A DNA stretch of 64,000 nt from a virus. Below, one piece after another: positions 1 to 64,000 of this stretch. The DNA is taken from the IMG/VR virus record IMGVR_UViG_3300009059_000716, positions 30,823 to 94,822 of that record; one strand, given 5' to 3'. Positions within the stretch are counted from its first letter, which is position 1; every line of letters starts with the position of its first letter. The position numbers and the translations under genes are program-made. The notes beneath the pieces are model-generated. The model was not told the origin of the DNA and did no database searches. It saw only the letters and a program-made list of their open reading frames with translations.

Positions 1-600
1 ACTAATGTAGTAGCTAAAAATACTGAAGAAGCAGCCAAACAAGGATTAGATGTAGCTTCTGATACCTGGAAAGAAGGAAGCAAACAGGCAATCGAATTTG
101 CTAAAGATGGACTAGAAGTAGTAGAAGATGTGGCAGAAGATATTAAAGACGCAGCAGAAGATGCTGTTGAATGGTTAGACCAAAATGCTTGTTACATTGG
201 ATTAAATATGGCATTAACAACTGGATGTGTAATGTATTTCACTCCTAAACCAGCACCAGCTGACCCTGGAACGGTAACATCAACAACTATCAGTGCAACA
301 ATGATAACAGCAATGTCCACCATGGGTCAAAAAGCAGCAATGGCGGCAGTATCAACAGTAATTGGTAACCTTTTAGCCGATGGAATATTCTTAATCCCAG
401 GAGTAAAAGGAGCTTGCAATAAAAAATTACTTACAAAGGTACTTACGAATGTAGTAGGACAAGCAAACCCAATATATGCAACAGCAGCTTTATCCACACC
501 GGCAGGTGTAGGTTTATTTGTAGGCTCAGTAGTATCTCCAATAGTAGCAACACTTATTTGTGAAGGAGTAGTACCAAATGGATTTTCAAAACTAGACTAG
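1..600 (+). CDS. 5'-truncated hypothetical protein with hydrophobic C-terminal half
   Basis: Frame 1 is open from base 1 to TAG at 598-600, so the GTG at 130 is probably internal; Ala/Thr/Gly-rich hydrophobic helices. Confidence 0.75.
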   Translation, partial: TNVVAKNTEEAAKQGLDVASDTWKEGSKQAIEFAKDGLEVVEDVAEDIKDAAEDAVEWLDQNACYIGLNMALTTGCVMYFTPKPAPADPGTVTSTTISATMITAMSTMGQKAAMAAVSTVIGNLLADGIFLIPGVKGACNKKLLTKVLTNVVGQANPIYATAALSTPAGVGLFVGSVVSPIVATLICEGVVPNGFSKLD

Positions 601-612
601 TAAAAGCAGATT

Positions 613-1218
613 ATGAAGTTTTCAGCAGAGAAAATAAAAAAAGCAGTTGAATCAAAAGGATATAAATTCTTCGAAGGAGGAAACTACAACCTTAATATTA
701 TAGGAGTTAGAAACTCAGACACTAAAGGTAAAGTTACTAATAGATTTGATGACTTAATTACAGTATCTTACCAAGTAGACGGAGTACAGAAGTATCATGA
801 ATTCGATGCAACTACCGATCCAGGTTCTCATTGGGAAAGGAATTTACTTAATGAAGACGGAGTAGCAATACTATGCCCAGGTCAGTATAGAGGTTCCCAT
901 ACTATTGGAATGCATCAAGGTAAATACGAGGCTCTAAAACAACAGAAACCTGTCAAAGTTTACCGAGATAATAACAAAGACGGTGATTATGATATGTTAG
1001 AAGAAAATATCAAAGAAGGTATTTTTGGAATCAACATTCATAGAGCTACAGCTAAAGAAGGAGGAAAGTCCACTCAAGTTGACAAATGGTCTGCAGGGTG
1101 TCAGGTAATAGCAGCAAATAGTGATTTTAAACTACTTATGGAATTAGCTCACAAAGCAGCAGACTTGTACGGTAAATCATTTACCTATACGTTAATTGAA
1201 TCAAAAGACATCTTATAG
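613..1218 (+). CDS. Putative endolysin, YkuD/L,D-transpeptidase-like catalytic domain
   Basis: GINIH...WSAGCQV His/Cys motif; sits upstream of a spanin-like pair. Confidence 0.7.
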   Translation: MKFSAEKIKKAVESKGYKFFEGGNYNLNIIGVRNSDTKGKVTNRFDDLITVSYQVDGVQKYHEFDATTDPGSHWERNLLNEDGVAILCPGQYRGSHTIGMHQGKYEALKQQKPVKVYRDNNKDGDYDMLEENIKEGIFGINIHRATAKEGGKSTQVDKWSAGCQVIAANSDFKLLMELAHKAADLYGKSFTYTLIESKDIL

Positions 1219-1249
1219 TTGTCTAATAGGAAATAAATACCTATCTTAA
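1218..1249 (+). promoter_or_regulatory. Bacteroidota-like phage promoter
   Basis: GTTG-N20-TATCTTAA. Confidence 0.55.
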
Positions 1250-1253
1250 AGTT

Positions 1254-1640
1254 ATGAGCACAAGAAATACATTAATATTAGGTCTAGCAGGTGTCGCTAT
1301 ATTCTATTTGTTATATAAACAAAAAGAGTTCGATACCTCTTCCTATCTTAATAAGATAGTAGATCTTGAGAAAAAAGTAGATTCGCTTCATAGTCAAAAT
1401 AAAACACTTAATGTAGAACTAAAAACTTTAGAAGATGCATTAGCTAGGTATGACAAAGAAGTAGATAGTCTAGAAAATAGTATAGTAATAATAAAAAGAA
1501 GAACGGATGAAAAACTACGTAATGTTAGTAGTCTTACTCTGTCTGAGCTTCAAAGCTTTTTCACAGAAAGATACAATTCAAGTAGTACGCCTACAGGAAC
1601 CAATAGCCCGACTAGTGGTGAAGGATCTGATAATAGGTGA
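1254..1640 (+). CDS. Inner-membrane spanin-like protein (N-terminal TM + coiled coil)
   Basis: N-terminal hydrophobic helix, heptad coiled coil, follows the lysin. Confidence 0.55.
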   Translation: MSTRNTLILGLAGVAIFYLLYKQKEFDTSSYLNKIVDLEKKVDSLHSQNKTLNVELKTLEDALARYDKEVDSLENSIVIIKRRTDEKLRNVSSLTLSELQSFFTERYNSSSTPTGTNSPTSGEGSDNR

Positions 1641-1905
1641 TGGCTTACAGAAAGAACTTGCTGTATCTAGATTAGTTATAGAAACACTAAAAACTAAATC
1701 CATTACTCAAGACAGCATTATATTTAATTTTAAATCTCAAGTACTTAATTTAAATTCAATATTAATTACTAAAGATGAGCAATTTAAGATACAAGAAAAA
1801 CTTTCTAAAGACTTACAACAAGCTCTTAAGAAAGAGAAGTTTAAAAATAAGTTATTCTCAATAGGTACACCAGTCTTAATTTTAGGCGCATTACTTTTGA
1901 AATAA
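1507..1905 (+). CDS. Spanin-partner-like exported coiled-coil protein overlapping the previous gene
   Basis: Signal peptide ending AFS/Q, coiled coil, hydrophobic C-terminus; 134-nt out-of-frame overlap as in Rz/Rz1 pairs. Confidence 0.5.
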   Translation: MKNYVMLVVLLCLSFKAFSQKDTIQVVRLQEPIARLVVKDLIIGDGLQKELAVSRLVIETLKTKSITQDSIIFNFKSQVLNLNSILITKDEQFKIQEKLSKDLQQALKKEKFKNKLFSIGTPVLILGALLLK

Positions 1906-3077
1906 TGATTGAAACTATAAAAAGAAATACACTACCTACCATAATTGCGTTAGCAGCACTTTCAGTATCAGCATCAGCAGCATTTTATTCTGTTAGTGGA
2001 CTAAGTAAATTATTTGCAGGAGCAGCATTAGAGGTAACAATAATGGCTGGTTCATTAGAGGTAGCTAAGCTTGTTATCGCTTCACTTCTTTACCAATACT
2101 GGGATACATTAAATAAGTACCTTAGAACCTATCTCTCCATTGCAGCCTTTGTACTAGTATTGATTACTAGTATGGGTATATATGGATTTTTAAGTGCGGC
2201 ATATCAAGACACATACAGGCAATTAACAGTTAAAGAGAATCAAACTGCATTCCTAACCCAAAAGAAAGATTTCTATGAAAAAGATGTTATCAGATATGAT
2301 GGCGAACTTGAAAGAATCTCTAGCAATATTTCTACTCTCAGTAACGCAAAATCTACCGCAATCCAAATTAAGGACACATCGGTGGTTGGAGGCGTTAGAA
2401 CCACCATCTCTACTGCAGAGCTTAGACTTGCCCAGCAGCGTATCGGAGTTGAAGAGGAGAATAGAAAACAAGTACAAGCTAAAAGAGAAATAGCAGCAGA
2501 TAGCTTACAAAAATACCAACTTCAGATATTAGATTTAGATAACAATACAGAAGTAGCCGGAGAATTAGGACCATTACAGTACCTTTCCGGACTTACAGGA
2601 GCTCCGATGGATAAGATTATAAACATCTTACTCCTTGTAATCATATTTGTATTTGATCCTTTAGCTATATCACTTGTAATAGCAGCTAACTTCGCTTTTG
2701 ATCAGGCCAAACCTAAATGGAACCTTTATGGAGAAATAGAAGATGATTTTAGTGAATGGGATGATTTAGATGAAGAAGAACCTAACGGAGATCTTAAAAG
2801 AGCTGCTGAAAAATATAAAGAAATTAGTAGAGATGAATTAGTATCCGAAGAAGAGATAATGGAAGACCTTGACCCTAAAGAAATAGAAGTCATAGATCCA
2901 GAAACCGTTACAGGAGAAGAAGAATGGAGAACATTGAATGAGGACGATACTGAAATAAAAGAAAAAAAAGTAACCCGTATACTTCAAAAAACTCCTTCTA
3001 AAAGAAGAGTAGAATTCTCTGATGGCACCCAAGGATGGGTTGATAAAGGAGATGAGGATAAGATAATCTATATGTAA
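1905..3077 (+). CDS. Multi-pass membrane protein with coiled coil and acidic tail
   Basis: Three N-terminal TM helices, coiled coil, TM (IIFVFDPLAI), acidic C-terminus. Confidence 0.75.
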   Translation: MIETIKRNTLPTIIALAALSVSASAAFYSVSGLSKLFAGAALEVTIMAGSLEVAKLVIASLLYQYWDTLNKYLRTYLSIAAFVLVLITSMGIYGFLSAAYQDTYRQLTVKENQTAFLTQKKDFYEKDVIRYDGELERISSNISTLSNAKSTAIQIKDTSVVGGVRTTISTAELRLAQQRIGVEEENRKQVQAKREIAADSLQKYQLQILDLDNNTEVAGELGPLQYLSGLTGAPMDKIINILLLVIIFVFDPLAISLVIAANFAFDQAKPKWNLYGEIEDDFSEWDDLDEEEPNGDLKRAAEKYKEISRDELVSEEEIMEDLDPKEIEVIDPETVTGEEEWRTLNEDDTEIKEKKVTRILQKTPSKRRVEFSDGTQGWVDKGDEDKIIYM

Positions 3078-3122
3078 TATAACTTTACCAATATTTATTA
3101 ATAAACATAAAACAATATAACA

Positions 3123-3386
3123 ATGAGTGAAGAATTAAACTTTGAAGAGCAGCCAATCTTTGTACCTCAAGAAGAAGTACAGGAAATAGCTGAACAAACT
3201 CCTGAAGAAGCTCCTGCACCAGTAGAAGTTAAAAAAGTTAAAGAAGTAAAAAAATCAAACGAGGTGAAGGTAGTTAGAATAGTTCAACACTTACCTAGTG
3301 GATATAGATTACTTTTAGAAGGAGGAGAAATTGTTAAAGTAAGAAAATCTCAGTTCATACAAGGACAGAAGACAGTAAAACTTTAA
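3123..3386 (+). CDS. Hypothetical protein
   Basis: ORF with acidic N-terminus and basic C-terminus; preceded by TATTTAT. Confidence 0.65.
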   Translation: MSEELNFEEQPIFVPQEEVQEIAEQTPEEAPAPVEVKKVKEVKKSNEVKVVRIVQHLPSGYRLLLEGGEIVKVRKSQFIQGQKTVKL

Positions 3387-3410
3387 AACTTTTTTTAAAC
3401 AAAATATGTA

Positions 3411-3437
3411 AAAGAGTTGTCTAACGACGACTCTTTT
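3411..3437 (+). terminator. Stem-loop/terminator overlapping the next promoter
   Basis: AAAGAGTTGTC-TAAC-GACGACTCTTT followed by T. Confidence 0.55.
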
Positions 3438-3447
3438 CTTATATTTA
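3416..3447 (+). promoter_or_regulatory. Bacteroidota-like phage promoter
   Basis: GTTG-N20-TATATTTA. Confidence 0.65.
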
Positions 3448-3469
3448 TAGTATAGATAATTAATTAGTT

Positions 3470-3778
3470 ATGAGTAAAAATAGCGATATTTACGGAACAT
3501 GGACAATGGACAGTACAGCAGGGACTGTAAAAACAGATAAGTATGTCCAATCAGTAAAAAAAGCATTTGAACAAAGATCTCAAACTGGGATCAAAAAGTA
3601 CAATACTACTTTAGAAAGAGAAGATCTAAACTTCCTTGATTGGTTACAGCATCTACAAGAAGAATTGATGGATGCTACATTGTATGTTGAACGATTAAAA
3701 ACAAGTTATGCCGAAGAAGTTACCAAAGTTAGTAAAGGAAGTATGGGAAAGCAAACTAAAGCAGAGCCCAAAGAGTAA
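3470..3778 (+). CDS. Small all-alpha NTP pyrophosphatase-like (MazG-like) phage protein
   Basis: GIKKYNTTL...HLQEELMDATLY motif with EExxD. Confidence 0.55.
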   Translation: MSKNSDIYGTWTMDSTAGTVKTDKYVQSVKKAFEQRSQTGIKKYNTTLEREDLNFLDWLQHLQEELMDATLYVERLKTSYAEEVTKVSKGSMGKQTKAEPKE

Positions 3779-4646
3779 CAAACACATTTCCTACTCACAG
3801 TTAAATTCTTTCGCTTCTTGTCAAAAACAATGGTACTTACAGTACGTTAAGAAATTAGCTCCTTATGAAGGTTCCATTCATGCTATGTTTGGAACTGCAA
3901 TGCATGAAACTATTCAGACTTGGTTGACAACTTTGTATTACGATAAAGTTAAAACTGCTAATGAGATGGACTTAGATGCTTTACTGTATGAGAATATGGT
4001 TAAAGCATATAAATCTACTAAAGCACAGAATAGCTTTCAGGAATTTACTTCATTAGAGGAAATGAATATGTTTTACTTAGACGGCAAACACATCTTAAAC
4101 TTTTTAAAGAAAAAAAGAGGTGGGTACTTTAGTACTAAGGGAACTTATTTGGCCGGTGTAGAGACGCTACTATACCAAGAATTACGCCCTGGAGTACAGT
4201 TTAAAGGCTTCATCGATTTAGTATTTTATAGTGAAGTATTAGATGAATGGACAATCATTGATATTAAAACCTCCACTTCAGGATGGAATGATTACGCTAA
4301 GAAGGACGATAACAAGATTGCACAAATTCTACTCTATAAAGAGTTCTTTTCCAAGCAGTTTGATATTCCAATTGATAAAATAAATGTAGAGTACTTTATA
4401 CTGAAACGTAAGGTACCAAAAGATGCTGAGTTTGCTGCAATGGAACGTAGAGTACAGCAATTTAGACCTCCGTCCGGAAAGATTAAAAGAGGTCAAGCAG
4501 TATCACTAATGAATAATTTTGTAGAGACAGCAGTCGATATAGATGGTGAGTATATTGATAAAGACTATCCAACTTCTCCTTCGAAAAGTACATGTATGTT
4601 TTGTGCTTTTAAGAAAATGAGGATATGTCCTGATGCTGTTTTATAA
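3708..4646 (+). CDS. PD-(D/E)XK exonuclease, Cas4/RecB-like, with Fe-S cysteines
   Basis: ISYSQL..C, FGTAMH, GFIDL, IIDIKT, QxxxY, C-terminal CxxC..C. Confidence 0.85.
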   Translation: MPKKLPKLVKEVWESKLKQSPKSNKHISYSQLNSFASCQKQWYLQYVKKLAPYEGSIHAMFGTAMHETIQTWLTTLYYDKVKTANEMDLDALLYENMVKAYKSTKAQNSFQEFTSLEEMNMFYLDGKHILNFLKKKRGGYFSTKGTYLAGVETLLYQELRPGVQFKGFIDLVFYSEVLDEWTIIDIKTSTSGWNDYAKKDDNKIAQILLYKEFFSKQFDIPIDKINVEYFILKRKVPKDAEFAAMERRVQQFRPPSGKIKRGQAVSLMNNFVETAVDIDGEYIDKDYPTSPSKSTCMFCAFKKMRICPDAVL

Positions 4647-4679
4647 TTTATATATATTTATATATAGAACAATTTAGTT

Positions 4680-4862
4680 ATGAAACAAGACGAAAAACTT
4701 ACCTCGGTAAAAATCACACAGCCATTATTTGATGAATTCAAGATGGCATCATTACAAAACAACTTTTCATTTAAAAAGCTTGCAGATCGTGCAATTTATC
4801 TTTATCTTACTGATAGAGACTTCCGTGAAAAAGTACACAAACAGAATAACATTAAACTTTAA
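4680..4862 (+). CDS. Small ribbon-helix-helix-like DNA-binding protein
   Basis: LTSVKI strand followed by two helices (SFKKLADRAI). Confidence 0.5.
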   Translation: MKQDEKLTSVKITQPLFDEFKMASLQNNFSFKKLADRAIYLYLTDRDFREKVHKQNNIKL

Positions 4863-4864
4863 TA

Positions 4865-6313
4865 ATGACTGACAAATTTGGTTATATCCCAAAAGACGAA
4901 AGAAAAAACGTCTTACTTTTATGTGATGATATTCGAATGCATTCCGGTATTGCTACTATGGCAAGAGAGTTTGTAGTTGGAACAGCACAACATTTTAATT
5001 GGTTTCAAGTAGGAGCAGCTTTACAGCATCCAGACGCAGGAAAGGTGTTTGACCTGTCAGAAGACATAAATAACCGTACCGGTATAAAGGATGCTTCTGT
5101 AAAAGTAATGCCTAATAACGGCTATGGAGATGCTACATTGATTAGAAGGTTACTTAAACAAGAAAAACCAGATGCTATCTTTATCTTTACGGATCCAAGA
5201 TACTGGACATGGCTGTTTGAAATCGAAAGAGAGATTAGATCTCAAATTCCAATTATGTGGTTAAACATCTGGGATGACTATCCTGCACCGATGTATAATA
5301 AAAGCTATTACGACTCAGTAGATGTCTTAATGGCAATCTCTAAACAAACTAAAAATATTAACGAATTAGTTTTAGGAGAAGAAGCTAAAAATAAACTCAT
5401 TAAGTATGTACCTCATGGTATTAACAGTAACGACTTCTTTCCTATCACAAAAGATCATAAATTATATCCAGACTTAGTTAAGTTTAAACAAGATACTATT
5501 CCAAATAAGGATGTAGAGTTTGTAGTTTACTTTAACTCAAGAAACATTAACAGAAAGAGACCAGGAGACGTAATTCTATCTTATAAATTCTTCTGTGACA
5601 GAATAGGAAAAGAAGCAGCTAAGAAATGTGCTTTAGTGATGCATACAGCAGCAGTAGATCAAAATGGAACTGATCTAAGAGCTGTAAAAGAAGCATTAAC
5701 AGATCCAGAATATGTTAACATTTATTTCTCTCAGGCTAAGATTAATACAGCCCAGATGAATATGATGTACAACATGGCTGATGTTACTATGTTAATCTCA
5801 TCTAATGAAGGATGGGGATTATCTTTGACAGAATCTATGATGGCAGGTACAATGATAGTTGGTGCTGTTACAGGAGGAATGCAAGATCAAATGAGATTCG
5901 AAGACGGTAATGGTAACTGGGTTGATTTTAGTTCTGACTTTCCTTCCAATCATAGAGGTACAATTAAACAATGCGGAGATTGGGTTGAACCAGTCTTCCC
6001 ATCAAACATCTCATTAACAGGTTCACCTTCTACTCCATATATTTTTGACGACAGAGTTTCATCAGAAGATGTAGCCATAGCTTTAGAGAAAGTATATAAC
6101 TTATCTACAGAAGAGAGAATCAAAAACGGACTGAAAGGTAGAGAATGGGTTACTTCAGACGAATCTCAAATGTCAGCCGATACAATGTGTAAGAACATTA
6201 TAGAGGTTATGGATGAAGGATTCAAAACATTTAAACCTAGACCAAGTTTTGAAATTCATAAAGCTGGTCCAAGACCATTAAAGAAAGTTACACATAAATT
6301 AACAGGTTATTAA
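4865..6313 (+). CDS. Glycosyltransferase, GT-B (GT4-like)
   Basis: SGIAT N-terminal motif, VPHGI, RKRPGD, EGWGLSLTESM. Confidence 0.9.
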   Translation: MTDKFGYIPKDERKNVLLLCDDIRMHSGIATMAREFVVGTAQHFNWFQVGAALQHPDAGKVFDLSEDINNRTGIKDASVKVMPNNGYGDATLIRRLLKQEKPDAIFIFTDPRYWTWLFEIEREIRSQIPIMWLNIWDDYPAPMYNKSYYDSVDVLMAISKQTKNINELVLGEEAKNKLIKYVPHGINSNDFFPITKDHKLYPDLVKFKQDTIPNKDVEFVVYFNSRNINRKRPGDVILSYKFFCDRIGKEAAKKCALVMHTAAVDQNGTDLRAVKEALTDPEYVNIYFSQAKINTAQMNMMYNMADVTMLISSNEGWGLSLTESMMAGTMIVGAVTGGMQDQMRFEDGNGNWVDFSSDFPSNHRGTIKQCGDWVEPVFPSNISLTGSPSTPYIFDDRVSSEDVAIALEKVYNLSTEERIKNGLKGREWVTSDESQMSADTMCKNIIEVMDEGFKTFKPRPSFEIHKAGPRPLKKVTHKLTGY

Positions 6314-6314
6314 G

Positions 6315-7574
6315 ATGAGTAAACCATTAGCAGTAGTAAGCTGCCCTATAGACACATATTCAGGATACGGAGCAAGAGCAAGAGACTTTGTAAAAGCTTT
6401 GATCGATTTAGATAAGTACGACGTAAAGGTTTTATCTCAAAGATGGGGTAACACTAGATTTGGTTATTTAGAAGATCATAATGAAGATGATTTAAGTTCT
6501 AGAATTATACCTAACATGACTGTTAAACCAGACTTATGGGTACAGATTACAGTACCGAATGAGTTTCAAAAAGTAGGTAAGTTTAACCTAGGAGTTACCG
6601 CTGGAATGGAAACTACATTAGTTCATAATACTTGGATTGAAGGATGTAATAGAATGGATCTAAACCTAGTATCATCAGAACATAGTAAAAAGACTTTTTT
6701 AGATACTGTGTATATTAAAGAGGATACTAAAACAAAACAACCTACTGGAGAATTAAGATTAACATCTCCTATGGAGGTTTTATTAGAAGGAGCTGATTTA
6801 ACTAAATACTTTCCGACTACAAGTTCATTAGACTTATCTCCTATAAAAGAATCATTTTGTTTCTTATTTGTAGGTCATTGGTTAAATGGTGACTTTGGTC
6901 AAGATAGAAAAAATGTAGGGTATATGATTAAATCTTTCTTAGAGACATTTAAGAATAAAAAAGATGCACCTGCTTTGATTCTAAAGACTAGTCAAGTTAC
7001 TACTTCTATTACGGATAGAGAAGCAGTATTAGATAAGATAGAACAAATTAGACAATCAGTTAAAGGTACCTTACCAAACATCTATCTCTTCCATGGAGAT
7101 GTAAGTGATTCGGAAATGAATGAACTTTACAATCATCCAAAAGTAAAAGCGATGATTTCGTTTACTAAAGGAGAAGGATTTGGAAGACCGTTATTGGAAT
7201 TCAGCCTTGTTAATAAACCTATCATAGCTTCAGGTTGGTCTGGACATGTAGACTTTTTAGATAAAGAATTTACAAACCTAGTAAGCGGGGAGTTAACACC
7301 AGTACATCCATCAGCAGCATCTAAGGATATGATACTTACCGAAGCTAAATGGTTTAGTGCAGATGAAGCAGCAGTAGGAAGAATTTTAAAAACAGTACAC
7401 AAAGACTACAAAAAGTTCTTATCTTTATCTAAGAGACAAGGACATAAAAGTAGAACAGAGTTTAGTTACGAAAAGATGGTAGAAGTATTAGGTAGAACAT
7501 TAGACCAATACGTTCCAGAATTTACTAAACAGATAGAATTAAATTTACCAAAATTAGATTTACCAAAATTATAG
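6315..7574 (+). CDS. Glycosyltransferase, GT-B (GT4-like)
   Basis: SGYG, DRKN, GEGFGRPLLE, WSGHVDF motifs. Confidence 0.9.
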   Translation: MSKPLAVVSCPIDTYSGYGARARDFVKALIDLDKYDVKVLSQRWGNTRFGYLEDHNEDDLSSRIIPNMTVKPDLWVQITVPNEFQKVGKFNLGVTAGMETTLVHNTWIEGCNRMDLNLVSSEHSKKTFLDTVYIKEDTKTKQPTGELRLTSPMEVLLEGADLTKYFPTTSSLDLSPIKESFCFLFVGHWLNGDFGQDRKNVGYMIKSFLETFKNKKDAPALILKTSQVTTSITDREAVLDKIEQIRQSVKGTLPNIYLFHGDVSDSEMNELYNHPKVKAMISFTKGEGFGRPLLEFSLVNKPIIASGWSGHVDFLDKEFTNLVSGELTPVHPSAASKDMILTEAKWFSADEAAVGRILKTVHKDYKKFLSLSKRQGHKSRTEFSYEKMVEVLGRTLDQYVPEFTKQIELNLPKLDLPKL

Positions 7575-7576
7575 TT

Positions 7577-8029
7577 ATGAAAGATCAATTAGTAGACTGT
7601 AAACGATGCGGAGGAAACGCATGTTACGAACAGCACATAGACGAATCAACAACTACCTGGTTATGTATGGGGTGCGGGTTTACAACCTCAACTCTAATGA
7701 ATGAAGGAGGAAAAGTAGTAGGGGACTTAATAGAAACTTCTCCAACTCTTTACAAAGATCTACTCTTCACAGACGATACTAAAAAAGTATGGGCTCCAGC
7801 AACAATGACATTACCAGAAAAAGGAATGGTATTCTTAGATGGTACATCAGAAAAGGAATGGAAATGGGCTGCAGTAAAAGCTATTAAGATTACAGAGGAG
7901 GAAAGAAAAGTAAAAAACTTCCCTAACGATCAGACATATAAAATGGATATGGCTGGCATTAAACATTACGGTCAAAGAGAGTTTATGGATGCTTTAGAGT
8001 TAATTGGTTTCTACGAAATAGGAGAGTAA
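7577..8029 (+). CDS. Zn-ribbon-containing hypothetical protein
   Basis: CKRC...CMGC. Confidence 0.65.
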   Translation: MKDQLVDCKRCGGNACYEQHIDESTTTWLCMGCGFTTSTLMNEGGKVVGDLIETSPTLYKDLLFTDDTKKVWAPATMTLPEKGMVFLDGTSEKEWKWAAVKAIKITEEERKVKNFPNDQTYKMDMAGIKHYGQREFMDALELIGFYEIGE

Positions 8030-8653
8030 ATGAAAATTAGTTACGCAATAACAGTATGTAATGAGTTTGTAGAAATACAAAAGCTTGTTAACTTTCTTAG
8101 AGAGAATAAAAGAACTCAAGATGAGATTGTTATACTCTTTGATCAGAAGAACGGTGACCAAGAAGTAGCCAACTGGTTAACTAAACAAAGTAAATACCCA
8201 AATGTTCAGTTCTGGAGAGGATTCTTTGATGGCCATTTCGCTGATTGGAAAAATAAATTGACAGAATACTGTGAAGGAGATTATATCTTTCAGATTGATG
8301 CCGATGAATTGCCTAATAAAATTCTCATTGATAACCTACCTAATATACTAGAGGCTAACCCTACAGTTGATATGTTAAGAGTTTCTAGAATTAATACTGT
8401 TGAAGGATTAACAGAAGAGCATATTAAGAAATGGGGATGGACGGTAAATGAAAAAGGTTGGGTTAACTGGGCAGACTGGCAAATGAGAATCTATAGAAGA
8501 CATCCTGATATTAAGTGGAAAAATAAAGTTCATGAAGTATTGGATGGATTTAAAATACACGGGATGTTACCAATGGAGGAAGAGTATGCTCTATACCATC
8601 CAAAAGATATAGAAAGACAAGAAAAACAAAACGCATACTACGATACATTATGA
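8030..8653 (+). CDS. Glycosyltransferase family 2
   Basis: ISYAITVCNE, IDADE (DxD), VHE motif. Confidence 0.9.
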   Translation: MKISYAITVCNEFVEIQKLVNFLRENKRTQDEIVILFDQKNGDQEVANWLTKQSKYPNVQFWRGFFDGHFADWKNKLTEYCEGDYIFQIDADELPNKILIDNLPNILEANPTVDMLRVSRINTVEGLTEEHIKKWGWTVNEKGWVNWADWQMRIYRRHPDIKWKNKVHEVLDGFKIHGMLPMEEEYALYHPKDIERQEKQNAYYDTL

Positions 8654-8964
8654 AACCAAAAAGTAATATATACGTAGATATAGATGAAACTATCTGTGAT
8701 TATGAGTACAGAGAAGATAAGTTTAACTACAACTTAGCAAGACCTATACAAATTAATATAGATAAAATTAATAGACTCTATATTCAGGGACATTTAATTA
8801 CATACTGGACTGCTAGAGGTTCAAGAACTGGGGAAGACTGGTACGAAGTTACTAAAAATCAATTAGAGGAATGGGGATGTAAGTACCACTTCTTAAGTGT
8901 AGGAGAAAAACCTGCATATGATTTACTGATATGTGATAAATCTAGAAGGATAGAGGAGATATGA
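8650..8964 (+). CDS. HAD-family (capsule biosynthesis-type) phosphatase
   Basis: DIDET motif I, TARG motif II, KP..D..I.DK. Confidence 0.85.
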   Translation: MKPKSNIYVDIDETICDYEYREDKFNYNLARPIQINIDKINRLYIQGHLITYWTARGSRTGEDWYEVTKNQLEEWGCKYHFLSVGEKPAYDLLICDKSRRIEEI

Positions 8965-9812
8965 AAAAAACCTATATAATAGCTGAAATCGGAATTAACC
9001 ATCAGGGTGATATTAATATTGCAAAACGGTTAATAGATATTGCAGCAGCAGCTGGATGTGATGCAGTAAAGTTTCAAAAACGTAACCCCGATATAGCAGT
9101 CCCTGCAGCACAAAAAAATAAACCTCGTAGATGGCAAGGTCAAGATATGACCTATCTTGAATATAAGTATAAGGTTGAATTCGGTAAAGAAGAATACGAC
9201 GAAATCGATCGATACTGTAAGCAGCAAAACATTACTTGGTCAGCTTCACCATGGGATTATGATTCGGTTGAATTTTTAAAACAGTATGATTTACCGTTTA
9301 TAAAAGTACCTTCTGCTATGTTAACAAATCATAAACTGCTTACTTCATGTATGAAGAGTAGTATGAGAGTAATACTTTCAACAGGAATGTCCACTGAAGA
9401 AGAAATAGATGAAGCAGTTAATGTATTAAGAAAAGCTAAACATTTTTTTAGAAACCCTCATCCAATAGGATTACTACATTGTAATTCTTCCTACCCTGCT
9501 CCTGTAGAAGAACTTAACTTATCCGCTATAAAGACCTTAACCGAAAAATACCCTGATTGTGAAATAGGATACTCAGGACATGAGATATTACTAGGTACGA
9601 CAGTAGCGTCAGTACTACTAGGAGCGTCAATTGTAGAGAGACATGTTACACTAGATAGGAATATGGAGGGATCGGATCATGCATGCTCTGTTACTCCACA
9701 TGGTCTTTTTAAACTAGTTTCAGGAATAAGAGATTTAGAAAAAGCATATGGGGATGGACAAATCAAAGTAACTGAAACTGAAAAAGCTGTTAAAGAAAAA
9801 CTTAGAGGATGA
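8961..9812 (+). CDS. neuB: N-acetylneuraminate/nonulosonate synthase (NeuB family), lacking the C-terminal SAF domain
   Basis: IIAEIGINHQG, AVKFQK, LSTGM, HCNSSYP, GYSGHE, VERHVTLDR..GSDH. Confidence 0.95.
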   Translation: MKKTYIIAEIGINHQGDINIAKRLIDIAAAAGCDAVKFQKRNPDIAVPAAQKNKPRRWQGQDMTYLEYKYKVEFGKEEYDEIDRYCKQQNITWSASPWDYDSVEFLKQYDLPFIKVPSAMLTNHKLLTSCMKSSMRVILSTGMSTEEEIDEAVNVLRKAKHFFRNPHPIGLLHCNSSYPAPVEELNLSAIKTLTEKYPDCEIGYSGHEILLGTTVASVLLGASIVERHVTLDRNMEGSDHACSVTPHGLFKLVSGIRDLEKAYGDGQIKVTETEKAVKEKLRG

Positions 9813-10492
9813 AAAACTTAAATGAAATAGCATTTGTAGTTCAGGCAAGACTTAATAGTAAAAGGGTACCTCAAAAGATGATTCGTCCATTTGCTGGTGA
9901 TACGTTATTTGGTATAGTATTAGACAAGCTATTGGACTGCAAAAATATACCTAACGAAAATATATTTGCTTCTATATACGAAGACGAGCTTATAGAGATT
10001 GTAGATAATAAACCAATCAGTTATTTTGTTAGAAGTAAAGAATCAGCCGAAGAAGAGGACAATTTACAATTAATATACGAATGGCATGATAAGCTTCCAG
10101 CTAAGTACAAGTACGTAGTTCTAATTTCTGGTTGTAATCCATTACTTCAAATAAATACGATTGATAGGTTTATAGAAAAGTTCGTAAACCAACAGGAAGA
10201 AAATCTATTTGCAGTCATAGAAAAAAGACAGTACTTCTGGAATAAACAAGGTAAGATGATTAATGATTGGCCGGTAGGTGAAACAATAATGAATACGAAA
10301 GTCATTGAACCTACATATGAAGCAGCACATTGTCTCTACGCTTCTAGATTAGATACTATAAAAAATAATAAATTTATGGTAGATTTTTCAAAAGAAAACC
10401 TTACCTTATATACTATACCAGAACTAGAGTCATTTGATATCGATTACGAATGGCAATTTAAAACAGCTGAACTGTTGTATGAAAAAATTTAA
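9809..10492 (+). CDS. neuA: CMP-nonulosonate synthetase / acylneuraminate cytidylyltransferase
   Basis: QARLNSKRVPQK, C-terminal DIDYEWQF. Confidence 0.85.
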   Translation: MKNLNEIAFVVQARLNSKRVPQKMIRPFAGDTLFGIVLDKLLDCKNIPNENIFASIYEDELIEIVDNKPISYFVRSKESAEEEDNLQLIYEWHDKLPAKYKYVVLISGCNPLLQINTIDRFIEKFVNQQEENLFAVIEKRQYFWNKQGKMINDWPVGETIMNTKVIEPTYEAAHCLYASRLDTIKNNKFMVDFSKENLTLYTIPELESFDIDYEWQFKTAELLYEKI

Positions 10493-11306
10493 AGTAGGAG
10501 TATTAGGAAACGGATTCGTAGGAGAGAGTCAAGCATTTGCTTTCTCACCAACTACCGATTTAAGAATTTATGATGTAGATCCATTAAAAGCTACTCATAC
10601 AAAAGAACAAGTAGACGAATGTGATTTTATATTTGTTTGTGTTCCAACACCAATGTATAAAGATGGTTCACAAGATCTATCTTATATTGAAAAAGTATTT
10701 GAAGAGGCAGTAGAAGGGCCAATCTATATTATCAAATCTACAGTGCTACCCGGTACCACAAAAGAACTCTCTGAGAAATATAATAAGATTAATATAGTAT
10801 TTAGTCCTGAGTTTTTAACTGAGAGAACCGCTAAGTTAGATATGTTAACACAAGCAAGAATTATCTTTGGAGGACCAAGACAGCATACTAGAAAAGTAAG
10901 AGATTTGTTTGAGCAAAGATTCATGAATAGAAATATAATTGAAACAGACTCTACAACTGCTGAGTTAATCAAATATATGAACAATACTTTCTTTGCAACC
11001 AAAGTATCTATCATGAATGAATTCAAAAGACTTTCAGATGCAATAGGAACTGATTGGGAGACAGCTTTATATGGATTTGCTTCTGACGGAAGGATAGGAG
11101 ATAGCCACTTACATGTCCCTGGACCAGACGGTAGAATGGGATACGGAGGAACTTGTTTTCCTAAAGATGTTAACGCTATTATAAAATACGGAGAAAAATA
11201 TGGAACTCCTATGAATACTATAGCTGCAGGTTGGAAGACCAACCTAGAGGTTAGACCAGAAAAAGATTGGGAAAAAGATAAAGGTAGAGCAGTAAGCGAT
11301 GATTAA
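10479..11306 (+). CDS. ugd: UDP-glucose/GDP-mannose dehydrogenase family (short form)
   Basis: GNGFVG, CVPTP, KSTVLPG, SPEFL, GYGGTCFPKD; ATG at 10479 preferred over the TTG at 10434. Confidence 0.9.
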   Translation: MKKFKVGVLGNGFVGESQAFAFSPTTDLRIYDVDPLKATHTKEQVDECDFIFVCVPTPMYKDGSQDLSYIEKVFEEAVEGPIYIIKSTVLPGTTKELSEKYNKINIVFSPEFLTERTAKLDMLTQARIIFGGPRQHTRKVRDLFEQRFMNRNIIETDSTTAELIKYMNNTFFATKVSIMNEFKRLSDAIGTDWETALYGFASDGRIGDSHLHVPGPDGRMGYGGTCFPKDVNAIIKYGEKYGTPMNTIAAGWKTNLEVRPEKDWEKDKGRAVSDD

Positions 11307-11985
11307 AAATAGTTTTAGGGAAGATATAGAGTTCATTTTTACTAAACTAAAAAATAAAGAGAAGTTTAGTTTTAGTAAATACGCTGATGGAGAGTTCGCA
11401 ATACTAGCTAACCAACGTATAACCAATATCGATAATTGGACTTTTGATCCAACAAAACATTCTGAGATTAGGAATGAATTAATAAGATCGTTCCAATTTA
11501 AAGATCCTGAATACTACGTAGGAGTTAGCTGTAAGTGCTGCCAACCTGAACAAATAGTAAACTGGATGAGACAAGAATCAAAACAAGATGTTCTTACTTG
11601 GGCTAACATATTTGTTAATAGTAACTACCCTTACTTCCAAGAGAATTTTATTCCGGAATTTAGTAACCATAAAGTAGTTTTATTTGCAAGAGAAGATGCT
11701 CGTACAAATGAATTACCATTTGAAGTAGAACATATACCTATAACTTCGGAAGCTTTTATAGATAATTTTGATATGGTAGAAAATTTTCCTATAGAAGAAT
11801 ATAAAGACAAGTTATTTTTATTCTGTGCTGGACCATTAGGTAACATGTTAGCAGCTAAATTTTGGGAAAAGAATAAAGAGAATACATATCTTGATATAGG
11901 TTCAACATTAAACGGATACTTAACTGAAACTAATAGAGGGTACCTTAAAGGAGGTAACACAGCACTAAAAACTTGTATATGGTAA
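11299..11985 (+). CDS. GT-D/DUF1792-like glycosyltransferase
   Basis: FSKYADGE, FCAGPLG, LDIGS motifs. Confidence 0.7.
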   Translation: MIKNSFREDIEFIFTKLKNKEKFSFSKYADGEFAILANQRITNIDNWTFDPTKHSEIRNELIRSFQFKDPEYYVGVSCKCCQPEQIVNWMRQESKQDVLTWANIFVNSNYPYFQENFIPEFSNHKVVLFAREDARTNELPFEVEHIPITSEAFIDNFDMVENFPIEEYKDKLFLFCAGPLGNMLAAKFWEKNKENTYLDIGSTLNGYLTETNRGYLKGGNTALKTCIW

Positions 11986-12959
11986 ATAAAGTCTTAATTT
12001 GTTTTGGAACAAGACCTGAATGGTTGAAAGTAAAACCTTTAGTTGAGACTTTAGATAACTGTCAACTACTCTTTACCGGTCAACATAAAGACTTACTTGC
12101 TGATATAAAAGTAGACTATAGAATAGAAATAGGAGATCAAACAAATAGACTTGATCAAATCATAAGTGACTGCTTACTTCAATTCCCAGAAGGAGACTTC
12201 GATACAGTCTTAGTTCACGGCGATACAGTTTCAGCTCTTGCTTGTGCTCTAGCAGCATTTAGTAGAAAGAAAAAAATCATTCACCTTGAAGCAGGTTTAA
12301 GATCTCATGATTTGACTCAACCTTACCCGGAAGAAGGGTACAGACAAATGATATCTAGAATAGCAGATATAAACTTTGCTCCAACTGAACTGTCAGCTGA
12401 GAATTTAAAACAAGAAAGAGTTTTAGGAACAACACACATTGTAGGTAATTCAGTTTTAGATAACTTACTGCCATTAAAAGATGAAGCAGTATATGGAGAC
12501 AAAGTTCTAGTCACCTTACATAGATGGGAGAATCATATTTGGATGGATAAATGGTTTAAAGAAGTAAACCAACTAGCGATTGATAACCCTACCTTAGAGT
12601 TTATCATTCCTCTACACCATCATCCCGAAGTACAAAAACATAGAGAATTACTAACACATGTTAATGTAGTTCCGTCTTTACCTCATACTGAACTTTTAGA
12701 TATAATGTTACAATCTAAACTCATCATATCAGATAGCGGAGGACTTCAGGAAGAAGGAACATTCTTTAATAAGAAAGTAATTGTATGTAGAGATGTAACT
12801 GAAAGACCAGAAGGTATAGAAACAGGACATTTACATTTATGTCATTACCCAGAACAGATATCTGATATCTTTTATAAGATTTTAAATAATTACGAAATAG
12901 ATACAAAATGTCCATACGGTGAAGGTAATACAGCCAAACTAGTTAAAGATTTACTATGA
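11973..12959 (+). CDS. wecB: UDP-N-acetylglucosamine 2-epimerase
   Basis: GTRPE, TGQH, VHGDT, HLEAGLRS, PEE, SDSGGLQEE, TERPEG. Confidence 0.95.
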   Translation: MYMVNKVLICFGTRPEWLKVKPLVETLDNCQLLFTGQHKDLLADIKVDYRIEIGDQTNRLDQIISDCLLQFPEGDFDTVLVHGDTVSALACALAAFSRKKKIIHLEAGLRSHDLTQPYPEEGYRQMISRIADINFAPTELSAENLKQERVLGTTHIVGNSVLDNLLPLKDEAVYGDKVLVTLHRWENHIWMDKWFKEVNQLAIDNPTLEFIIPLHHHPEVQKHRELLTHVNVVPSLPHTELLDIMLQSKLIISDSGGLQEEGTFFNKKVIVCRDVTERPEGIETGHLHLCHYPEQISDIFYKILNNYEIDTKCPYGEGNTAKLVKDLL

Positions 12960-13672
12960 TAACAGTTGTACTAAATAGCTACAAAAGAGCACAATACCTA
13001 CCTGAACAGATAAAAGCCATTAGGGAACAATCTATTCCTGTAGACGAAATAATGGTATGGTCAAACAAACCAGAAGAAGGGTTACAGTACAATATAGATA
13101 ATTTAGGAGTTAAGGTAGCTTATGCAAATCATAATTTCAAGTTTCATGGTAGATTTGCTTTTGGTTTATTAGCTAGAAGCGAGTATGTAGCTTTTTTTGA
13201 TGACGATACAATACCTGGACCTAAATGGTTTGAATCTTGTTTAAAATACTCAGAGGAAAATATTATACTAGGTTCAACAGGAGTTAAGTATTTAGGAGAT
13301 GCTTATGACCCGCATGAAAAGTATGGCTGGAATGGAATAAAAAGTAATAAACTAGAAGATGTTGACTTAGTTGGACATTCATGGTTTATGAAAAGATCTA
13401 CTTTAAAGTACTTATGGGAAGAAGATCCCATCTCTTGGGAGAACGGAGAAGATATTCAACTGTCTGGTTTTGCTTATAAATACGGAAACATAAGAACAGC
13501 AGTACCCCCTCACACTCTAGATAATAGAGAGGAATGGGGAAGTATAAAAGGAGACGTATACGGAAATGATGAAAATGCTTCTCATTGGAAAGGTAATCAT
13601 TCACCGTTACGTAATCAGATTTCTAAAACATTAATGGAACAAGGATACAAAAAAGTAATAGATAGAATATGA
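12956..13672 (+). CDS. Glycosyltransferase, GT-A fold (GT2-like)
   Basis: ITVVLNSYKR, FDDD, GEDI. Confidence 0.85.
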   Translation: MITVVLNSYKRAQYLPEQIKAIREQSIPVDEIMVWSNKPEEGLQYNIDNLGVKVAYANHNFKFHGRFAFGLLARSEYVAFFDDDTIPGPKWFESCLKYSEENIILGSTGVKYLGDAYDPHEKYGWNGIKSNKLEDVDLVGHSWFMKRSTLKYLWEEDPISWENGEDIQLSGFAYKYGNIRTAVPPHTLDNREEWGSIKGDVYGNDENASHWKGNHSPLRNQISKTLMEQGYKKVIDRI

Positions 13673-14517
13673 AAGTACTAGTAACAGGCGGAGCTGGTTT
13701 TATCGGAACAAATATTGTTAATAAACTTCTTAAAGAGGGGCATGAAGTTATGTCTTTAGATAATTACGATAGTGGCCTTAAAGAGAATGAACTACCTGGA
13801 TGTATATACAAAGAAGGAGAGTTAGAGTTCTTAAAGTACTTTAATGGAAACGGATTTGATATAGTTTACCATCTAGCAGCTTTATCTAGAATACAGCCTT
13901 CATTTGAAAATCCATTAGAAACTTTCAGAGTAAATACCGAAGGAAGTTTAATTGTAGCTGATTGGGCTAAAAAGTACAACGTAAAGGTTGTTTATGCCGG
14001 TTCATCTTCAAGATGGCATGATCCATTACAATCACCTTACGCAGCTTTTAAACATATGGGAGAAGAAATCTTTAAAATGTATAGAAAGGTATACGGGTTA
14101 AATGTAGAAATAGCTAGATTCTATAATGTATATGGACCGAAAGAAATAGTAGATGGAGATTGGGCAGCAGTTATAGGAATATGGAGACGTCAAGTTAGAG
14201 ATGGAGAACGTATTACAATAGTAGGTGATGGAGAACAGAGAAGAGACTTTACTCATGTTCACGACATAGTAGACGCTTTATATAAAATTGGTATTGGAAA
14301 AGAATCACACGAAGATGCTTGGGAATTAGGAACAGGAGTCAACTACTCTATCAACGAAGTATTTGATATGTTTAAAAGTAGGTTTAATGTTGAAGCAGTA
14401 TACTTACCAGACCAGAAAGGAAACTATAGAAAGACTTTAAGAGAGAATGATGATAGTTTATTACGTTTAGGTTGGAAACCTGAAGATCAATTACTATCTT
14501 ATATAAACAGCTTATGA
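13669..14517 (+). CDS. NAD-dependent nucleotide-sugar epimerase/dehydratase
   Basis: VTGGAGFIG, HLAA, YAAFK, RFYNVYGP, GDGEQRRDF. Confidence 0.95.
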   Translation: MKVLVTGGAGFIGTNIVNKLLKEGHEVMSLDNYDSGLKENELPGCIYKEGELEFLKYFNGNGFDIVYHLAALSRIQPSFENPLETFRVNTEGSLIVADWAKKYNVKVVYAGSSSRWHDPLQSPYAAFKHMGEEIFKMYRKVYGLNVEIARFYNVYGPKEIVDGDWAAVIGIWRRQVRDGERITIVGDGEQRRDFTHVHDIVDALYKIGIGKESHEDAWELGTGVNYSINEVFDMFKSRFNVEAVYLPDQKGNYRKTLRENDDSLLRLGWKPEDQLLSYINSL

Positions 14518-15263
14518 AATTAGTAGTATATACAGCCCTATTTGCAGACGAATCTCTACCTTTAGAAGATGTAGGAAGGTTTTTTCCATTCACTCATGAC
14601 AAAGGAGGTGTAGAGTACATAGCGTTTACAAATAGAGAAGACCTAAAATCAGACTTTTGGGATGTAAGAGGTATAGAAAAAGAAGGGGATAAGTCATTTA
14701 GAATGATGTCTAGGTTCTTAAAATGGAACCCAACAAAAGCTAATCTTCCGGAACATACTCATTCATTATGGATGGACTCACAATGTTATTTCCAATACGA
14801 ACCTACAGCTATTGTTGATGGATACTTGAAAGACAAATACCATACAGCTATGCATCATCATACAGACCTACAAAGTATCTATGTAGAAGGAATGGTAACA
14901 TCGTATGTTTACTTTAATGACAAACCTTCTATTGTTAATAGACAATTAGAAAGATACTTCGAAGAAGGGCATCCTTATCAATATGATCATTACGAAACTG
15001 GAATACTTATTAGAAAGAACTGTAAGGAAGCTAATGAACTTGGAGAGACTGTTTATAATGAACTCTCCAACGGAAGTATTAGAGATCAACTATGTACACC
15101 ATATGTAGTTAAAAAGAGGAGAGACAAAGGAGATGAAGGTATACTAACAATACAAGAATCTTTCACAGGACATAGAGGACAGCTACCTCTACCTAAATCA
15201 AAAATATTTTTTACAGAACCAAAACCAAGCGAAAAGCTTAAAGAAGATTTAACAAAGAGATGA
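14514..15263 (+). CDS. DUF616-like glycosyltransferase
   Basis: VVYTAL, IAFT, SLWMD, ETGILIR, RDQL. Confidence 0.7.
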   Translation: MKLVVYTALFADESLPLEDVGRFFPFTHDKGGVEYIAFTNREDLKSDFWDVRGIEKEGDKSFRMMSRFLKWNPTKANLPEHTHSLWMDSQCYFQYEPTAIVDGYLKDKYHTAMHHHTDLQSIYVEGMVTSYVYFNDKPSIVNRQLERYFEEGHPYQYDHYETGILIRKNCKEANELGETVYNELSNGSIRDQLCTPYVVKKRRDKGDEGILTIQESFTGHRGQLPLPKSKIFFTEPKPSEKLKEDLTKR

Positions 15264-15433
15264 AAAAGTACATTGTAGAGTTTACGTATCTAGACGGAAC
15301 AAAAGAAGAAGTAGAGTTTTTAACCGATAGAATTGATTGGACTATAAACCAATACTGCCGTAATAGAATGATAGCTAATTCACAAGTTTTAACAGAAGGA
15401 TCATCAAATAGTAAAAAAATGTTATTAGGTTAA
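15260..15433 (+). CDS. 57-aa hypothetical protein (not in ORF track)
   Basis: ATG overlapping upstream stop (ATGA); MKKYIVEFTYLDGTKEEVEF...KKMLLG. Confidence 0.65.
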   Translation: MKKYIVEFTYLDGTKEEVEFLTDRIDWTINQYCRNRMIANSQVLTEGSSNSKKMLLG

Positions 15434-15440
15434 CTATTTA

Positions 15441-15472
15441 TTTGTATACCCGAAAAAGATTTCTTATATTTA
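15441..15472 (+). promoter_or_regulatory. Bacteroidota-like phage promoter
   Basis: TTTG-N20-TATATTTA. Confidence 0.6.
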
Positions 15473-15476
15473 AGAT

Positions 15477-15854
15477 ATGAAACAATTAGAAAAATTAGTA
15501 AAAGAAGTTATAACTGAAGCAGCTAAAATTAACTTTGCTGGACATTCATTTATGCTTAAGGTTGACACTAATGAGGATCCTCAGAAGAAAGGTGTAAAGG
15601 TTCAATTTATTCCAACACAGTTTGGACAAATGACTCCAACCGAACAAAATGATATTGCAATCGAATTGGAAACTAGACTTGAAAAAGGATTAGGTCAGTT
15701 TGATATGAGAGTAGAAAGAGACAGAAACTTAAAGGATAAAACTATTATAGGTTTCTTTATCTATATTGAATATTTCGATAGAATTATTCGTAAGGCTCTA
15801 GCAGGAGAGAATCCTGATCAAGGAGACGCTGGTGCAGAACCAGAACAAGTGTAA
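15477..15854 (+). CDS. Hypothetical protein with N-terminal L..L(V/I)KE...E motif
   Basis: MKQLEKLVKEVITEA N-terminus. Confidence 0.7.
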   Translation: MKQLEKLVKEVITEAAKINFAGHSFMLKVDTNEDPQKKGVKVQFIPTQFGQMTPTEQNDIAIELETRLEKGLGQFDMRVERDRNLKDKTIIGFFIYIEYFDRIIRKALAGENPDQGDAGAEPEQV

Positions 15855-15872
15855 CTTAAAACCAGTTTACAG

Positions 15873-16031
15873 ATGAATGGGTATCGATTTTACAGTAAAG
15901 AAGACCCTGAAAAAGAAACTATTATGGCCTGGCCTTCTAGTTCTTTTGAAACGGCAGTAGAAAGATTTGCACAAATTAAGAATCTTCCAGTAGAAGATTT
16001 TACTAAACTATTTGAAGTAGAAAGATTATGA
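15873..16031 (+). CDS. 52-aa hypothetical protein (not in ORF track)
   Basis: MNGYRFYSKEDPEKE...LFEVERL; stop overlaps next ATG. Confidence 0.65.
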   Translation: MNGYRFYSKEDPEKETIMAWPSSSFETAVERFAQIKNLPVEDFTKLFEVERL

Positions 16032-16435
16032 TTGAACCTAGAAAAAAAGTCAGACAAGTCCTATTTTCTATTCATCAATTATCTTACCGCATCAAAGAAA
16101 AATCCCCAAGTAACGAGCATATGAATAAAAAAATATTCATAGAGGTTTTAGAACAATTAAAGTTAATCGAAGAGCGTAGGGATTTTATGGAAGAAGAAAT
16201 AGGAATGGATATGACACAGTACGAAGATCAATTCTTCTCAGTCATTGAGAACCTATTTAAATTAGCTTTCAATAAACAGCAACTTGGACTCATTCAATTA
16301 TACCTCTATCAGTTAGTACCGGACAAAGAATGGGACGGAACAATCACAATAGAATTAGGTAAAGAAGAAAAGGTAGTAAATTTTAAAACACCTGAAGATG
16401 TTTGGAATACTATAAACTTATTTACAAATGGTTAA
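16028..16435 (+). CDS. Hypothetical protein
   Basis: Translationally coupled ORF. Confidence 0.7.
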   Translation: MIEPRKKVRQVLFSIHQLSYRIKEKSPSNEHMNKKIFIEVLEQLKLIEERRDFMEEEIGMDMTQYEDQFFSVIENLFKLAFNKQQLGLIQLYLYQLVPDKEWDGTITIELGKEEKVVNFKTPEDVWNTINLFTNG

Positions 16436-16757
16436 CGTAAGTGATACAGCAGCACAGCAGCTACTAAATATATTTATAGAAGAGAATAAAGACCCAAAAG
16501 AAAACTACGTAAGAGTAGGAGTTAAATCAGGAGGATGTTCCGGTTTATCTTACATATTAGACTTTGAGGATAAAGCTTCGGAAGACGATAAAGTAGTAGA
16601 ATCAAATGGAGTAAATCTTCTTATAGATAAAAAGAGTCTTTTATACCTTATCGGGACTACATTAGAATATTCTTCCGGACTAAACGGTAAAGGATTTCAT
16701 TGGACTAATCCAAACGCACAAAGAAGTTGCGGATGTGGAGAAAGTTTTTCACTATAA
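16428..16757 (+). CDS. iscA: A-type Fe-S cluster carrier (IscA/SufA/HesB)
   Basis: RVGVKSGGCSGLSY and NPNAQRSCGCGESF. Confidence 0.95.
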   Translation: MVNVSDTAAQQLLNIFIEENKDPKENYVRVGVKSGGCSGLSYILDFEDKASEDDKVVESNGVNLLIDKKSLLYLIGTTLEYSSGLNGKGFHWTNPNAQRSCGCGESFSL

Positions 16758-16758
16758 A

Positions 16759-16790
16759 GTTGCTAGATTAAATTATTATTCTTATATTTA
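16759..16790 (+). promoter_or_regulatory. Bacteroidota-like phage promoter
   Basis: GTTG-N20-TATATTTA. Confidence 0.65.
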
Positions 16791-16817
16791 GTATTATTAA
16801 TTAACTAAAGGTTATAT

Positions 16818-17201
16818 ATGCAATTAGAAATGATTGAGTGCCCTAAATGCGGCAACGACTTCCCATTAAAAAGAAAAGAGTTAGGTTACCATGTATGTGT
16901 TAACTGTTCGACAACTAAAGCAGTAGTAGGCGTTACTACAGTAGAAGGAAGTGGAGACCATACTTACAATGATCTTATTATTATGGATCAAGATCAATAC
17001 CTTTCTATTAAAAGAAAAGAAGCTGAACTATCAGGTAAGAAATCAGACTTATTAGAAATTCTAGACTTAGACAGAGACGAAAACGAAGTAAGCCAATCAG
17101 TAAAAGAACAAGTCAACGTAATATTAGATGACGACTTGGAAGCAGAGGAAGACGAACAAGACGTTGACAGAACAGGTCAAATAGAAGGAATAGATTACTA
17201 G
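16818..17201 (+). CDS. Zn-finger protein (DksA/TraR-finger-like) with acidic tail
   Basis: CPKCGNDFPLKR...CVNC. Confidence 0.55.
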   Translation: MQLEMIECPKCGNDFPLKRKELGYHVCVNCSTTKAVVGVTTVEGSGDHTYNDLIIMDQDQYLSIKRKEAELSGKKSDLLEILDLDRDENEVSQSVKEQVNVILDDDLEAEEDEQDVDRTGQIEGIDY

Positions 17202-17202
17202 T

Positions 17203-18198
17203 ATGGATTTTGAAAATTACTTTAGAGACATAGGAAGGAAAGTTATATACAAAGCTGTAAACGGTGAGTACGACAAAGGTATAGATATGTTTAGTTATAA
17301 TGCTAAAGGAATAGATAACCATAAAAATCTCTATAAGTCTATACCTAATTTTAAAACTCAAGAGGATTTATGGGAGTTCTTATTAACTCACTTACCGGAT
17401 GGGTATAAAGTTGGCACTTTTAACTTACCTCCTGAAGATATATACTCTGTATTTAGCCCAATCGACCTAGTACATCAAGCTATTGAGTTTTTGGAACTAT
17501 ACAAGGAAGGTAGTGATTGGAAAGCTTTGATTAGCGATCTAGAATTTAAAAATGGTAAAACACTACTCTTACCTGTATACACACACTATTTTAAATTATC
17601 TCAATTAGCACGTATCTACATAAAGGCTGGTCTAAATTTTACATACCCTCCAACTGCAAATAAAATTTTAAACTTACCTAAATACTTCTTACACCCAGGA
17701 GGTTTTAGACAGTTAATCTACCAAGTATTTTCACCTGATAAAAATATAGAAGTGCTTGGGCTAGCAGCTAAAGATGTTGAAGTAGTTAAAGAATTTAACA
17801 GTACTGAGAGTATATTAGAGTATTTTAAACTTAATACAGAAACAGCAGAATTAGATATTACCTTACATGGTTTCGAAAATTTACTCCTGCCTCAATTTGC
17901 TTTCGGCTATACAGACTACCACAAAGGACTAAAATCAGAGTTTATAAACTTTCTCAAATTTTTTGATTCTGTAAACATATTTACCAACTTTATGTTTACT
18001 CATAAGAGTATAGATCAAAGTAAAGTAAAAACTGATTACTTTATAGAATTAGAAGATAAGGAAGATCCAATAATAATACTAAAAGTATTTCTTCTACTAC
18101 CTTTTTTAGAAACTAAAGATAGACACTATTTTGAGGAAATCCCAGGTGTAGTAGTAAGAGAATTAAAACCGATTAAGATTACTAAAACTAACAACTAA
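17203..18198 (+). CDS. Hypothetical protein
   Basis: 331-aa ORF, no recognised motif beyond HPGxxR. Confidence 0.7.
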   Translation: MDFENYFRDIGRKVIYKAVNGEYDKGIDMFSYNAKGIDNHKNLYKSIPNFKTQEDLWEFLLTHLPDGYKVGTFNLPPEDIYSVFSPIDLVHQAIEFLELYKEGSDWKALISDLEFKNGKTLLLPVYTHYFKLSQLARIYIKAGLNFTYPPTANKILNLPKYFLHPGGFRQLIYQVFSPDKNIEVLGLAAKDVEVVKEFNSTESILEYFKLNTETAELDITLHGFENLLLPQFAFGYTDYHKGLKSEFINFLKFFDSVNIFTNFMFTHKSIDQSKVKTDYFIELEDKEDPIIILKVFLLLPFLETKDRHYFEEIPGVVVRELKPIKITKTNN

Positions 18199-18201
18199 AA
18201 A

Positions 18202-18834
18202 TTGCCTAGAGCTCCAAAAATATTAACCAAAGAAGATATACAAAGAGCACAATTAAGAACTCGTTCTAATTTAGCAGCAGCAAGATATCTTCATGTTTCC
18301 TACCCACACTATAGGAAGTATGCTTTGTTATTTAAAAACGAAGACGGAGTTACTTTATTTGAAGCTCATAAAAATCAAGAGGGTAAAGGTATAGCCAAAT
18401 TTAATCCTAACGGAATAAATGAACCTCCTCTATTAGATATCTTAGAAGGTAGAGTACCTTTAGAACATTTTGACTCAAAAAGAATCAAAGAGAGAATAAT
18501 CTTTGAAGCTCTAATAGAAGAGAAATGTGCCCATTGCGGATTCTCAGAGAAGAGAGTACATGATACTAAAGTACCTATCATCTTAAACCATAAGGACGGT
18601 AATAGGAAGAACTGGCTTGTCGAGAATTTAGAATTCTTATGTTACAATTGTGCATTTTTGTACGCTACTTCTCCTATTACCGACAATCAGGTAGATAGAA
18701 TGGAAGATTATGTAGATAAATCTGATGAAGAGTTTACTTGGGAGATGGATGAAGCTACAGTAGAACATCTTAAGAACTTAGGACTGTACGAAGAAGAGAA
18801 GAGACCTGGAGATGAGTACATCTCTAGACTTTAA
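18202..18834 (+). CDS. HTH + HNH endonuclease-like protein (TTG start)
   Basis: N-terminal AAARYLHVSY HTH; CAHCG..HKDGNRKN..LCYNC. Confidence 0.75.
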   Translation: MPRAPKILTKEDIQRAQLRTRSNLAAARYLHVSYPHYRKYALLFKNEDGVTLFEAHKNQEGKGIAKFNPNGINEPPLLDILEGRVPLEHFDSKRIKERIIFEALIEEKCAHCGFSEKRVHDTKVPIILNHKDGNRKNWLVENLEFLCYNCAFLYATSPITDNQVDRMEDYVDKSDEEFTWEMDEATVEHLKNLGLYEEEKRPGDEYISRL

Positions 18835-18847
18835 TCTATTTATTATT

Positions 18848-18997
18848 ATGACAAAGAAGAAAACTAGTAAGCTTTCTACCTTTAAAAAGAATAAACCTCT
18901 CGAAAGAAAAGTAGCCGATGACTTAGTAAGGCTACATGAACGTAATGAAAAGTTACGTGAAAAAGAGATAGGAACTTCCTTTTTAGACCTATTTTAG
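18848..18997 (+). CDS. Small basic hypothetical protein
   Basis: ATG at 18848 downstream of TATTTAT. Confidence 0.55.
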   Translation: MTKKKTSKLSTFKKNKPLERKVADDLVRLHERNEKLREKEIGTSFLDLF

Positions 18998-19028
18998 TTG
19001 GTCGTTATCTTTTTTTTCCTTATCTTTA
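18997..19028 (+). promoter_or_regulatory. Bacteroidota-like phage promoter
   Basis: GTTG-N20-TATCTTTA. Confidence 0.65.
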
Positions 19029-19048
19029 ATTAACTTAAAAAACCTATT

Positions 19049-19612
19049 ATGATGTATAGATATGACAGAGTAACTTTGGAATTTAAAAAAATTAAGTATA
19101 GTGAAATTTTCTTTAAAACTATATTAGCAACTGTAGTTCTATTTACTCTTTTTAGTTTAACCTATAAATTAGATAGAACTAAAATAGATCAACTCACCGA
19201 CGAAGAGAAACTAATAATTATCTCAGACTATAATGAATTTTCGGAAGAAAAACTTGTTGCTAAGATTAAGGAATTGAACTTTAGATACCCACATATTGTA
19301 TTAGCACAAGCAAAACTAGAAACAGGTTACTTTAAATCAGAAAGTTTTACTTACGCTAATAACTTATTTGGTATGAAACAAGCTAAAGCAAGAGCAAATA
19401 CTGCTGTTGGAACTTCAAGAGGTCATGCTCGTTACGATAGTTGGATTGAAAGTCTATATGACTATGCTCTTTTCCATAACGCTTATTTAAATAAGTTAAG
19501 AACTGAAGCACTCTACTACGCCTACTTAGGTCAAAATTATGCTGAAGATCCTAAATATGTCGATAAATTAAAAGCTATAGTAGAAAAACAAGAATTAAAA
19601 AATAAATTCTAA
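19049..19612 (+). CDS. Membrane-anchored GH73 glucosaminidase-like peptidoglycan hydrolase
   Basis: TM helix, AQAKLETG, NNLFGMK, YAEDPKY. Confidence 0.85.
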   Translation: MMYRYDRVTLEFKKIKYSEIFFKTILATVVLFTLFSLTYKLDRTKIDQLTDEEKLIIISDYNEFSEEKLVAKIKELNFRYPHIVLAQAKLETGYFKSESFTYANNLFGMKQAKARANTAVGTSRGHARYDSWIESLYDYALFHNAYLNKLRTEALYYAYLGQNYAEDPKYVDKLKAIVEKQELKNKF

Positions 19613-19618
19613 AAAGTT

Positions 19619-19987
19619 ATGAATTTACTATTTCCAAAGTATAAATTATCAGACAAAGAAATACAAATTAAACATATTATTGAAAACCTAATTAATGACC
19701 CTGTTACTGTTAAGTTAATGGATCCAATTACATCTCATTATTACTTAGATAACAAAAAGTTGGGATACTTTATTCTCATTAGTTACAGTATTATAAAAAT
19801 TACAAATCATAAATTCTACTATACAGAAAATATTAGCAGTAGATTTAGCAGTGAAATTGAAAAATCAATCCAGGTAGCAATAAGTAAAGATAGAAGAAGA
19901 ATTGAAGACGAAATGTTTAAAAACGAATCTGATCTTTTGACAAATATTCTTAAAAAAGTCACAGTTCCTAGTTTGAAATCTGAATAA
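19619..19987 (+). CDS. Hypothetical protein
   Basis: ORF with gttATG start context. Confidence 0.7.
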   Translation: MNLLFPKYKLSDKEIQIKHIIENLINDPVTVKLMDPITSHYYLDNKKLGYFILISYSIIKITNHKFYYTENISSRFSSEIEKSIQVAISKDRRRIEDEMFKNESDLLTNILKKVTVPSLKSE

Positions 19988-20002
19988 TATTTCTTATCTT
20001 TA
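19971..20002 (+). promoter_or_regulatory. Bacteroidota-like phage promoter
   Basis: GTTTG-N19-TATCTTTA. Confidence 0.6.
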
Positions 20003-20021
20003 TGTATATAAAAAATAGGTT

Positions 20022-20339
20022 ATGGCAGAAAAGAGGGGTGAAATTGAGAAAATTATAAATGATTTCAACACAGCTGGTAGTTTAGAGATAAACCATCCTG
20101 TAGTAGGTTGGCATAGAGTTACAGCTAAAGACTTCAGATCATTTGATGGCGAAAGAAGAATTACCGAGCCTGAATATACCAGACTTAGTACGGTTGAAGT
20201 TCCTATGAAGACAGTAGAGTACTTTGGCCCTGTATACTATTGGGGAACTAATAAAGAAGTACGTCCTACTAATTCAGGAAAGATAATTGATAGCCCTATA
20301 CAGGCAAAGTTAAACAGAATCTCAGGAAGTAAAGGTTAA
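20022..20339 (+). CDS. Hypothetical protein
   Basis: aggttATG start. Confidence 0.7.
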   Translation: MAEKRGEIEKIINDFNTAGSLEINHPVVGWHRVTAKDFRSFDGERRITEPEYTRLSTVEVPMKTVEYFGPVYYWGTNKEVRPTNSGKIIDSPIQAKLNRISGSKG

Positions 20340-20343
20340 TATA

Positions 20344-20637
20344 GTGAAGTTACATTTCGAAAATACACACGAGTTTGAAGTCCTATTCAAAAATAAATCA
20401 ATAGAAGTTACAAATGCTATCTACTTAGGTATTGAAAAAGCAATGCAGGATGGTAAAAAGACTGCTATGTTATTTGAGATTACTTTCGAAGAAGCAGAAA
20501 GAGCATTTGAAATATCTCTTCCCCGATCTCAATGGGTACAGGCATTAGAGTCCTGTCTTAAACATTTTCACGAACTTGAAATGTCAAATGAAGCAATAGA
20601 TTGCTGGAAACTATTAGAAGCAGCAAAAGTCTGGTAA
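20344..20637 (+). CDS. Hypothetical protein
   Basis: GTG start, tight packing. Confidence 0.65.
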   Translation: MKLHFENTHEFEVLFKNKSIEVTNAIYLGIEKAMQDGKKTAMLFEITFEEAERAFEISLPRSQWVQALESCLKHFHELEMSNEAIDCWKLLEAAKVW

Positions 20638-20654
20638 AAATAAAAAGTAAAGTT

Positions 20655-20915
20655 ATGCCAATAAAAAAAGTATCAGTTACAAAGACATCACAGTATTATG
20701 TAGATGGGGAAGGTACAGTAGATAGAGATCGAATAGTTACTCTATCTCATGATTGGACTGAAAGAGACATAACCCTCTTTAAGAAACTAGCCAAACAAGG
20801 CGGTACCTGTAGACTTCAGGGGCTTAAGTATACAATCATACCAGGAGAAAAAATAACAACATCCAAAGGATGGGCGGATGCTGGAGCAGCTCCAATGCCT
20901 GGACCAGAAAATTAA
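20655..20915 (+). CDS. Hypothetical protein
   Basis: agttATG start at 20655 preferred. Confidence 0.65.
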   Translation: MPIKKVSVTKTSQYYVDGEGTVDRDRIVTLSHDWTERDITLFKKLAKQGGTCRLQGLKYTIIPGEKITTSKGWADAGAAPMPGPEN

Positions 20916-20920
20916 TAGTT

Positions 20921-21169
20921 ATGAAAGAACAAGACTTAATTGATCTAGGATTTATAAAGAATGATGTATCAGCAGAAGAATCAGGAGATATTTCATTCTA
21001 CTACTATACTTATGATATTACAGATGAGTTGTGTTTGATATCAAGTGATGATGGAGAGGCTAAAAAAGATGGATGGTCTGTAGAGATGTTTGATTACGAT
21101 GGTATTAAGTTTACTAATGTAGAAGACTTAAAAACTCTTATTGATGTTATAGAAAGGAATAAGTTATGA
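20921..21169 (+). CDS. Acidic hypothetical protein
   Basis: agttATG start at 20921 preferred. Confidence 0.65.
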   Translation: MKEQDLIDLGFIKNDVSAEESGDISFYYYTYDITDELCLISSDDGEAKKDGWSVEMFDYDGIKFTNVEDLKTLIDVIERNKL

Positions 21170-21813
21170 AAAATAGGTTCGAACTAAAAGATACCCGAAC
21201 ATTTGGACAAAAGGTAAAATCCTTTCTTCAATCACTTTTATTTTGGAAAGGTAGAAAGAAAGGAATGATTCACACTCGTAATTTAGAGTGGGGTGATTTT
21301 CGTTATATCTTTTTTCCTAAAAAGTTAGAAAAGTTTGGGTATTTAGGAATCACATTCTACAAAGAAGATAGTCCTTACTTTAAAGCAATCTATCCATTAG
21401 TTCTTGCAATGGATTATGAAGCAAAACCAAAATGGTGTCCAAGATGGTTTCTTCGTTTTCTTCATGTCTTCGGTGATGATAAAAGTTTGGTAAGAGTTAG
21501 AAACCATAAGTTGAGTAATCTACATAGAAGATTAACCAAAGGAATTCAGTTCTGGGATTGGAAAACAAAATGGACTGATTATGACCTTCGTATTTCCATA
21601 AGTGGACCAGAACATCTACAAAATCTTGCTGATAATATAGAACGAGGGTATTATAGTAGAGGTAGACAAAAAGAGTTGGTAGAACAGATTAAAAAATTTG
21701 ACCCGAGTGCAGGTATTATTTGGGGTAGTGTTAGTAGGTTAGAAGAACAACTTGAAGAACTAGAAAATAAAGAAGATGAAAGCAATACTAGAATTTCAAC
21801 TCCCGGAAGATAA
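21166..21813 (+). CDS. Hypothetical protein
   Basis: Coupled ORF, Trp-rich. Confidence 0.7.
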   Translation: MKNRFELKDTRTFGQKVKSFLQSLLFWKGRKKGMIHTRNLEWGDFRYIFFPKKLEKFGYLGITFYKEDSPYFKAIYPLVLAMDYEAKPKWCPRWFLRFLHVFGDDKSLVRVRNHKLSNLHRRLTKGIQFWDWKTKWTDYDLRISISGPEHLQNLADNIERGYYSRGRQKELVEQIKKFDPSAGIIWGSVSRLEEQLEELENKEDESNTRISTPGR

Positions 21814-22009
21814 ACAAGATTTTGATTTCGCAACTCAAGGTTCGGATTGGTGGAATGTTTGTTGGGAAATGGACCAATGGCTCAGAGGAGAAATGAAACA
21901 TCCAGCTGGCGATATGAGCGATGATACTTACGAGGCATTACAAAAATGTAGAGAGAAACTAAGAGAACTGATTGACGATAGTAACCTTAATTTAGATAAC
22001 GTATTATGA
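21776..22009 (+). CDS. Hypothetical protein
   Basis: MKAILEFQLPED N-terminus. Confidence 0.7.
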   Translation: MKAILEFQLPEDKQDFDFATQGSDWWNVCWEMDQWLRGEMKHPAGDMSDDTYEALQKCREKLRELIDDSNLNLDNVL

Positions 22010-22335
22010 GTAAAGTAGAACAAAGAAAGATACTAATTGATATAATGAAAGCAGACGAAGCTTCTGGTCTATATGAAGAGTTAAATTGGAAGCTTGTTAG
22101 AGAAAGAGATGGACTTACTAAAGAATCAGAAAAGGTTCTATGGATTGAATTTAATGAAGATGGTAGATTTAAAGAGAAGTTTGATGAGGTAGCAGTAGGA
22201 AGATCTCTTCTTATGTCTCCATTCAATCAGTTCTTTACATGGCAGACTACTTCTATAACAGAGATAGTAGAGCAGAAAGAGGATTACATTAAATTCAAAA
22301 CACAAAATTCAAACTACGAATTATTTAAGTTATGA
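22006..22335 (+). CDS. Hypothetical protein
   Basis: Coupled ORF. Confidence 0.7.
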   Translation: MSKVEQRKILIDIMKADEASGLYEELNWKLVRERDGLTKESEKVLWIEFNEDGRFKEKFDEVAVGRSLLMSPFNQFFTWQTTSITEIVEQKEDYIKFKTQNSNYELFKL

Positions 22336-22745
22336 AAGCATATAAAATGACAAACCGATATGGAGATAAATTTACATTTACTCCTCAAGAAGACGGAACC
22401 ATATTATGGGAAGGTAATTTTGAATATTGTAGATTTGGTTGGCCTAATGACTACACAAAAGCCTTCTTTGAATATACAAGAGATACCGGAGGAGGTATTT
22501 CATTAGAACAGTTTAGAGAATTAGTTCACGCTTATGATGAGGTAAAAGAATCATATGTATTAGAAGACAATAAATATAGAGAACTTGTTACATCTAATAA
22601 AGCTATTATTAATATGGTAGATCCATCTGGCGGACCATACTTAACTTCCGGAATGGCAGTAGAAAGTATATCTAAAGAATTAACTGATATGGAAATAGAG
22701 AGATTTGAATCGGTTAAAGAGGGTTGGAAAATATATTTAAGATAG
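22332..22745 (+). CDS. Hypothetical protein
   Basis: NRYGD...DPSGGPY. Confidence 0.7.
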   Translation: MKAYKMTNRYGDKFTFTPQEDGTILWEGNFEYCRFGWPNDYTKAFFEYTRDTGGGISLEQFRELVHAYDEVKESYVLEDNKYRELVTSNKAIINMVDPSGGPYLTSGMAVESISKELTDMEIERFESVKEGWKIYLR

Positions 22746-22776
22746 TTGTTTATTTGAATTATTCTTCTTATATTAA
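22745..22776 (+). promoter_or_regulatory. Phage early promoter cassette
   Basis: GTTG-N20-TATATTAA-GGTATAATTAAAA. Confidence 0.75.
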
Positions 22777-22805
22777 GGTATAATTAAAAAATGATAATAA
22801 AGGTT

Positions 22806-24023
22806 ATGAAAAAAATTATTTTAAGTCTAAGCATTCTTTTTATAGTTAGCTGTACAAAAGATTCATTTACAGATACTGAACTTGAAAAAGTAATTGACAC
22901 AGTACCTATCGCAGATAACCCATTTAGTGTAACCTATACACCCGATTATACGAAACCTTCTTACTATACCAGATTGCCATTTCCAGAAAATGTAAAAAAT
23001 GGTACATATAGAGAGTTTAGCAATTGGCACCCTCCTCTAGAAGCTGTAGTTTTAGACTACGATAAAGATGGTTACTTAGACATTATAGACAATCAATCAG
23101 ACTACGGGGTATTTAGAAGAAACAGTATACTATTTCTAAAAGGTAATTCTTCTGGTAAGTTAGATATTGATAGGGAGAACTCATATAAACATACTGGTCT
23201 CATTCATGGGCGGAAAGGTCTTGTAGGTGATTACAATGGAGATGGATGGCCAGATGTATTTTTTATTGGACATGGATACGATGTAGTAGACGGAAATCCA
23301 AGAGATGAATACCCCATAATGCTCCTTAATAATCAGGGGAAAGATTTTGAATATAGAGCTTTTGAATCAGTAGTTGGTTTTTTTCATACGGGTGCTAGTG
23401 GAGATATAGATAACGATGGAGATTTAGATATACTAGTAATTGACGGTACTAAAGGAGTTAGTAATTCTTATATCTTTATCAACGACGGAAGTGGTAACTT
23501 TGAAAAGAAAACTTTAGATCAATATTCGTCTATACCTAATAATCTCTATGATTCATTTTTCCAAAAATGGACTGTGGAACTAAAAGATATAGACAACAAC
23601 GGGTACTTAGATATTATAATAGCTGGTGCACCGGATATGTATGATAGTACACCGCCTACTATAATGTTGAATTCTGCAAATGGATTTACCAGTAAAATTG
23701 AACTACCAAGAGAACCTGTATATAAATTAGTTGTAGATATAGACTTTTATGATTTTGATGGTGACGGGATAGATGAGTTAATACTAAACAGAACACCTTT
23801 AAATTATATATCTTATAAAGTTACTATTCATAGTTTAACTAGTGACGAGTACTTAACCACTACCTACTTCAATAACAGTGAGTATACAGGTCAGACTTCA
23901 GATAAATGGATGTATTGGATTTCTATCATTGAAAAAGATGGGGAACTATATTTAAAGGGAGACGATATGTATACTCCACATGAATGGATTTTTGAAGATG
24001 GAAAGTTTAAAAAAATAAAATAA
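22806..24023 (+). CDS. FG-GAP/VCBS-repeat beta-propeller lipoprotein
   Basis: aaggttATG at 22806; MKKIILSLSILFIVS-C lipoprotein signal; DYDKDGYLD, DYNGDGWPD, DIDNDGDLD, DIDNNGYLD, DFDGDGIDE repeats. Confidence 0.85.
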   Translation: MKKIILSLSILFIVSCTKDSFTDTELEKVIDTVPIADNPFSVTYTPDYTKPSYYTRLPFPENVKNGTYREFSNWHPPLEAVVLDYDKDGYLDIIDNQSDYGVFRRNSILFLKGNSSGKLDIDRENSYKHTGLIHGRKGLVGDYNGDGWPDVFFIGHGYDVVDGNPRDEYPIMLLNNQGKDFEYRAFESVVGFFHTGASGDIDNDGDLDILVIDGTKGVSNSYIFINDGSGNFEKKTLDQYSSIPNNLYDSFFQKWTVELKDIDNNGYLDIIIAGAPDMYDSTPPTIMLNSANGFTSKIELPREPVYKLVVDIDFYDFDGDGIDELILNRTPLNYISYKVTIHSLTSDEYLTTTYFNNSEYTGQTSDKWMYWISIIEKDGELYLKGDDMYTPHEWIFEDGKFKKIK

Positions 24024-24422
24024 ATGATAAAAGGAGTAATTGCCGGAAACTTTGACGTAATGCATCCAGGCTACATAAAGATGTTTAAAGAAGCAGCAGC
24101 AAATTGCGACTGTTTAGTAGTCTTACTTCATACTGACCCTTCTATTGAACGCCCACATAAGCTTAAACCTATTCTATCTATAGAAGAACGTAAAGAGATG
24201 TTGTTTGAATTAAAATCAATATGTGGCATACTTACGTATACTTATGAAGAACAGCTCTTAGACTTACTAAAAATGGGGGAGTTTGATGTAAGGTTCCTTG
24301 GAGATGATTATAAAGGTAAGCCTTTTACTGGAGACTATCTAAACATTCCTATTTATTATTTGAATAGGGATCACGGGTGGTCTACTACAAAGTTTAAAAA
24401 AATGATAGCTAAAACTGTATGA
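24024..24422 (+). CDS. Cytidylyltransferase-like (TagD/HIGH family) nucleotidyltransferase
   Basis: GNFDVMHPGY, ERKEML, LGDDY, WSTT. Confidence 0.85.
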   Translation: MIKGVIAGNFDVMHPGYIKMFKEAAANCDCLVVLLHTDPSIERPHKLKPILSIEERKEMLFELKSICGILTYTYEEQLLDLLKMGEFDVRFLGDDYKGKPFTGDYLNIPIYYLNRDHGWSTTKFKKMIAKTV

Positions 24423-24608
24423 TAATACAGGAAAAGATTTTAACCCCTCACCTAGCTACAGAAGTTACTTCCGGAAAACGTTTAGTACTCGTATAATGTT
24501 CTTAAGACAAGAAAACTTACAAATTAAAAGTGGATTAATTTGAATCTTCTTATTAGATTACAAAACATACCTATATTTATATTAAATAAAGCTTTATAAC
24601 TTATAATC

Positions 24609-26813
24609 ATGAAAGGAACCCTTTTTTCAACAGATTTTGTTAAAGACTCTAATGGAAACTTAAGATTGCTTGAAATCAATACAGATACTGCTATTGTTTC
24701 TTCTGCAATCAAACAATTAGACTTTACAGGATTTAAACAAGTATTAGAAAGTAATTCTATTACAAAAGTAAAGACAATCCATAAACTATATCAAGAAGAT
24801 ATCGTAGAAGCATTAAAAGCATACTTAGATGCAAATGTACCTTCAGTAAACTCTTTTGAAAGTATAGTTGAAGATAGCAACACTATTTATCCTACATCTG
24901 TAGAAGATGCAGCAGATACCTTTATCTTAAGGTTAGCTTATGATGAAGCTGCATTATTAGATAGTGAATATGCTAAAAACACACACAATATTCTAAAACT
25001 ATTCAGCGACAATGGGCAAATTAGTTCAACAGTTGGGTATTATTATGCTGGAGGCGGTAGTATAGAAGACCACCTTACAAGAGATTTTAATGCTGAAAAC
25101 GTTCCTGATATTTTAGTTAAAAACTTGAACACTACTTTAGGAGAGCCGATTGAGTTCTTTAAAATAGGTCAATCAAGTAAGACAGCTGAAGATAGATTTG
25201 CTGATGTATTCGATATGTTAGATGATACTAAAATTGCTATGAACTTCTACAACGATGAAGCAGCAGCAAAAGTAGAATCTTTTAGAACATTACACATAGT
25301 ATACGGAAGCGACCTAAACGTTATCGATGTAGCAGGATTTAAATCTTCAGCTATATTAGATAAACCAGCTTCTCTATCAGTAGTAGATGAAGATATAGTA
25401 ACGAAAGTAGATGTAAAGCACTACCATGAATTAACTACTACATTACCTAGATTTGGAGTAGGTTCTAACTACGGAGGTATCTTTGAAGAAGAGTTTATTG
25501 TAAAAGCAGACGGTACGTTAGTACCTATTAAAGACGCTACAGTAGGAGATTCCTTTAAATCATACTTTATTTCAGGTTCACCCGATACAGACATTGAATC
25601 AGAATATCTAGCATGGACTTACCCAGGATCTGAATTACCTAGTGGTTCTTACGCTACAACTTCTACTTTAGTAAACAACTTAGAAGTAGGTTTATTCTAT
25701 AATATGATCTTCCACGTAACTTTACAAGACGGAAGTGATTTTAGAGCAACAGGAAACTCTCACGTATTAGTTTACGATGTACAGGCAGACTTATTAAAGT
25801 ATGTTGCAGTAAACTATCTATCATCAGATAAACATAAATTAATATCTGCAGGAAATGGATTAGTAGATATTACAGGAGTTGTTTGTGAGATATTAGATGG
25901 GGAGTATTCTTCTCATATTCTAGATATGGAAATAGCCGATACATTCTTCATCGGTGATGGACAATTAAGCGTTAAGATTGTTGCCCACAACTGCTTCCCA
26001 GCTGGTACTAAAATTACAATGGCTGATGGTTCAGTCAAAAACATTGAAGACGTTAAGGCAGGAGATAAACTATTAACTATCAACGAAAATACTTTAGAAC
26101 AATCAGAAGGTAGAGTTGGAGATGTATTAGTTAAGAAAGATAGATTGTTATTCGAATTCAAATTAGAAGACGGAGGAGTAATCAAATCTACATCTCATCA
26201 CAGATATTTCGTAAAAGAAAAGTCATGGTTAACTGCTCAAGATATTCAAGTAGGAGACGTATTAGTTAGATCAAACGGAGATGATGTCAAAGTAGAATCA
26301 ATTGAACAGCACGAAGGTGAGTTTGAAGTATTCCATATTATTGATGTAAAAGATAACCATACTTACTACGCAGAAGATATTTTAGTTCATAACTATAAAG
26401 CTTGTTTCATCGCTGGAACAGAGATTACTTTAGCGAATGGAGATGTTAAAAATATCGAAGATGTAGCAGTAGGAGAAGAAGTTCTTACTTACAACGAAGA
26501 TAAAAAAGAAACAGAAGCAGGAGTAGTAGGAGACTTGAAGAAACATGAAGTTCAATCTGTAATCAGATTAACTCTTGATAATGAGAATGTAATCGTAACA
26601 ACTGAAGAACATCCTTTCTATGTAGTAGATGCAGGATGGGTAAAAGCAGGAGAATTACAACCATTAGATGTTTGTTTAAAAGAAGACGGTAAAGAATCTC
26701 TAATCTCTTCAGTAGAGGTATTAGAAGAGAAACATGAAGTATTTAACTTACTAAGCGTTTCTGAAAACCATAACTTCTTCGCTAACGGAATATTAGTTCA
26801 CAATAAAAAATAA
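24609..26813 (+). CDS. Circularly permuted ATP-grasp-like domain fused to three tandem Hint (intein-like) domains
   Basis: N-terminal DFVKDSNGNLRLLEINTDT; Hint1 aa290-461 (Gly at position 1, ends VAHN), Hint2 aa462-595 (CFPAGT..TSHH..LVHN), spacer YKA, Hint3 aa599-732 (CFIAGT..TEEHPF..LVHN), then KK-stop. Confidence 0.8.
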   Translation: MKGTLFSTDFVKDSNGNLRLLEINTDTAIVSSAIKQLDFTGFKQVLESNSITKVKTIHKLYQEDIVEALKAYLDANVPSVNSFESIVEDSNTIYPTSVEDAADTFILRLAYDEAALLDSEYAKNTHNILKLFSDNGQISSTVGYYYAGGGSIEDHLTRDFNAENVPDILVKNLNTTLGEPIEFFKIGQSSKTAEDRFADVFDMLDDTKIAMNFYNDEAAAKVESFRTLHIVYGSDLNVIDVAGFKSSAILDKPASLSVVDEDIVTKVDVKHYHELTTTLPRFGVGSNYGGIFEEEFIVKADGTLVPIKDATVGDSFKSYFISGSPDTDIESEYLAWTYPGSELPSGSYATTSTLVNNLEVGLFYNMIFHVTLQDGSDFRATGNSHVLVYDVQADLLKYVAVNYLSSDKHKLISAGNGLVDITGVVCEILDGEYSSHILDMEIADTFFIGDGQLSVKIVAHNCFPAGTKITMADGSVKNIEDVKAGDKLLTINENTLEQSEGRVGDVLVKKDRLLFEFKLEDGGVIKSTSHHRYFVKEKSWLTAQDIQVGDVLVRSNGDDVKVESIEQHEGEFEVFHIIDVKDNHTYYAEDILVHNYKACFIAGTEITLANGDVKNIEDVAVGEEVLTYNEDKKETEAGVVGDLKKHEVQSVIRLTLDNENVIVTTEEHPFYVVDAGWVKAGELQPLDVCLKEDGKESLISSVEVLEEKHEVFNLLSVSENHNFFANGILVHNKK

Positions 26814-26818
26814 GAATC

Positions 26819-26959
26819 ATGCCAGTAGTATATAAATCATTTGATTACCAAACAGAAGCAAGAGACAAAGCAGTAGAAGCAGCAGATGTAACTACAAAAC
26901 AGCAAATGAATGACATCGTTGCAAGCTTTGTAAATTTATTTAAAGCTAAACACCTATAG
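26819..26959 (+). CDS. 46-aa small protein (not in ORF track)
   Basis: MPVVYKSFDYQTEARDKAVEAADVTTKQQMNDIVASFVNLFKAKHL; fills the gap between Hint gene and oxygenases. Confidence 0.7.
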   Translation: MPVVYKSFDYQTEARDKAVEAADVTTKQQMNDIVASFVNLFKAKHL

Positions 26960-26973
26960 TATACAGCTTTAAA

Positions 26974-27501
26974 ATGGTTACTGAAAAAACGTTATTCTCA
27001 CAACAAGATTGCGAATACATTAAATCATTTTATGATGTAGCAATTGAGAAGAACGAAAAAGGTTTCAAAATAAACTCAGACAAATACCCACAAGGTATAG
27101 CAATAAAAGACGGTTCAGCAGTATCATGGAATGAAATCCAAAACGATACTCTGGACCGTTTCTTGTTAAGTAAGCTTATAGAGTTAGAAATAACTTCACT
27201 CCCTTATCTTAAGCTAATGAAGTACGGAGTCGGAAATGAAATGAAACCTCATAGAGATTTTCAGGCATATGATACAAGTACAATCTATAGATCAACAACA
27301 ATACAGCTAACCAGTCCGGAAGATTATAAAGGAGGAGAGTTATATGTAGAAGGAGTAAAAGCTAGTAATATACAAGGAACTGCAATTATGTTTAACCCCT
27401 ATCAAACACATTGGGTTACAGAGATTACTGAAGGAGAAAGATGGGTTATAGTAGCTTTTTTAGAAGAGTTTCATTTTAATACTAAGAAAAGTTTATTATG
27501 A
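26974..27501 (+). CDS. 2OG-Fe(II) oxygenase
   Basis: HRD..YKGGEL..HWV..GER; ends KKSLL. Confidence 0.9.
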   Translation: MVTEKTLFSQQDCEYIKSFYDVAIEKNEKGFKINSDKYPQGIAIKDGSAVSWNEIQNDTLDRFLLSKLIELEITSLPYLKLMKYGVGNEMKPHRDFQAYDTSTIYRSTTIQLTSPEDYKGGELYVEGVKASNIQGTAIMFNPYQTHWVTEITEGERWVIVAFLEEFHFNTKKSLL

Positions 27502-28007
27502 TTGATCAAAAAGTATTATTTACAGCAGAAGAATGTGAGTGGTTGAAATCCGCACAATCAACTATATACCCACCAGTAGAAGATACTAAATGGTGGGAGT
27601 CACATCGTATAAATTATAGATTTAAAAATATACAAGAAAGAGAAGTATTTGAACAGTCACGTTTAGATTTTGTTGCTAGTAGAGTTAAACAATTAGGAGT
27701 GAAATCTGTTCCTACATATAAAATTATACATTACGGTAAAGGTGGATTCTTCGCCCCTCACATAGATTCAGGGAGAAACCATCCAATTAGAAGAAAAACA
27801 TTATTAGTGCAGCTATCCTCTAAAGAAGATTATTCTGGAGGTGATATGTATGTTAAGGGTGTACTTTTTGAAAAGACAATAGGCAATACAATATTATTTG
27901 ATTCGTCATTAACTCATGAACTAAAATTAATAGAAGGAGGAAATAGATTAGTTATGGTCACATGGTTATCTATTTATAACCTTGAGAATCCTAAAACTTT
28001 ACTATGA
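27498..28007 (+). CDS. 2OG-Fe(II) oxygenase
   Basis: HID..YSGGD..HEL..GNR; ends PKTLL. Confidence 0.9.
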   Translation: MIDQKVLFTAEECEWLKSAQSTIYPPVEDTKWWESHRINYRFKNIQEREVFEQSRLDFVASRVKQLGVKSVPTYKIIHYGKGGFFAPHIDSGRNHPIRRKTLLVQLSSKEDYSGGDMYVKGVLFEKTIGNTILFDSSLTHELKLIEGGNRLVMVTWLSIYNLENPKTLL

Positions 28008-28528
28008 TAACAGTTAAACATAACGTACTGTCGGATAGAGAGGTAAACAAGCTACTCACTTTATGGTATGATACAAAACCTAACCATATTATAACAGACG
28101 GCTATAAGTATAATATTGAAGCAGTAGAGATTTTAGACTACATAGATAAATTAAAACTTTCGTATTCTTTTCCAAAAGAACACTATAGGGACTTTATACT
28201 ACAGACAATAGATGAAACACATAGCAAAGCTCCTAATCATGACAAATATCACCGACATGAAAATGAATGGACATATGTTATGTACTTAAATGATAACTAT
28301 CAAGGAGGAGAAATAGAGTTTACTAATGGAACTATCATTAAACCACAAGTAGGAGATGTTATATACTTTTCACCTGAAGAAGGACATAGAGTTAAACCCC
28401 CATATGATTTTACCGAACAGTATTTTAAACACAACGGTAAGAGTATTCTTATGAATAAAAGATGGTCACTTGTCGGATTCATGAATTCTGACATTATAAA
28501 CGAGAATAAAAAAACATGCTTAATTTAA
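28004..28528 (+). CDS. 2OG-Fe(II) oxygenase
   Basis: HRHE..YLNDNYQGGE..HRV..R; ends KKTCLI. Confidence 0.85.
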   Translation: MITVKHNVLSDREVNKLLTLWYDTKPNHIITDGYKYNIEAVEILDYIDKLKLSYSFPKEHYRDFILQTIDETHSKAPNHDKYHRHENEWTYVMYLNDNYQGGEIEFTNGTIIKPQVGDVIYFSPEEGHRVKPPYDFTEQYFKHNGKSILMNKRWSLVGFMNSDIINENKKTCLI

Positions 28529-29220
28529 TTTATACCTATTCAATCAAACTTAGCGGTAACAGTATAGAAAAATACGTTAAACTCCTAAATAAAGCATACC
28601 TACATAACAGTAAGTACCATTCTATAGTACTATATACCGATAGGGAGACATTACCGTATGTAGAAGATATTTTTCCGGAGATAAGATTAGTAGAAATAGA
28701 CAATCTTCAATTTATGGATGATATAAAAATGAAGATTATAGATAAACTTGAAAGCAATAGTATACTTACAGATTACGATATCTTTTTAAACTCACCTTTA
28801 ATACTTCCAGACAATTTTGATGTGTATGTAGATAGAAGAGGTAAGGTAAAAGAGTTAGTACTGTACAGCCATTTGTTTGAACATTTAAGACATGAAGGTT
28901 ATGGTATTTTTACTAAAGATGTAAATACCTATTTGAATGTAGGTATATTAAAAATCAACAGTGAACATAAAATAAAAGCTATTAAAGACGCATATTACGC
29001 TTTAAGAAATTGGTATGTGGATAATAAAATAGAAGAAAGAACTCAATTTACATACCATACAGGAGTATGCCCTTCTATAGCAGCTTTACAGTACAATTTA
29101 GATAAAATAGCTACTATAAGTAACTGGAAAGTATGTGAGATGAAAAAATACAACAACTACCATCATTTAGTTGGAGAAGATAAATTTAAAGAAATAAGCA
29201 CAAAAAATACTGTGATTTAG
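28516..29220 (+). CDS. DxD nucleotide-diphospho-sugar transferase-like protein (DUF6734-like)
   Basis: VLYTD, K, TDYD, NVGI, YHHLVG; ends KNTVI. Confidence 0.6.
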   Translation: MLNLIYTYSIKLSGNSIEKYVKLLNKAYLHNSKYHSIVLYTDRETLPYVEDIFPEIRLVEIDNLQFMDDIKMKIIDKLESNSILTDYDIFLNSPLILPDNFDVYVDRRGKVKELVLYSHLFEHLRHEGYGIFTKDVNTYLNVGILKINSEHKIKAIKDAYYALRNWYVDNKIEERTQFTYHTGVCPSIAALQYNLDKIATISNWKVCEMKKYNNYHHLVGEDKFKEISTKNTVI

Positions 29221-29251
29221 TTGTCAAAACAGTATATTTTTCATATATTTA
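29220..29251 (+). promoter_or_regulatory. Bacteroidota-like phage promoter
   Basis: GTTG-N20-TATATTTA. Confidence 0.6.
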
Positions 29252-29280
29252 GATATATTAATCTATTAAAGACAAATGTT

Positions 29281-29469
29281 ATGAACAAATTATTTTTTGT
29301 ACCTTCAACCAAAATTAACGCAAGAATTGCCGACACTGTTGTTACAGGACAGCATATTACAGTAGAAGGGTTAACTTACCAAATGGTATCAAAAAGACCA
29401 CTTGGAAGAAGAGTACTAAGACGTCTAATTAACGAATCTACAAATACAAAAATTGTAATCTATTCATAA
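29281..29469 (+). CDS. 62-aa hypothetical protein
   Basis: gttATG at 29281; the TTG at 29221 lies inside the promoter. Confidence 0.6.
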   Translation: MNKLFFVPSTKINARIADTVVTGQHITVEGLTYQMVSKRPLGRRVLRRLINESTNTKIVIYS

Positions 29470-29473
29470 CCAA

Positions 29474-30262
29474 ATGAAAGCAATATATAGCTACAAAATA
29501 TTCTCAGACCAACGTAAACCTTTAGATAAAACGTTTTGGAAACTAGCTGCATATAGTGTTAAGTCTGCTTCTAAGTATTATAGAACAGTTCTGTACTCCG
29601 ATGAAGAAAGTGGAAAGCTATTTGATAGACACGGAATTTATTTTGATGAGTATCATATTCTTCCTGAAATAGAAAATTATAAAGGAAGGGTTTATAGTGT
29701 ACCAAAAATATATGCAATGATTGCTGAGAAAGAGCCATATATTCATTTAGACTTTGACTCTGTAATACTGGAAGAGATTATATCTACACACACTATTACA
29801 TACGCATATACAGAAGTTGATTTAATAAATCTAGCAGGGTATGCTAGAATAGATTACGTATTTGGAGGATATGTAAGACCTTATCGAGACTTGTTGGTTG
29901 ATATATTTAAGGATGATATAATATATCCTGATTTTAATATAGTACCTAACCATTCTTTTCTGATGGTAAAAAATCCAACTATTGTTAGAGAGATTTACAA
30001 AAGAATACTCAGTAAAATACCAGCGGACATATTAGAAGAAGTAAGCCCTACATTATTAGAGCAATGTCTACTTTACCTATACTTAAAAGAAAATCAAACA
30101 GATATAGGATACTTAAGTTGGTATTCAGCAGAGAAGTTTTTAGAACGTGAGTTCGGTTCTTATAAATTTATACATTTACCATTTTACAACGAACCGGAAA
30201 AGAAAGAAGAAGTAGAGTTTGTTCTTAAAAAACTTGAAGAACAATTCGGCCCAATCGAATAA
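29474..30262 (+). CDS. DxD transferase-like protein (DUF6734-like)
   Basis: VLYSD, SVPKIYA..EPYIHLDFD, EQ, FIHL. Confidence 0.7.
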   Translation: MKAIYSYKIFSDQRKPLDKTFWKLAAYSVKSASKYYRTVLYSDEESGKLFDRHGIYFDEYHILPEIENYKGRVYSVPKIYAMIAEKEPYIHLDFDSVILEEIISTHTITYAYTEVDLINLAGYARIDYVFGGYVRPYRDLLVDIFKDDIIYPDFNIVPNHSFLMVKNPTIVREIYKRILSKIPADILEEVSPTLLEQCLLYLYLKENQTDIGYLSWYSAEKFLEREFGSYKFIHLPFYNEPEKKEEVEFVLKKLEEQFGPIE

Positions 30263-30277
30263 CAGTTATACCTTATT

Positions 30278-30628
30278 ATGAAAATTAAAGAGCTACTTTT
30301 AGGAGCCGTGTTATTTACTCTCGGACAGAGCATAGCCTGGTACCAGACTAATGGGCAATTTATAAGTAGTTGGATAAAAGAACATCCGTTACTTATGTCG
30401 GCAATAGTTGGAGTACCTGTTGGGATGTGTTATATTTACGGAACAACGTACACAGTAAGTGCTTTTGAAGGAGAATTATGGCCGGCAAGAATTATAGGAT
30501 TTACAACTGGTATATTTTCCTTTACAGTTCTTACTACACTACACTTAAATCAGACAATCGACCTTAAGACAGGTGTCATACTTAGTCTTGCAATTATAAT
30601 TATTTTACTACAAGCTTTTTGGAAATGA
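30278..30628 (+). CDS. Small 4-TM membrane protein
   Basis: Four hydrophobic segments. Confidence 0.7.
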   Translation: MKIKELLLGAVLFTLGQSIAWYQTNGQFISSWIKEHPLLMSAIVGVPVGMCYIYGTTYTVSAFEGELWPARIIGFTTGIFSFTVLTTLHLNQTIDLKTGVILSLAIIIILLQAFWK

Positions 30629-31509
30629 ATTTTTTAGATAGTCAATATCAAGACCTCCTCAAATACATTATTGAGAAAGGTCAAATAAAAGAAGATAGAA
30701 CCGGAACCGGAACATTATCAGTATTTGGTAGACAATTTAGACATGAGATGTCATTAGGCTTTCCTCTCCTAACAACAAAGAAGATAGCAGTCAAAACTAT
30801 GATGACTGAACTGAAATGGTTTCTAAAAGGAGATACTAATATCAAGTATTTAGTTGATAACGGTTGTAATATTTGGAATGGTGATGCTTATAAGAATTAT
30901 AGAAATAAGTTTGAACCAGCCCCTTATCAATTTACTCCAGATACAATGGAAGAGTTCATCAACAAAATCAAAACCGATGATGAGTTCGCAGAGGAGTGGG
31001 GTGAGTTAGGTCCAATATATGGAAAGCAATGGACTGATTGGAATGGTATAGACCAGATATTAAATCTTCTTAACTCAATAAAGAAGAACCCAAATAGTAG
31101 AAGATTGATGGTATCGGCTTGGAATGTAGGTGAATTACATGAGATGACATTACCTCCTTGTCATTACGGATTCCAGATAAATGTTAGAGGAGAGTATTTA
31201 GACCTAATGTGGAATCAAAGAAGTGTAGATACATTTTTAGGAGTACCTTTTAATATAGCCTCATATGGTCTGCTACTTAGTCTAATAGCGTATGAGACAG
31301 GTTATAAGCCTGGTTCTCTCATAGGATCTCTAGGAGATACACATCTATACACAAACCATATAGAACAGGCGAAGGAACAGATAAAAAGAACTTCATTTGA
31401 TCTTCCTACTCTTAAGATTATTTCATCTGATATTCTAAATGGAGAGTTTGAAGTAGAGTTTGAGAACTATATTTCACATCCTGCAATAAAAGCACCTTTA
31501 TCAAATTAA
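30625..31509 (+). CDS. thyA: Thymidylate synthase
   Basis: DRTGTGT, FPLLTTKK, LGPIYGKQW, SRR, LPPCH, QRSVD..LGVPFN. Confidence 0.97.
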   Translation: MNFLDSQYQDLLKYIIEKGQIKEDRTGTGTLSVFGRQFRHEMSLGFPLLTTKKIAVKTMMTELKWFLKGDTNIKYLVDNGCNIWNGDAYKNYRNKFEPAPYQFTPDTMEEFINKIKTDDEFAEEWGELGPIYGKQWTDWNGIDQILNLLNSIKKNPNSRRLMVSAWNVGELHEMTLPPCHYGFQINVRGEYLDLMWNQRSVDTFLGVPFNIASYGLLLSLIAYETGYKPGSLIGSLGDTHLYTNHIEQAKEQIKRTSFDLPTLKIISSDILNGEFEVEFENYISHPAIKAPLSN

Positions 31510-31510
31510 A

Positions 31511-31542
31511 GTTTGTAGTCTGAATTATTCTTCTTATATTAA
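31511..31542 (+). promoter_or_regulatory. Phage early promoter cassette
   Basis: GTTTG-N19-TATATTAA-GGTA. Confidence 0.7.
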
Positions 31543-31565
31543 GGTAGTTAAAAAAAGAAAAGGTT

Positions 31566-31931
31566 ATGCATTTAAGAACTACAAGAAGATTAGCTGAGAA
31601 GTATTTAAACAATTGTGAGAAAGTTTACGGATTAAGTAAGTTTCATGATAGCACTCCTTACATAGAGTTTCAACCTTATGTTCATTCTGTTTACACAGAA
31701 GATGATAATCCAATTGCAGAGTATATCTTTGACTATAATACTATTGTAATATACTATAAGAATATTCACAGTGCAGAAGATTTAGCTCAAACTATCGTTC
31801 ATGAATACCAACACTACTTACAATCACCAAGCTGGATGACTAGATACTATAATATGGGCTTCTGTTATTCAGACCATCCATATGAAATAGCAGCATTTAA
31901 TGAAGAGAAAAATTGGAAATTAGTTGCTTAG
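31566..31931 (+). CDS. Zincin-like metallopeptidase domain protein
   Basis: HEYQH..Q...HPYEIAA. Confidence 0.7.
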   Translation: MHLRTTRRLAEKYLNNCEKVYGLSKFHDSTPYIEFQPYVHSVYTEDDNPIAEYIFDYNTIVIYYKNIHSAEDLAQTIVHEYQHYLQSPSWMTRYYNMGFCYSDHPYEIAAFNEEKNWKLVA

Positions 31932-31979
31932 TTAAAGTACATTTCACTATTTATTAAGAACTAAACTAAACTAGAATAT

Positions 31980-32792
31980 ATGGCATGTGGTTGTGGAAGA
32001 TCTCCAGACGGATGTAGAGGCTGGCACTCTTTAACAGAAGAAGAATTCAAAGTAGAATATGATGCGTTTCTAAAAGAAAAAGATGGTATCTTAAGAGTAA
32101 AAGAGGTAGAACATTATACCGATACTCTATTCAAATTCAAGTTAACTAAAACAGACGAATATAAATTTAAGGCCGGACAGTTTACAATGTTAAATGTAGA
32201 CGGTGCACCAAAAAGAGCTTATAGCTATACAAGTGGTCCGGAAGATGATTTTATAGAGTTCTATAGTATAAAGGTACCAAATGGACCTCTTACAAGTAAG
32301 CTTCAGAAGATACAAGTAGGAGACTTTGTAAATGTTTCTCCAAAAGCTACTGGAACACTCATAGTAGATAATCTTACAGAAGGAGACGATTTATGGTTAC
32401 TTGCTACAGGAACTGGAATTGCACCATTCATTAGTATGTTATGTGATCCTTTAACTTACGACAGATTTAAAAACATTCATGTTGTATGGTCGGTAAGAGT
32501 AAAAGAAGAACTAGACGCTTTTCATGATTGGTTAGGAAGTATAGGAATAGATTATATTCCAATTGTTACTCGAGATGATAGATGGGAAGGAGAGAAAGAA
32601 AGAATAACAACTCTTATTCAAAGAGGAGACATAATGAAAGATAGTACTCCAGATAATGATAAAGTAATGCTATGCGGTAATATGGACTTCAACAAAGAGA
32701 TAAAAAATCTACTTGTTGACGAAAGAGGATGGGTAGAAGGTAATAGTAGACAAGCAGGATCATTTGCTTTAGAGAAAGCTTTTGTTGGATAA
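31980..32792 (+). CDS. fpr: Ferredoxin/flavodoxin-NADP+ reductase with N-terminal CDGSH-like Cys/His finger
   Basis: RAYS, GPLTS, ATGTGIAPF, MLCGN, EKAF; N-terminal CGCGRSPDGCRGWH. Confidence 0.9.
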   Translation: MACGCGRSPDGCRGWHSLTEEEFKVEYDAFLKEKDGILRVKEVEHYTDTLFKFKLTKTDEYKFKAGQFTMLNVDGAPKRAYSYTSGPEDDFIEFYSIKVPNGPLTSKLQKIQVGDFVNVSPKATGTLIVDNLTEGDDLWLLATGTGIAPFISMLCDPLTYDRFKNIHVVWSVRVKEELDAFHDWLGSIGIDYIPIVTRDDRWEGEKERITTLIQRGDIMKDSTPDNDKVMLCGNMDFNKEIKNLLVDERGWVEGNSRQAGSFALEKAFVG

Positions 32793-32795
32793 AAA

Positions 32796-32827
32796 GTTGC
32801 TGCAATGGACTATTATTCTTATATTAA
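32796..32827 (+). promoter_or_regulatory. Phage early promoter cassette
   Basis: GTTG-N20-TATATTAA-GGTATAATT. Confidence 0.75.
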
Positions 32828-32852
32828 GGTATAATTAAAAATAGTAAGAGTT

Positions 32853-33251
32853 ATGACAACAGCAAAACTTTATTTAGTTACTTTTGAGTATGAAGGTACA
32901 AAATTTTTCAAAGTAGGTATTACAGAAAAAGGAGATGTAATGGATAGGTTTAAGTACTCTATACTTAAATATAAACTAATGAACTTTAAAATACATAAGT
33001 CCTCTTGGTTTAAATCTTTGGAAGCAGCAGAGAAAGCTGAACAAAAATGCTTTGCAGACATTAAACAAACCTTTCCAGAAAATAACTATGTTGATGCTCA
33101 AGGGAACCACTACTTCCATAATAAGTGGTTAGATGAAAAGATAAATGGTATAACTGAAATCAGAGTATACAATGGAGAAGAGTATAAATTTGCATGGAAT
33201 TTTGTACATAATAATGGAGTAAATAAATATAAGGATTTAGTAGGTTCTTAG
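32853..33251 (+). CDS. GIY-YIG/T5orf172-like domain protein
   Basis: LYLV..FKVGIT..R..AE..E..G.TE. Confidence 0.6.
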   Translation: MTTAKLYLVTFEYEGTKFFKVGITEKGDVMDRFKYSILKYKLMNFKIHKSSWFKSLEAAEKAEQKCFADIKQTFPENNYVDAQGNHYFHNKWLDEKINGITEIRVYNGEEYKFAWNFVHNNGVNKYKDLVGS

Positions 33252-33271
33252 TAAACTTATTCTTATATTAA
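33240..33271 (+). promoter_or_regulatory. Phage early promoter cassette
   Basis: GTAG-N20-TATATTAA-GGTATA. Confidence 0.7.
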
Positions 33272-33290
33272 GGTATAAATAATAAGGGTT

Positions 33291-33584
33291 ATGAAAGCAG
33301 AAAAACATTATCAAGAGTGGTCTTTAGAAGAGTGTAGAGTTTATTTCAAAATGTATCTTGAATTAATTAAAAGGAGAGATGTTAAAGAAGTAAGAAAAGA
33401 GTTAGCCGAATTTTTTGGTAGGACTTATTCAGCTATAGGTTTCAAAGAGAGAGAAGTAGTAGGAGTGTTGACTGAAGGTCAACAAGGAATTTATACTTAC
33501 GGTGAGAATATGGTTACAGCTACTAACGAAGCATTAGAAGCTTCTGGTATGAGTGTTATACGTTTTAAAATGTTATTCGAATAA
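33291..33584 (+). CDS. Hypothetical protein, possible HTH
   Basis: WSLEE..ELAEFFGRTYSAI. Confidence 0.6.
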   Translation: MKAEKHYQEWSLEECRVYFKMYLELIKRRDVKEVRKELAEFFGRTYSAIGFKEREVVGVLTEGQQGIYTYGENMVTATNEALEASGMSVIRFKMLFE

Positions 33585-33585
33585 T

Positions 33586-33984
33586 ATGGCATTATGGGAT
33601 GTAGATGGAGAGATAGTGTATACAGAAGGTAGCCTGTCTCTAACGCCTGAAAAGGCAAATGCTTTATTTGTTACTCGTCATCGATATAAAATACCTTATT
33701 CAAATGTCGGTATGGGCGGTTTTGTTAAGACTGATAGAGGAACTTTTCATACTCCTTCTTGGATACAAGTTCATCCTCAAACTTCTTTTGAAGATTTAGA
33801 AGTAGAAAAGAAACCTTTCGAAGAGTTGTTTGTTGAAGAAAAGAAATGGGAGTTTAAATCAGGCTCTTCAGATAAAGTATATACTGTTAAACATAATAAG
33901 AGAGGAGAACTTTCTTGCGACTGTATGGGGTATATTGGTCATAGAAAATGTAAACACATAACAGTAGTTAAAGAAAGCTTATGA
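33586..33984 (+). CDS. SWIM zinc-finger protein
   Basis: YTV..SCDCMG....CKH; ATG at 33586. Confidence 0.8.
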   Translation: MALWDVDGEIVYTEGSLSLTPEKANALFVTRHRYKIPYSNVGMGGFVKTDRGTFHTPSWIQVHPQTSFEDLEVEKKPFEELFVEEKKWEFKSGSSDKVYTVKHNKRGELSCDCMGYIGHRKCKHITVVKESL

Positions 33985-34202
33985 GAATAATTATAGAGTA
34001 TTTTGTTTGGTATATACTACCGGGACTATTTTGGGCAGGATTTTTGGAGTGGTTTACAACTACCAAATTAGAAGGTATATTTGGACAGCCTTGGAAAATG
34101 CCGGAAAGATTAATGCATTCATTTTTATGGCCGCTATCATTCTTAAAGTTTGCAATCGAATTTCTAAAAGGTTTATTTGGATACTATGACGAAGAAGAAT
34201 AG
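33981..34202 (+). CDS. Small membrane protein
   Basis: Two hydrophobic helices. Confidence 0.65.
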   Translation: MRIIIEYFVWYILPGLFWAGFLEWFTTTKLEGIFGQPWKMPERLMHSFLWPLSFLKFAIEFLKGLFGYYDEEE

Positions 34203-34722
34203 AAATATAGGTTTACTCATTCTATTTTTACTTTTAGCTTTAGTTGCTATAATAGTATTTACATATAGAGAAAAGACATTTAATATAGTTGAATTAGGTA
34301 AAGAGAATGCTGTCTTAAATAGAACAGACAAACCATATCTTGATACAATTGTAAGTGTAGGACTAAGTGAATTAGGTATTGCCGGAATTACTGTTCTAAT
34401 AGACCCGTTAGAAAAAGAATTAATTACTGGAGAGTTTGAAATTCAAGCTCATATAATCGGTACACAAAATCAATTCATTATATTTACAAATGAATTTTCA
34501 AGAGAGAAAGCTTTAGAAGTAATGTCTCATGAGTTAATACATCTTCAACAATATAATACTGGAAGACTTATTAAGACAAATGGAGGAGTAATTTGGGAAG
34601 GATATTATATACAGTCAATAGATCAAATTCCATATTTAGCTCGTCCGTGGGAGTTAGAAGCTTTTGTATTAGGTGAGAATTTAGAAAGGACTTTGAAAGT
34701 AATTTTAATAAAAAAACAGTAG
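34186..34722 (+). CDS. Membrane-anchored zincin-like metallopeptidase
   Basis: N-terminal TM; HELIHLQQ..RPWELEA. Confidence 0.75.
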   Translation: MTKKNRNIGLLILFLLLALVAIIVFTYREKTFNIVELGKENAVLNRTDKPYLDTIVSVGLSELGIAGITVLIDPLEKELITGEFEIQAHIIGTQNQFIIFTNEFSREKALEVMSHELIHLQQYNTGRLIKTNGGVIWEGYYIQSIDQIPYLARPWELEAFVLGENLERTLKVILIKKQ

Positions 34723-34750
34723 GTTCGTATTATTATTTTTCTTATATTAA
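34719..34750 (+). promoter_or_regulatory. Phage early promoter cassette
   Basis: GTAG-N20-TATATTAA-GGTATAATT. Confidence 0.75.
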
Positions 34751-34776
34751 GGTATAATTAAAAACAAATAGAGGTT

Positions 34777-35427
34777 ATGAAAAAGTTTAAAGGTTGGATT
34801 TTACTACCATTATTATTATTAAGCTGTAACAAAGACACTGAAGAGATACTCGAAATACCTCAGAATGTTTACTGGTATCAAGACGAAATATATTCACAAA
34901 TTGAAGATTCAGGTGAAGTACAAGATGTATTTAAGTCTTACTTAAGAGCTTTTATAGCTGACGCTCAAAGACATGGAGTAGATTTATCACACGTTAATAT
35001 TGAAAATAGTAGATTAGATTTAATTACAACTGATATTATTGCTTCAATTGGGTACTGTGACCCTACTAGAGCTCAATTAATCTGGAATGTAAATAGCTGG
35101 AATACAAATAAATTAGAGAGAGTAGGAGAGCCTACTAAAATCTATTTAATGTGGCATGAATTAGGACACGATTTATTAGGATTAGATCATGTTTGTAAAT
35201 CCGGGCATATAATGACTGGAAGACATACTCCCTGTAAAGGCGATGGAAACGAAGGAGAGGAAATAAACCTATACGGACTCAGATATAACACCGTAGAGGA
35301 TGTTAGGAATTTTAAAAGAGCGGTTGATGATATGTTTGCAATGTATGAACAGTACCATATGGACTGTAGAAATTCATTTTCTTCAAAAGGAACTGTAGAA
35401 ATTCTGTCATGTAATTTAAATTATTAA
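34777..35427 (+). CDS. Metzincin-like metallopeptidase lipoprotein
   Basis: LLLLS-CNKD lipobox; HELGHDLLGLDH and downstream Met (HIM). Confidence 0.8.
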   Translation: MKKFKGWILLPLLLLSCNKDTEEILEIPQNVYWYQDEIYSQIEDSGEVQDVFKSYLRAFIADAQRHGVDLSHVNIENSRLDLITTDIIASIGYCDPTRAQLIWNVNSWNTNKLERVGEPTKIYLMWHELGHDLLGLDHVCKSGHIMTGRHTPCKGDGNEGEEINLYGLRYNTVEDVRNFKRAVDDMFAMYEQYHMDCRNSFSSKGTVEILSCNLNY

Positions 35428-35428
35428 G

Positions 35429-35641
35429 ATGTACACACCTCCTCCTCAAATACCAATATCTGTCGCATATAAAAAGAAGACAGGACAAAAAGTTTGGATC
35501 AAAACATTTACCGATCTAAGATCTCCAGACCGATTAATAACTAACCGTTCTACTTTACTTCCGGAAGGGAGTGATATTTTAGAGATAGGAGTTGGGAGTA
35601 ATTTTGAAGCAAGCTACAAAAAGAAATATAAAGTTAAATGA
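35429..35641 (+). CDS. Hypothetical protein
   Basis: Tightly packed ORF. Confidence 0.6.
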   Translation: MYTPPPQIPISVAYKKKTGQKVWIKTFTDLRSPDRLITNRSTLLPEGSDILEIGVGSNFEASYKKKYKVK

Positions 35642-35820
35642 AGTTAGTATATACTCAAGAGACTATCAACTACATGGCTAAAATTAATCCTCAACTCATA
35701 GAAGATCTAGCCAAATACGGAGCACCAGAACCAGTCGAACTATTAGATGATAAGGGAACTATAATAAACAAGTACTATCTATATAATATTAATGAAGATA
35801 CTTCCGAACATATTAGCTAA
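35638..35820 (+). CDS. Hypothetical protein
   Basis: Coupled ORF. Confidence 0.55.
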   Translation: MKLVYTQETINYMAKINPQLIEDLAKYGAPEPVELLDDKGTIINKYYLYNINEDTSEHIS

Positions 35821-36322
35821 AGAATATGTTTCTTCTATACTTTCTAAACAAAAGCAGTTAGGGTATAAAGGAAGAGAATCATCTCCTATACATTTGAATT
35901 CTGCTATTGTAGAATGGAATATAGAAGGATATTGGAATAATGATGATGCAGTAGTACTTTCATTTGAAGATAAAGGCTTCGTATTTCTTCTATATACTTT
36001 TCAAAAGGATATAAACGGAACAGATAAACTCTACTGCGAAATAAGGCACATAGTAACATTAGAACAGTATAGAGGACAAGGTACCGGTAAGCAGTTAGTA
36101 GAAGCAACTGCAAAACACATGAAAGAGAGAGATTGTCAAATCTTAAAAGTCCTTTCAGATATTAAATCTAAAAACTTCTACATTAAAAATGGATTTGAGG
36201 TTTCCGGAATAACAAAGCACGGACTATCCTACTTCTGTAATGATATTACTTCTAGGAGAAATGTTTCAATGCCTGCTAGTGATTTTCCTTTTATGACTAA
36301 TTCTCCTAAATCAATATTATGA
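35792..36322 (+). CDS. GNAT acetyltransferase
   Basis: QYRGQGTGKQL, NFYIKNGF; ends PKSIL. Confidence 0.85.
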   Translation: MKILPNILAKEYVSSILSKQKQLGYKGRESSPIHLNSAIVEWNIEGYWNNDDAVVLSFEDKGFVFLLYTFQKDINGTDKLYCEIRHIVTLEQYRGQGTGKQLVEATAKHMKERDCQILKVLSDIKSKNFYIKNGFEVSGITKHGLSYFCNDITSRRNVSMPASDFPFMTNSPKSIL

Positions 36323-36840
36323 GAGGTATAATTAGAAATGTACTCAATCAATCTGATATAGACTCTATTTTTAAACTATATAATGAGTCTTCTAATATTG
36401 TTGAATTATATGGAGAGTTAAAAAATAGACATAACATTTCAAGTAATTTAGGAATGTTTCTTTTATCACATTTTACACAAAAAGAGTTTCAACCATTCCT
36501 TTCTAAAATTATACCTTCAATAGAAGCTAAAGAAAGAATTGAATTAGAAACTACTTCATGTAGGGTACTTAAATACACGAAAGATTGCTTTATTTCAAAA
36601 CATAGAGACATTAAAACTTCAGAAGCCAATTCAAGCCTTTCGGTAATAATACAGCTCTCTAATCAAGATGAGTACGTAGGAGGAAAAGCGATTATAGACG
36701 GAGAAGAAAGTATACTACAGCAAGGTGATTTAGAGTATTATACCTATAGTTACGAACATGAAGTTACTAAAATATTTTCCGGTTGTAGGTATGTTATTAA
36801 CTTACGAATTAATATCAAAAAAGATTCAACTTTAATATAA
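36319..36840 (+). CDS. 2OG-Fe(II) oxygenase
   Basis: HRD..YVGG..HEV..GCR; ends KDSTLI. Confidence 0.9.
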   Translation: MRGIIRNVLNQSDIDSIFKLYNESSNIVELYGELKNRHNISSNLGMFLLSHFTQKEFQPFLSKIIPSIEAKERIELETTSCRVLKYTKDCFISKHRDIKTSEANSSLSVIIQLSNQDEYVGGKAIIDGEESILQQGDLEYYTYSYEHEVTKIFSGCRYVINLRINIKKDSTLI

Positions 36841-36845
36841 AAAAA

Positions 36846-36877
36846 GTTGCTAGAACGATTATTTCTTCTTATATTTA
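36846..36877 (+). promoter_or_regulatory. Phage early promoter cassette
   Basis: GTTG-N20-TATATTTA-GGTATAAT. Confidence 0.75.
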
Positions 36878-36904
36878 GGTATAATAATTAAAACAAATAT
36901 ATCT

Positions 36905-37030
36905 ATGAAGTATCAAGCGATTTTAAAAAATGGAAAGAATGGAGAAAAATTATTTTCAACGCCAAAAAAAGCGGTTAAATTTTATCCCGGTCAAATTAAA
37001 TTATTGAAAGAGATTTATATAGGGGGTTAA
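36905..37030 (+). CDS. 41-aa basic peptide (not in ORF track)
   Basis: Directly behind its own promoter; MKYQAILKNGKNGEKLFSTPKKAVKFYPGQIKLLKEIYIGG. Confidence 0.6.
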   Translation: MKYQAILKNGKNGEKLFSTPKKAVKFYPGQIKLLKEIYIGG

Positions 37031-37065
37031 TAATAACCCCTTTTGGGGGTTAAAAAATAAAGGTT

Positions 37066-37620
37066 ATGTCCACATTAGAATTCTACCCTACACTTACTCC
37101 AATCGAAATGTTACAGGAAGGTATATTTGGAGGTTCATATTTCGGAGTAGAGAAGTTGCAAGGAGATCAAGATTACCTACCTCTCTTTGAAACGTTAGGA
37201 GATATAGATCCTGCTCTCTATTTAGGAAACAAATATAAACCTAAAGTAAATAAGTTCAAAGTACGTTCGGGAATGCCATATCAATATTGGGTAGATATGA
37301 AATGGATGCATGCAGATGATCCATATGGTTGGTTTGAATGGTACATTAAATACTTCAACGGACGTAGACATCCAGATGACAATAGACAGATTTCTAGATG
37401 GCAGGACTTTGCCGGAAGGAATGGAAGATGGAGAAACAATATCTATAAGAAGATATATGATACAGGAGATTGGAATGTATCTCCTCGTATTCAGCAATCA
37501 TTATTACATTGGGGATATAAAGTTAATGAAGGAGATTATAACTTATGGTTAAACTCTATTCATAAATCAGATGAATGGTGTCAGTATGGCGGAATGCCTT
37601 CACCAAAAGCTTATATGTAA
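37066..37620 (+). CDS. Conserved-looking Trp-rich hypothetical protein
   Basis: LTPIEML..G.FGGSYF, DPYGWFEWY, GRR..DD.RQI.RW, SPRIQQSLLHW. Confidence 0.75.
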   Translation: MSTLEFYPTLTPIEMLQEGIFGGSYFGVEKLQGDQDYLPLFETLGDIDPALYLGNKYKPKVNKFKVRSGMPYQYWVDMKWMHADDPYGWFEWYIKYFNGRRHPDDNRQISRWQDFAGRNGRWRNNIYKKIYDTGDWNVSPRIQQSLLHWGYKVNEGDYNLWLNSIHKSDEWCQYGGMPSPKAYM

Positions 37621-37636
37621 ACTTTTTTAAAATAAA

Positions 37637-37668
37637 GTTGGTCCGTATTGTTTTTCTTCTTATATTAA
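37637..37668 (+). promoter_or_regulatory. Phage early promoter cassette
   Basis: GTTG-N20-TATATTAA-GGTATAGAAATTAAAAATAAAGGTTATG. Confidence 0.8.
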
Positions 37669-37693
37669 GGTATAGAAATTAAAAATAAAGGTT

Positions 37694-37912
37694 ATGACAA
37701 ATCCATTACATTACTTCACATTTTCATTCAAAGACAAATCAACCAAAGAGTATGTTGGTTGGAATACTACAGTTGCTACAACAGAAGAGGAAGCAATTGT
37801 AAAAGCACAGCAGCAATGGGATACAGCTGAGAGTACTTACTATATCGATACAGCATCTTTTATTCAGCAAACGGATGAAGAAATGGTAGAGATGGTAAAC
37901 TTTGCACTATAA
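37694..37912 (+). CDS. Hypothetical early protein
   Basis: Own promoter cassette. Confidence 0.7.
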   Translation: MTNPLHYFTFSFKDKSTKEYVGWNTTVATTEEEAIVKAQQQWDTAESTYYIDTASFIQQTDEEMVEMVNFAL

Positions 37913-37915
37913 GTA

Positions 37916-37947
37916 GTTGATTATTTAATTTATTCTTCGTATATTTA
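37916..37947 (+). promoter_or_regulatory. Phage early promoter cassette
   Basis: GTTG-N20-TATATTTA-GGTATAGAAATTA. Confidence 0.75.
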
Positions 37948-37959
37948 GGTATAGAAATT

Positions 37960-38027
37960 AAGAAATAAGTATTGCTTGCGGTTGGCAAAGCATGGATAAA
38001 GGCAGATAAGCCCATGCACTTATTCTT
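37960..38027 (+). ncRNA. Candidate structured leader/small RNA
   Basis: Basal stem AAGAAATAAGT/ACTTATTCTT enclosing GC-richer hairpins, followed by a T-run. Confidence 0.4.
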
Positions 38028-38045
38028 TTTTAAAAAATAAATGTT

Positions 38046-38429
38046 ATGCAAAATTACATTACAGTTTACGATTCATTAGACGCACCAGACACTTCTGGTT
38101 CAAGTTTAAAAGGACATTTAGGTTACGGCATTACTTACGGTATGTTAATTGAGTATTTAGGATTACCAACTTACCTTCCGGAAGATTCAGGAGACGGTAA
38201 AGTAAACTTTCAATGGGTAATAGAATTTGAAACTGCTAATGGAGGAACAAAAGTATTCTATATTTACGATTGGAAAACTGAATCTCCAGAATGGTCAAGA
38301 CTGAATACTGGAACTAAAGAACAAGCTTCAGAATGGTTTGGAGGTTCAAGATGGCATGTAGGAGGTAAAACTTATGCTGGAGACTTTATCGATTTTATCG
38401 AAAAAGAAATTAAGGAATTAGTTGCCTAA
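38046..38429 (+). CDS. Hypothetical early protein
   Basis: GDGKV..W..IYDWK..WHVGG. Confidence 0.7.
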   Translation: MQNYITVYDSLDAPDTSGSSLKGHLGYGITYGMLIEYLGLPTYLPEDSGDGKVNFQWVIEFETANGGTKVFYIYDWKTESPEWSRLNTGTKEQASEWFGGSRWHVGGKTYAGDFIDFIEKEIKELVA

Positions 38430-38452
38430 TAGAAATATTCTTCTTATATTAA
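38421..38452 (+). promoter_or_regulatory. Phage early promoter cassette
   Basis: GTTG-N20-TATATTAA. Confidence 0.8.
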
Positions 38453-38475
38453 GGTATAATTAAAAAATAAAGGTT

Positions 38476-38826
38476 ATGTTAAAAAATGTATTAGTAGTAT
38501 TAGGATTAACAGTTTTAGCTTCATGTAATAGCGGGTTAAAGGTAGAAGATGAATATGGTTTTAATGAGAAAGATAAAACATATTTAATAAACGAACTTAA
38601 AAGACTCGTAATAGAAGATGTTGAATCAGAAACCGATTTAATATTTACTGAAATCTCCATTCAGCCTACTTATGGTAAAATGAAAGATGATGGTAGATTT
38701 ATTGTTAATGGAAGTATATTCTATTCAATAGGTCCGTCAAATTATTTACAACCATTTATTGGTGAAGTGGACGGAACTATCCATTTAGCAGGTGCTGCTG
38801 TTAATGCAGACTTTTTTAAAAAATAG
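38476..38826 (+). CDS. Lipoprotein
   Basis: VLAS-C lipobox. Confidence 0.7.
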   Translation: MLKNVLVVLGLTVLASCNSGLKVEDEYGFNEKDKTYLINELKRLVIEDVESETDLIFTEISIQPTYGKMKDDGRFIVNGSIFYSIGPSNYLQPFIGEVDGTIHLAGAAVNADFFKK

Positions 38827-38857
38827 TTGTCTAATAGAAATATTCTTCTTATATTAA
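38826..38857 (+). promoter_or_regulatory. Phage early promoter cassette
   Basis: GTTG-N20-TATATTAA; spacer nearly identical to the 38421 copy. Confidence 0.8.
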
Positions 38858-38882
38858 GGTATAATTAAAAAGGTAAAAGGTT

Positions 38883-39677
38883 ATGACACGTACAGAAATT
38901 TTAAAGATTAGATTAGACGAGCTTAGTAATGAAAATACCAAGCTTGATGCTAGAGTAAGAAACTTGTATATTAGAAGACAGAAAGAACTTATTAATGTCT
39001 TAAGAGACTGGTTTATTCCTTTCAATATAGAAGATCAAGATGTTACTTTCAACTTTACTGAGTATAGAGTTGAGGTATTGAAAAAACAAAAAGAAGAAAA
39101 TAAGGCCATCTTCTGGTTTAAATTGAGAGAAGAGTGGAACGATAAAACTACTTTTACTGGATTTGAACTAAATAGTTATTATGGAGGAGCGATAATTAGC
39201 GATGATACTGTTACAACAATGATATTAACTGCTAAATGGAGTCAGTTTGTATTAGATTATCAAGATGATATTATTGCCGAACTTAATATGGTTCAAGAGA
39301 GATATGAAAAGTATATAACTATACTAAGAGATAAACAATATGAGTTGAAAAAGTCTATCAATCAACAGCAATCAGATATTAATGAGTTGAGAAAAGAAGA
39401 GATCTTATCTAAACTAACTACTGAAGGAATAGAGTTAGATACAAATAAGAAAGAGAATAAGGATTCATATCTTCCATCTTTAGAAGTAAAGTTTGATTGG
39501 ACTTTAAGATCAGTTAAAGCGTTAAAAGTTTTGAGAATGACTACTTCTAAAAAGTCAGCTGATGTTGAAGTTACAACAAGAGATTGGCAAGGAGGTTTAC
39601 ACAAAACAATAGTAGAAAGAGTCAGAATGGATAATATTTTAGGCTTTGTAAGATACAATGAGGATATAATAATTTAA
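38883..39677 (+). CDS. Coiled-coil hypothetical protein
   Basis: Own promoter cassette. Confidence 0.7.
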   Translation: MTRTEILKIRLDELSNENTKLDARVRNLYIRRQKELINVLRDWFIPFNIEDQDVTFNFTEYRVEVLKKQKEENKAIFWFKLREEWNDKTTFTGFELNSYYGGAIISDDTVTTMILTAKWSQFVLDYQDDIIAELNMVQERYEKYITILRDKQYELKKSINQQQSDINELRKEEILSKLTTEGIELDTNKKENKDSYLPSLEVKFDWTLRSVKALKVLRMTTSKKSADVEVTTRDWQGGLHKTIVERVRMDNILGFVRYNEDIII

Positions 39678-39680
39678 GTT

Positions 39681-39947
39681 ATGGTAGAAATATTTCCAGC
39701 ATATAGAAAAGCAATTAAAGTTATAGAATCTAGTGAAACATTACAACATTTGGAAGGTGCTAGAAAGTTTATTAATAACTTCTTCAGAGCTTATTCAATT
39801 CCTTACGAAGTCAGAAAAAGAAAGTTTGGTTGGGAGAACTTAAATAGTGAAACAAAAGTTGAAATAAGACAGCCTAATACGCTAGCAGCACATATGTATG
39901 AAGAACTGTTAATCATACTTGAAACAAAAGAAGCTAAATTTCAATGA
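39681..39947 (+). CDS. Hypothetical protein
   Basis: gttATG start. Confidence 0.65.
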   Translation: MVEIFPAYRKAIKVIESSETLQHLEGARKFINNFFRAYSIPYEVRKRKFGWENLNSETKVEIRQPNTLAAHMYEELLIILETKEAKFQ

Positions 39948-40066
39948 GGGCACTAGCAAGACCAACCAGACTAAAATTATCACACAATCCTACTTCTCTA
40001 CTGATTGTTTCAATACAGAAGAAGTTAAGAAGAGAGAAGAGGAAGAAAGCTTATAGGATGTCATAA
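39944..40066 (+). CDS. 40-aa Arg/Lys-rich peptide (not in ORF track)
   Basis: ATGA coupling; MRALARPTRLKLSHNPTSLLIVSIQKKLRREKRKKAYRMS. Confidence 0.45.
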   Translation: MRALARPTRLKLSHNPTSLLIVSIQKKLRREKRKKAYRMS

Positions 40067-40100
40067 CCCCTATATTATGTTTTTAATTATTATTAGAAGA

Positions 40101-40133
40101 GCCGGTAGACGTCATAACCCTACCGGTTTTTTT
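40101..40133 (+). terminator. Intrinsic terminator
   Basis: CCGGTAG-11 nt loop-CTACCGG followed by T7. Confidence 0.75.
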
Positions 40134-40155
40134 ATTGAAAATAATTAACAAAAGA

Positions 40156-40187
40156 GTAGGTTCGTATTGTTATTCTTCTTATATTAA
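40156..40187 (+). promoter_or_regulatory. Phage early promoter cassette
   Basis: GTAG-N20-TATATTAA. Confidence 0.8.
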
Positions 40188-40213
40188 GGTATAGAAATTA
40201 AAAGATAAAGGTT

Positions 40214-40516
40214 ATGACAATTACAGCAATTAAAAAAGAAAACTTCAAAGCAGTTAAAGACTTATTAATCAAGAAGTACAACGCTTACAACATCGAAAAT
40301 GAAGGTAACTACTTTCATATGTTTATCGATTTTGAAGATGAAACTCTACAATGTGAATTAACAAGAGATTGTTCATTCGGAAGCTGGGATGCAACTAAAC
40401 TTTCAGGTGAGGGATGGACACAAGAAGAGATAGCTAAACAAGCAGCTGCTGAAAGATTAGAAAATGAAGTTTATGCTGATATGAAAAAAATAACTAAAGA
40501 AATAGTTTCTAGTTAG
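40214..40516 (+). CDS. Hypothetical early protein
   Basis: Own promoter cassette. Confidence 0.7.
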   Translation: MTITAIKKENFKAVKDLLIKKYNAYNIENEGNYFHMFIDFEDETLQCELTRDCSFGSWDATKLSGEGWTQEEIAKQAAAERLENEVYADMKKITKEIVSS

Positions 40517-40536
40517 AAATATTATTCTTATATTTA
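40505..40536 (+). promoter_or_regulatory. Phage early promoter cassette
   Basis: GTTT-N20-TATATTTA-GGTATAAT. Confidence 0.65.
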
Positions 40537-40537
40537 G

Positions 40538-40666
40538 GTATAATAGTTGGGGTAAGTATATCGGTATGGAGCAAGTCCGATGTTAAAGAGTCCCTAGAGA
40601 GTAATTGGCTGAAATCATCCTAACCCTACCAGAAGTTAGGTTTCAACTCACTACCCAACATTATAC
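40538..40666 (+). ncRNA. Candidate ~130-nt multi-branched small RNA/leader
   Basis: Basal stem GTATAAT.GTTGGG.TA / TACCCAAC.ATTATAC; inner stems ATCGG/CCGAT, GAGT/ACTC, TGAAA/TTTCA, CCTAAC/GTTAGG; then T6. Confidence 0.5.
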
Positions 40667-40692
40667 TTTTTTAAACTAAACAAATAAAGGTT

Positions 40693-40815
40693 ATGATTGA
40701 AACAAGAGAACTACTTAGAGAAGAATTAAGATTACTACTTGACGGTACAAACAATGTAGCGGAGACAGTAGAAGAGATCATCGCACACATCAGATGGAGA
40801 GAAGATAATTTATAA
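40693..40815 (+). CDS. 40-aa hypothetical peptide (not in ORF track)
   Basis: aaataaaggttATG leader; MIETRELLREELRLLLDG... Confidence 0.6.
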   Translation: MIETRELLREELRLLLDGTNNVAETVEEIIAHIRWREDNL

Positions 40816-40835
40816 TTCTAAAACAAATAAAAGTT

Positions 40836-41066
40836 ATGGCAACAGGATACAATTCAGTAATTAAGATCGAATGTATAAAAGGTTTCATTCCGGAAGGAGG
40901 AGATCTAGTAATAATGAAAGGAGATAGATTCTATCAATCTTCAGACTTCAGCGATGATTGGATTGGAGAGGTAGATGGAAGAATGGAAGGAATGATTATA
41001 TCTTTCTACACAGAACAACTAGCAAATAACTTTCAATTTGTAGGTAGAAAAATCTCCTTATATTAG
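40836..41066 (+). CDS. Hypothetical early protein
   Basis: aaagttATG. Confidence 0.65.
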   Translation: MATGYNSVIKIECIKGFIPEGGDLVIMKGDRFYQSSDFSDDWIGEVDGRMEGMIISFYTEQLANNFQFVGRKISLY

Positions 41067-41097
41067 TAGGTTCGTATTGATATTCTTCTTATATTAA
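41066..41097 (+). promoter_or_regulatory. Phage early promoter cassette
   Basis: GTAG-N20-TATATTAA. Confidence 0.8.
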
Positions 41098-41122
41098 GGT
41101 ATAGAAATTAAAAATAAAGGTT

Positions 41123-41629
41123 ATGACAATTCAAAACGTATTATCATTAGAGAATTTAGTAGATGTTCAAGCGGTATTATCTGCAGCAACAAGAAGGGTA
41201 ATTGAGTTAAAAAATAACTTACCATCCTTTCCGGAAGTTAAAAAGCAGGCTGTTACTTTGAAGAAAGAGTTCAGAGCTTTAGTAAACGACGATTCTAAAT
41301 ACTATAATGACGATTTGACTGGCCGTGTTGAGATGATGAAGAATGAAGACGGGTCTAGATATTATGAAGGTTCGTTTAAAGTTATACCTTCAACAGGTCA
41401 AGAAGGAGTATATGATGAGGATTTGGGTTCACTTGCCGGACAGCCTAGATATGGATACAAATTTCAACTTGATTCTCCAGACCAGACATTAGAGATTGTT
41501 AATAAAGTATTACCAAAAGGATGGACTACAGAAGTTAAAATCGATAAGGGCTTAGTTCATGAAGGTGACGATTTAGTACCTTATTCTTCTTATTTAGTAA
41601 GTGTAAAATCTCCAAACTTTTTTAAGTAA
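41123..41629 (+). CDS. Hypothetical early protein
   Basis: Own promoter cassette. Confidence 0.7.
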   Translation: MTIQNVLSLENLVDVQAVLSAATRRVIELKNNLPSFPEVKKQAVTLKKEFRALVNDDSKYYNDDLTGRVEMMKNEDGSRYYEGSFKVIPSTGQEGVYDEDLGSLAGQPRYGYKFQLDSPDQTLEIVNKVLPKGWTTEVKIDKGLVHEGDDLVPYSSYLVSVKSPNFFK

Positions 41630-41632
41630 ATA

Positions 41633-41664
41633 GTTGTTTCGTATTGATATTCTTCTTATATTAA
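41633..41664 (+). promoter_or_regulatory. Phage early promoter cassette
   Basis: GTTG-N20-TATATTAA. Confidence 0.8.
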
Positions 41665-41689
41665 GGTATAATTAAAAACAATAAGAGTT

Positions 41690-42202
41690 ATGGCAAATTA
41701 TTTATCAGTAAACAAAAAGTATTCATCGTTTAATTCTCAACTTGCTCAGTCAGAAAAGAATGACTGCTTTGTAAGAGCGTTAGCTGTTGCAGGTGAAACA
41801 GATTATCAAACAGCTCATCAAATAGCTAAAGATGTATTTGGAAGAAGAGAGAAGAAAGGAACTTTAGGTTATATGATTCACTCTGCATTCTTAAAAGCAG
41901 AAGCTGCAGGAATGATGTTAGGAGGTAAAAAGCTTGAGGTAGCGGTATTAGGTAGAAGAGATACCAAAAATAGATATAAGGTTAAAGGAGAAGTAATTTG
42001 GAGACAAAAGACTCTAAAAAGCTTTATCGAATCTCATCCAGTAGGAAATTATATCGTTACAGTTGCCGGACATGCATTAGCAGTAATAGATGGAGAGTTA
42101 GCAGATTGGTCTAAAGAAGGATTCAAACCTACTCGTAAAGTTCAAGCAGCTTATAGAGTTCATCCTCAACAAATAGCATCTCAATTAAGTCTATTTGAAT
42201 AG
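41690..42202 (+). CDS. Hypothetical protein with possible papain-like Cys/His/Asp arrangement
   Basis: NDCFVRALA...GHALAVIDG..D. Confidence 0.55.
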   Translation: MANYLSVNKKYSSFNSQLAQSEKNDCFVRALAVAGETDYQTAHQIAKDVFGRREKKGTLGYMIHSAFLKAEAAGMMLGGKKLEVAVLGRRDTKNRYKVKGEVIWRQKTLKSFIESHPVGNYIVTVAGHALAVIDGELADWSKEGFKPTRKVQAAYRVHPQQIASQLSLFE

Positions 42203-42221
42203 GAAAATAAATGGGGAAAGG

Positions 42222-42253
42222 GTTGCTAGATCGATCCTTTCTTCTTATATTTA
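42222..42253 (+). promoter_or_regulatory. Phage early promoter overlapped by a stem-loop (42213-42244)
   Basis: GTTG-N20-TATATTTA within GGGGAAAGGGTTG/CGATCCTTTCTTC. Confidence 0.7.
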
Positions 42254-42281
42254 GGTATAATAATTAAAACAAATCATTTTT

Positions 42282-42500
42282 ATGTTCTACCAAATTAAAA
42301 ACACCTCAAAATTAAAATTTAATTTAATTGCTGTGAATTCAAAAAGCAAAATCTTTAACGCTATAAAAGAAGCTGGTTGGGTTGCATCTGAATGCAAAAT
42401 AATTGCAATGGATGATTCATTAAAAAATACATTCACAAATATTAAAACTGGCAATCGCAATAAAAAAGGACGCCAATTTGCAATGAGAGCGGGGGTTTAA
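42282..42500 (+). CDS. Basic hypothetical protein
   Basis: Own promoter. Confidence 0.6.
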   Translation: MFYQIKNTSKLKFNLIAVNSKSKIFNAIKEAGWVASECKIIAMDDSLKNTFTNIKTGNRNKKGRQFAMRAGV

Positions 42501-42516
42501 AAAACCTCAAATAGTA

Positions 42517-42548
42517 GTAGGTTTGTATTAATATTCTTCTTATCATAA
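42517..42548 (+). promoter_or_regulatory. Variant early promoter
   Basis: GTAG-N20-TATCATAA-TGTATAGAAATT. Confidence 0.6.
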
Positions 42549-42573
42549 TGTATAGAAATTAAAAATAGAGGTT

Positions 42574-42765
42574 ATGAGAGATTCAATCGCATTTAGTTCA
42601 AAGCATTTAAACCATGAGCGTATTGCTCAAGAGATCTTCGAAACATTCAACATTCGAGAGATAGGATTTGGTATCGTTAGATTTAAACTCAATCAGATGG
42701 GAATTACTGATGTAGAAGACATAAAAAAAGTTACGGATTTAGTTATGAAAAAGTTGGACGTCTGA
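42574..42765 (+). CDS. Hypothetical early protein
   Basis: gaggttATG. Confidence 0.65.
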   Translation: MRDSIAFSSKHLNHERIAQEIFETFNIREIGFGIVRFKLNQMGITDVEDIKKVTDLVMKKLDV

Positions 42766-42784
42766 GTTATTCTTCGTAAATTAA
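42753..42784 (+). promoter_or_regulatory. Variant early promoter
   Basis: GTTG-N20-TAAATTAA-GGTATAGAAATT. Confidence 0.65.
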
Positions 42785-42809
42785 GGTATAGAAATTAAAA
42801 ATAAAGGTT

Positions 42810-43130
42810 ATGACGATTCAAGATCAAGCAAAGCAATTAAAGAACGACGTTAAGCAATTTATTAATGGAGGATATGTTTGGATGCACAAAAGAAAGGCTG
42901 CCAAATGGACAGGTGGAGGAGAGTATTATGTAGTTGCTTTCCAAACATTAGAGAAGGAGAACAAAGAAGAGGACTTAATTACTCTACAATCATTAATACT
43001 TCCAGAAGGTTGGGTTGCATATTGGACAGGTTTCAGAATTGAACTTTATAAGAGAATAGGAGAAGGAGATTTACAGTTGGATGATATACAATATAAACAT
43101 TTTACATTAGAATTCGAAAAATTACAATAA
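42810..43130 (+). CDS. Hypothetical early protein
   Basis: Own promoter cassette. Confidence 0.7.
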   Translation: MTIQDQAKQLKNDVKQFINGGYVWMHKRKAAKWTGGGEYYVVAFQTLEKENKEEDLITLQSLILPEGWVAYWTGFRIELYKRIGEGDLQLDDIQYKHFTLEFEKLQ

Positions 43131-43194
43131 GAGTAGAAAGGGGAATGGCGTTTTTCTCTCCCCGACGAAGTCGCCACGCGCATTTTTAACGAAA
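43131..43194 (+). repeat. CpG-rich structured element copy A (core CGAAGTCGCCACG)
   Basis: Similar to 44442-44500; CGAC-GAA-GTCG triloop hairpin. Confidence 0.6.
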
Positions 43195-43210
43195 CTTTTC
43201 TTTAAATAAA

Positions 43211-43242
43211 GTTGGTTCGTATTAGATTTCTTCTTATATTAA
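43211..43242 (+). promoter_or_regulatory. Phage early promoter cassette
   Basis: GTTG-N20-TATATTAA. Confidence 0.8.
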
Positions 43243-43267
43243 GGTATAGAAATTAAAAATAAAGGTT

Positions 43268-43522
43268 ATGACTTATTACACAGCATTAGTTTTAGTTGAA
43301 AGAAAGAACGCTTTTACAAACCGTATAAATAAGGTTAAAGAAAAATACGTAGTAGAAGCTAAATACGATTCAGAAGTAGAATCAAAAGTACTTTCTTATT
43401 TTGAAAATGGTGGAGGGGTATGGAACACGACAATGAAAGATGGTTCGGTAGTTAATGTATCAGGTAATGTTCTTAGTGTTTTAAGTATTACTCGCACTAC
43501 AGTTGAAGGAGTAATAGTATAA
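43268..43522 (+). CDS. Hypothetical early protein
   Basis: Own promoter cassette. Confidence 0.7.
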   Translation: MTYYTALVLVERKNAFTNRINKVKEKYVVEAKYDSEVESKVLSYFENGGGVWNTTMKDGSVVNVSGNVLSVLSITRTTVEGVIV

Positions 43523-43537
43523 ATTAAAATAAAGGTT

Positions 43538-43813
43538 ATGAGTAAATTTAAAACATTCGAAGACATTACTTGGAAAGCACACCAACTTGGAAAAGGTGCA
43601 ATTCAAGGATTATTAATGCTAGATAATGGCATAGAATTATCTATTGTAGCAGGACAGGGGATGTATAGCACACCCCGTGAAGATTTAGGTTCACCCGATT
43701 TACACTCATCATTTGAAGTTGCAATATTTGATAAAAAGGGTGATATGGTTGATGATGTGTTAGGGTGGCAATCGAGAGAGGATATAAATAACTTAATTCA
43801 AATACATTCCTAA
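43538..43813 (+). CDS. Hypothetical early protein
   Basis: aaataaaggttATG; NG..LSIV..YS..FEVAI..V.GW. Confidence 0.7.
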   Translation: MSKFKTFEDITWKAHQLGKGAIQGLLMLDNGIELSIVAGQGMYSTPREDLGSPDLHSSFEVAIFDKKGDMVDDVLGWQSREDINNLIQIHS

Positions 43814-43835
43814 AGTATAATACAAAATAAAGGTC

Positions 43836-44021
43836 ATGCCAAAGAAGAAATTAGCATTAGATTCAGAATCACATTTACATTTATTAACTCATTTGTTTGA
43901 TATCGAAGCGATGATTGAACCGGGTGAAGATATAATGCTTGATAGAGCATTAGAGAAACTAATTGAAGAGGTTAGGTTTTCGGATATAATTGTCTCATAT
44001 AAACTAATGAAAGATGAGTAG
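43836..44021 (+). CDS. Hypothetical protein
   Basis: aaaggtcATG. Confidence 0.6.
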   Translation: MPKKKLALDSESHLHLLTHLFDIEAMIEPGEDIMLDRALEKLIEEVRFSDIIVSYKLMKDE

Positions 44022-44154
44022 AAGTTATTGGGGATGTGAAATGGAATCTCCTATCTATCGAGAGGTAGCAGAAGAGATGAGGTTGAAGAAGGAACCATAT
44101 AGTCTTCAGAGTAATGAAAAGACTAAGAGAGGTAAGAAGAGTAATAAAGTCTAA
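44014..44154 (+). CDS. 46-aa hypothetical peptide (not in ORF track)
   Basis: Overlaps upstream stop; MSRSYWGCEMESPIYREVAEEMRLKK... Confidence 0.45.
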   Translation: MSRSYWGCEMESPIYREVAEEMRLKKEPYSLQSNEKTKRGKKSNKV

Positions 44155-44170
44155 CATTAATAAAACGTTT

Positions 44171-44371
44171 ATGAAAGAAGGTAGTTACGAAGAAGTAAAG
44201 TATGGAGATGAGACATTTAAAATAGATAAGTCGACAGGTAAGATTGAGACGAACTATACAATGAAGAACTCTCAAGGAAGGACAATAAAGCAAGAAGAGG
44301 ATAGTGCTAAGATAATAGGCATTGCTATAATAGCTTTGATTGTATTAGGAATCGTTTTAGTATTTGTATAA
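44171..44371 (+). CDS. Small protein with C-terminal TM helix
   Basis: IIGIAIIALIVLGIVLVFV; ATG at 44171 avoids overlap. Confidence 0.55.
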   Translation: MKEGSYEEVKYGDETFKIDKSTGKIETNYTMKNSQGRTIKQEEDSAKIIGIAIIALIVLGIVLVFV

Positions 44372-44441
44372 GATGGATGATGAAAGGATTTACAAAGCGA
44401 TAGAAGATTCTATTTTAGAGGAGTGGAAGAGGACGGAGTTG

Positions 44442-44500
44442 GAGTGAGGGGGCGCTTTCCTCTCTCGACAACGAAGTTGTCACGCGCATATTTCACGAAA
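44442..44500 (+). repeat. CpG-rich structured element copy B (core CGAAGTTGTCACG)
   Basis: GACAAC-GAA-GTTGTC triloop hairpin then CACGCGCATATTTCACGAAA. Confidence 0.6.
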
Positions 44501-44735
44501 GGTCCTACCATCCTTCCTTACATTCTACAATAAGGACAAATATGTGATAACAAGCAAAGCTTGTCTCTGAGGTAGTTAGTGATTTGGGTGAACACTTCAT
44601 ATTAAACCCTAACGAACCTATAAGAGAGATAAGGATACATATGGTAGATAGAGGGTAAATGGCTTATTTCTACTTAAGTATAGAACATATTGTAAGTGTA
44701 TAGATAATACCTAATGGAGACAACGCTATATGGGG

Positions 44736-44805
44736 TTAAAGACATCTAAAGATTATCTATAGAAACCTAAAGACAACTAAAGAAGAACTAAAGATTCTAT
44801 ATAGA
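44736..44805. repeat. Helically phased CTAWAGA heptamer array (7 copies)
   Basis: Starts at 44736, 44746, 44757, 44767, 44777, 44788, 44799 (mean spacing 10.5 bp); first and last copies differ at position 1. Confidence 0.75.
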
Positions 44806-44927
44806 TCAATAGGAATAGAGTGTGTAGAATAATGAAGGCTTGTGAATGGAATGAGATATATAAAGTACAGGCGTGTGCCTCCCTCCCTTCCCTTTTCAAA
44901 ATTCTATAGAAAATATATGGTCAAATA

Positions 44928-44959
44928 GTTGCCGGCCTGCCATATTCTTCTTATATTAA
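44928..44959 (+). promoter_or_regulatory. Phage early promoter cassette
   Basis: GTTG-N20-TATATTAA. Confidence 0.8.
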
Positions 44960-44983
44960 GGTATAATTAAAAAGATAAAGGTT

Positions 44984-45337
44984 ATGACTTATTCAGAGAG
45001 AGTAAAAGCAGCTAAGACAATCATCAACGCAGTTAAGGTATTAAAGGACAAAGAGTACATCGTTGTAACTTATGGTACAGATTACAATAACGTACCTCAG
45101 GAGTATAGGATTTCTTGCAGCATATACAAAGAGGGTAAGCCTTCTTATAGCATTTACCGTAATGAGGTATGGGCTTTAGGTGGTATGAACATAGAGTCAT
45201 TTACCAATACATTGGCTAAGGCTTATACTTACGATATGATGAGACAGAGAACTGCTTATAACTTTCCATTGTGTGAGATGGTATTAGTAGAAGAGCCTTT
45301 TAAAGAACAAGTTAATACTAGTGAGTGGGGTATCTAA
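44984..45337 (+). CDS. Hypothetical early protein
   Basis: Own promoter cassette. Confidence 0.7.
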   Translation: MTYSERVKAAKTIINAVKVLKDKEYIVVTYGTDYNNVPQEYRISCSIYKEGKPSYSIYRNEVWALGGMNIESFTNTLAKAYTYDMMRQRTAYNFPLCEMVLVEEPFKEQVNTSEWGI

Positions 45338-45362
45338 AGAGAATCTAAAGAGAGTCTATAGA
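45333..45362. repeat. Triple TCTAWAGA repeat, copy 1
   Basis: TCTAAAGA-gaa-TCTAAAGA-gag-TCTATAGA (11-bp period). Confidence 0.75.
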
Positions 45363-45622
45363 TGAAAGAAAGAATAACTATACAAATAGATAGAGAGGTA
45401 GCTGAGACCATAAAGGAGTTATATCCAGATATGTCTTATACAGTAGCTCTAAGGCTATTACTTGATACATCTAAAGAGAGTCTAAAGAAAGTCTATAGAC
45501 CTCCTACCATACATACGCCTACTACAGACAATATGGCTAGTCTAGATGATATAAAGGAATTAAAGGATAAGTTCTCTTCTGTACTGGACAACCTAATCAA
45601 AAAGAATAAGTTAAAGGTATAA
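45362..45622 (+). CDS. Ribbon-helix-helix-like DNA-binding protein
   Basis: RITIQID strand, EVAETIKEL helix, SYTVALRLLL helix. Confidence 0.55.
   Translation: MKERITIQIDREVAETIKELYPDMSYTVALRLLLDTSKESLKKVYRPPTIHTPTTDNMASLDDIKELKDKFSSVLDNLIKKNKLKV
45470..45499. repeat. Triple TCTAWAGA repeat, copy 2 (inside the RHH-like gene)
   Basis: TCTAAAGA-gag-TCTAAAGA-aag-TCTATAGA. Confidence 0.75.
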
Positions 45623-45793
45623 GAGAGATTCCGGAAATTAGTAGGGTAGGTTTATATCACCTTGATGGCACCTTGCTATAACACTGCCAGTATAGTTCCC
45701 TAAGAGGTTGGGCATCGGCTCGGCTGCGCCATACCTGGTTTCATATTTCTGATGATTTTTCACTATATAGGGTTATATATATTTATATATTGT

Positions 45794-46219
45794 TTATATA
45801 ATAGAGATTGTAGAACCAAATACCGTCAAAGATATACGTGTACCTTGTTGTATCTTAGGAAGTCTATGTAGAGTAGTAGAACTAAACACTCCTTCCTCCA
45901 TCTCAAAGCCATTTACTACTAATTTAGTATTACATTCAGAGGGTTTTAACTCGCATACATACGCCCATTTACGCCTAAAGTTATTATCCATATGTTCGTT
46001 AAAGAAGTCTCCTTCCTTCCATGTGTGTATATGGTAGGTATCGTATTCAGTTGATATATCAATACCTTCAAATGAGTATATATGTTCTTTTAATTCCTTA
46101 TGGAAGGGTACTTTACTGTAATGTGTATTAGTATACTTATAACTTCTATCTGGCCGATTATATGATTCTTGGTCGATATTTCTATTTCGTATAAACCAGT
46201 CTTTATATTCTTGTTTCAT
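45794..46219 (-). CDS. 2OG-Fe(II) oxygenase; only credible minus-strand gene
   Basis: HMD..LHRL..GTRISL; ends STISII; has a minus-strand promoter. Confidence 0.8.
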   Translation of the reverse strand: MKQEYKDWFIRNRNIDQESYNRPDRSYKYTNTHYSKVPFHKELKEHIYSFEGIDISTEYDTYHIHTWKEGDFFNEHMDNNFRRKWAYVCELKPSECNTKLVVNGFEMEEGVFSSTTLHRLPKIQQGTRISLTVFGSTISII

Positions 46220-46284
46220 TATGTCAAAGACCTATTGTGTTACTATATATGTTGATCCCTCTATGGGTACGGTTTCTCTATAAT

Positions 46285-46316
46285 ATAAGATACGATTTCT
46301 CTCTCTACTTTCCAAC
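46285..46316 (-). promoter_or_regulatory. Bacteroidota-like promoter on the minus strand
   Basis: Reverse complement GTTG-N20-TATCTTAT. Confidence 0.55.
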
Positions 46317-46410
46317 TGTTTTCACAAAATACTTGGGGAAATTTTTTGGCAAAATTTTTCGGTATATAGGGGGTGTCTTCTTATATTGATAATATACGAA
46401 CTATTTATCG

Positions 46411-46842
46411 ATGATGAAACAAATAGATAAAGATACATTATTCTCAATCTTCGAACAAGGAGATGAAGAAGTATACATGGAGCATGGAGTTAAAGATGTT
46501 CTAGACAATCCTTTTGTTTTAATGGGAATGATACTTAGAGGTTTAGAGAACTTTGAACTAATGGATATGATGTATAAAAGAAACTATCCAGAAGAATATG
46601 AGAATGTAAAGAACCTTATAAAATACAAATACTACAATAAGTTATATAGATACCTTACAAAAATAGACAGTAGGTGTTTTAAAGATGAGTATACAATAGG
46701 AGAGGCTTTTGATAGTGAGAATGTATATAAGGCTTTAGATGACCTAAGAGTATACTATGAAGTTATAGAGGAATACGAAAAATGTTCGGTTATAAAGAAT
46801 TTTAGAGAACTTTTAATAGATAAAGTTGTTACTTTAAAATAG
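46411..46842 (+). CDS. Hypothetical protein with C-terminal UVR-like motif
   Basis: YYEVIEEYEKCSVIK. Confidence 0.65.
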   Translation: MMKQIDKDTLFSIFEQGDEEVYMEHGVKDVLDNPFVLMGMILRGLENFELMDMMYKRNYPEEYENVKNLIKYKYYNKLYRYLTKIDSRCFKDEYTIGEAFDSENVYKALDDLRVYYEVIEEYEKCSVIKNFRELLIDKVVTLK

Positions 46843-46856
46843 TTTTCTTATCTTTA
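46825..46856 (+). promoter_or_regulatory. Bacteroidota-like phage promoter
   Basis: GTTG-N20-TATCTTTA. Confidence 0.7.
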
Positions 46857-46884
46857 TGTATAGAAACAAAATAAAGGTTATATT

Positions 46885-47415
46885 ATGTCAAAAACTCAAG
46901 AGGGATTCAAAGTCACTAAGATATCCCCAGATCAAGCTTCTGAGCTTATTGCTTGCAATGATGACCAATTAGGTACCCCTGCAGCACACTTTACATTAAC
47001 ACCTTCCACTAATAGTAATTACCCGGCCTCTGAAGGATGGGAAGATGTTAGGTACTACACCAACCGACCCAGGCATATACAAATGCCAAAAGGTATTACT
47101 AACTGTCAATGGATATACATCCTCTCTAATGAAACGATGCCCGGTCTTGTTAAGATTGGCTTTACAAAGAATAAACCTTCGGAGAGAGTTAAGCAGATCA
47201 ATGCTGCGACAGGAGTCGCATTAGACTTCTCGGTCGAATGGGCTTACCCTTGCTTTAACGCACATGATCTTGAAAAAGAGATACATATCTACCTTGAGAA
47301 TCAAGGCTTCCGAGTAAATAAAAAGAAGGAATTCTTTAATATTACGATTGAACAGGCAAGATCTGTTATCGAACGTATAGGAGAACCTTATAGGATGGAA
47401 GTATTCCAAGACTAA
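46885..47415 (+). CDS. T5orf172/GIY-YIG family protein
   Basis: WIYILSN..MPGLVKIGFT..PSER..ATGV..EKEIH..KKEFF. Confidence 0.85.
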   Translation: MSKTQEGFKVTKISPDQASELIACNDDQLGTPAAHFTLTPSTNSNYPASEGWEDVRYYTNRPRHIQMPKGITNCQWIYILSNETMPGLVKIGFTKNKPSERVKQINAATGVALDFSVEWAYPCFNAHDLEKEIHIYLENQGFRVNKKKEFFNITIEQARSVIERIGEPYRMEVFQD

Positions 47416-47421
47416 AAACTT

Positions 47422-47447
47422 CGTGGCAACTTCGCGCGTTTTGCGCG
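47422..47447 (-). repeat. CpG-rich element copy C (inverted core CGAAGTTGCCACG) plus CGCGC/GCGCG hairpin
   Basis: 47422-47434 CGTGGCAACTTCG is the reverse complement of the A/B core. Confidence 0.55.
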
Positions 47448-47488
47448 GCGGCGTAGCCGTTATATTTTCCATATAAAGCGCCCAAAAA

Positions 47489-47520
47489 GTTGCACACCTG
47501 CTTTTTTCTTCTTATATTTA
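47489..47520 (+). promoter_or_regulatory. Bacteroidota-like phage promoter
   Basis: GTTG-N20-TATATTTA. Confidence 0.7.
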
Positions 47521-47538
47521 GTAAACAAAATAAAGGTT

Positions 47539-48144
47539 ATGTATAAATTTAATGTTTTTCTGCTATTAGTAGCGGCTTCTTTACTATCTTGTTCACCTTC
47601 CGACGACTTTTCTCCTACTTGTCCATCTGGAGATTGTGAAGCAGGGGTTGTTTTTCCTGTTCAACCGGATGAGAATGGGTACTACCATGTGAAATTAGAT
47701 TGGACTCGTGAGTATTTGCCTTATTTCTCGGTAGATGCTTATGCCGAACCTACTTCTCCGGAGTACCATTACAATAATTCACCTTTTGTAACTGCTAGAT
47801 TTGATTCTAATTTAGTCTGGACGATTGGTGATACGTTGGTTATGCCGGATTACTACTACAATCCATTCGGATCCGATAGAACTTCGTCGGGAACAGTGCT
47901 TCCAAGTGAAAAAATAGAGGTTTTACTCAATCAATTCAAAGGAATTCAAGTAAATGTTGCACAAAACACCGAAATTTACTTTTCAGATAAGGGAAATTCA
48001 AAACTATACACAAAAAGAGTACTTGGACCATTCCCTCCAGAGTCAATTGGGGATACTATTACCCTATATATGGAGGTATTTTGGGATGCAGGAGTGGAAT
48101 CTCAAATAAAAAACCACTACAGACAAAAATTTATTGTAGAGTAG
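47539..48144 (+). CDS. Lipoprotein
   Basis: SLLS-CSPSDD lipobox with acidic downstream residues. Confidence 0.7.
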   Translation: MYKFNVFLLLVAASLLSCSPSDDFSPTCPSGDCEAGVVFPVQPDENGYYHVKLDWTREYLPYFSVDAYAEPTSPEYHYNNSPFVTARFDSNLVWTIGDTLVMPDYYYNPFGSDRTSSGTVLPSEKIEVLLNQFKGIQVNVAQNTEIYFSDKGNSKLYTKRVLGPFPPESIGDTITLYMEVFWDAGVESQIKNHYRQKFIVE

Positions 48145-48175
48145 TTGATTCTTTAAATTATTTTTCATACCTTCA

Positions 48176-48300
48176 TATTATATAATTAATAAAATATATA
48201 TAAGTATATAAATATATATAAATAATAACTATATAATCAATAATAAAATAGAATATAATAATATATTAATAGTATATATAATATAAATTTAATAAATACA
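48176..48300. other. Extremely AT-rich intergenic tract
   Basis: ~125 bp with only a handful of G/C. Confidence 0.7.
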
Positions 48301-48311
48301 AAAGGTTATCT

Positions 48312-49046
48312 ATGTTACAAGCAGAACAAATTCAAGGCAATTGGGATAAACATATTAAGATTGTTAACCACTATATTACCGGAGAACGTAAGGAAAAGGT
48401 ATTAGCTATGTTGGAAAAACTTTCCGATATCTACGTTATGGCTCCTGCTAGCGGTAAATCTTGGTACCATAATGCTTTTCCCGGTGGATATGTTGACCAT
48501 GTTAATAGAGTTGTTCAATATGCCGTAAAACAGAAAGACCTTTACCTTCAAATGGGTGGGATAGTAGACTTTTCCGATGAAGAGTTAGTATTTGCTGCTT
48601 TATTTCATGATTTAGGTAAGATAGGTGATGGAGAGGGTCCAAATTATATTCCTCAAACTGATAAATGGAGACAAGATAAGTTATCTGAGATGTATACGCC
48701 TAATCCTGATTTAGACTTTATGCTTATACCGGACAGATCTCTATTTTTACTTCAGAAGTTTGGCGTTACAGTTAACCAAAAGGAATACTTAGGTATCAGA
48801 TGTCATGATGGTGTGTTTGACGATGCTAATAAAGCTTATTTCTTTAGCAATCAAGAATCTTCCAGACAAAAGACAGCTTTGATATCTATTTTACATTCAG
48901 CTGACTTTTTAGCTTCTAAGGTGGAGTATGATATGTGGAAATCACAAGGTGGTACTACTAAACCAAAAAGTGAAAAGATTACTTCTTCGACAGGAAGACC
49001 GGTAAAAGCTTCAGAAGGTCTAACTAACATGTTAAAAAACTTATAA
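48312..49046 (+). CDS. HD-domain phosphohydrolase
   Basis: APAS..YHNAFPGGYVDH, FHDLGK, HDG, HSAD. Confidence 0.9.
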   Translation: MLQAEQIQGNWDKHIKIVNHYITGERKEKVLAMLEKLSDIYVMAPASGKSWYHNAFPGGYVDHVNRVVQYAVKQKDLYLQMGGIVDFSDEELVFAALFHDLGKIGDGEGPNYIPQTDKWRQDKLSEMYTPNPDLDFMLIPDRSLFLLQKFGVTVNQKEYLGIRCHDGVFDDANKAYFFSNQESSRQKTALISILHSADFLASKVEYDMWKSQGGTTKPKSEKITSSTGRPVKASEGLTNMLKNL

Positions 49047-49048
49047 TA

Positions 49049-49354
49049 ATGGTACAGTACATAGTAATTACAGTATTAGTTGTATTCTCCGGAATTTTAT
49101 CTTATCTTATATATAACCTACTAAGAAAAGTAGAGAAATATGAAGATATAACCTTAGATCAAACTAAATACTTACAGAACATATCGAACATAATAGCAGA
49201 ATCTCAACAACACCTTTCAAAGTTAGATGAAAATGGGGTATTTCAATCTGATGATGAGGTTGGAGAATTCTTTAAACAAATGCAAGCAATACAGACTGAG
49301 CTAGACAAATACATGCTCCCCGAAAACTATGGCAAGGAAGAAATCCAAAGCTAA
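49049..49354 (+). CDS. TM + coiled-coil protein
   Basis: N-terminal TM; FQSDDEVG. Confidence 0.7.
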   Translation: MVQYIVITVLVVFSGILSYLIYNLLRKVEKYEDITLDQTKYLQNISNIIAESQQHLSKLDENGVFQSDDEVGEFFKQMQAIQTELDKYMLPENYGKEEIQS

Positions 49355-50033
49355 CTACTTTACCTCAGAAACAGAAGATTATATAGTAAAATATAACCAA
49401 TCAACTGATCACGATTACAGAGCTAAAATATTTACAGACCACATTTATTTACCGTTTTATAAATTAGCGGAAAATATAATACATACATTTAAATTCTACT
49501 ACACGGATGTAGAGCGGATAGAAGACCTCAAACACGAGGTCGTTTCTGTTTTACTTGAACAGAAGATAGATAAGTTCGATCCTACGAACGGAGCTAAAGC
49601 ATATTCTTATTTTGGTACAATAGTTAAAAGATGGTTAATTAACTACAATAATATTAACTACAAAAAACTAAAACAGATAGGTTCCTTTTCTGATATAGAA
49701 GAATCATATGAAACAACAGGAGACCCAGATTTTTCTAACGCTAGGACATTGAGTACATTTGTAGACGAATGGGTTGAAGAGATGTATAACGAAATTGATT
49801 ATATATTTCCTAAATCTGATGAGTTAAAAATAGCAGATGCTGTTTTGACTATATTTAAAACAAGGAACGATTTAGATATATTTAAGAAAAAAGCTTTATA
49901 TATCTATATAAGAGAAATGACTGATTGCGAAACACCGCAACTAACTAAAGTATTAAATGTACTTAAAAGTAATTTCTACGAAAAATACCAACATTACTAC
50001 GATCTAGGTCTTCTTTCCCGAAAACCATTGTAA
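49329..50033 (+). CDS. Phage sigma factor, T4 gp55-like (late transcription)
   Basis: NYF..., KLAENII, EDLKHE, KFDPTNGAKAYSYFGTI resembling sigma region 2 of gp55. Confidence 0.7.
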   Translation: MARKKSKANYFTSETEDYIVKYNQSTDHDYRAKIFTDHIYLPFYKLAENIIHTFKFYYTDVERIEDLKHEVVSVLLEQKIDKFDPTNGAKAYSYFGTIVKRWLINYNNINYKKLKQIGSFSDIEESYETTGDPDFSNARTLSTFVDEWVEEMYNEIDYIFPKSDELKIADAVLTIFKTRNDLDIFKKKALYIYIREMTDCETPQLTKVLNVLKSNFYEKYQHYYDLGLLSRKPL

Positions 50034-50059
50034 CTCTATTTATAATAAAACTATAAACT

Positions 50060-50437
50060 ATGAGTTTAGATAAAGAAATATTTAATGGAAAGACCCTATC
50101 AGATCTTTTCGGAGAAATCTACGATAACTCTAAAGATACAAGATCACAAGTTCAAGGGTTAATTAGAGAGTTAAAACCTCTAATAGAGAACATAGGAGAT
50201 GCGACTTTAATCGTCCCTATGATAAAAGAATACATGGAGATAGGTGTAAAGAATGACGACGCTTTAATTAAGATGGCCACAATCATTCAAAGGATAGTAA
50301 GCGCAGAATCTAAAGGTGAGTCTGCAAGTGATTTTGATTTCTCAGATTTACAAGATTTGTTAGAAGAACAGAATCAAATAGAGGCTGAATTAGAATCAGT
50401 TAAGAAAGAAGAAGAGACGGATGAATCTATCAACTAG
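50060..50437 (+). CDS. Helical hypothetical protein at start of the structural module
   Basis: Preceded by TATTTAT. Confidence 0.7.
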   Translation: MSLDKEIFNGKTLSDLFGEIYDNSKDTRSQVQGLIRELKPLIENIGDATLIVPMIKEYMEIGVKNDDALIKMATIIQRIVSAESKGESASDFDFSDLQDLLEEQNQIEAELESVKKEEETDESIN

Positions 50438-51578
50438 TTTTTCCAGTAATTTAAACTCAGCTAACAGGTTACCGGCAAATAACCTTGCTTTAATCCCTGT
50501 ACGTGTCATCGATGTGATTATGGATGAAACTCATCCTGAGTATAATAAGTACGGAAAAACTAAATGTATTGGAGCCATTAAATATCAACCAGTAGATAAA
50601 AAGCTAAACAGCGACAATACCGAAACACTACCTATTGCTTTTCCTTCTAGTGCAACTTTAAGAACGATCCCACTAGTAAACGAAATAGTACTTCTTACCT
50701 CAGCTCCTGACGAAGAGTCTTCTAATGAGAAGTCTACTAGTTCTACTTTTTATTATATATCTATCATATCTGTTTGGAATCATCCCCACCATAATGCCTC
50801 CCCAGACGGTGTTTCTACATCTAAGGTAGATTTAGGGAATGACTTTAAAGAGAAAAACAACATAAACCCTCTACAGCCGTACCCAGGAGATGTTTTAGTA
50901 GAAGGGAGACAAGGTCAATCCATACGATTGTCTGGTACTAAACATTTTAAGAATATATATACCAACCAATCTAATGAAGGAGATCCTTTTACTATTATAA
51001 GTAATGGCCAAAAGAAGACTGAAAATGGTTCTGATTACATTGAAGAAGATATAAACGAAGATGAATCTTCGATATATCTTGTTTCTAATCACACAGTTCC
51101 GTTAAAACAAGCTAGAGATAAGATAAAAGCTTGGAAGAAAGCTCCAATAAAAGCAGATAAGTATGAAGGTTCACAAGTAGTTGTGAATGGAGGAAGACTT
51201 TATTTTAATTCAAAAGAAGAAAGCATCTTATTTTCAAGTAAAGAAGCTTTCGGAGTTACCTCTAAAAACATTAATTTAGATGCTAAAGACTATATAGCAC
51301 TAGATGCAGAAAAAATATACTTAGGGGAAAAAGCTTTAGTTGAAGAATACGAACCTGTACTATTAGGGGAGTCAACAGAACAGTTTTTAAGTGAATTACT
51401 ATACAATTTAAAAGAACTAGCTAAAGATTTAGTAAAAGCTAAAACTATAGACGGTAAAATTATCCCTAATTTAATATTAAGAGGTAAATTACTTGAAGCA
51501 GGAATGAAAAGCTTAGAGGCACAAATTAACCCCGGAGGAAAATCACAACTCAAATCCAGAAAAGTATACACTGAATAA
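50421..51578 (+). CDS. Baseplate hub/spike protein (gp5/VgrG-like)
   Basis: OB-fold-like N-terminus (PLVNEIV), EGRQGQSIR, beta-strand repeats, EPVLLGE. Confidence 0.6.
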   Translation: MNLSTSFSSNLNSANRLPANNLALIPVRVIDVIMDETHPEYNKYGKTKCIGAIKYQPVDKKLNSDNTETLPIAFPSSATLRTIPLVNEIVLLTSAPDEESSNEKSTSSTFYYISIISVWNHPHHNASPDGVSTSKVDLGNDFKEKNNINPLQPYPGDVLVEGRQGQSIRLSGTKHFKNIYTNQSNEGDPFTIISNGQKKTENGSDYIEEDINEDESSIYLVSNHTVPLKQARDKIKAWKKAPIKADKYEGSQVVVNGGRLYFNSKEESILFSSKEAFGVTSKNINLDAKDYIALDAEKIYLGEKALVEEYEPVLLGESTEQFLSELLYNLKELAKDLVKAKTIDGKIIPNLILRGKLLEAGMKSLEAQINPGGKSQLKSRKVYTE

Positions 51579-52420
51579 TGCCACACGGATATTTAAAAGA
51601 ATTTAAAAGTTTACTAGCTCAATTTGCTGCCTTTAAAATAGGAGATCTTGAAGCTATGGCTATACAGTATGCTAATACCAAAGTAAATGAAATTATAAAC
51701 GAATTACTTAATCAATGTCCGCCGCCTGAAGTTTTAAAGCAAATGGGTAAGACTGTTGACAATGTAAACAGTCTAATGAATAAGGTAGATAGACAAGTAG
51801 GGCAATTAGAAAAACTTCCAAAAAAATTAGATAAGCCAATCAAAGCGGGTAAGATAATAGTAGAGGTACTTTCACACATGCCGCTACCTTCGACTATTGG
51901 AGGACCAGGCCCGATAGGTGTAATATTTTCAGTACCGACAGGAGTCATACAGGCACAAGCACAACTACTAACGTTTACTTCTAATATGATTAACACATTA
52001 GAAAATGACCAGACAGCTATCAAGGATCTGTTATCATCTGCCTCCGGTATATTTTCCCCAGTTCGAACTAAGCTTAGTAGAATAGAAAGGTTACTGGCTA
52101 GATGTGCTTCCAATCCAAATCTATCAGATGAAGATAGAAAAAAAATATTAGAAGGTTTACAGGATAAAAATACTGGAACCTCAGGTACAACTGCCGGAGG
52201 AAAAGGAAAAGGAGTGGAGTATACTTCCAATATTAATGGAAATACATACACTATATCCATTGTAACAAATACCGAGACAGGTATAAGTGTACCACAAAGA
52301 CAAGCAGTAGCTAAAGATTTTAGAGGAATTATAGTAATAAAAGGCCCTTTATCTTTTGCAAGCTCTGAGCAAGTCTTAATAGATGAATTAAAATTTAGAA
52401 TAGATAATCAACTTCCATAA
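51578..52420 (+). CDS. Hypothetical virion-associated protein
   Basis: Context in the baseplate module. Confidence 0.6.
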   Translation: MPHGYLKEFKSLLAQFAAFKIGDLEAMAIQYANTKVNEIINELLNQCPPPEVLKQMGKTVDNVNSLMNKVDRQVGQLEKLPKKLDKPIKAGKIIVEVLSHMPLPSTIGGPGPIGVIFSVPTGVIQAQAQLLTFTSNMINTLENDQTAIKDLLSSASGIFSPVRTKLSRIERLLARCASNPNLSDEDRKKILEGLQDKNTGTSGTTAGGKGKGVEYTSNINGNTYTISIVTNTETGISVPQRQAVAKDFRGIIVIKGPLSFASSEQVLIDELKFRIDNQLP

Positions 52421-52437
52421 ACTAACTATTTATATAT

Positions 52438-52920
52438 ATGAAACTCGATCAACTTAGAAAGATAATCAGAGAAGAAGTGAGAGCCGCTGTTAAGGAAGAG
52501 TTACAAGAAGTAATGAACGAAGCAGTTAAAGCAGCTAGCACACCTACAGGATTACAACCAGCTCCTATAGCAGGAGAGACCTCATGGTCAGCACCGAAAA
52601 AACCTTCAAGACAGGATTTAGCAGAAATGATGGGCTTATCTGATATGAAACCAAAGACAACTAATTTAAAGTTCGACGATCCAATCCAAGAGATGTTAAA
52701 TCAAACTAAAAATAATATGTCTGGAGAGGAGTATAAGAATGTTATGAACTTTGATTCGTCAATGGTACAGAAACCAAGCTTCGCTTCCTCTATGGCTAAT
52801 CAAATGGGAATGACATCACCGGAAAATATGCCCGGTTTAGATATATCTCAATTAAGTTTTGTAAAAAAAGCTAAAAAGGTTTTAGATCTAGCTAACGAAA
52901 AAAGTAGTAATAGACTATAA
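52438..52920 (+). CDS. Hypothetical protein with LRKIIREEV..KEELQE N-terminus
   Basis: Preceded by TATTTAT. Confidence 0.65.
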   Translation: MKLDQLRKIIREEVRAAVKEELQEVMNEAVKAASTPTGLQPAPIAGETSWSAPKKPSRQDLAEMMGLSDMKPKTTNLKFDDPIQEMLNQTKNNMSGEEYKNVMNFDSSMVQKPSFASSMANQMGMTSPENMPGLDISQLSFVKKAKKVLDLANEKSSNRL

Positions 52921-53330
52921 TGGCATTTCAAATTCAAAAAATATACCCTCTAGATTTAGAACCTAGAAAAGCTATCGGAGTAGATTTACCTTTCTCTGGT
53001 AAAGCTGTATTTAATTCTAATTACTTAACTAAGGATGCTATTAGGAACAACCTAATTAATTATTTTTTGACTAATAAAGGTGAAAGGTACCTAAACCCTT
53101 CCTTTGGCTCTAATATTAGAAAAATGCTGTTTGAGAATATAACTCAAGATACATTACAGGATATTAAAGAGATTATAGCTGAAGATTTAGCCACATACTT
53201 CCCAAGAGTGGTACCAAAAACATTTGAACTAACAGCTACACCGAACTCTAATACTGTTAGGTTTTATTTGAAGTATACAATAGCAGACACAAATATAGAA
53301 GATGAACTTCTAATTAATATCGACCAATAA
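52920..53330 (+). CDS. Baseplate wedge protein, gp25-like
   Basis: NLINYFLTNKGERYLNPSFGS..LFE. Confidence 0.9.
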   Translation: MAFQIQKIYPLDLEPRKAIGVDLPFSGKAVFNSNYLTKDAIRNNLINYFLTNKGERYLNPSFGSNIRKMLFENITQDTLQDIKEIIAEDLATYFPRVVPKTFELTATPNSNTVRFYLKYTIADTNIEDELLINIDQ

Positions 53331-55141
53331 TGGCAGAAGAAAGAGACATAAAGTATATTAATAAAGACTTTTCTGATTTTAGAAATCAATTAGTGGAGTA
53401 CGCTAAAAACTACTTTCCTGATAGCTACAACGATTTTTCTCCTACCTCACCCGGTATGATGTTTATCGAAATGGCTTCTTATGTTGGAGATGTACTGTCC
53501 TTTTACCAGGACACCCAGCTTCAAGAAACATACTTAACCTATGCTAAAGACCCTAAAAACCTATATGCTTTAGCATATATGATGGGATATAAACCTAAAG
53601 TAACCGGAGTAGCAGAAGTCGATATCGAGATCTCACAGATTATAGATGCTACCGGTGGTAGTTATAACCCTAACTGGGATCAAGCAGCAATTTTACAGCC
53701 AAACGCTATTCTAAGATCCACCGATAGCTCACAAACTTCATTTATTATTGAACAGAGAGTAGACTTTTCTTATTCAAGCTCTTTCGATCCAACAGATGTT
53801 ATAATAAACAGCTTAGATTATTCAAACCTTCCAGAAAGCTACAAACTTACTAAAACAGTTAAAGCTATTTCAGGAGAAGTAAAAACTACTACACAAGCTA
53901 TAACTTCTGTAGAAAAGTTTAAAACCATAACTATTCAAGATAGTAATATAGTTAGGATATTAGAAGTAACTGACTCCGATAATAACGTATGGTACGAAGT
54001 TCCTTTTTTAGGTCAAGATACAATTTATGTTGATGAAGAGGCTACCTTTTCTACATCTAATGGACTACCACATACATTAAGTTTAAGAAAAGTTCCAAGA
54101 AGATTTGTTTCTAGGTTTCTTTCTAGCGGGTATTTACAACTTCAATTCGGAGCCGGTACAAATAGTAGTGATGATTCCGTTATATTACCCGACCCGTCAA
54201 ATTTAAATATAGGGAATAATAATGCAGATAGTACAATAGATAGAGCTTTTGATCCATCTAACTTTCTATATAGTAAATCTTACGGTATCGCACCTAGTAA
54301 TACCACATTAACAATTAAATACCTCACAGGTGGAGGAGTAACTGCTAACGTTCCTGCTAATACAATCACAGTAGCATCTAATGTAACAATATCTCCATCA
54401 TTTGCAACACTCACCTACAACAACCCTAAACCAGCAGCTGGAGGAAGAGATGGTGATACTGTAGAAGAATTAAGACAAAATTCTTTAAGAGCTTTCAACG
54501 AGCAAAATAGAGCAGTAACACTACAGGATTACACAGTAAGAGCATTATCATTACCTGGAAAATTTGGAAGTATAGCTAAAGCTTATGCTACTCAAGATCA
54601 ATTAACCAACACAAACAGCGTAGATTCAGTTCTATTAGACAATAACCCACTAGCTATTTCACTTTATGTACTATCTTACGATGTAAACAAAAAACTAGTT
54701 CAAGGCTCTGTAAAATTAAAAGAGAATTTAAAAACATACCTTTCTGAGTATATGCTACTCACAGACTCTATAAACATTAAAGACGCATTTATAGTAAATA
54801 TTGGCGTAAATTACGATATTATAGTGAGACCAGATTATAGCGGTAGAGATGTGCTCCTTAACTGTAACATAAAATTACAAGAGTTATTTAATATTACCAA
54901 ATGGACAATTAACCAACCGGTGAACTTATCGCAAATTTACTCTACTTTAGATAAAGTAAAAGGAGTACAAACAATACAGAATATAGAAGTAGTAAATAAA
55001 GCAGGAGGAAACTATAGTGCTTTCGGTTATGATGTAAAAGGAGCAACAAGAAATAACGTAGTTTACCCTTCTTATGATCCTTGTATATTTGAAGTAAAAT
55101 TCCCAGAACAGGATATTAAAGGAAGAATAACAACATTATAA
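53330..55141 (+). CDS. Baseplate wedge protein, T4 gp6/baseplate J-like
   Basis: KDFSDFR..L, YVGDVLSFYQD, LQFGAG, GGRDGDT, QNRAVTLQDY. Confidence 0.9.
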   Translation: MAEERDIKYINKDFSDFRNQLVEYAKNYFPDSYNDFSPTSPGMMFIEMASYVGDVLSFYQDTQLQETYLTYAKDPKNLYALAYMMGYKPKVTGVAEVDIEISQIIDATGGSYNPNWDQAAILQPNAILRSTDSSQTSFIIEQRVDFSYSSSFDPTDVIINSLDYSNLPESYKLTKTVKAISGEVKTTTQAITSVEKFKTITIQDSNIVRILEVTDSDNNVWYEVPFLGQDTIYVDEEATFSTSNGLPHTLSLRKVPRRFVSRFLSSGYLQLQFGAGTNSSDDSVILPDPSNLNIGNNNADSTIDRAFDPSNFLYSKSYGIAPSNTTLTIKYLTGGGVTANVPANTITVASNVTISPSFATLTYNNPKPAAGGRDGDTVEELRQNSLRAFNEQNRAVTLQDYTVRALSLPGKFGSIAKAYATQDQLTNTNSVDSVLLDNNPLAISLYVLSYDVNKKLVQGSVKLKENLKTYLSEYMLLTDSINIKDAFIVNIGVNYDIIVRPDYSGRDVLLNCNIKLQELFNITKWTINQPVNLSQIYSTLDKVKGVQTIQNIEVVNKAGGNYSAFGYDVKGATRNNVVYPSYDPCIFEVKFPEQDIKGRITTL

Positions 55142-55142
55142 T

Positions 55143-56261
55143 ATGGCAGTATATAAAATATTTCCCGATAAAGATACATTTATCTACACTGAAGTACCGA
55201 TTGCGAATGCAGGGTATGACGAGATGTTAGAGATAGGAGGTTATAATATATCTGAAGTACCGCAAATGTCTAGGATACTTTTACATTTTGCCGATAGAGA
55301 GGTTAATGATGTTGTATCTAATAAGATAGGATCTACCGAATATAGCGCCAGCCTTAACCTAAAGATAGCTACTGCATATGAAACACCTATATCCCACTCG
55401 GTTTATGCCTATCCGGTGTATGAATATTGGGACGGTGGAGTAGGTAAGTATGGAGACTACCCATGGGATTTATCCGGGGCTGCTTGGAGATATGCACTAG
55501 AACAAAGTAAGGGATCTTGGACTTTACCTCACAATACCGTTAACATGCCAGCCTACGTTACAGGTTCGTACCTTGAAGGGTATCCCGGAGGAGGAAACTG
55601 GTATACAGGTTCTAATGGTATTAGTTTAGAATCTAGTCAAAGCTTTGAAGTAAATGATAGTGTAGACCTAGATTTAAACGTTACTGAGGCAGTTAAATTA
55701 ATGTATACAGGAAGTATATCAAATAACGGATTTATACTCAAATTTCCATCGGATATAGAGTTTGATATTACATCTTCTGTTAGACATAAATTTTATAGCG
55801 CAAATACAAATACAATATATCCTCCAACTTTAGACTTAAAATGGGACGATAGTTCATACCTTACTGGAAGCCTAGATGTATTAGGAACAGATATTGCCGA
55901 AATTGATATCACCAATAATAAAGGACAATATCCAGATATAGGTAAACAAAGATTTAGATTACTAGCTAGACCTAAATTCCCAGTAAGAACATTTACAACT
56001 AGTTCAGTATACAAAACTAATTACGCTTTACCTCAAGAATCATACTGGGGGTTGAAAGATGAATTTACAGAAGAGATGGTCATACCTTTTGATGACGAGT
56101 TTACAAAAATATCTTGTGATGAAAAAGGTTCCTACTTTGATATATACATGGATGGATTACAACCAGAGAGGTACTATAGGGTATTAGTTAAGTCCGTAAT
56201 AGATGGAACAACAGCAGTCATTAATAAAGATAACGTATTTAAGGTAGTTAGAAATGGCTAA
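55143..56261 (+). CDS. Virion structural protein (beta-rich)
   Basis: KDTFIY..SRILLHF..NNGFILK..TIYPPTL; context. Confidence 0.65.
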   Translation: MAVYKIFPDKDTFIYTEVPIANAGYDEMLEIGGYNISEVPQMSRILLHFADREVNDVVSNKIGSTEYSASLNLKIATAYETPISHSVYAYPVYEYWDGGVGKYGDYPWDLSGAAWRYALEQSKGSWTLPHNTVNMPAYVTGSYLEGYPGGGNWYTGSNGISLESSQSFEVNDSVDLDLNVTEAVKLMYTGSISNNGFILKFPSDIEFDITSSVRHKFYSANTNTIYPPTLDLKWDDSSYLTGSLDVLGTDIAEIDITNNKGQYPDIGKQRFRLLARPKFPVRTFTTSSVYKTNYALPQESYWGLKDEFTEEMVIPFDDEFTKISCDEKGSYFDIYMDGLQPERYYRVLVKSVIDGTTAVINKDNVFKVVRNG

Positions 56262-56613
56262 TGAAATAAAAATACATAAGACGGTTCTAAAAAAGGACGA
56301 ATTTAATAAAGTTGTTGATTCTAACTTTTCTACATTTGTAGATCCCGTAGTTGAAGTTAATAACGATACTGTAGCTGAATTTTTTAGACTATACAGTAAA
56401 TTATATTATGAGATTCCAATTGAAGGAGAAGCTAATTCACATACTTACTTATTAAAAGAAAGTTCTAAATTAGTAGATTTAGAAAAAGACCTTACAGATG
56501 TACAACCGTTACTAGATGAGATAACAGAACTTAGAGAAAGATTATTGGTTATAAATCAAGAAAAGATTGAAATACAGACACAGGCTATAACAGATGCAGC
56601 AAACAACGTATAA
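56254..56613 (+). CDS. Hypothetical structural-module protein
   Basis: Coupled ORF. Confidence 0.65.
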   Translation: MANEIKIHKTVLKKDEFNKVVDSNFSTFVDPVVEVNNDTVAEFFRLYSKLYYEIPIEGEANSHTYLLKESSKLVDLEKDLTDVQPLLDEITELRERLLVINQEKIEIQTQAITDAANNV

Positions 56614-59563
56614 GACTTTTTTAGTAGACACTACTAATGAACAACAGGAATACCAAAGTAGAGATGTCGAGCTAGTTACTAGTTACGATATTAACTCTGT
56701 ATTTATCCCTGAAAAACATAATATAGAACTTCACGTATACTCTATAGACGGAGAACTTTTAGAATCTAACCACAATTACGTAGACCAGTCGTACCTACAG
56801 GGATCAGAAACCTCTGGGACAAAAGGTGCGTCAAAACTTACACTTAACCCAGAACAAGACGCCTTAAATCTGGGGTACGAATACGGGGGAATAAGACTTA
56901 GTTATAATTTCCTAGATAATTTATTTTCTGAGTTAAAATCAAATGTAGACTTTTTCATTGAAGAAATCTCCCCGGACAGAACAGAAGTAAGGCTCCTAAC
57001 AACAAAGCTAACAGATGATCAGATAACTACATTTGTAGAAGCAATACAGGTTAAATTAAACTCAACCTCTTACCTATCTGATTTCAGGTTAAATTTTAAA
57101 AAAAATAACCTACTAATAGGGGTTAATATTAGTACCCAAAATTATAAAAACAGTAAGTCAGTAATAGTAAAATTATACGAACCTCTTCCTGCAAGACACA
57201 CCGTAAAAGATATACTAACATTAGAAGAAGTAATATCAGATACAGTTACTTTTGAAATAGAAGCTGAATCAGTTACCGATGAAATAAAAGTACCTTACCT
57301 TAAAGGTCCGAATTTTAGTCTAGATCTTTCTGAAGAGAGTACAATACCTTCTCAATACCTTAACTACGAAGAACTATTTAACTTTCCTACAAATAACACT
57401 TATAGAGAGTTAAGATCTTTGTTTGAAGAGAAGAGTATTAATATTAGTATAGACTATACAGATTACGAAAATTTTATTCAATTTTCATCTGCAGACGAAA
57501 GATTAAGAAACTTTAAATATAAACTTGATCTTATAGAGAACTACCAAAGCTATTTAGATTCAACCGGTAGTTTAAATGTAGACAATACATATTACGAAGG
57601 ATTAATCAACAACATCCTTCAGAACTTCGACCATTACGATAGACACCTATACTATGAAAGCGGTTCAACATCATGGCCTAAATCTAATACAACAAAACCC
57701 TATGTAAACACTACCGGACCGGCAACAGGATCCTGGTGGAATACTCAAATAGGAACAGCAATACTGTTTGATCAACAAAACCCTAACCGGTTACTAAACA
57801 CTGTACCTACATACCTTAGAGAAGATTCTAACAATGAACCTTATAATGTATTCCTAAATATGTTAGGGCAGCATTTTGATAACTTATGGATATACTCAAA
57901 AGCTGTAACAGATAAGTACGACGCTGATAACAGACTTGATAAAGGTATTTCTAAAGATCTTATTCAAGACGCTCTTAAAAACTTTGGTTTAAAGTTATAC
58001 ACAAGCAATAAGTCTACCGAAGATCTATTTAAAACTTTTACCGGTGAATTTTACCAACCAGGGGAAGAAGTTGTTAATACATTTATAACCGCTTCTACTA
58101 GCCCTACTTCCGAAGAAAATTATAGAAGAGAAGTATACAAAAGACTGTACCATAACTTACCTTTACTTTTAAAATCTAAAGGAACAGAAAGAGCTGCAAG
58201 AGTACTTTTAAATAGTTTTGGTGTACCTACTTTAAACAGCGATGGAGCCCATAAAGGACTTTATATTAGAACTCAAGGTGGGCAAAGAACAGACGGCTCT
58301 ATTAACTTAGGACCACAGCAACAATCTACTAGTTCGTTAGCCAATATTAAAATAGACAGTACCGGAAGTATTATATCCGGTAGTACATTATCTATATATA
58401 CATCAATTAATAAAAGACCAACCGAGTTTACAGACCAAGTACACTCTGTGGAAATAGGATACTCAGTAGCTGAATATCAAAATGATCAAATTTACACTGC
58501 TTTAACAGCCAGCGGATTTAATATTGATGATATTATAGGAGACCCAGGTCTTGCTTTTTCGAGCAGTTACCAAGCATTAAATAACCAAGCTAACTCTATA
58601 CTAAAAAGCAATACATATAACCTACAGGAGTTTACAAGACTATTAAAATTCTACGATAACGTAGTATTTAAAATGGTTAAAGACTTTGTACCCGCTAGAT
58701 CAAACACAGAAACAGGTATTGTAGTAAAACCTCACCTACTTGAAAGAAATAAAGTAAAACAAGTTCAAGGTACATTTACTAATGATATTATAACCGGTTC
58801 AATTACAGTAGGAAACTATAGTGGCAGCCATGGTAAATCATTTGGAAGTAGTGTAGAAAAAACTACAAACTATAGTTCTAGTTATATGACTTCAGGAGGA
58901 ATAGCCCCTAAAAAAGATCATTTATTAGAACAAGCAAAATTTAACGGAGAATTATCAGGAAGCCAAATCACTGTTTCACAAACAGATTTTTACCCTATTA
59001 ATCCATTTAAATACGCATATTCTACCGGTGTTAAATATAAACTCGGTATCATCCAGTACGAAGAACCTCCAACACCAACTCCAACTAGTACACCTACTCA
59101 AACTCCAACACCTACCCCTACTAATGCGGTGATAGTTCCTTCTGCTACTCCAACAGGTACTCCAACTCCTACTCCGACAACTGTAGGACAAACATACCAG
59201 ATAGGGCTAAATGTCTTATTAGCAGTACTAGAAGCAGGTGAGTGCCCGACATATGTAGCTACATATACCGATACAAACGGACAAAGTGGACCGTTAACTT
59301 CATTTAGTGCACTAGTTCCTTGCTCCTCAAGTGTGTTTAAACTTAGAAATGCGCCAAGCCCTTCCTTTTATTCGATAGCTACAGTTAGCAGAACTCAACC
59401 TGATTCAACAGTTGCAGATTTTACAACTATACAGTTTGTAAGAAATAACACAGTAGAATATACAAGATTCATAGCAGTAGATAACCCTGTTACTTCTATT
59501 TCGTACCAATTCAACAATGTTAACCCGGAAGATGAATTAGACATAATAATATCAGAAGGGTAG
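56594..59563 (+). CDS. Large baseplate/tail protein with Pro-Thr linker
   Basis: EISPDRTE, GQHFDNLW, LLKSKGTER, VPARS, EPPTPTPT linker. Confidence 0.7.
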   Translation: MQQTTYKTFLVDTTNEQQEYQSRDVELVTSYDINSVFIPEKHNIELHVYSIDGELLESNHNYVDQSYLQGSETSGTKGASKLTLNPEQDALNLGYEYGGIRLSYNFLDNLFSELKSNVDFFIEEISPDRTEVRLLTTKLTDDQITTFVEAIQVKLNSTSYLSDFRLNFKKNNLLIGVNISTQNYKNSKSVIVKLYEPLPARHTVKDILTLEEVISDTVTFEIEAESVTDEIKVPYLKGPNFSLDLSEESTIPSQYLNYEELFNFPTNNTYRELRSLFEEKSINISIDYTDYENFIQFSSADERLRNFKYKLDLIENYQSYLDSTGSLNVDNTYYEGLINNILQNFDHYDRHLYYESGSTSWPKSNTTKPYVNTTGPATGSWWNTQIGTAILFDQQNPNRLLNTVPTYLREDSNNEPYNVFLNMLGQHFDNLWIYSKAVTDKYDADNRLDKGISKDLIQDALKNFGLKLYTSNKSTEDLFKTFTGEFYQPGEEVVNTFITASTSPTSEENYRREVYKRLYHNLPLLLKSKGTERAARVLLNSFGVPTLNSDGAHKGLYIRTQGGQRTDGSINLGPQQQSTSSLANIKIDSTGSIISGSTLSIYTSINKRPTEFTDQVHSVEIGYSVAEYQNDQIYTALTASGFNIDDIIGDPGLAFSSSYQALNNQANSILKSNTYNLQEFTRLLKFYDNVVFKMVKDFVPARSNTETGIVVKPHLLERNKVKQVQGTFTNDIITGSITVGNYSGSHGKSFGSSVEKTTNYSSSYMTSGGIAPKKDHLLEQAKFNGELSGSQITVSQTDFYPINPFKYAYSTGVKYKLGIIQYEEPPTPTPTSTPTQTPTPTPTNAVIVPSATPTGTPTPTPTTVGQTYQIGLNVLLAVLEAGECPTYVATYTDTNGQSGPLTSFSALVPCSSSVFKLRNAPSPSFYSIATVSRTQPDSTVADFTTIQFVRNNTVEYTRFIAVDNPVTSISYQFNNVNPEDELDIIISEG

Positions 59564-59590
59564 TTAAAAATCTAATACTATAGATAACAA

Positions 59591-60817
59591 ATGACATTAG
59601 AAGATTTTAAAATAAACACACCAGAACCAGGACAGATACTAATCCTGAGAGATGATTTGTACCAAGTTAAGGGTATAACTATCCACCGTACCGATTGTTC
59701 TCTTAGTTCATATGATTCTAGTTTAAATCAACTTACTGGTCTAACTATTCAAATAGGACCTGGCTTTGTAGTGGAGATTAATAGTGTTACTAAATACGGT
59801 TCGTACTACTATTTGGACGTAGTGCCATTTGAATTTCTAGAAGAACCAAATGAAGAAGTTTGTGAAACTATACTTTTGGAACCTTTTAATGAAAATGTTT
59901 CTTTAGACTTCAGAAACTCAGTATTTTACCCGCTATATAATAATGTACCAGAAACTCTAACTCAAGCAGCTATAGACACTATCTATAAGGGTAAAATTGA
60001 AATAAGAAGAGGTAAAAATATATATGATGTAGATAGAAAGAACGATGCAATAGTACCTACTAATATTACTAATATATTAGAAGATACTGCAAACCTAGCT
60101 GAGTTCCCTGAATCAAATTATTCTTCACTTTCCAACATAACAGGTAGGTACCTAGGGAGCAAGACATCAATATCAGATTACGGAACAAATCCATCACTAG
60201 GTTTAATACAGGTTGATGCAAGTATATTTAATACATCTATTACTAACAGTACTATATGTTCACAGTCCCTTAGCGATCTAGTGATAACTGAGGCAAGTTT
60301 TGATTCAACATACAATACAAAACCAAGTTCAAATTTAATCCCTACTGCTTCTAGAGGAGGTTTAGATGGATTTATAAACGGAACTACCTCATCTTTTGCT
60401 TCTATAACTAATACACAAACAGAAATGGAATTTACAATTCCAAATGAAAATGTGTATAAGTTGAAACCTGGAGCAATAGTATACTTAACCAACAACACAC
60501 AAGTAGATTATGTAGAGGTAACAAAAGTATCCGTAGTTGGACCACAGACTGGGTGGAATAGAACTATATTTAACGTTACCGTAACAAGAGGTATAGATGG
60601 AACATCTACAGCAATGGATGGAGTTTTTAACGCTCCTGGAAGCGGACAGTATGAAATAATAAGCATCCGGTTTATAGATAGTGACACCCTATATACATAC
60701 GAAGGAAGTAAACCGATTACAATATCAAATAAAAAGGTATATTTTCCTGCATCCGGTGAAATTTATAAAGTAGGCCCTAAAGGAAGAATACTTTATGGAG
60801 TAGGAACCTGTAATTAA
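59591..60817 (+). CDS. Tail/baseplate-associated protein
   Basis: Context; VTRGIDGT motif. Confidence 0.6.
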   Translation: MTLEDFKINTPEPGQILILRDDLYQVKGITIHRTDCSLSSYDSSLNQLTGLTIQIGPGFVVEINSVTKYGSYYYLDVVPFEFLEEPNEEVCETILLEPFNENVSLDFRNSVFYPLYNNVPETLTQAAIDTIYKGKIEIRRGKNIYDVDRKNDAIVPTNITNILEDTANLAEFPESNYSSLSNITGRYLGSKTSISDYGTNPSLGLIQVDASIFNTSITNSTICSQSLSDLVITEASFDSTYNTKPSSNLIPTASRGGLDGFINGTTSSFASITNTQTEMEFTIPNENVYKLKPGAIVYLTNNTQVDYVEVTKVSVVGPQTGWNRTIFNVTVTRGIDGTSTAMDGVFNAPGSGQYEIISIRFIDSDTLYTYEGSKPITISNKKVYFPASGEIYKVGPKGRILYGVGTCN

Positions 60818-60855
60818 AAATAAAAATCATATATTTATATTAAACAACATTTAAA

Positions 60856-61515
60856 ATGGGATATTTAAATAACGCAGTCGTAACAGTCGATGCAATTTTA
60901 ACTAAAAAAGGTAGAGAGCTACTCGCTAGAGGTGATGGTTCTTTTAAGATTACACAATTTGCCTTATCCGATGATGAAATCGATTACACTTTGTATAATC
61001 CTTCTCACCCATCTGGATCGGCATTTTACGGAGAGGCTATAGAAAATATGCCATTACTAGAAGCATTCCCTGATGAGAATCAGATTATGAAATACAAGCT
61101 TGCTACCCTACCAAGAGGTACTTCTAAATTACCAATCTTACAAGCTGGGTACTCTGCAATAGTTTTAAAACAAGGAGCTTCTCTAGCGATTACTCCACAA
61201 ACATTAAACTACTTAGGAGCTACTTCTACTTTCGAAACAGGAGGGTATACAGCACAGATTGCTGATACAAGAGTACTTTCTAACTTTACCGGTGTTGGTA
61301 TTAATACTGAGGAAGCTGAGAGACTAAACAGTACTACTACAGTAGGGACAAACGTTTCTAAGACAGTAATAGGGACTTCTATTAACCTAACTGGTACAAC
61401 AGTAAATACTTTATTCGGTACAAGAACACAACTACAGACTACTATTACACTTATTGGTAGAGATTCTGGAGCTAGAATAACTATCCCGGTAACTATTCAA
61501 AAAGTAAATAACTAA
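60856..61515 (+). CDS. Virion structural protein
   Basis: MGYLNN..VDAILTKKGRELLA..FALSDDEIDY..P.LEA. Confidence 0.7.
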   Translation: MGYLNNAVVTVDAILTKKGRELLARGDGSFKITQFALSDDEIDYTLYNPSHPSGSAFYGEAIENMPLLEAFPDENQIMKYKLATLPRGTSKLPILQAGYSAIVLKQGASLAITPQTLNYLGATSTFETGGYTAQIADTRVLSNFTGVGINTEEAERLNSTTTVGTNVSKTVIGTSINLTGTTVNTLFGTRTQLQTTITLIGRDSGARITIPVTIQKVNN

Positions 61516-61520
61516 GAGAT

Positions 61521-62513
61521 ATGGCATTCAAAAGATTCGATACAGAAGATATAGTAGTAAGCTCAGATTCAATTTCTTCACCAGCGTGGAGTAATAATCA
61601 AGTAACACTAACTACATTCGCTTACAACCCAGACCAAATCGGTACAGGTTCAGCAGGTGGACAGTATTATTGGAATGTTTACCAAACAGGCTCTACAGAC
61701 CAAGCAGCAGCAATTCAGTTTTCCATTGCATATGGTAACAGATTCGGTTCAGGGTCAATACCATATAATGCAGCAGTTCCGGGAAAATCACCTTCGGCTA
61801 CAATTTACGGTCAATATAGAACCCTTATTAATGGAGATGAGAACACAGACTTTCAGTTTGGAACTTCAACACCAAATAGTGTATTCTTCATTTCAGTAGA
61901 AAGAGCGAGATTTAAAGAAAAAATTCTCCCAGGTTCTTTAACCTTGGTACTAGAAAATAGCAGCAGTATTTCCCTTACAGACAATAGTGTGACTGCTTCT
62001 GTAGATACATATAAAGATAGCGGTAGAGAATACTTAATTTATTCTGGGGCAGCAGGACAGATATACAGTGATGCTAAAGTATACGGTAAATTATACCCAG
62101 ATGTTGGAATAGTAGTACTCAATGGAGATTTATTAGAAAGTGACGGTGCTTTACCGACTATTGATTTAACTAACGATCTAACAGGTTCAGCTTTTCAAGG
62201 TAATAAATCTGTACTTTTTAATTCAATTGAAGCAGGACAGAGCTTTACGTTAAGAGCAGAGGAGACACTATCTTCTAATTACGTATTTGTTAGAGCACGT
62301 AACAGTGAGTTCAATTACTCAACTAACCCTTCTAACATTTCAGGTTCGGGAGAATTACAACACAGTAGTATGATTGATACTCCACAAGCTTATATCACAG
62401 CAGTTGGATTGTACAACGATAATAATGAACTATTAGCAGTAAGTAAACTATCAACACCGTTACTAAAAGATTTTACAAAAGAAGCACTTATTAGAATCAA
62501 ACTAGACTACTAG
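61521..62513 (+). CDS. Virion structural protein
   Basis: EFNYSTNPS, YITAVGLYNDNNELLAVSKLSTPL..KLDY. Confidence 0.7.
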   Translation: MAFKRFDTEDIVVSSDSISSPAWSNNQVTLTTFAYNPDQIGTGSAGGQYYWNVYQTGSTDQAAAIQFSIAYGNRFGSGSIPYNAAVPGKSPSATIYGQYRTLINGDENTDFQFGTSTPNSVFFISVERARFKEKILPGSLTLVLENSSSISLTDNSVTASVDTYKDSGREYLIYSGAAGQIYSDAKVYGKLYPDVGIVVLNGDLLESDGALPTIDLTNDLTGSAFQGNKSVLFNSIEAGQSFTLRAEETLSSNYVFVRARNSEFNYSTNPSNISGSGELQHSSMIDTPQAYITAVGLYNDNNELLAVSKLSTPLLKDFTKEALIRIKLDY

Positions 62514-62515
62514 AA

Positions 62516-62797
62516 ATGAGTGTTTGGAAAAAGTTAAATAAGCAGGATGCATTTGTTACAACATATGTAGCAAAAAAAAGATGGACGTTATCCGGAGATG
62601 ATCTAGAATCAGCTGGAGTAAAACTATTACCTGCTTATGCTAGCTTTAGTACAAATATAGAAAGTTTTGTAGAAGCACCACAATACTTATTTCAGGTGCA
62701 GGGAGTATCGTTAGGTGATACATGCTTAGTAGCAGTTGAAGGCGTTTCCTTAGATATATGCGAAATAATACTTTCAGGTTCGGTAGTAACAACATAA
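62516..62797 (+). CDS. Hypothetical structural-module protein
   Basis: Tight packing. Confidence 0.6.
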   Translation: MSVWKKLNKQDAFVTTYVAKKRWTLSGDDLESAGVKLLPAYASFSTNIESFVEAPQYLFQVQGVSLGDTCLVAVEGVSLDICEIILSGSVVTT

Positions 62798-62806
62798 AGA
62801 GAAAAA

Positions 62807-63406
62807 ATGGCTCAAACAATTAAAATAAACAAAGTAGCATTCGGTACAGAGGTTATCGATACACATGTTTATAAAGTAACATATATAGACTCTCAGACAG
62901 GTGAAGTAACTATGACTCAACCTGCTTTTATATCTGCAGGACAAATCAGAACAGGAAAAGCAGTAGTAGTGGTAAGAGACCCGGATGTTAGAGAAGCACT
63001 ATTAACCTGTCAAACAGGTAAATGCTTCGAAAAAACATTTCCTGTAAGTTGGCAGTCGCTCTCGTGTAACTTTACTATATTATTAGATGAACCAACAGCC
63101 GCTCCTACACCTTTTCCAACGGCTAGTCCAACGGCAACGCCAACACCGACTGTAAGTCCTACAAGTACACCAACAGGAACCCCTGCATCAACACCAAACA
63201 GTACACCAGCTAGTACTCCTGCATCAACACCAAACAGTACACCAGCTAGTACTCCTGCATCAACACCAAACAGTACACCAGCTAGTACTCCTGCATCAAC
63301 ACCAACGGCGACATCAACGCCTACCCCTACTAGTACACCAACACCAACACCAACAGGAACTCCTCCGCCTAATTGTGACCTTACAGGAAAAATAACAGCA
63401 TCTTAA
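62807..63406 (+). CDS. Pro/Thr/Ser-rich (mucin-like) putative virion protein
   Basis: PASTPNSTPAST repeats flanked by Cys. Confidence 0.65.
   Translation: MAQTIKINKVAFGTEVIDTHVYKVTYIDSQTGEVTMTQPAFISAGQIRTGKAVVVVRDPDVREALLTCQTGKCFEKTFPVSWQSLSCNFTILLDEPTAAPTPFPTASPTATPTPTVSPTSTPTGTPASTPNSTPASTPASTPNSTPASTPASTPNSTPASTPASTPTATSTPTPTSTPTPTPTGTPPPNCDLTGKITAS
63182..63305 (+). repeat. Perfect 36-bp tandem repeat x3.4
   Basis: CCTGCATCAACACCAAACAGTACACCAGCTAGTACT at 63182, 63218, 63254, partial at 63290. Confidence 0.9.
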
Positions 63407-63424
63407 GATAAAATATAATAAATA

Positions 63425-64000
63425 ATGGCAACAAAGAACATAAAAATTGACTTTACAGGACTAAGTTACGATAACACAAGCACGTTTTCGATAACCAGTA
63501 ACGCAGGAGACGGACCTGTAACTGTAGGATTTAACGATCTAACCAGTACGGGATCTGGATACCCTTTTTTAATTTCAGATTCAGCAACTAGTATCACTGT
63601 TGCCAGTACAAATGGAGTTTGTATTACTACCTCTGATACTGTTACTTTTGAGGCAGCTGGAATAACCCCAACACCTACTCAAACACCAGGAGGAACTCCA
63701 CCTGTAACACCAACAGGAACCCCTGCATCAACACCAAACAGTACTCCTGCATCAACACCAGGAGGAACTCCACCTGCAACACCACCTAGCACACCAGCAT
63801 CAACACCACCTAGCACACCAGGAGGAACTCCACCTGCAACACCACCTAGCACACCAGCACCTGCACCTGTTTCACCAACACCGACACAAACACTACCTCT
63901 ATACTACACATTAACCAAGTGTGAAGAGAACGGTACACAATCACCAGGATTTAGATCAACTCAAAATACATCTCAAATTAGTTTAAGTATAGGAGATAGA
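63425..64000 (+). CDS. 3'-truncated Pro/Thr-rich putative virion protein (not in ORF track)
   Basis: MATKNIKIDFTG...TPGGTPPATPPSTP...; open to window end. Confidence 0.7.
   Translation, partial: MATKNIKIDFTGLSYDNTSTFSITSNAGDGPVTVGFNDLTSTGSGYPFLISDSATSITVASTNGVCITTSDTVTFEAAGITPTPTQTPGGTPPVTPTGTPASTPNSTPASTPGGTPPATPPSTPASTPPSTPGGTPPATPPSTPAPAPVSPTPTQTLPLYYTLTKCEENGTQSPGFRSTQNTSQISLSIGDR
63755..63859 (+). repeat. 45-bp direct repeat, 60-bp period
   Basis: ACACCAGGAGGAACTCCACCTGCAACACCACCTAGCACACCAGCA at 63755 and 63815. Confidence 0.85.

Follow-up and report, generated by a model that had tools for sequence, protein, structure and literature searches.

The region between positions 24609 and 30262 of the window (the 64,000-nucleotide stretch of DNA analysed here, from an uncultured aquatic phage) appears to hold the core of a phage-only module in which a self-trimmed ATP-grasp ligase would act as the hub for tailoring enzymes that bear a shared C-terminal tag, with a peptide or protein as substrate, a reading to which we give a probability of about 0.5. 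The initial annotation had placed here an ATP-grasp-like protein with three back-to-back Hint domains, a small open reading frame (ORF), three 2OG-Fe(II) oxygenases and two DxD transferases, packed with minimal gaps. Every one of these parts is found where it was placed, on the plus strand, and successive genes are spaced by 5, 14, -4, -4, -13, 0 and 4 nt. The architecture repeats across hundreds of independent contigs, far beyond chance. The ligase-Hint fusion, its 46-aa partner and the tagged hydroxylases and glycosyltransferases together point to a probable new kind of peptide or protein modification. A literature search found this architecture (ATP-grasp-Hint ligase, 46-aa partner and tagged tailoring enzymes) described nowhere, in agreement with the annotation, which knew of no such system.

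The 734-aa ligase-Hint protein (24609-26813; N-terminus MKGTLFSTDFVKDSNGNLRLLEINTDT) carries at its extreme N-terminus a putative Mg/ATP motif, D9...E22-x-N24, whose three residues we take to be Mg ligands from the resemblance of the motif to those of known enzymes rather than from a residue-level superposition. AlphaFold2 models residues 1-290 as a circularly permuted ATP-grasp fold (pLDDT 86, pTM 0.81), as had been anticipated for aa 1-289 by analogy with GspS. Searched with this model, Foldseek returned 39 matches at E<=1e-3, those at the top (E 7e-7 to 1e-4) being YjfC, GspS, glutathione synthetases and YgiC; the best structural matches are all glutathionylspermidine synthetase, YgiC/YjfC or eukaryotic glutathione synthetase, at TM-scores of only 0.4-0.5. 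With VIA the domain scored Z 7.2-9.2 to 11 permuted ATP-grasps, where the tool warns that Z 7-9 is possible without homology, and Z 5-6 to ordinary ATP-grasps, which aligned only from residue ~50. At the sequence level no ATP-grasp family was matched in Pfam even at E<=10, and a profile of the domain gave no ATP-grasp match in the PDB. Seven residues (D9, E22, N24, D112, D118, Y121 and R226) are invariant family-wide, down to 21% identity. As modelled, the N-terminus of the protein (aa 1-280; 24609-25448) is a circularly permuted ATP-grasp, or carboxylate-amine ligase, domain. The family counts more than 570 homologues (328 clusters at 50% identity; 486 metagenome loci), with one match in 185,579 cellular genomes and none found among cultured phages; the ligase-Hint family is virus-only.

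The tailoring enzymes follow downstream. The three oxygenases (26974-27501, 27498-28007 and 28004-28528, ending KKSLL, PKTLL and KKTCLI) match PF13640 (E 1.2e-9, 1.2e-9 and 2.4e-8) and all keep HxD...H...R. The first is of the P4H/PKHD type, and the nearest solved relatives of its profile are PKHD hydroxylases, prolyl 4-hydroxylases and the mimivirus lysyl hydroxylase. Among loci picked for containing the ligase gene, the 3 kb downstream of it contain a 2OG oxygenase in 30 of 34 and the 5 kb downstream in 30 of 31, a very strongly conserved linkage, and the 64-kb window has just one other copy. The two DxD transferases form one DUF6734-like family with an invariant DxD (D86/D88), present in 15/66 loci and often in two copies. 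The first (28516-29220, ending KNTVI) is modelled as a GT-A fold (AlphaFold2 pLDDT 89; Foldseek matches to GT6, GT8 and UGGT at E 3e-5) with a disordered tail (residues 229-234, pLDDT <50). The second (29474-30262), a GT-A family protein with a DFD motif, aligns with the first and shares the DxD, and the common tail is absent from it; its DUF6734 match (E 8.9e-6) falls just under the Pfam cut-off, and its Atlas feature score to DUF6734 clusters is 0.98. A tagged enzyme pair lies 9 kb downstream on the same strand (35792-36840), consisting of a GNAT acetyltransferase (35792-36322, ending PKSIL; Pfam GNAT E 3e-10) and the window's fourth 2OG oxygenase (36319-36840, ending DSTLI; PF13640 E 3.7e-5), which is separated from the next gene by 225 nt. 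Over hundreds of phage contigs a wider toolbox clusters with the ligase gene: P4H-type 2OG oxygenases, GT-A-like enzymes, SET methyltransferase, GNAT, radical-SAM/SPASM and SDR-like enzymes, and three unknown families. Since the oxygenases are nearest to PKHD/P4H/lysyl hydroxylases, the SET domains to KMT2 (by profile comparison) and the transferase is of the GT-A type, these enzymes point to protein or peptide targets.

Toolbox members have in common a disordered C-terminal tag: at least eight unrelated enzyme families neighbouring the ligase end in K-K-x-[LI]-[IL]-COOH, an ending absent from housekeeping neighbours. Within the window it is carried by the three oxygenases, one of the two GT-A genes and the GNAT at 35.8 kb. 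Across loci it was present in 2OG oxygenases (109/114), SET (34/37), DUF6734-like (17/19) and radical SAM proteins (10/13), and in none of the controls (PhoH 0/11, cytidylyltransferase 0/11, thymidylate synthase 0/4, Fpr 0/7); it was retained in 47 of 66 cases with the next gene more than 50 nt away. Proteases and clamps are known to recognise short hydrophobic C-termini, and the tag could serve a partner other than the ligase, as a degron for a host protease, at a clamp-like hub, or in capsid packaging or export. The ligase would then merely share a hypervariable island of auxiliary genes and have a small-molecule substrate of its own, for example a polyamine or peptide conjugate as in GspS/YgiC. 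We consider this unlikely. The nearest structural relatives of the ligase do use small peptides and polyamines, and the islands also carry unrelated phage genes (PhoH, dCMP deaminase, DUF932). Also, 17 of 49 tagged SET loci show no ligase within 10 kb, mostly on fragmentary contigs, and in the one complete genome checked the tagged SET and ligase genes are both present but 70 kb apart. The reciprocal test on SET loci that have 4 kb or more of upstream sequence speaks the other way, as a ligase was in the locus for 32/49 tagged and 0/6 untagged genes, and cyanophage oxygenases from a ligase-less genome are without the tag. Further, ligase, partner and tagged oxygenase adjoin near-universally, often overlapping or tightly spaced, and no other gene of the loci is as constant as ligase and partner.

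The partner, a 46-aa protein (26819-26959, plus strand), is encoded directly downstream of the ligase gene (0-46 nt) in 51/54 dereplicated loci, again picked for containing the ligase gene, so that the proposed linkage of the small ORF proved very strong. Its consensus is M..YK....NR....F..FKAKH[LS], with Y5, K6 and H45 invariant. When its complex with the core formed by the ligase and the first Hint domain (Hint A) was predicted, ipSAE was 0.84, against 0.00 for the best of three controls; in calibration the mark was reached by 58/80 solved complexes and 2/110 mismatched pairs, which holds only roughly here because the prediction ran on alignments built in this analysis. Runs agreed in at least 98% of contacts, with a partner pLDDT of at least 89. 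In the predicted interface, of about 130 contacts, the partner helix lies against the back of the catalytic sheet, as if filling in for an absent structural layer, and touches residues 8, 10, 20, 23 and 225-231, interleaved with the catalytic residues 9, 22, 24 and 226, while the N-terminal strand pairs with a beta-strand of Hint A. The 46-aa protein is thus predicted to be a tightly bound second subunit that clamps ATP-grasp and Hint A together.

The initial annotation had offered the small ORF as a possible RiPP-like substrate. It would then be a classical precursor, bound through a leader-like strand and helix, modified by the ATP-grasp and tailoring enzymes, with the invariant Tyr5-Lys6 and the C-terminal KAKH[LS] as candidate sites, and released. 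The near-constant position after the ligase gene would suit a precursor, the three invariant residues are polar as modification sites would be, the predicted strand pairing resembles a leader peptide on its recognition element, and peptide-modifying enzyme types, SPASM radical SAM among them, are close by. We nevertheless hold it to be quite improbable: the predicted interface buries almost the whole 46-residue chain, which makes the protein look like a subunit, conservation runs along its entire length without the hypervariable core of a RiPP-style precursor, and the cassette has no conserved protease or exporter.

The Hint domains occupy the rest of the 734-aa protein, and the three in tandem that had been annotated are indeed there. 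Pfam finds two (aa 454-597 and 598-732; PT-HINT E 4.5e-29), while Hint A (aa 290-461; 25476-25991), undetected by Pfam even at E<=10, emerges from profile comparison: hhalign aligns it with Hint B over its full length (probability 90%, E 1.6e-6), and among solved structures its profile finds the BIL/Hint domains 6y75/6tmm and 2lwy (E 2e-4 to 1e-3). Hint A has Gly290 at the Cys1 position, a conserved insert of ~35 aa and a terminal His460-Asn461, with G290, H460 and N461 invariant or almost so among homologues. Judged by its sequence it is a divergent, half-disabled Hint that has lost its nucleophile, kept the terminal His-Asn and become permanently fused to the ligase. Hint B (aa 462-595; 25992-26393; PT-HINT E 2.5e-15) is an intact BIL-type mini-Hint with Cys462, T528/H531 and His594-Asn595 (C1, T67, H70, H133 and N134 in Hint B numbering, invariant in A5), and the residue after it is a Tyr, not a nucleophile. 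A Tyr-Lys-Ala linker (26394-26402), variable in length and sequence among homologues and typically beginning with or containing K/R, leads to Hint C (aa 599-732; 26403-26804; PT-HINT E 6.8e-16), likewise intact (Cys599, His731-Asn732) and followed by Lys-Lys-stop (26805-26813).

Across lineages whose ligase domains are only ~40% identical, Hint C is 70-80% identical, and other lineages have different Hint types in its place; it behaves as a mobile cassette exchanged between lineages. Intact copies number 1-3 among relatives, and the minimal family members (~460 aa) have none. This variation in number, with the last copy moving between lineages, makes the intact Hints look like mobile inserts and tells against the "polyprotein" design of the annotation. 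It bears also on self-conjugation, in which the Cys462 thioester or the Asn succinimide would be resolved by an external nucleophile and ligase-Hint A attached covalently to a host or virion protein, a lipid or a glycan, as happens in Hedgehog or ubiquitin-like tagging. Precedents exist in Hedgehog and in the ubiquitin-like genes that BIL domains flank in ciliates, and Cys1, TxxH and HN are invariant in intact Hints, Cys1 and His-Asn despite almost no following extein. With members that lack any intact Hint, these domains appear as dispensable inserts and not as the functional core, and we regard self-conjugation as very improbable.

Least probable of all, and slightly so even beside self-conjugation, is that the oxygenases, glycosyltransferases, acyl/methyl transferases and amidoligase decorate phage DNA bases together with nucleotide-metabolism neighbours. 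In its favour, phages are known to use combinations of this kind on their bases, a cytidylyltransferase-like gene (24024-24422) and a thymidylate synthase homologue (30619-31509) lie nearby, related loci carry a dCMP deaminase, and the oxygenase profile matches Tet-like dioxygenases marginally (E 1e-3 over 44 residues). Against it, the oxygenases are far nearer to hydroxylases of peptidyl proline and lysine (E 1e-14 to 1e-6) than to TET/AlkB, SET domains are protein lysine methyltransferases, and the thymidylate synthase, found in only 8/66 loci, looks ordinary, with a strong match (E 9e-107).

In the module of ligase hub and tagged enzymes that we favour, the intact Hints would excise themselves after translation, with predicted cuts at N461|C462, N595|Y596, A598|C599 and N732|K733, and trimming would yield a mature two-subunit, ATP-dependent ligase made of aa 1-461 and the 46-aa protein. 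The tag would either recruit the tailoring enzymes to this ligase or offer their C-termini to it. The substrate on which the enzymes might jointly act, by hydroxylation, glycosylation, methylation or acylation, would be a peptide or protein, most plausibly one that bears lysine or proline and is kept at the C-terminal end of Hint A or close to it.

The closest known enzymes are GspS, E. coli YgiC/YjfC and eukaryotic glutathione synthetase, which have the same fold and permutation, with the Mg-binding D...E-x-N strands first, and which use ATP to activate a small peptide at its C-terminal carboxylate for coupling to an amine. Unlike them, the phage ligase is without detectable sequence similarity, is ~100 residues shorter, with one helical layer apparently supplied in trans by the 46-aa protein, has a Ser (Ser7) at the Arg position of the classical R-x-D motif, is fused to Hints and is restricted to viruses. 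The phage Hints resemble A-type BIL and pretoxin-HINT domains (PF07591; 2lwy; Tetrahymena BUBL Hint 6y75/6tmm), likewise mini-Hints of ~135 aa with Cys1, TxxH, terminal His-Asn and no following nucleophile, so that cleavage and not classical splicing is expected. They differ in standing in tandem at the extreme C-terminus, with 1-8 flanking residues and no toxin or cargo to release, and in that the first copy has lost its nucleophile and become a fixed part of an enzyme.

The LysW/LysX system also pairs an ATP-grasp ligase with a protein of ~50 aa, and several of its enzymes work on a protein-held substrate; ArgX-LysW is the best ordinary ATP-grasp match to the ligase domain (VIA Z 6.2). However, LysW, which ends in Glu, is an acidic carrier of the zinc-ribbon type, whereas the phage protein is basic-ended (KAKH[LS]) and predicted to be a buried subunit, and the LysW pathway has neither the shared tag nor the Hint of the phage cassette. 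PEARL-type scaffold-peptide pathways and graspetide RiPPs likewise bring a ligase and tailoring enzymes, oxygenases and radical SAM among them, to a ribosomal scaffold. The phage cassette differs from them in having no tRNA-dependent ligase or hypervariable core peptide, graspetide ligases are not permuted, and release in the phage would use Hint Asn cyclisation instead of a protease. To our knowledge, a C-terminal tag shared by enzymes is known from no RiPP system. Finally, the fungal E-64 pathway ligase Cp1B (PDB 9cjn) is a permuted-type match (VIA Z 8.4) that builds a small amide product together with an Fe(II)/2OG oxygenase; it is a free-standing enzyme acting on epoxysuccinate, without the Hint, small subunit and tag of the phage ligase (PMC12568646).

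Two further parts came to light beyond those first annotated. A conserved 62-aa ORF (29281-29469, plus strand) lies between the two transferases, with an ATG start at 29281 that agrees with its homologues; it has no Pfam or PHROG match, and its family (cluster 11) occurs in 15/66 loci. Upstream of the ligase, positions 24419-24608 (plus strand) hold the remnant of a fourth tagged 2OG oxygenase, which retains an N-terminal piece, a C-terminal piece (HxxTxVTSGKRLVLV) and, after a frameshift, an IKSGLI tail. In two related loci (L018 and L019) the oxygenase at the corresponding position is intact, at 175 aa, and the window lacks ~425 bp of its interior.

Computation identified the domains encoded at 24609-30262, the conservation of their catalytic residues, the linkage of their genes, a predicted heterodimer and a C-terminal tag shared by unrelated enzymes. 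The region belongs to a 94.8-kb viral record with a GC content of about 32% and all genes on the plus strand. The baseplate protein of this genome is 60.6% identical to its counterpart in Flavobacterium phage vB_FspM_immuto, and the virus is therefore a large aquatic myovirus. Searches of 50,697 records of cultured phages returned no relative of the region at the DNA level (blastn) and none of the N-terminal 450 residues of its largest product at the protein level (tblastn). The ORFs that the initial annotation had listed are present as described: a 734-aa protein consisting of a ligase domain and three Hint domains, named A, B and C (24609-26813, +), a 46-aa ORF (26819-26959, +), three proteins matching PF13640 (26974-27501, 27498-28007 and 28004-28528, +) and two proteins with h-h-h-D-x-D motifs (28516-29220 and 29474-30262, +). 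Absent from that description was a conserved 62-aa ORF between these last two genes (29281-29469, +), which is found in 15 of 66 related loci, has a conserved end of its own ([IV]-x-I-Y-[SGK]) and gave no family match.

The N-terminus of the 734-aa protein had been proposed to be of ATP-grasp type, with the fold of glutathionylspermidine synthetase (GspS). A search of residues 1-285 found no Pfam family at E<=10 and no PHROG, and comparison of the N-terminal domain with the PDB by phmmer and by profile gave zero matches, so that the domain belongs to no curated ATP-grasp family by sequence and was identified by structure comparison only. AlphaFold2 modelled residues 1-272 confidently from a 40-sequence alignment (mean pLDDT 86, pTM 0.81), and Foldseek found 39 matches to this model in the PDB at E<=1e-3. 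The top matches were E. coli YjfC and YgiC, glutathionylspermidine synthetase, eukaryotic glutathione and homoglutathione synthetases and trypanothione synthetase (E 7e-7 to 2e-4, TM about 0.4-0.46), with a probability of 1.00 for YjfC, GspS, the glutathione synthetases and YgiC. The all-against-all aligner VIA placed 11 permuted ATP-grasps first (Z 7.2-9.2, 190-228 residues aligned), followed by the ordinary ATP-grasps ArgX, RimK, Ddl and ITPK1 (Z 5-6). The permuted enzymes align from model residue 1-4 but the ordinary ones only from about residue 50, which is the signature of circular permutation. The modelled residues thus show the proposed fold, in its circularly permuted form.

The strands that would carry the Mg/ATP ligands come first in the domain, with D9...E22-x-N24 lying within the first 27 residues, a segment that we take to resemble the strand-turn-strand of the ATP-grasp Mg site (x-x-D-h...L-L-E-h-N-T) as in D-Ala-D-Ala ligase and GspS. 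This triad is invariant in alignments of 40, 15 and 9 sequences, down to 21% identity, and D112, D118, Y121 and R226 are also invariant among members that are only 21-25% identical. We infer from the motif resemblance, rather than from residue-level superposition, that D9, E22 and N24 are equivalent to the Mg ligands of the known enzymes. The Arg of the R-x-D motif, which stabilises the acyl phosphate, is missing, the position being occupied by Ser7 here and by Gly, Ser or Thr in distant members; the invariant R226 may replace it. On structural scores that are moderate, and outside any sequence family, we file the domain as one that would work like a GspS/GshB-type ligase.

The ligase domain is followed by the three Hint domains already noted in the initial annotation, but these are of two kinds. 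Hints B (residues 462-595) and C (residues 599-732) are ordinary mini-Hints that exceed the Pfam cut-offs for PT-HINT (E about 1e-15 each), Intein_splicing and Hint. Their Cys1 (Cys462 and Cys599), the Thr and His of block B and the terminal His-Asn are invariant, and they fit the pattern of A-type bacterial intein-like domains. Hint A (residues 290-461) has no Pfam match; its profile aligns with that of Hint B over its full length (hhalign, 90%, E 1.6e-6) and matches the solved BIL/Hint domains 6y75 and 2lwy in the PDB. It carries a conserved insert of about 35 residues rich in Ser, Pro and Thr, and at the position of Cys1 it has an invariant Gly290 in place of the nucleophile. The His-Asn pairs that end the three domains (H460-N461, H594-N595 and H731-N732) are kept in nearly all homologues, one locus having Ala-Asn. 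Hint A, which has no Cys1 but keeps its terminal His-Asn, could therefore cut at most at its own C-terminus. Classical protein splicing is not expected, because the residue following His-Asn is Tyr596 or Lys733 in the window and mostly Lys or Arg in homologues, instead of Cys, Ser or Thr, and almost no extein follows the Hints. There is no homing endonuclease domain, each intact Hint being only about 135 aa long.

Homologues of the protein are numerous (more than 570 in a collection clustered at 90%, 328 clusters at 50% identity, 486 metagenome loci), and among 185,579 genomes of cellular species a single match was found, on a MAG contig of 2.8 kb. As it occurs across hundreds of lineages of aquatic phages but is essentially absent from cells, the system is probably a common, unrecognised part of phage infection biology. 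The ligase domain starts at residue 1 in all members, and ligase domain and Hint A form the constant core of the family. What follows Hint A is variable. Minimal forms, about 460 aa long, have 1-7 residues there, members of a distant clade have a Cys/Tyr-rich peptide, and others carry one to three intact Hints. The window's Hint C shares 70-80% identity with the terminal Hints of lineages in which the ligase domain reaches only about 40%, and other lineages have different types of Hint at the same position, so that the intact Hints appear to behave as mobile cassettes inserted in a short tail bearing Lys or Arg. In three proteins of the distant clade (P0286, P0265 and P0260), the Cys/Tyr-rich peptide is about 25-30 aa long, directly follows the His-Asn of Hint A and has the pattern C-x-Y-C...P-C-G-x-Y-W-C-D...C, with an intact Hint after it in one case. 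The presence of this peptide suggests that the position after Hint A can hold a releasable peptide.

The 46-aa ORF had been put forward as the possible substrate of a RiPP-like pathway. A small gene adjacent to the ligase-Hint gene is indeed conserved, starting 0-46 nt downstream in 51 of the 54 loci with room for it, yet its product is conserved over its whole length (consensus M..YK....NR....F..FKAKH[LS]), with Y5, K6 and H45 invariant, and is expected from modelling to lie buried as a subunit. We co-folded residues 1-461 with the 46-aa protein, using a separate alignment for each. Three runs gave ipSAE values of 0.84, 0.84 and 0.81, and three controls all gave 0.00; in the calibration of the method, 58 of 80 solved complexes reach the mark, as do 2 of 110 mismatched pairs, and this calibration holds only roughly here given the use of our own alignments. 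The runs share at least 98% of contacts, with a partner pLDDT of 89-91. In the predicted complex, residues 3-8 of the small protein, including Tyr5-Lys6, pair with strand 424-431 of Hint A near the invariant H271 and E274, and its C-terminal helix lies on residues 8, 10, 20, 23 and 225-231 and on helix 128-140 of the ligase domain. The positions contacted by the helix alternate with the catalytic residues D9, E22, N24 and R226, which places the helix on the back of the catalytic sheet.

From these models, the 46-aa protein is probably a subunit of the ligase-Hint A core, and appears to add, in trans, a helical layer to a domain that is about 100 residues shorter than YgiC. This predicted role argues against a RiPP-type precursor; Lys6 or His45 of the small protein may take part in the chemistry. 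Nor does the protein belong with the LysW-type amino-group carriers: LysW is a small acidic zinc-ribbon protein ending in Glu, to which a LysX-type ATP-grasp ligates the substrate, whereas the 46-aa protein lacks a Cys/His zinc ribbon and has KAKH[LS] at its end.

All three oxygenases exceed the PF13640 cut-off, and the HxD...H iron triad (H93, D95 and H146) and the 2OG-binding Arg (R156) are invariant in 25 sequences, as in 2OG-Fe(II) oxygenases of the P4H/PKHD type. The nearest solved relatives of the oxygenase profile are PKHD-type hydroxylases, prolyl 4-hydroxylases of bacteria and viruses and the lysyl hydroxylase of mimivirus (E 2e-14 to 1e-6), and Tet-like enzymes gave only a marginal, partial match. 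The protein encoded at 28516-29220 is predicted to have a GT-A fold (AlphaFold2 pLDDT 89, 155 Foldseek matches at E<=1e-3), its best matches being GT6, GT8 and the catalytic domain of UGGT. D86-x-D88 is invariant in 19 sequences, including those of both window genes, whose products are putative glycosyltransferases. SET-domain proteins, encoded in related loci, have the KMT2 lysine methyltransferases as their nearest relatives. Taken together, these kinships point to a peptide or protein substrate, perhaps at Lys or Pro, rather than to DNA.

In order to analyze the linkage between these genes, we collected 95 loci, all selected for the presence of the ligase gene, and dereplicated them to 66 groups at 85% ligase-domain identity. 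In 30 of 34 loci a 2OG oxygenase starts within 3 kb downstream of the ligase gene, and with a limit of 5 kb the count is 30 of 31; the 64-kb window contains only one further copy of such an enzyme. The association with the small ORF and with oxygenases, which the initial annotation had made a matter for homologues to decide, is thus widespread among them. Other recurrent neighbours are SET-domain proteins, often right after the small ORF, additional oxygenases, radical SAM/SPASM proteins, an SDR-like protein, a DUF6734-like family and several unknowns. Ordinary phage genes are also found nearby (PhoH, dCMP deaminase, DUF932 and cytidylyltransferase).

The enzymes that recur beside the ligase gene share a short C-terminal tag, with the consensus K(-5) K(-4) [S/K/T/N](-3) [L/I](-2) [I/L](-1). 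Two hydrophobic C-terminal residues are found in 109 of 114 2OG oxygenases, 34/37 SET-domain proteins, 17/19 DUF6734-like proteins, 10/13 radical SAM/SPASM proteins, 9/13 SDR-like proteins, and 13/17 and 14/16 members of two unknown families. The control families have none (PhoH 0/11, cytidylyltransferase 0/11, thymidylate synthase 0/4, Fpr 0/7, FG-GAP 0/6). The genes flanking the region in the window are also untagged; these encode a 410-aa FG-GAP repeat protein and a 132-aa cytidylyltransferase-like protein on one side (22791-24422, +), and thymidylate synthase (E 9e-107) and an Fpr-like FAD/NAD reductase on the other (30619-32792, +). The six ORFs with the full pattern on the contig are the three oxygenases, the first GT-A protein and a second tagged pair located 9 kb downstream (35792-36840, +), formed by a GNAT acetyltransferase ending in PKSIL and a fourth 2OG oxygenase ending in DSTLI. 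A remnant of another tagged 2OG oxygenase lies at 24419-24608 (+), upstream of the ligase gene. It has lost about 425 bp of its interior, leaving an N-terminal piece, a C-terminal piece and a frameshifted IKSGLI tail, and corresponds to an intact gene of 175 aa in the related loci L018 and L019. In the AlphaFold2 model of the GT-A protein, the tail is disordered.

The oxygenases of a cyanophage that has no ligase gene do not carry the tag. In the reciprocal test, which took SET proteins as its starting point, the tag was present in 73 of 79 viral loci, and among those with at least 4 kb of upstream sequence the ligase was present in 32 of 49 tagged loci and in 0 of 6 untagged ones. In a complete viral genome of 213.6 kb (L137/L177) a tagged SET gene and the ligase-Hint gene are about 70 kb apart, so the set of tagged enzymes need not be contiguous with the ligase; this was the single complete genome checked, the other contigs being fragments that are uninformative on a missing ligase.

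Three other readings of the tag were considered and rejected. AT-rich composition might be expected to generate such endings, but two hydrophobic residues stand at the end of only 15 of the contig's 137 ORFs, and all six ORFs with the full pattern encode tailoring enzymes. A by-product of gene overlap is unlikely, since many overlapping genes of the glycan operon in the window are untagged and the tag is kept in 47 of 66 cases in which more than 50 nt separate the gene from the next one. A clamp-binding motif, an idea that comes from the tails of phage polymerases, seems less likely, no replisome protein on this contig being tagged. Two further candidates were rejected. Hint B gave weak matches to PDZ domains (E 0.003-0.04, below the cut-off), which might have been a sign of tail binding but which we took as a local GD-x-L-L-x-I-N resemblance. 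The number of intact Hints bears no clear relation to that of tagged enzymes in the few loci available (those with one, two and three Hints average 5.7, 6.3 and 8 tagged ORFs).

Permuted ATP-grasps are a type of enzyme that acts on C-terminal carboxylates and forms amide bonds, and Hint domains serve in splicing, toxin release and cholesterol transfer. Each of the domain types found here is known, but the ATP-grasp-Hint fusion, the 46-residue subunit in trans and the tag common to unrelated enzymes appear to be new: in agreement with the initial annotation, the literature and curated family libraries that we searched contain no description of any of them. A plausible course would begin with self-excision of the intact Hints through thioester hydrolysis and Asn cyclisation, after which the mature complex of ligase, Hint A and 46-aa protein would form an amide bond using ATP, and the tag would recruit the tailoring enzymes either to this complex or to the substrate on which it acts. 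Our boldest proposal, to which we give only about one chance in eight, is that the module is a protein-templated machine that ligates, tailors and releases, cycling on the Asn461 carboxylate of Hint A. The mobile intact Hints would expose this carboxylate on cutting themselves out. The permuted ATP-grasp would add an amino acid to it, lysine being the residue that recurs after His-Asn; hydroxylases, glycosyltransferases and methyl- or acyl-transferases docked through their tags would modify the tethered residue; and Hint A would free the product by Asn cyclisation at its own C-terminus, after which the cycle may start over. Such a machine would explain why a ligase of C-terminal carboxylates is fused to a Hint domain that can cleave only C-terminally, and why Lys recurs after His-Asn. 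If true, it would give viruses a new way of making small modified amino acids or peptides, and would put the Hint domain to a new productive use.

More broadly, the module may serve to modify proteins of the host or of the phage, or to produce a small modified peptide, and it offers a testable lead on the targets of the many orphan 2OG oxygenases of marine phages. Its predicted components could also be of use in protein engineering, namely a tag of five residues that brings enzymes together, a ligase dependent on a helix in trans and mobile mini-Hints that cleave C-terminally.

Two of the recurrent neighbours deserve mention. The commonest unknown is a protein of 231 aa with no Pfam family (for example, at 9859-10554 of related locus L094), which is found in 23 of 66 loci, though not in the window, and is tagged in about half of its members; its G-C-S-H-T-E-G motif recalls SGNH hydrolases. 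A tagged radical SAM protein (at 1433-2506 of locus L070) recurs in 12 loci and has its domains in an unusual order, with a SPASM-type Fe-S domain at residues 9-73 preceding the radical SAM core at residues 117-265.

Follow-up and report, generated by a model that had tools for sequence, protein, structure and literature searches.

A marine phage gene joining an ATP-grasp-type ligase domain to a degenerate Hint and to BIL-like Hints, the last of which lies in an apparently mobile cassette

Within a 64,000-nucleotide stretch of viral DNA (here, the window), a single gene of a marine phage encodes a 734-residue protein in which a domain with the modelled fold of an ATP-grasp ligase is followed by three tandem Hint domains and almost no extein (ORF list and translation; nt 25476 falls at codon 290). 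The first Hint is evidently a domesticated, half-disabled domain of the enzyme core, the second and third are intact and closest in sequence to type-A bacterial intein-like (BIL) domains, and the third shows cassette-like transfer between divergent genes. The reading that we prefer, with a probability of roughly 0.58, is that of a ligase core carrying optional BIL Hints that would remove themselves from the protein, Hint3 being mobile; the YKA tripeptide between Hint2 and Hint3 and the Lys-Lys that ends the chain would then be junction remnants. One gene family would display three fates of a Hint: domesticated structural half-Hint, intact BIL domain and gene-hopping cassette. The features are collected in Table 1.

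Table 1. Features of the ligase–Hint gene and of the genes that follow it (window positions).
Feature	Position (nt)	Strand	Description or basis
Whole gene	24609..26813	+	ATP-grasp-type ligase (by modelled fold), half-disabled Hint, two BIL-type Hints, KK end
Ligase domain, aa 1–289	24609..25475	+	AF2 model, Foldseek, VIA
Hint1, aa 290–461	25476..25991	+	hhalign, AF2 model, Foldseek
Hint1 insertion loop, aa ~312–352	25542..25664	+	Gapped against Hint2/Hint3 in hhalign
Hint2, aa 462–595 (Cys462, T528..H531, His594-Asn595)	25992..26393	+	Pfam, 2LWY match
YKA linker between Hint2 and Hint3, aa 596–598	26394..26402	+	Spacer comparison, 120 homologues
Hint3, aa 599–732	26403..26804	+	Pfam; DNA block comparison
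Terminal Lys-Lys and stop codon, acting as 'C-extein'	26805..26813	+	K733 in 120/120
46-aa partner ORF	26819..26959	+	Synteny and complex prediction
Three tandem 2OG-Fe(II) oxygenases	26974..28528	+	Pfam 2OG-FeII_Oxy_3

A first-pass annotation of this DNA had described three tandem Hints with almost no extein, the first with Gly in place of Cys1, an insertion and a terminal HN, and had found no homing endonuclease. Coordinates, Pfam, hhalign and Foldseek bear out the tandem arrangement, the sequence contains Gly290, the insertion and the terminal HN of Hint1, and Pfam matched no endonuclease family. The junctions also read as described: His460-Asn461-Cys462, so that Cys1 of Hint2 is the +1 residue of Hint1, then HN-YKA-C before Hint3 and HN-KK-stop at the end. 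The annotation left residues 1–289, here identified as an ATP-grasp fold, without a name. Three further points escaped it: the small partner gene, the fact that intact Hints are optional, and the transfer of Hint3 in the manner of a cassette.

The gene has 649 homologues at 100% coverage, and the family has 331 representative clusters, in every one of which the ligase is N-terminal, and the two-gene unit of ligase/half-Hint and 46-residue protein is found in hundreds of large aquatic phages. Among 50,697 cultured or deposited phage genomes, tblastn returned isolated Hint matches only; the closest cultured phage by baseplate wedge protein, Flavobacterium phage vB_FspM_immuto (60.6%), was absent from these matches. 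In 185,579 prokaryote species genomes there was a single match, to a MAG contig of 2.8 kb. Ligase domains standing alone were sought as well, and only fragments on short contigs came back; the leads from the ESM Atlas were all under 0.9. Literature searches for a fusion of ATP-grasp and Hint domains returned nothing relevant and found no paper on the family.

On the evidence of its modelled structure, the N-terminal domain is a circularly permuted ATP-grasp ligase of the class formed by GspS, YgiC and the eukaryotic glutathione synthetases. The best Foldseek matches of the AF2 model (pLDDT 87.1) are YjfC, YgiC, GspS and the human, yeast and plant glutathione synthetases (E 9e-7 to 1e-4, with a probability of 1.00 for the best), and VIA aligns residues 1–281 with YjfC, YgiC, GspS and glutathione synthetases at Z-scores of 9.1–7.2, whereas classical ATP-grasps align only from residue ~50 onward and at Z 5.7 or less. 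As in E. coli YgiC and YjfC, the synthetase domain of GspS and eukaryotic glutathione synthetase, a D...ExN strand pair comes first in the phage chain. The invariant residues are D9, E22, N24, K59, R108, D118, K171 and R226; the first three are in register with D318, E330 and N332 of GspS, residues with Mg/ATP-binding roles in that enzyme, and this register, non-significant in hhalign (probability 1%), agrees with the structural alignment. The phage domain differs from its class in being far smaller (289 residues), in lacking significant sequence or profile similarity, and in its coupling to a separate 46-residue subunit and a fused Hint. Pfam at E-values up to 10 gave no match to the ligase domain, Pfam and PHROG scans of residues 1–289, 290–461 and 1–460 gave no usable match, and the ligase profile run against PDB sequences returned noise only (thioredoxin, E 0.09). 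The domain would act as an amide ligase, and its substrate would reveal an amide ligation encoded by the phage, with a protein, peptide or polyamine as the target; YgiC and YjfC have been cited as peptidyl-polyamine synthetases (PMC12568646).

Hint1 has a Hint fold by profile comparison, by model and by structure search. In hhalign comparisons of family slices it matches Hint2 with a probability of 96% (E 4.7e-9) and Hint3 with one of 88%, against 0.2% for the N-terminal domain as control. Its AF2 model (pLDDT 88.4) matches the Clostridium thermocellum BIL domain 2LWY in Foldseek at E 5.7e-8 (TM 0.84 on target), and further matches include Tetrahymena BIL2, the DnaB, DnaE and RecA inteins and Hedgehog (E-values from 1e-4 down to 5.7e-8). 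Across 120 close homologues Gly290 is invariant, so that Hint1 has no N-terminal nucleophile; the block-B TxxH is not conserved, with His at its position in fewer than 90% of sequences. The opposite end is kept, with H460 present in 118 of the 120 and N461 and C462 in all, and the HN pair is found in every subfamily, in 19 of 19 relatives with a six-Cys mini-domain and in nearly all representatives that have no BIL domain. The best-conserved stretch of Hint1 is the insertion, with four invariant residues (W336, G340, P344, S352) and seven more (G313, S318, G323, P325, G346, S347, T350) that reach at least 90% conservation. In other clades Asn461 is followed by A, S, D, L, P, V, Y or N, and the idea that Hint1 is a class-2 intein using Cys462 was dropped on this ground.

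The partner ORF begins 2–38 nt past the stop codon (87 nt in one locus) in 51 distinct loci of the subfamily to which the window belongs. It is missing from 2 loci there, and it is present in 58 of 58 loci of the six-Cys subfamily and in nearly all of ~110 related viral loci overall. Its product has an N-terminal strand with an invariant Tyr5 (Ile in the six-Cys subfamily) and an almost invariant Lys6, and a C-terminal amphipathic helix. Complex prediction of the partner with the ligase–Hint1 core gave an ipSAE of 0.82, compared with 0.02 for the best of three controls; in calibration, 58 of 80 solved complexes reached the mark, as did 2 of 110 mismatched pairs. Three runs agreed in at least 95% of contacts, with a partner pLDDT of at least 89. 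The partner is predicted to clamp the ligase domain to Hint1, contacting Hint1 strand 424–431 and the face of the ligase sheet opposite D9, E22, N24 and R226, with its helix against T8, F10, L18, L20, I23, F225, T227, H229 and V231; by segment, the ligase contacts fall in 8–23, 128–135 and 225–231. The partner was also considered as an active-site substrate, an idea dropped because the predicted helix lies on the face opposite the presumed catalytic residues; an attack of Lys6 on the Asn461-Cys462 bond was dropped because residues 458–462 fall outside the reported contacts; and a recoding event joining the small ORF to the gene was dropped because the gap varies from 2 to 87 nt and the frame differs between loci. 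RiPP/graspetide systems have a separate precursor with a conserved core motif and a microviridin-type ATP-grasp; here the ligase is of the GspS class by fold, not of the microviridin class, and the 46-residue product is a predicted structural subunit on the non-catalytic face.

Behind the partner gene, the tandem oxygenases match Pfam 2OG-FeII_Oxy_3 at E-values of 1e-9 to 2e-8. Of 51 related loci, at least 21 have a 2OG oxygenase gene at this position, and 15 have a gene for a SET-domain protein. The neighbouring oxygenases carry a C-terminal tag of the form K-x-[ST]-hydrophobic-[LI].

Hint2 and Hint3 are intact and, by sequence, closest to type-A BIL domains. Residues 462–595 and 599–732 match Pfam PT-HINT (4.5e-29), Intein_splicing (6e-21) and Hint (5e-13), and phmmer against the PDB places the BIL domain 2LWY (E 1e-15) well ahead of the DnaB and DnaE inteins (~1e-4). 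No variation occurs at the catalytic positions C462, T528, H531, C599 and H668, and T665 is kept in at least 90% of sequences; among the 120 homologues H594, N595 and C599 are found in all, N732 in 119 and H731 in 114. Of 335 intact Hints in 176 proteins, 333 begin with CF and 319 finish with HN. The +1 residue is Tyr596 after Hint2 and Lys733 after Hint3, and F, Y, L, K or R in the family as a whole, which supports the earlier assignment of these Hints to a BIL-like class lacking a +1 Cys, Ser or Thr. The missing nucleophile need not imply cleavage only: type-A BILs, besides forming an N-terminal thioester and cutting through cyclisation of Asn, are able to join their flanks by aminolysis when there is no +1 nucleophile (PMC4031507, which summarises the descriptions of type-A BIL domains by Amitai 2003, Dassa 2004 and Aranko 2013).

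Comparison with known systems places these Hints more closely. The C. thermocellum BIL (2LWY) is the best solved sequence relative of Hint2 and Hint3, and it also tops the fold matches of Hint1; like it, Hint2 and Hint3 have Cys1, the block-B Thr and His, a C-terminal His-Asn and ~134 residues, and like type-A BILs generally they have neither +1 nucleophile nor endonuclease. Known BILs, however, lie inside variable secreted bacterial proteins, whereas the phage Hints form a tandem at the very end of an enzyme, with a C-flank of 1–2 residues, a degenerate third Hint upstream and a last Hint that appears to move as a cassette. PT-HINT (PF07591) is their best Pfam family (4.5e-29, above the cut-off of 27.7 bits), but in polymorphic toxins such C-terminal self-cleaving Hints free what follows them, and in the phage protein only Lys-Lys follows, with no toxin domain. 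Canonical mini-inteins (DnaB, DnaE, RecA, gp41-1) have the same fold, the same catalytic blocks (A, B, F, G) and a mobility that Hint3 appears to share, but the phage Hints lack a +1 Cys/Ser/Thr, lie outside any conserved catalytic site and are nearer to BILs in sequence. Tetrahymena thermophila BUBL BIL2 (PDB 6Y75/6TMM; sequence match E 6e-5) likewise has tandem intein-like domains between small flanks; its flanks are ubiquitin-like domains, not a ligase core and linkers of 1–11 residues.

Intact Hints are an optional part of the protein. Representatives carry 0, 1, 2 or 3 of them, with none in ~39 of 124, and on a FastTree phylogeny of the ligase at least 16 gain or loss changes are required. 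Representatives without a BIL finish in a short Lys tail or in a six-Cys mini-domain plus Lys. Within the six-Cys subfamily, the BIL-less form runs from Cys domain through Gly-rich linker to a K end, and the BIL-bearing form has the BIL placed between the Gly-rich linker and KK. The intact Hints fall partly into positional classes, a first type and a terminal type.

Hint3 shows signs of transfer between divergent genes. It is 76–79% identical to the terminal BIL of two relatives, L085 and P0303, whose ligase domains are only 25–28% identical to that of the window. At the DNA level, a block at 26402–26816 is 74.9% identical to L085 over 415 nt, against a ligase that is 28% identical in protein, and blastn of the gene against L085 revealed no other homology of this kind. 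The block runs from one base upstream of the Cys1 codon to 3 nt beyond the stop, and so contains Hint3, the KK codons and the stop codon. Cassette-like transfer is demonstrated for Hint3 and not for Hint2, and Pfam identified no endonuclease or other homing machinery.

The short segments around the Hints vary, and lysine recurs at the end of the chain. Across 120 homologues the Hint2–Hint3 spacer ranges from 1 to 11 residues, with forms that include [FYL]K followed by Gly runs, a lone R or K, and FKYGGGS; the Hint1–Hint2 junction ranges from 0 to ~14 residues across relatives. Since the spacer varies in both length and sequence, with frequent Gly runs, YKA is best read as a linker or junction remnant. 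The last residue is K in 68 of 123 family representatives (6.6 expected), K is found among the final three residues in 98 of the 123 (18.8 expected), and Lys or Arg is at +1 or +2 behind 301 of 335 intact Hints. Relatives without a BIL also terminate in Lys, and equally so, which makes the terminal Lys a feature of the host protein and not of the Hint.

In the preferred reading, the stable core would consist of the ligase domain, the anciently domesticated Hint1 and the 46-residue product bridging them, and in the ancestral protein this core would have been followed merely by a short Lys-ended tail. Two type-A BIL-class mini-Hints would have been placed in that tail, the last directly before the final Lys-Lys. 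Conserved residues suggest the processing chemistry: after translation, each intact Hint would convert the peptide bond before its own Cys1 into a thioester and would also cut after its terminal Asn via a succinimide. Removal could occur by plain cleavage, or, by the route described for type-A BILs, the freed amino group could attack the thioester and rejoin the flanks. What remains would be the ligase core bearing a short tail (HN with or without YKA and KK), resembling the relatives without intact Hints. At the least, Hint3 would be a cassette, mobile and self-removing, within a tail that ends in Lys. A C-flank as small as one lysine would be a natural test of type-A BIL cleavage and ligation without a nucleophile, and Hints flanked in this way are a possible source of compact self-removing tags. 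Several observations pull against this reading: an intact Hint, or more than one, is present in about two-thirds of representatives, more than a dispensable parasite would lead one to expect; cassette-like transfer is shown for Hint3 alone, and no homing machinery was identified; the positional classes suggest long retention and perhaps a role; and the Lys or Arg at +1/+2 behind 301 of 335 Hints could be a functional nucleophile or a recognition element, beyond being residues of the host tail.

The strongest of the alternatives, which we consider a distinctly less probable but substantial one, is that the intact Hints are functional thioester generators, passing the upstream carbonyl to an amine to form an isopeptide or amide conjugate. 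The acceptor might be the +1/+2 Lys, Lys6 of the partner, a Lys on a protein of the host or of the phage, or else a polyamine. The first-pass annotation had itself offered, as an alternative to peptide release, an activated C-terminus left on the N-terminal domain for attachment to a target, and this may hold. Hedgehog proteins use the same thioester-transfer chemistry with cholesterol as acceptor. Tetrahymena BIL2, which is among the best structural and sequence matches, joins a Lys ε-amine to a C-terminus in an isopeptide bond, by which a Lys of the C-flank can resolve the thioester, and needs no ATP to attach its N-flank to several substrates (PMC8616854), and by analogy the phage Hints may do likewise. 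The basic residue at +1/+2 and the invariance of K733 are consistent with such a role, as are the retention of at least one intact Hint by most representatives and the resemblance of the partner's Lys beside Tyr to the [FY]K that opens most spacers. However, the terminal Lys is equally conserved where there is no intact Hint, and hence does not owe its presence to the Hint; internal junctions often have the poorly nucleophilic Arg in place of Lys; the Hint3 cassette carries its own KK-stop between divergent genes; and the partner Tyr becomes Ile in the six-Cys subfamily.

A rather unlikely possibility, drawn from the analogy with YgiC and YjfC, is that the ligase modifies its own Lys-ended tail in cis. 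A polyamine or amino acid would be joined to the terminal carboxylate, the His-Asn of Hint1 would release the modified tail via a succinimide, and the BILs would gate or time access; the six-Cys peptide would be the tail in sister subfamilies, and the C-terminal tag of the oxygenases would mark further substrates or docking partners. If true, the protein would be a single-turnover enzyme–substrate fusion that makes a modified peptide.

It is improbable that the Hints never process and instead serve the ligase as structural elements, scaffolds or substrate-binding units. Hint1 sets a precedent, being universal, with a conserved insertion and predicted partner binding, despite lacking Cys1 and TxxH; its retention after these losses indicates that domestication of a Hint is possible in this ligase family. 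But the catalytic positions of Hint2 and Hint3 are invariant or nearly so across hundreds of copies, and intact Hints are dispensable in about one-third of the family.

The first-pass annotation had also proposed that processing would release YKA, possibly as a reactive thioester, and KK as products, and had suggested aligning the inter-Hint spacers across homologues. We regard such a peptide factory, in which double cleavage frees bioactive or reactive peptides, as very improbable. An Asn-cyclising Hint upstream and a thioester-forming Hint downstream would permit activated release (chemistry in PMC4031507), but the alignment found neither conserved length nor conserved sequence (1–11 residues, often a lone basic residue or a Gly run), which weakens the claim; in many relatives there is a single intact Hint, which leaves no peptide between Hints, or no intact Hint at all; and the terminal K/KK belongs to the tail of the host protein.

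Canonical inteins splicing a C-extein to the ligase, through either a recoded 46-residue ORF or a class-2 Hint1 using Cys462, are hardly credible: blocks F and G of Hint2 and Hint3 are intein-like and a Cys directly follows Hint1 in the window's clade, but the +1 residues are Tyr and Lys with C-flanks of 3 and 2 residues, the small ORF starts anywhere from 2 to 87 nt past the gene and its frame differs between loci, the residue behind the Hint1 Asn is variable, and Hint1 is predicted to lie inside a folded core.

Two minority variants also count against the preferred reading. In some clades a Pro stands before Cys1 (HN-AP-C), and intein work has found a preceding Pro to be unfavourable for N-terminal cleavage. 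In one clade of terminal Hints, a Ser-Gly end replaces His-Asn and is followed by a tail of ~20 residues, and these Hints would not excise cleanly. Hedgehog/Hog Hints share the fold and activate the C-terminus of the domain upstream through an N-terminal thioester, as we propose for the phage Hints, but they have no terminal His-Asn and carry a sterol-recognition region; the absence of His-Asn is shared with them by the minority Ser-Gly clade alone.

The N-terminal 289 residues of the ligase-Hint protein, a domain left unnamed in the first-pass annotation, are predicted to adopt a circularly permuted ATP-grasp fold. The best Foldseek matches to the predicted model (pLDDT 87.1) were E. coli YjfC and YgiC, glutathionylspermidine synthetase, and the glutathione synthetases of human, yeast and plants (E 9e-7 to 1e-4), and an independent all-against-all structural search recovered the same families (Z 9.1–7.2 over residues 1–281). 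With classical ATP-grasps (RimK, LysX/ArgX, Ddl), alignment starts no earlier than residue ~50, at Z 5.7 or less, as expected from a permuted fold. No sequence-profile method linked residues 1–289 to a named family. The opening motif D-F...L-x-x-x-E-x-N-T-D falls in register with GspS D318/E330/N332, which we take to be functional residues of that enzyme; the alignment by itself is not significant. The invariant charged residues of the domain (D9, E22, N24, K59, R108, D118, K171 and R226) are compatible with an active enzyme, and ligase activity is predicted. YgiC and YjfC have been cited as peptidyl-polyamine synthetases (PMC12568646). No convincing example of a stand-alone ligase was found.

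Downstream of the ligase, Pfam detects Hint/intein domains at residues 462–595 and 599–732 (PT-HINT 4.5e-29, Intein_splicing 6e-21) and matches no endonuclease family in the 734-residue protein, in line with the earlier reading, which saw no homing endonuclease. Residues 290–461 (Hint1; codon 290 begins at nucleotide 25476) have no match in Pfam or PHROG, but are nonetheless a Hint domain, as first proposed: profile-profile comparison of family slices relates Hint1 to Hint2 (96%, E 4.7e-9) and Hint3 (88%), against only 0.2% for the N-terminal domain used as a control, and its AlphaFold2 model (pLDDT 88.4) resembles the C. thermocellum bacterial intein-like (BIL) domain, Tetrahymena BIL2, many inteins and Hedgehog (E 5.7e-8 to 1e-4, TM up to 0.84). 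Hint1 retains C-side catalytic residues only; an invariant Asp stands where block F would have its His, and the His-Asn of Hint1 is maintained in all family architectures. Every junction detail noted in the first-pass annotation is present and strongly conserved in 120 homologues, with G290, N461, C462, H594, N595, C599 and K733 each found in 120/120. The suggestion that Hint2 and Hint3 resemble BILs rather than inteins also holds, since the nearest solved sequence is the type-A BIL of C. thermocellum (E 1e-15, compared with ~1e-4 for true inteins). In the literature searched, no published description of an ATP-grasp-Hint fusion was found.

A small protein encoded immediately downstream may hold this assembly together. 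A homologous ORF of 42–50 residues lies 2–38 nt downstream (87 nt at one locus) in 51 distinct loci of the same subfamily, being missing in 2, and likewise in 58/58 distinct loci of a sister subfamily, distinguished by a six-Cys mini-domain. Because gap and frame differ between loci, the partner is a separate gene. Within the subfamily its Tyr5 never varies and its Lys6 hardly ever, and its C-terminal helix is conserved across the whole family. Prediction of a complex with the full-length protein scored 0.82 (0.81–0.83 over three runs; best of 3 controls, 0.02), with at least 95% of contacts shared between runs and partner pLDDT of at least 89; in calibration, the mark for this score was reached by 58/80 solved complexes and by 2/110 mismatched pairs. 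In the predicted complex, the N-terminal strand of the partner pairs with Hint1 strand 424–431, and its helix rests on T8, F10, L18, L20, I23, F225, T227, H229, V231 and helix 128–135, a hydrophobic face of the ligase opposite the catalytic side chains. Since these contacts join a Hint1 strand to the non-catalytic face, the partner would be a structural clamp between ligase and Hint1 rather than a ligase substrate.

A family of 331 clusters, in which the ligase always starts at residue 1, emerged when 1.84 billion representative proteins were searched exhaustively by profile. The family is essentially viral: members lie on viral contigs as long as 334 kb, only one match was found in 185,579 prokaryote species genomes, and deposited phage genomes gave no full-length match. 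Architectures vary solely downstream of the Hint1 His-Asn. About one third of representatives carry no intact Hint (one with Cys1, TxxH and His-Asn) and the remainder one, two or three. Proteins without an intact Hint end in one of two ways: with a short Lys-containing tail of 1–10 residues, or with Lys behind a Gly/Pro linker that follows a conserved mini-domain with six Cys. In the six-Cys subfamily (loci L083-L162, e.g. L083:5001-6503; proteins P0295-P0331), the ligase and a half-Hint ending in His-Asn precede a Trp/Tyr-rich mini-domain of ~22 residues, which could be a zinc knuckle or disulfide knot, and the terminal Lys is found with or without a hydrophobic residue. Lys is the last residue in 68/123 representatives (6.6 expected) and among the last three in 98/123 (18.8 expected); as this enrichment extends to proteins without an intact Hint, it is a feature of the host protein and not of the Hint.

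On three grounds we consider that the intact Hints are optional inserts in this Lys tail and that Hint3, at least, is apparently mobile: the ligase tree shows no fewer than 16 switches between having and lacking intact Hints; in the six-Cys subfamily the BIL sits precisely where, in BIL-less relatives, the linker meets the terminal Lys; and Hint3 is similar across divergent genes. Hint3 is 76–79% identical to the terminal BIL of the related locus L085 and family protein P0303, while their ligase domains share 25–28% identity with that of the window and their Hint1 gives no BLAST match to its counterpart. At the DNA level, 74.9% identity to L085 extends over a 415-nt block from one base before the Cys1 codon to 3 nt beyond the stop; the sole further blastn match is a 61-nt piece of Hint2 aligning with the start of the same L085 BIL.

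Type-A BILs form an N-terminal thioester and cleave via Asn cyclisation; ligation of the flanks is possible through the freed amino group, cleavage being predominant (PMC4031507). From the conserved residues and this known chemistry, we infer that both BILs remove themselves post-translationally. Thioesters would form at Asn461-Cys462 and Ala598-Cys599 and succinimides at Asn595 and Asn732, leaving a core of ligase, Hint1 and partner that has either a bare end or a short tail ending in Lys. Canonical splicing by Hint2 and Hint3 is ruled out by their +1 residues. Release of YKA as a peptide product, as originally proposed, finds no support in the alignment of spacers suggested as its check: the Hint2-Hint3 spacer varies from 1 to 11 residues (commonly [FYL]K plus a stretch of Gly, or just one K or R) and the Hint1-Hint2 junction from 0 to 14, and by sequence both behave as linkers. 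BUBL-like conjugation by the intact Hints is an unlikely but credible alternative to self-removal; BIL2 produces Lys isopeptides (PMC8616854), Lys or Arg occupies +1/+2 after 301/335 intact Hints, and most family members retain a BIL. A purely structural role is highly improbable, being at odds with the invariant catalytic residues.

The 335 intact Hints come from 176 proteins; CF opens 333 of them and HN closes 319. In several divergent members (L058, L074, L018, L067, L080) an intact Hint opens with a double Cys (C-C-F/I), placing Cys at -1. In one clade (L010, L020, L025, L041; P0195, P0203, P0227, P0092) Ser-Gly takes the place of His-Asn at the end of the last Hint, which could form a thioester but not cut on its C side. 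A conserved tail of ~20 residues follows (LGDN-ELLN-x-x-F-K-R-Q...), and a similar tail is present after HN-K in a few other proteins.

The window is dense in genes, all along a single strand, and derives from a large myophage whose closest cultured relative is Flavobacterium phage vB_FspM_immuto (60.6% identity). The genes for the FG-GAP protein, cytidylyltransferase and two glycosyltransferases make up a set for modifying surfaces or glycans.

Positions of the ligase-Hint gene and of other features in the window
Feature	Position	Remarks
Two glycosyltransferases	4865-7574	
FG-GAP repeat protein (410 aa, lipoprotein-like N-terminus) and small cytidylyltransferase	22791-24422	directly upstream of ligase-Hint gene
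25-codon ORF	24419-24496	overlaps stop of cytidylyltransferase gene
Ligase-Hint gene	24609-26813 (+)	734 aa
Partner (46 aa)	26819-26959 (+)	starts five bases past stop of ligase-Hint gene
ORFs with C-terminal tag	26974-29220 and 35792-36840	
Baseplate wedge protein	53330	

The end of the 25-codon ORF (HLATEVTSGKRLVLV) is similar to the C-terminal strand of neighbouring 2OG oxygenases, and the ORF is probably the leftover of a collapsed oxygenase gene. A C-terminal tag, [STC]-[LIVM]-[LI] with Lys 3–5 residues upstream, occurs in 6/79 plus-strand ORFs of the window (~0.5 expected by chance), as KKSLL, PKTLL, KKTCLI, TKNTVI, PKSIL and KKDSTLI; four of the six are genes immediately downstream of ligase and partner, and such a tag might label proteins that dock onto the ligase or serve as its substrates. 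Directly after the partner ORF, 15/51 related loci carry, in place of the 2OG oxygenase, a SET-domain protein of ~145 residues (e.g. L020:6416-6850, L027:10498-10929, L035:10897-11331), a putative protein lysine methyltransferase.

What the first reader, a model, noticed from the sequence alone, without database searches (positions are those of the whole stretch)
26974..46219. Shared C-terminal tag [STC]-hydrophobic-[LI]-COOH on seven modifying enzymes at three separate loci
Seen: C-termini are NTKKSLL (26974), NPKTLL (27498), KKTCLI (28004), TKNTVI (28516), SPKSIL (GNAT 35792), KKDSTLI (36319) and GSTISII (minus-strand 45794). That is all five 2OG-Fe(II) oxygenases plus a GNAT and a DxD transferase-like protein, usually with Lys just upstream. 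I found no other credible gene in the window ending this way (closest: baseplate RITTL). The tails extend beyond the catalytic folds and occur on three unrelated folds, so common ancestry does not explain them all. Established: S/T-x-hydrophobic-COOH is the class I PDZ-ligand pattern, and C-terminal peptides act as degrons (Tsp/Prc, Clp) or cargo-loading signals. Inference: a docking code that recruits dispersed tailoring enzymes to one scaffold or substrate (for example the ATP-grasp/Hint protein or the 46-aa protein), loads them into the virion, or marks them for timed proteolysis.
Basis: partly seen in the sequence, partly recalled or inferred. Interest (0 to 1): 0.9.

Follow-up and report, generated by a model that had tools for sequence, protein, structure and literature searches.

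The report
Shared C-terminal tag on phage enzymes
Seven modifying enzymes of this uncultured phage, and hundreds of enzymes of unrelated folds in related phages, end in the same short tail (about Lys, Ser/Thr/Asn, Leu/Ile, Ile/Leu); the tail is kept by selection and marks the genes encoded beside one self-cutting ligase-like protein, so it looks like an undescribed recognition label whose reader is not yet known.

Summary
All seven products end [STC]-[LIV]-[LI]. No other credible gene in the 94.8-kb contig does (7 seen, 0.73 expected, P=1e-5).

Five of the seven are paralogous PF13640 oxygenases, and the tail is a hallmark of their phage subfamily: 91 of 149 distant representatives end this way, usually exactly 19 residues after the 2OG-binding Arg. 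Without them, the window's own statistics are weak (2 of 154, P=0.16).

Related phages provide the cross-fold evidence. Genes just downstream of the homologue of the 734-aa Hint protein and its 46-aa partner end in two hydrophobic residues in 61-88% of cases at each of the first six positions. These genes include SET, radical SAM, GNAT, Rossmann-like, methyltransferase and unknown families. Families are either about 95-100% tagged or 0% tagged. Residues and codons vary while the motif persists, so selection acts on the protein.

I favour docking onto the ligase-like/Hint plus 46-aa module. A complex model gave only weak support (0.40; best control 0.01). No PDZ domain was found in the phages. 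A degron or a packaging signal is not excluded.

I found no paper describing the tag. This scan has already reported the same tag on at least ten other genomes.

The parts
26974..27501 (+). 2OG-Fe(II) oxygenase 1 (175 aa), ends NTKKSLL. It is the first gene after the 46-aa ORF.
   Evidence: PF13640 E=1.2e-9. Eleven orthologues at 65-98% identity keep K-[SNT]-[LVMI]-[LVI] while positions -5 to -8 vary. AF2 with the deep alignment gives pLDDT 92.8, and 77 for the last five residues, which have no secondary structure.
27498..28007 (+). 2OG-Fe(II) oxygenase 2 (169 aa), ends NPKTLL. Its stop overlaps the next start (ATGA).
   Evidence: PF13640 E=1.2e-9. The orthologue in L005 ends KKDFI. Codons are listed.
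28004..28528 (+). 2OG-Fe(II) oxygenase 3 (174 aa), ends KKTCLI. The T-C codons contain the ATG of the next gene.
   Evidence: PF13640 E=2.4e-8. Codons.
28516..29220 (+). 234-aa protein of unknown fold, ends TKNTVI. It belongs to a 234/243-aa family that carries the tag in every phage examined.
   Evidence: No Pfam or PHROG hit and no match to the oxygenase profile. Homologues at 27-29% identity end NKRIL, NKSII and TTKLL. Orthologues end TKNT[AVI]I or, after an indel, ITKTLL. Tail PSSM p=5e-4.
35792..36322 (+). GNAT acetyltransferase (176 aa), ends SPKSIL. Second locus.
   Evidence: PF13508 E=3e-10 and PF00583 E=7e-9. Orthologues at 73-97% identity keep KS[IV]L after a variable linker. L005 has NPNSIL, and a 46% homologue ends KNRLV. 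Taken alone the tail is at chance level.
36319..36840 (+). 2OG-Fe(II) oxygenase 4 (173 aa), ends KKDSTLI. Second locus; followed by a 64-nt spacer.
   Evidence: PF13640 at 25.1 bits (below cut-off) but family profile E=2e-32. The L005 orthologue ends KKSNTLI.
45794..46219 (-). Short divergent 2OG-Fe(II) oxygenase 5 (141 aa), ends GSTISII. Third locus, a lone minus-strand gene.
   Evidence: Family profile E=1.3e-10. The tail starts only 13 residues after the Arg. A 66% orthologue ends STKHKHLLL, so sequence and length differ but the basic-plus-hydrophobic end is kept.
24609..26813 (+). 734-aa protein. Its N-domain (aa 1-289) is conserved but unassigned and opens MKGTLFS..LLEINTDT. Hint-type self-cleaving domains follow. 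It heads the cassette in every related phage and is the candidate reader or scaffold of the tag.
   Evidence: PT-HINT E=4.5e-29 and other Hint models from aa 454 onward. Residues 1-450 have no Pfam hit; the N-domain (aa 1-289) has no PHROG or PDB-sequence hit. The Atlas gives only leads (0.80-0.82) to ATP-grasp, TTL and GSP_synth clusters. Homologues at 41-50% identity lie directly upstream of tagged genes.
26819..26959 (+). 46-aa protein (VYKSF...NLFKAKHL) conserved between the Hint gene and the first tagged oxygenase. It is the candidate substrate, carrier or adaptor.
   Evidence: Alignment A6 has 11 phages with Y5, K6, F37, K42, K44 and H45 invariant. A small ORF ending K-x-K-H follows the ligase directly in 33 of 47 metagenome loci.
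24439..24543 (+). Frameshifted remnant of the 3' end of a sixth oxygenase gene, still reading ...IMFLRQENLQIKSGLI-stop.
   Evidence: tblastn with the intact 173-aa L005 gene (3429-3950) gives 55% identity over its last 38 residues, E=2.6e-7.

Best explanation
The tail, about K-[S/T/N]-[L/I]-[I/L]-COOH with a further K or N upstream, is a selected recognition tag specific to one gene module.

Shown:
- It sits on a flexible end outside the catalytic core.
- It is kept at the protein level on enzymes of many unrelated folds.
- It is concentrated on genes encoded next to one conserved pair: a ligase-like/Hint self-cleaving protein (24609-26813) and a 46-aa protein (26819-26959).

Inferred:
- The free hydrophobic C-terminus plugs each interchangeable tailoring enzyme into a common partner. 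The enzymes include hydroxylases, GNAT, the 234-aa family and, in relatives, SET and radical SAM enzymes.
- That partner is most likely the ligase-like/Hint protein holding the 46-aa protein. The enzymes would then act in turn on one substrate, much as proteins share a sliding clamp or clients share the CIA targeting complex.
- In this window the tag marks the main cassette (26974-29220) and also recruits three dispersed genes (35792, 36319, 45794) to the same module.
For: The tag is real.
- 7 seen against 0.73 expected in the contig.

It is inherited and constrained in the oxygenase family.
- 91 of 149 representatives of 50%-identity clusters end [STCN]-hydrophobic-hydrophobic.
- The Arg-to-C-terminus distance is 19 residues in 80 of 149.

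It spans unrelated folds in other phages.
- In five independent loci, 17 of 141 non-oxygenase ORFs carry the relaxed motif against 2.4 expected (P=3e-10). With K at -4 the count is 10 against 0.25 (P=1e-13).
- Tagged families include SET, radical SAM, SIS, 2OG-FeII_Oxy_5, epimerase-like, class I methyltransferase and several unknown families.

It is tied to the module.
- All six distinct viral contigs (eight new loci) found with an oxygenase query carry the Hint gene and small ORF directly upstream.
- 33 of 102 ORFs within 6 kb downstream carry the tag against 11 of 308 elsewhere (Fisher P=1e-13).
- In 49 metagenome clusters, positions +1 to +6 end in two hydrophobic residues in 61-88% of cases, against 6-30% at positions -2 to -8.

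Selection acts on the protein.
- Gene families are bimodal, about 95-100% tagged or 0% tagged, and residues vary within the motif.
- Ser at -3 uses both TCN and AGT codons.
- Indel variants keep the motif.

The tail lies outside the fold.

Binding model of ligase + 46-aa protein + oxygenase: weak support.
- Score 0.40 (runs 0.47, 0.40, 0.30); best of three controls 0.01.
- The mark was reached by 58 of 80 solved complexes and 2 of 110 mismatched pairs. At 0.60 or under it was reached by only 7 of those 80 and by both mismatches that passed.
- The runs agree in at least 36% of contacts. Partner pLDDT is at least 72. No interface was given.
Against: - No reader has been shown. The complex pass is weak and does not say that the tail is the contact.
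- The N-domain has no recognisable fold by sequence.
- Within this window alone the cross-fold signal is not significant (P=0.16), and the GNAT tail is at chance level.
- The fixed 19-residue spacing, and the rise of tail pLDDT to 77 with a deep alignment, could mean that in the oxygenases the tail packs on its own domain.
- Some tagged genes lie far from the ligase gene. In this window they are 9 and 19 kb away. A complete 198-kb phage has about eight dispersed tag-like ends of unknown function.
- A basic stretch followed by apolar C-terminal residues also resembles known bacterial degrons (from my own knowledge).
Confidence: 0.45

Rival explanations
1. The tail is a degradation tag. A basic stretch followed by apolar C-terminal residues would be read by a host AAA+ protease (ClpXP, FtsH or Lon). 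The tailoring enzymes would then be short-lived, giving timed proteolysis.
For: The logo K-K-[S/T/N]-[L/I]-[I/L]-COOH resembles the MuA-type ClpX signal RRKKAI. It also fits the old rule that apolar C-terminal residues destabilise cytoplasmic proteins (both from my own knowledge, not tested here). The tail is exposed and flexible. No phage-encoded PDZ-type reader was found.
Against: A general host degron would not need to be confined to genes beside one ligase-like/Hint gene. It would also not be expected to be all-or-none by gene family. Early genes elsewhere in the same contigs lack it. Nothing here measures stability.
Confidence: 0.15
2. The tail is an address tag read by something other than the ligase module. 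Examples are loading of the enzymes into the capsid or onto a virion part, or targeting to a host structure such as the ribosome or nucleoid, whose proteins these enzyme classes typically modify.
For: There is cross-fold, protein-level selection for a free C-terminal motif. The enzyme classes (P4H-like hydroxylase, SET, GNAT, radical SAM) are classic protein modifiers. Tag-like ends are dispersed in a complete genome.
Against: There is no candidate reader. The tight synteny with the Hint/46-aa pair points to a reader inside the module. Known capsid-targeting signals of T4-type phages are N-terminal (my own knowledge).
Confidence: 0.12
3. The tail is a chemical handle rather than a docking peg. 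The ligase-like domain, or the thioester chemistry of the Hint domains, would act on the tag's free carboxylate or its conserved Lys and join the tagged enzymes covalently to the 46-aa protein or to another acceptor.
For: The motif ends exactly at the C-terminus in nearly all members, so the carboxylate probably matters. Lys at -4 is the most conserved position (58% of 182 tags; 'nearly invariant' in alignment A1). Atlas leads link the N-domain to ATP-grasp, TTL and GSP_synth clusters, which are carboxylate-amine ligases (0.80-0.82, a lead only). Hint domains are present.
Against: ATP-grasp membership is not established. N and K often replace S/T at -3, so that residue is not a required nucleophile. 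There is no evidence of any covalent product.
Confidence: 0.1
4. There is no shared function. The tail is an inherited structural end of the oxygenase fold. Elsewhere it is a by-product of AT-rich codon usage, overlapping stop/start junctions, or chance.
For: Five of the seven are paralogues with a family-wide tail at fixed spacing. Tail pLDDT reaches 77 with a deep alignment. The window's non-oxygenase count is not significant. Of 171 tagged genes with a downstream ORF, 104 overlap it, and last codons are biased towards NNA.
Against: An internal-tripeptide null drawn from the same AT-rich proteins still gives P=3e-10 to 1e-13 for non-oxygenase genes. Many other overlapping genes of the same contigs lack the motif. 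Residue order is fixed (K, polar, hydrophobic, hydrophobic) while codons vary, including both Ser codon families. GNAT, SET and radical SAM share no fold with the oxygenases.
Confidence: 0.05

Closest known systems
CIA targeting-complex recognition motif, [LIM]-[DES]-[WF]-COO- of eukaryotic cytosolic Fe-S proteins (PMC10245660; PMC11974842)
   Same: A three-to-four-residue motif at the free C-terminus, shared by unrelated enzymes, recruits them to one multiprotein complex. That is the working logic proposed here.
   Different: The sequence differs (acidic and aromatic there; basic, polar and aliphatic here). It is eukaryotic and serves cofactor delivery.
Class I PDZ-binding motif X-[S/T]-X-hydrophobic-COOH
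   Same: All seven window tails fit it formally: S, T or C at P-2 and an aliphatic residue at P0 at a free C-terminus.
   Different: Across 182 tags only about 45% have S or T at P-2; N and K are common. P-1 is also constrained to L or I. No PDZ_2 match was found in this contig or in three complete phages that carry the cassette, and no PDZ (PF00595) match in this contig.
ClpX C-terminal recognition signal of the MuA type (RRKKAI-COOH) and apolar C-terminal degrons (my own knowledge)
   Same: Lys-rich residues are followed by aliphatic residues at the extreme C-terminus of a phage or transposon protein.
   Different: Those signals are read by a host unfoldase and are not tied to a gene module. 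Here the tag is restricted to genes around one ligase-like/Hint gene, and nothing about stability has been tested.
Tool-belt recruitment by sliding clamps through C-terminal clamp-binding motifs (QL[SD]LF; the C-terminal tails of the T4/RB69 polymerase) (my own knowledge)
   Same: Short C-terminal hydrophobic peptides on unrelated enzymes share one docking site. Some family members even end ...KSLF or ...KTLF.
   Different: The conserved Gln is absent. No polymerase in this contig carries the tag (none was identified; no other credible ORF ends this way). No gp45-type clamp domain was found.
Tandem 2OG-Fe(II) dioxygenase arrays of cyanophages such as Syn9 (Iyer et al. 2010, PMC2938197)
   Same: These are phage-encoded clusters of several dioxygenases, predicted to modify peptides or metabolites.
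   Different: That paper, as far as I searched it (passages on phage, ATP-grasp and SET domain), mentions no shared C-terminal tag and no Hint/46-aa pair. Cyanophage S-8S53 and phage Melnitz oxygenases end GPHWK or GKPVR, not in the tag.

Membership tests
2OG-FeII_Oxy_3 (PF13640), PiuC/YbiX and prolyl-4-hydroxylase-like fold | HxD...H iron triad and a 2OG-binding Arg on the last core strand; double-stranded beta-helix fold | tested here: met
   H93, D95, H146 and R156 are invariant or nearly invariant (H93 in at least 90% of sequences) across the five paralogues and their relatives. The AF2 model's best PDB matches are 3dkq, PiuC (9ghl) and P4Hs, at E=8e-9 to 1e-6.
GNAT acetyltransferases (for 35792-36322) | Match to the GNAT acetyl-CoA-binding core | tested here: met
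   PF13508 E=3e-10, PF00583 E=7e-9 and PF13673 E=3.5e-8, all above their cut-offs.
Class I PDZ ligand | S/T at P-2 and a hydrophobic residue at P0 at a free C-terminus | tested here: inconclusive
   Met by all seven window tails. In the 182-tag logo, P-2 is S 31%, T 14%, N 15% and K 13%.
Class I PDZ ligand | A PDZ-domain reader is available | tested here: not met
   PF13180 and PF00595 are absent from this contig. PF13180 is also absent from three 100%-complete phages that carry the cassette. Host PDZ proteins could not be tested, and they are mostly periplasmic (my own knowledge).
Peroxisomal targeting signal 1 | [SAC]-[KRH]-[LM]-COOH read by Pex5 | tested here: not met
   The residue order is reversed: K precedes S/T, and two aliphatic residues follow. 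The carriers are phage proteins in bacteria.
CIA targeting-complex recognition motif | [LIM]-[DES]-[WF]-COO- | tested here: not met
   There is no acidic or aromatic position in the logo. The resemblance is in working logic only (PMC10245660).
Clamp-binding motif (beta clamp or gp45) | Q-L-[SD]-L-F or a similar motif, and a clamp in the system | tested here: not met
   Gln is not enriched at -5. PF09116 was not found in this contig or in five related records. No other credible ORF of the contig, replication genes included, ends in the tag.
ClpX C-motif-2 / apolar C-terminal degron | Tail-dependent degradation by a host AAA+ protease | not testable with these tools
   There is only a sequence resemblance to RRKKAI (my own knowledge).
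ATP-grasp / GSP-synthetase-like ligase (N-domain of the 734-aa protein, the candidate reader) | Recognisable ATP-grasp fold and nucleotide- and Mg-binding motifs | tested here: inconclusive
   There is no Pfam hit in residues 1-450, and no PHROG or PDB-profile hit for the N-domain (aa 1-289). Atlas feature scores of 0.80-0.82 to ATPgrasp_YheCD, TTL, ATP-grasp_3 and GSP_synth clusters are leads only. An invariant L-E-x-N-T-D-T at residues 20-27 is compatible.
Hint / intein-like self-processing domains (C-terminal part of the 734-aa protein) | Match to Hint models, with Cys1 and a terminal His-Asn | tested here: met
   PT-HINT E=4.5e-29 and Intein_splicing E=6e-21. C462, C599, H460-N461 and H594-N595 are invariant in 10 phages. 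Self-cleavage itself was not tested.

The most novel reading that the evidence does not exclude
The cassette is a phage-encoded protein-conjugation or scaffolded-tailoring machine. The ligase-like/Hint protein would process itself and hold the 46-aa protein. It would use the K-[S/T/N]-hydrophobic-hydrophobic-COOH tag either to dock or to join covalently a changeable set of hydroxylases, methyl-, acetyl- and radical-SAM enzymes. Phages could then swap tailoring enzymes in and out simply by giving them a four-residue end.
Probability: 0.12. Interest if true: 0.95.

Novelty: new variant of a known kind. Interest (0 to 1): 0.8.

Why it matters
If the tag is a docking code, it defines a large, undescribed functional module of uncultured aquatic T4-like phages. 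The ligase N-domain alone has 480 relatives in one metagenome scan.

It also gives a simple sequence rule for finding every enzyme that belongs to the module, including genes scattered elsewhere in the genome and families with no annotation.

It could finally suggest what the long-known tandem dioxygenase arrays of marine phages work on.

A four-residue plug that attaches arbitrary enzymes to one scaffold would also be a compact tool for protein engineering.

The claim is directly testable with peptides and pull-downs, without needing to culture the phage.

Tried and rejected
- A DNA search of the cassette against 50,697 phage records found no match. A tblastn search with the ligase N-domain found none either. 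Cultured phages hold only distant oxygenases with other C-termini.
- The search for related loci with the 56-sequence alignment failed because no stretch was conserved enough. A narrower alignment worked.
- Hidden homology as an explanation: a 149-sequence oxygenase profile does not match the 234-aa protein or the GNAT. Rejected.
- A DNA-level signal (promoter, junction or recombination scar): no shared nucleotide motif at the seven gene ends. Codons vary, and Ser uses both codon families. Rejected. The bias to NNA in the last codon is explained by ATGA overlaps.
- Translational-coupling constraint: the tagged genes at 36319 and 45794 have no overlapping or abutting downstream gene (28516 abuts only a doubtful TTG-start ORF). 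Many overlapping genes elsewhere lack the motif. Rejected as the main cause.
- Purely structural last strand: AF2 gives no secondary structure for the last seven residues. This is not excluded for the oxygenases, but it cannot explain the other folds.
- PDZ and gp45 clamp searches found nothing.
- The ligase N-domain gave nothing against Pfam, PHROGs or a PDB sequence profile.
- Pfam on eight dispersed tag-like proteins of a complete relative was mostly blank. Whether those belong to the module is open.
- The genome-contig scan gave one hit, a 2.8-kb contig binned with a Cyanobium MAG. That is too weak to name a host.

Full report
**Source and setting.** The window is bases 30823-94822 of a 94.8-kb linear IMG/VR phage contig, estimated 58% complete, with 30-35% G+C. 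Nearly all genes are on the plus strand.

**The observation.** Translating the seven ORFs gives exactly the quoted C-termini.
- I called 159 non-overlapping ORFs on the whole contig. Only one other ends [STC][LIV][LI], a 55-aa antisense ORF that is probably spurious.
- The same tripeptide occurs at 0.46% of internal positions. That gives 0.73 expected against 7 seen (P=1e-5).
- Five of the seven are the only PF13640-type 2OG-Fe(II) oxygenases of the contig.
- One is a GNAT.
- The 234-aa protein has no family assignment, so 'DxD transferase-like' is unconfirmed.

**What explains the five oxygenase tails.** They are 18-29% identical paralogues with the HxD...H triad and the Arg.
- A profile search of 1.84 billion representatives found 10,264 relatives.
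- Of the best 149 clusters, 91 end [STCN]-hydrophobic-hydrophobic, and most of the rest end in two hydrophobic residues.
- The distance from the 2OG-binding Arg to the C-terminus is exactly 19 residues in 80 of 149.
- Eleven orthologues of 26974 (65-98% identical) keep K-[SNT]-[LVMI]-[LVI] while the four residues before it drift.
- So the tail is a hallmark of this viral subfamily. Another subfamily, in cultured cyanophages and phage Melnitz, ends GPxF[RK] or similar instead.
- Once the five paralogues are removed, the window's own evidence for sharing across folds is weak: 2 of 154 against 0.70 expected, P=0.16.
- With a PSSM built only from external sequences, the 234-aa tail scores p=5e-4. 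The GNAT tail scores only p=6e-3, about one such hit expected by chance.

**Is the tail part of the fold?**
- AF2 with 11 sequences gives pLDDT 86.7. The last strand is 156-163, and residues 173-175 fall below 50.
- With 56 sequences the model reaches 92.8. Residues 161-170 score 95 and the last five (KKSLL) score 77, still without secondary structure.
- The fold resembles PiuC/YbiX and prolyl hydroxylases.
- The tail therefore lies outside the core. In the oxygenases it may rest on the domain.

**The evidence from other phages.** A search of viral contigs with a subgroup of the oxygenase family returned six distinct phage contigs not previously seen.
- Their non-oxygenase neighbours also end in the tag. 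These include SET-domain proteins, a radical SAM enzyme, a SIS protein, a 2OG-FeII_Oxy_5 protein and several unknown families.
- Enrichment among 141 non-oxygenase ORFs is 17 against 2.4 expected (P=3e-10). With Lys at -4 it is 10 against 0.25 (P=1e-13).
- All these loci have the same head. A homologue of the 734-aa Hint protein (41-50% identical) is followed by a 45-47-aa ORF, then a tagged oxygenase, then a run of tagged genes.
- Pooled over ten loci, 33 of 102 ORFs within 6 kb downstream carry the tag against 11 of 308 elsewhere (Fisher P=1e-13).
- A metagenome scan with the N-domain found 480 relatives. In 49 clusters at or below 90% identity, ORFs at positions +1 to +6 end in two hydrophobic residues in 61-88% of cases. 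Upstream positions -2 to -8 do so in 6-30%.
- Gene families are all-or-none: oxygenases 96% (n=73), SET-like 95% (n=41) and the 234/243-aa family 93% (n=30). Radical SAM, epimerase-like and several unknown families are also tagged, while core families are at 0%.
- The window's 234-aa protein belongs to the tagged 234/243-aa family. Its homologues at 27-29% identity end NKRIL, NKSII and TTKLL.
- The logo from 182 tags is: -5 K 39% / N 18%; -4 K 58%; -3 S 31% / N 15% / T 14% / K 13%; -2 L 43% / I 34%; -1 I 62% / L 30%.

**Protein-level or DNA-level signal?**
- The seven gene ends share no nucleotide motif, and their junctions differ: ATGA overlap, 13-nt overlap, direct abutment, a 64-nt spacer, and a lone minus-strand gene.
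- Across the 182 tags, Ser at -3 is encoded by both TCN and AGT codons. L and I interchange.
- The only DNA-level trace is a bias to NNA in the last codon, which follows from frequent ATGA overlaps.
- Indel variants keep the motif: ITKTLL for TKNTVI and STKHKHLLL for STISII.
- Selection therefore acts on the peptide.

- No PDZ domain or gp45-type clamp domain is encoded in this contig. PF13180 and PF09116 are also absent from three complete phages that carry the cassette.
- The N-domain of the 734-aa protein has no Pfam, PHROG or PDB-sequence match. The Atlas gives only low-score leads to ATP-grasp, TTL and GSP-synthetase clusters.
- One complex job (734-aa protein, 46-aa protein, and oxygenase 26974 as the partner) gave weak support. 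The score was 0.40 (runs 0.47, 0.40, 0.30) against a best control of 0.01.
- That mark was reached by 58 of 80 solved complexes and 2 of 110 mismatched pairs. At 0.60 or under it was reached by only 7 of the 80 and by both mismatches that passed. The runs agree in at least 36% of contacts, partner pLDDT is at least 72, and no interface was reported.
- Given the invariant synteny, I take this as modest support that the oxygenase binds the module. It is not evidence that the tail is the contact.

**Verdict.** The tag is real, selected and module-specific (about 0.9).
- Docking onto the ligase-like/Hint plus 46-aa module is my best mechanism (0.45).
- The rivals are a degron (0.15), another reader such as virion or host targeting (0.12), a covalent handle for the ligase or Hint chemistry (0.10), and no shared function (0.05).

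**Literature and earlier scan notes.**
- The papers I searched describe cyanophage dioxygenase arrays (PMC2938197) and an analogous eukaryotic C-terminal recruitment tripeptide (PMC10245660). None describes this tag.
- Earlier notes of this scan report the same tag around the same ligase/Hint gene on at least ten other genomes.
- I had reached the cross-phage pattern before reading those notes. One of them prompted the complex job.

Noticed in passing
window 24439-24543 (+): Frameshifted remnant of the last ~38 codons of a sixth oxygenase gene, still ending ...LRQENLQIKSGLI-stop. The gene is intact in the related contig (L005:3429-3950). This is gene decay just upstream of the Hint gene.
   Followed up: yes
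window 24609-26959 (+): The 734-aa protein and the 46-aa ORF form an invariant pair in every related phage examined. In the 734-aa protein, the N-domain invariants include L-E-x-N-T-D-T at residues 20-27 and G289-G290 just before the first, Cys-less Hint unit. In the small protein, Y5, K6, F37, K42, K44 and H45 are invariant. The function of both is unknown.
   Followed up: partly
window 29221-29469 (+) and 29474-30262 (+): An 82-aa TTG-start ORF ends ...TKIVIYS and has small homologues in at least three other phages (ends ITIYS, VLIYG, ILIFN). A 262-aa protein with a weak DUF6734 match (E=9e-6, below the cut-off) follows the tagged run but lacks the tag.
   Followed up: no
contig bases 8399-9457, 21-22 kb before the window start: A 352-aa radical SAM protein ending PTKYNI is 42% identical to a tagged radical SAM enzyme (ending EKTLI) that sits inside the cassette of another phage (L013:12509-13558). 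Here it lies among nucleotide-modification genes and has lost, or never had, the tag.
   Followed up: no
P0017 (GNAT orthologue fragment): One metagenomic GNAT orthologue reads ...NPNSILWKVL, which is the tag followed by four more residues. This could be a read-through or a sequencing variant, and is possibly a natural 'capped' tag.
   Followed up: no
L111 (CAYNGR010000277.1, 2.8 kb): The only hit for the ligase N-domain in 185,579 prokaryote genomes is a short, high-coverage contig binned with an uncultured Cyanobium MAG. It is probably phage DNA in the bin and gives only a faint host hint.
   Followed up: no
G003 (IMGVR_UViG_3300021962_000023, 198.5 kb, complete): Besides the cassette next to the ligase gene (192267-195007), about eight other ORFs scattered over the genome end in tag-like K/N-x-hydrophobic-hydrophobic. 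Two are weakly GDSL-like and the rest have no Pfam hit. They may be dispersed members of the module, like the second and third loci of this window.
   Followed up: partly
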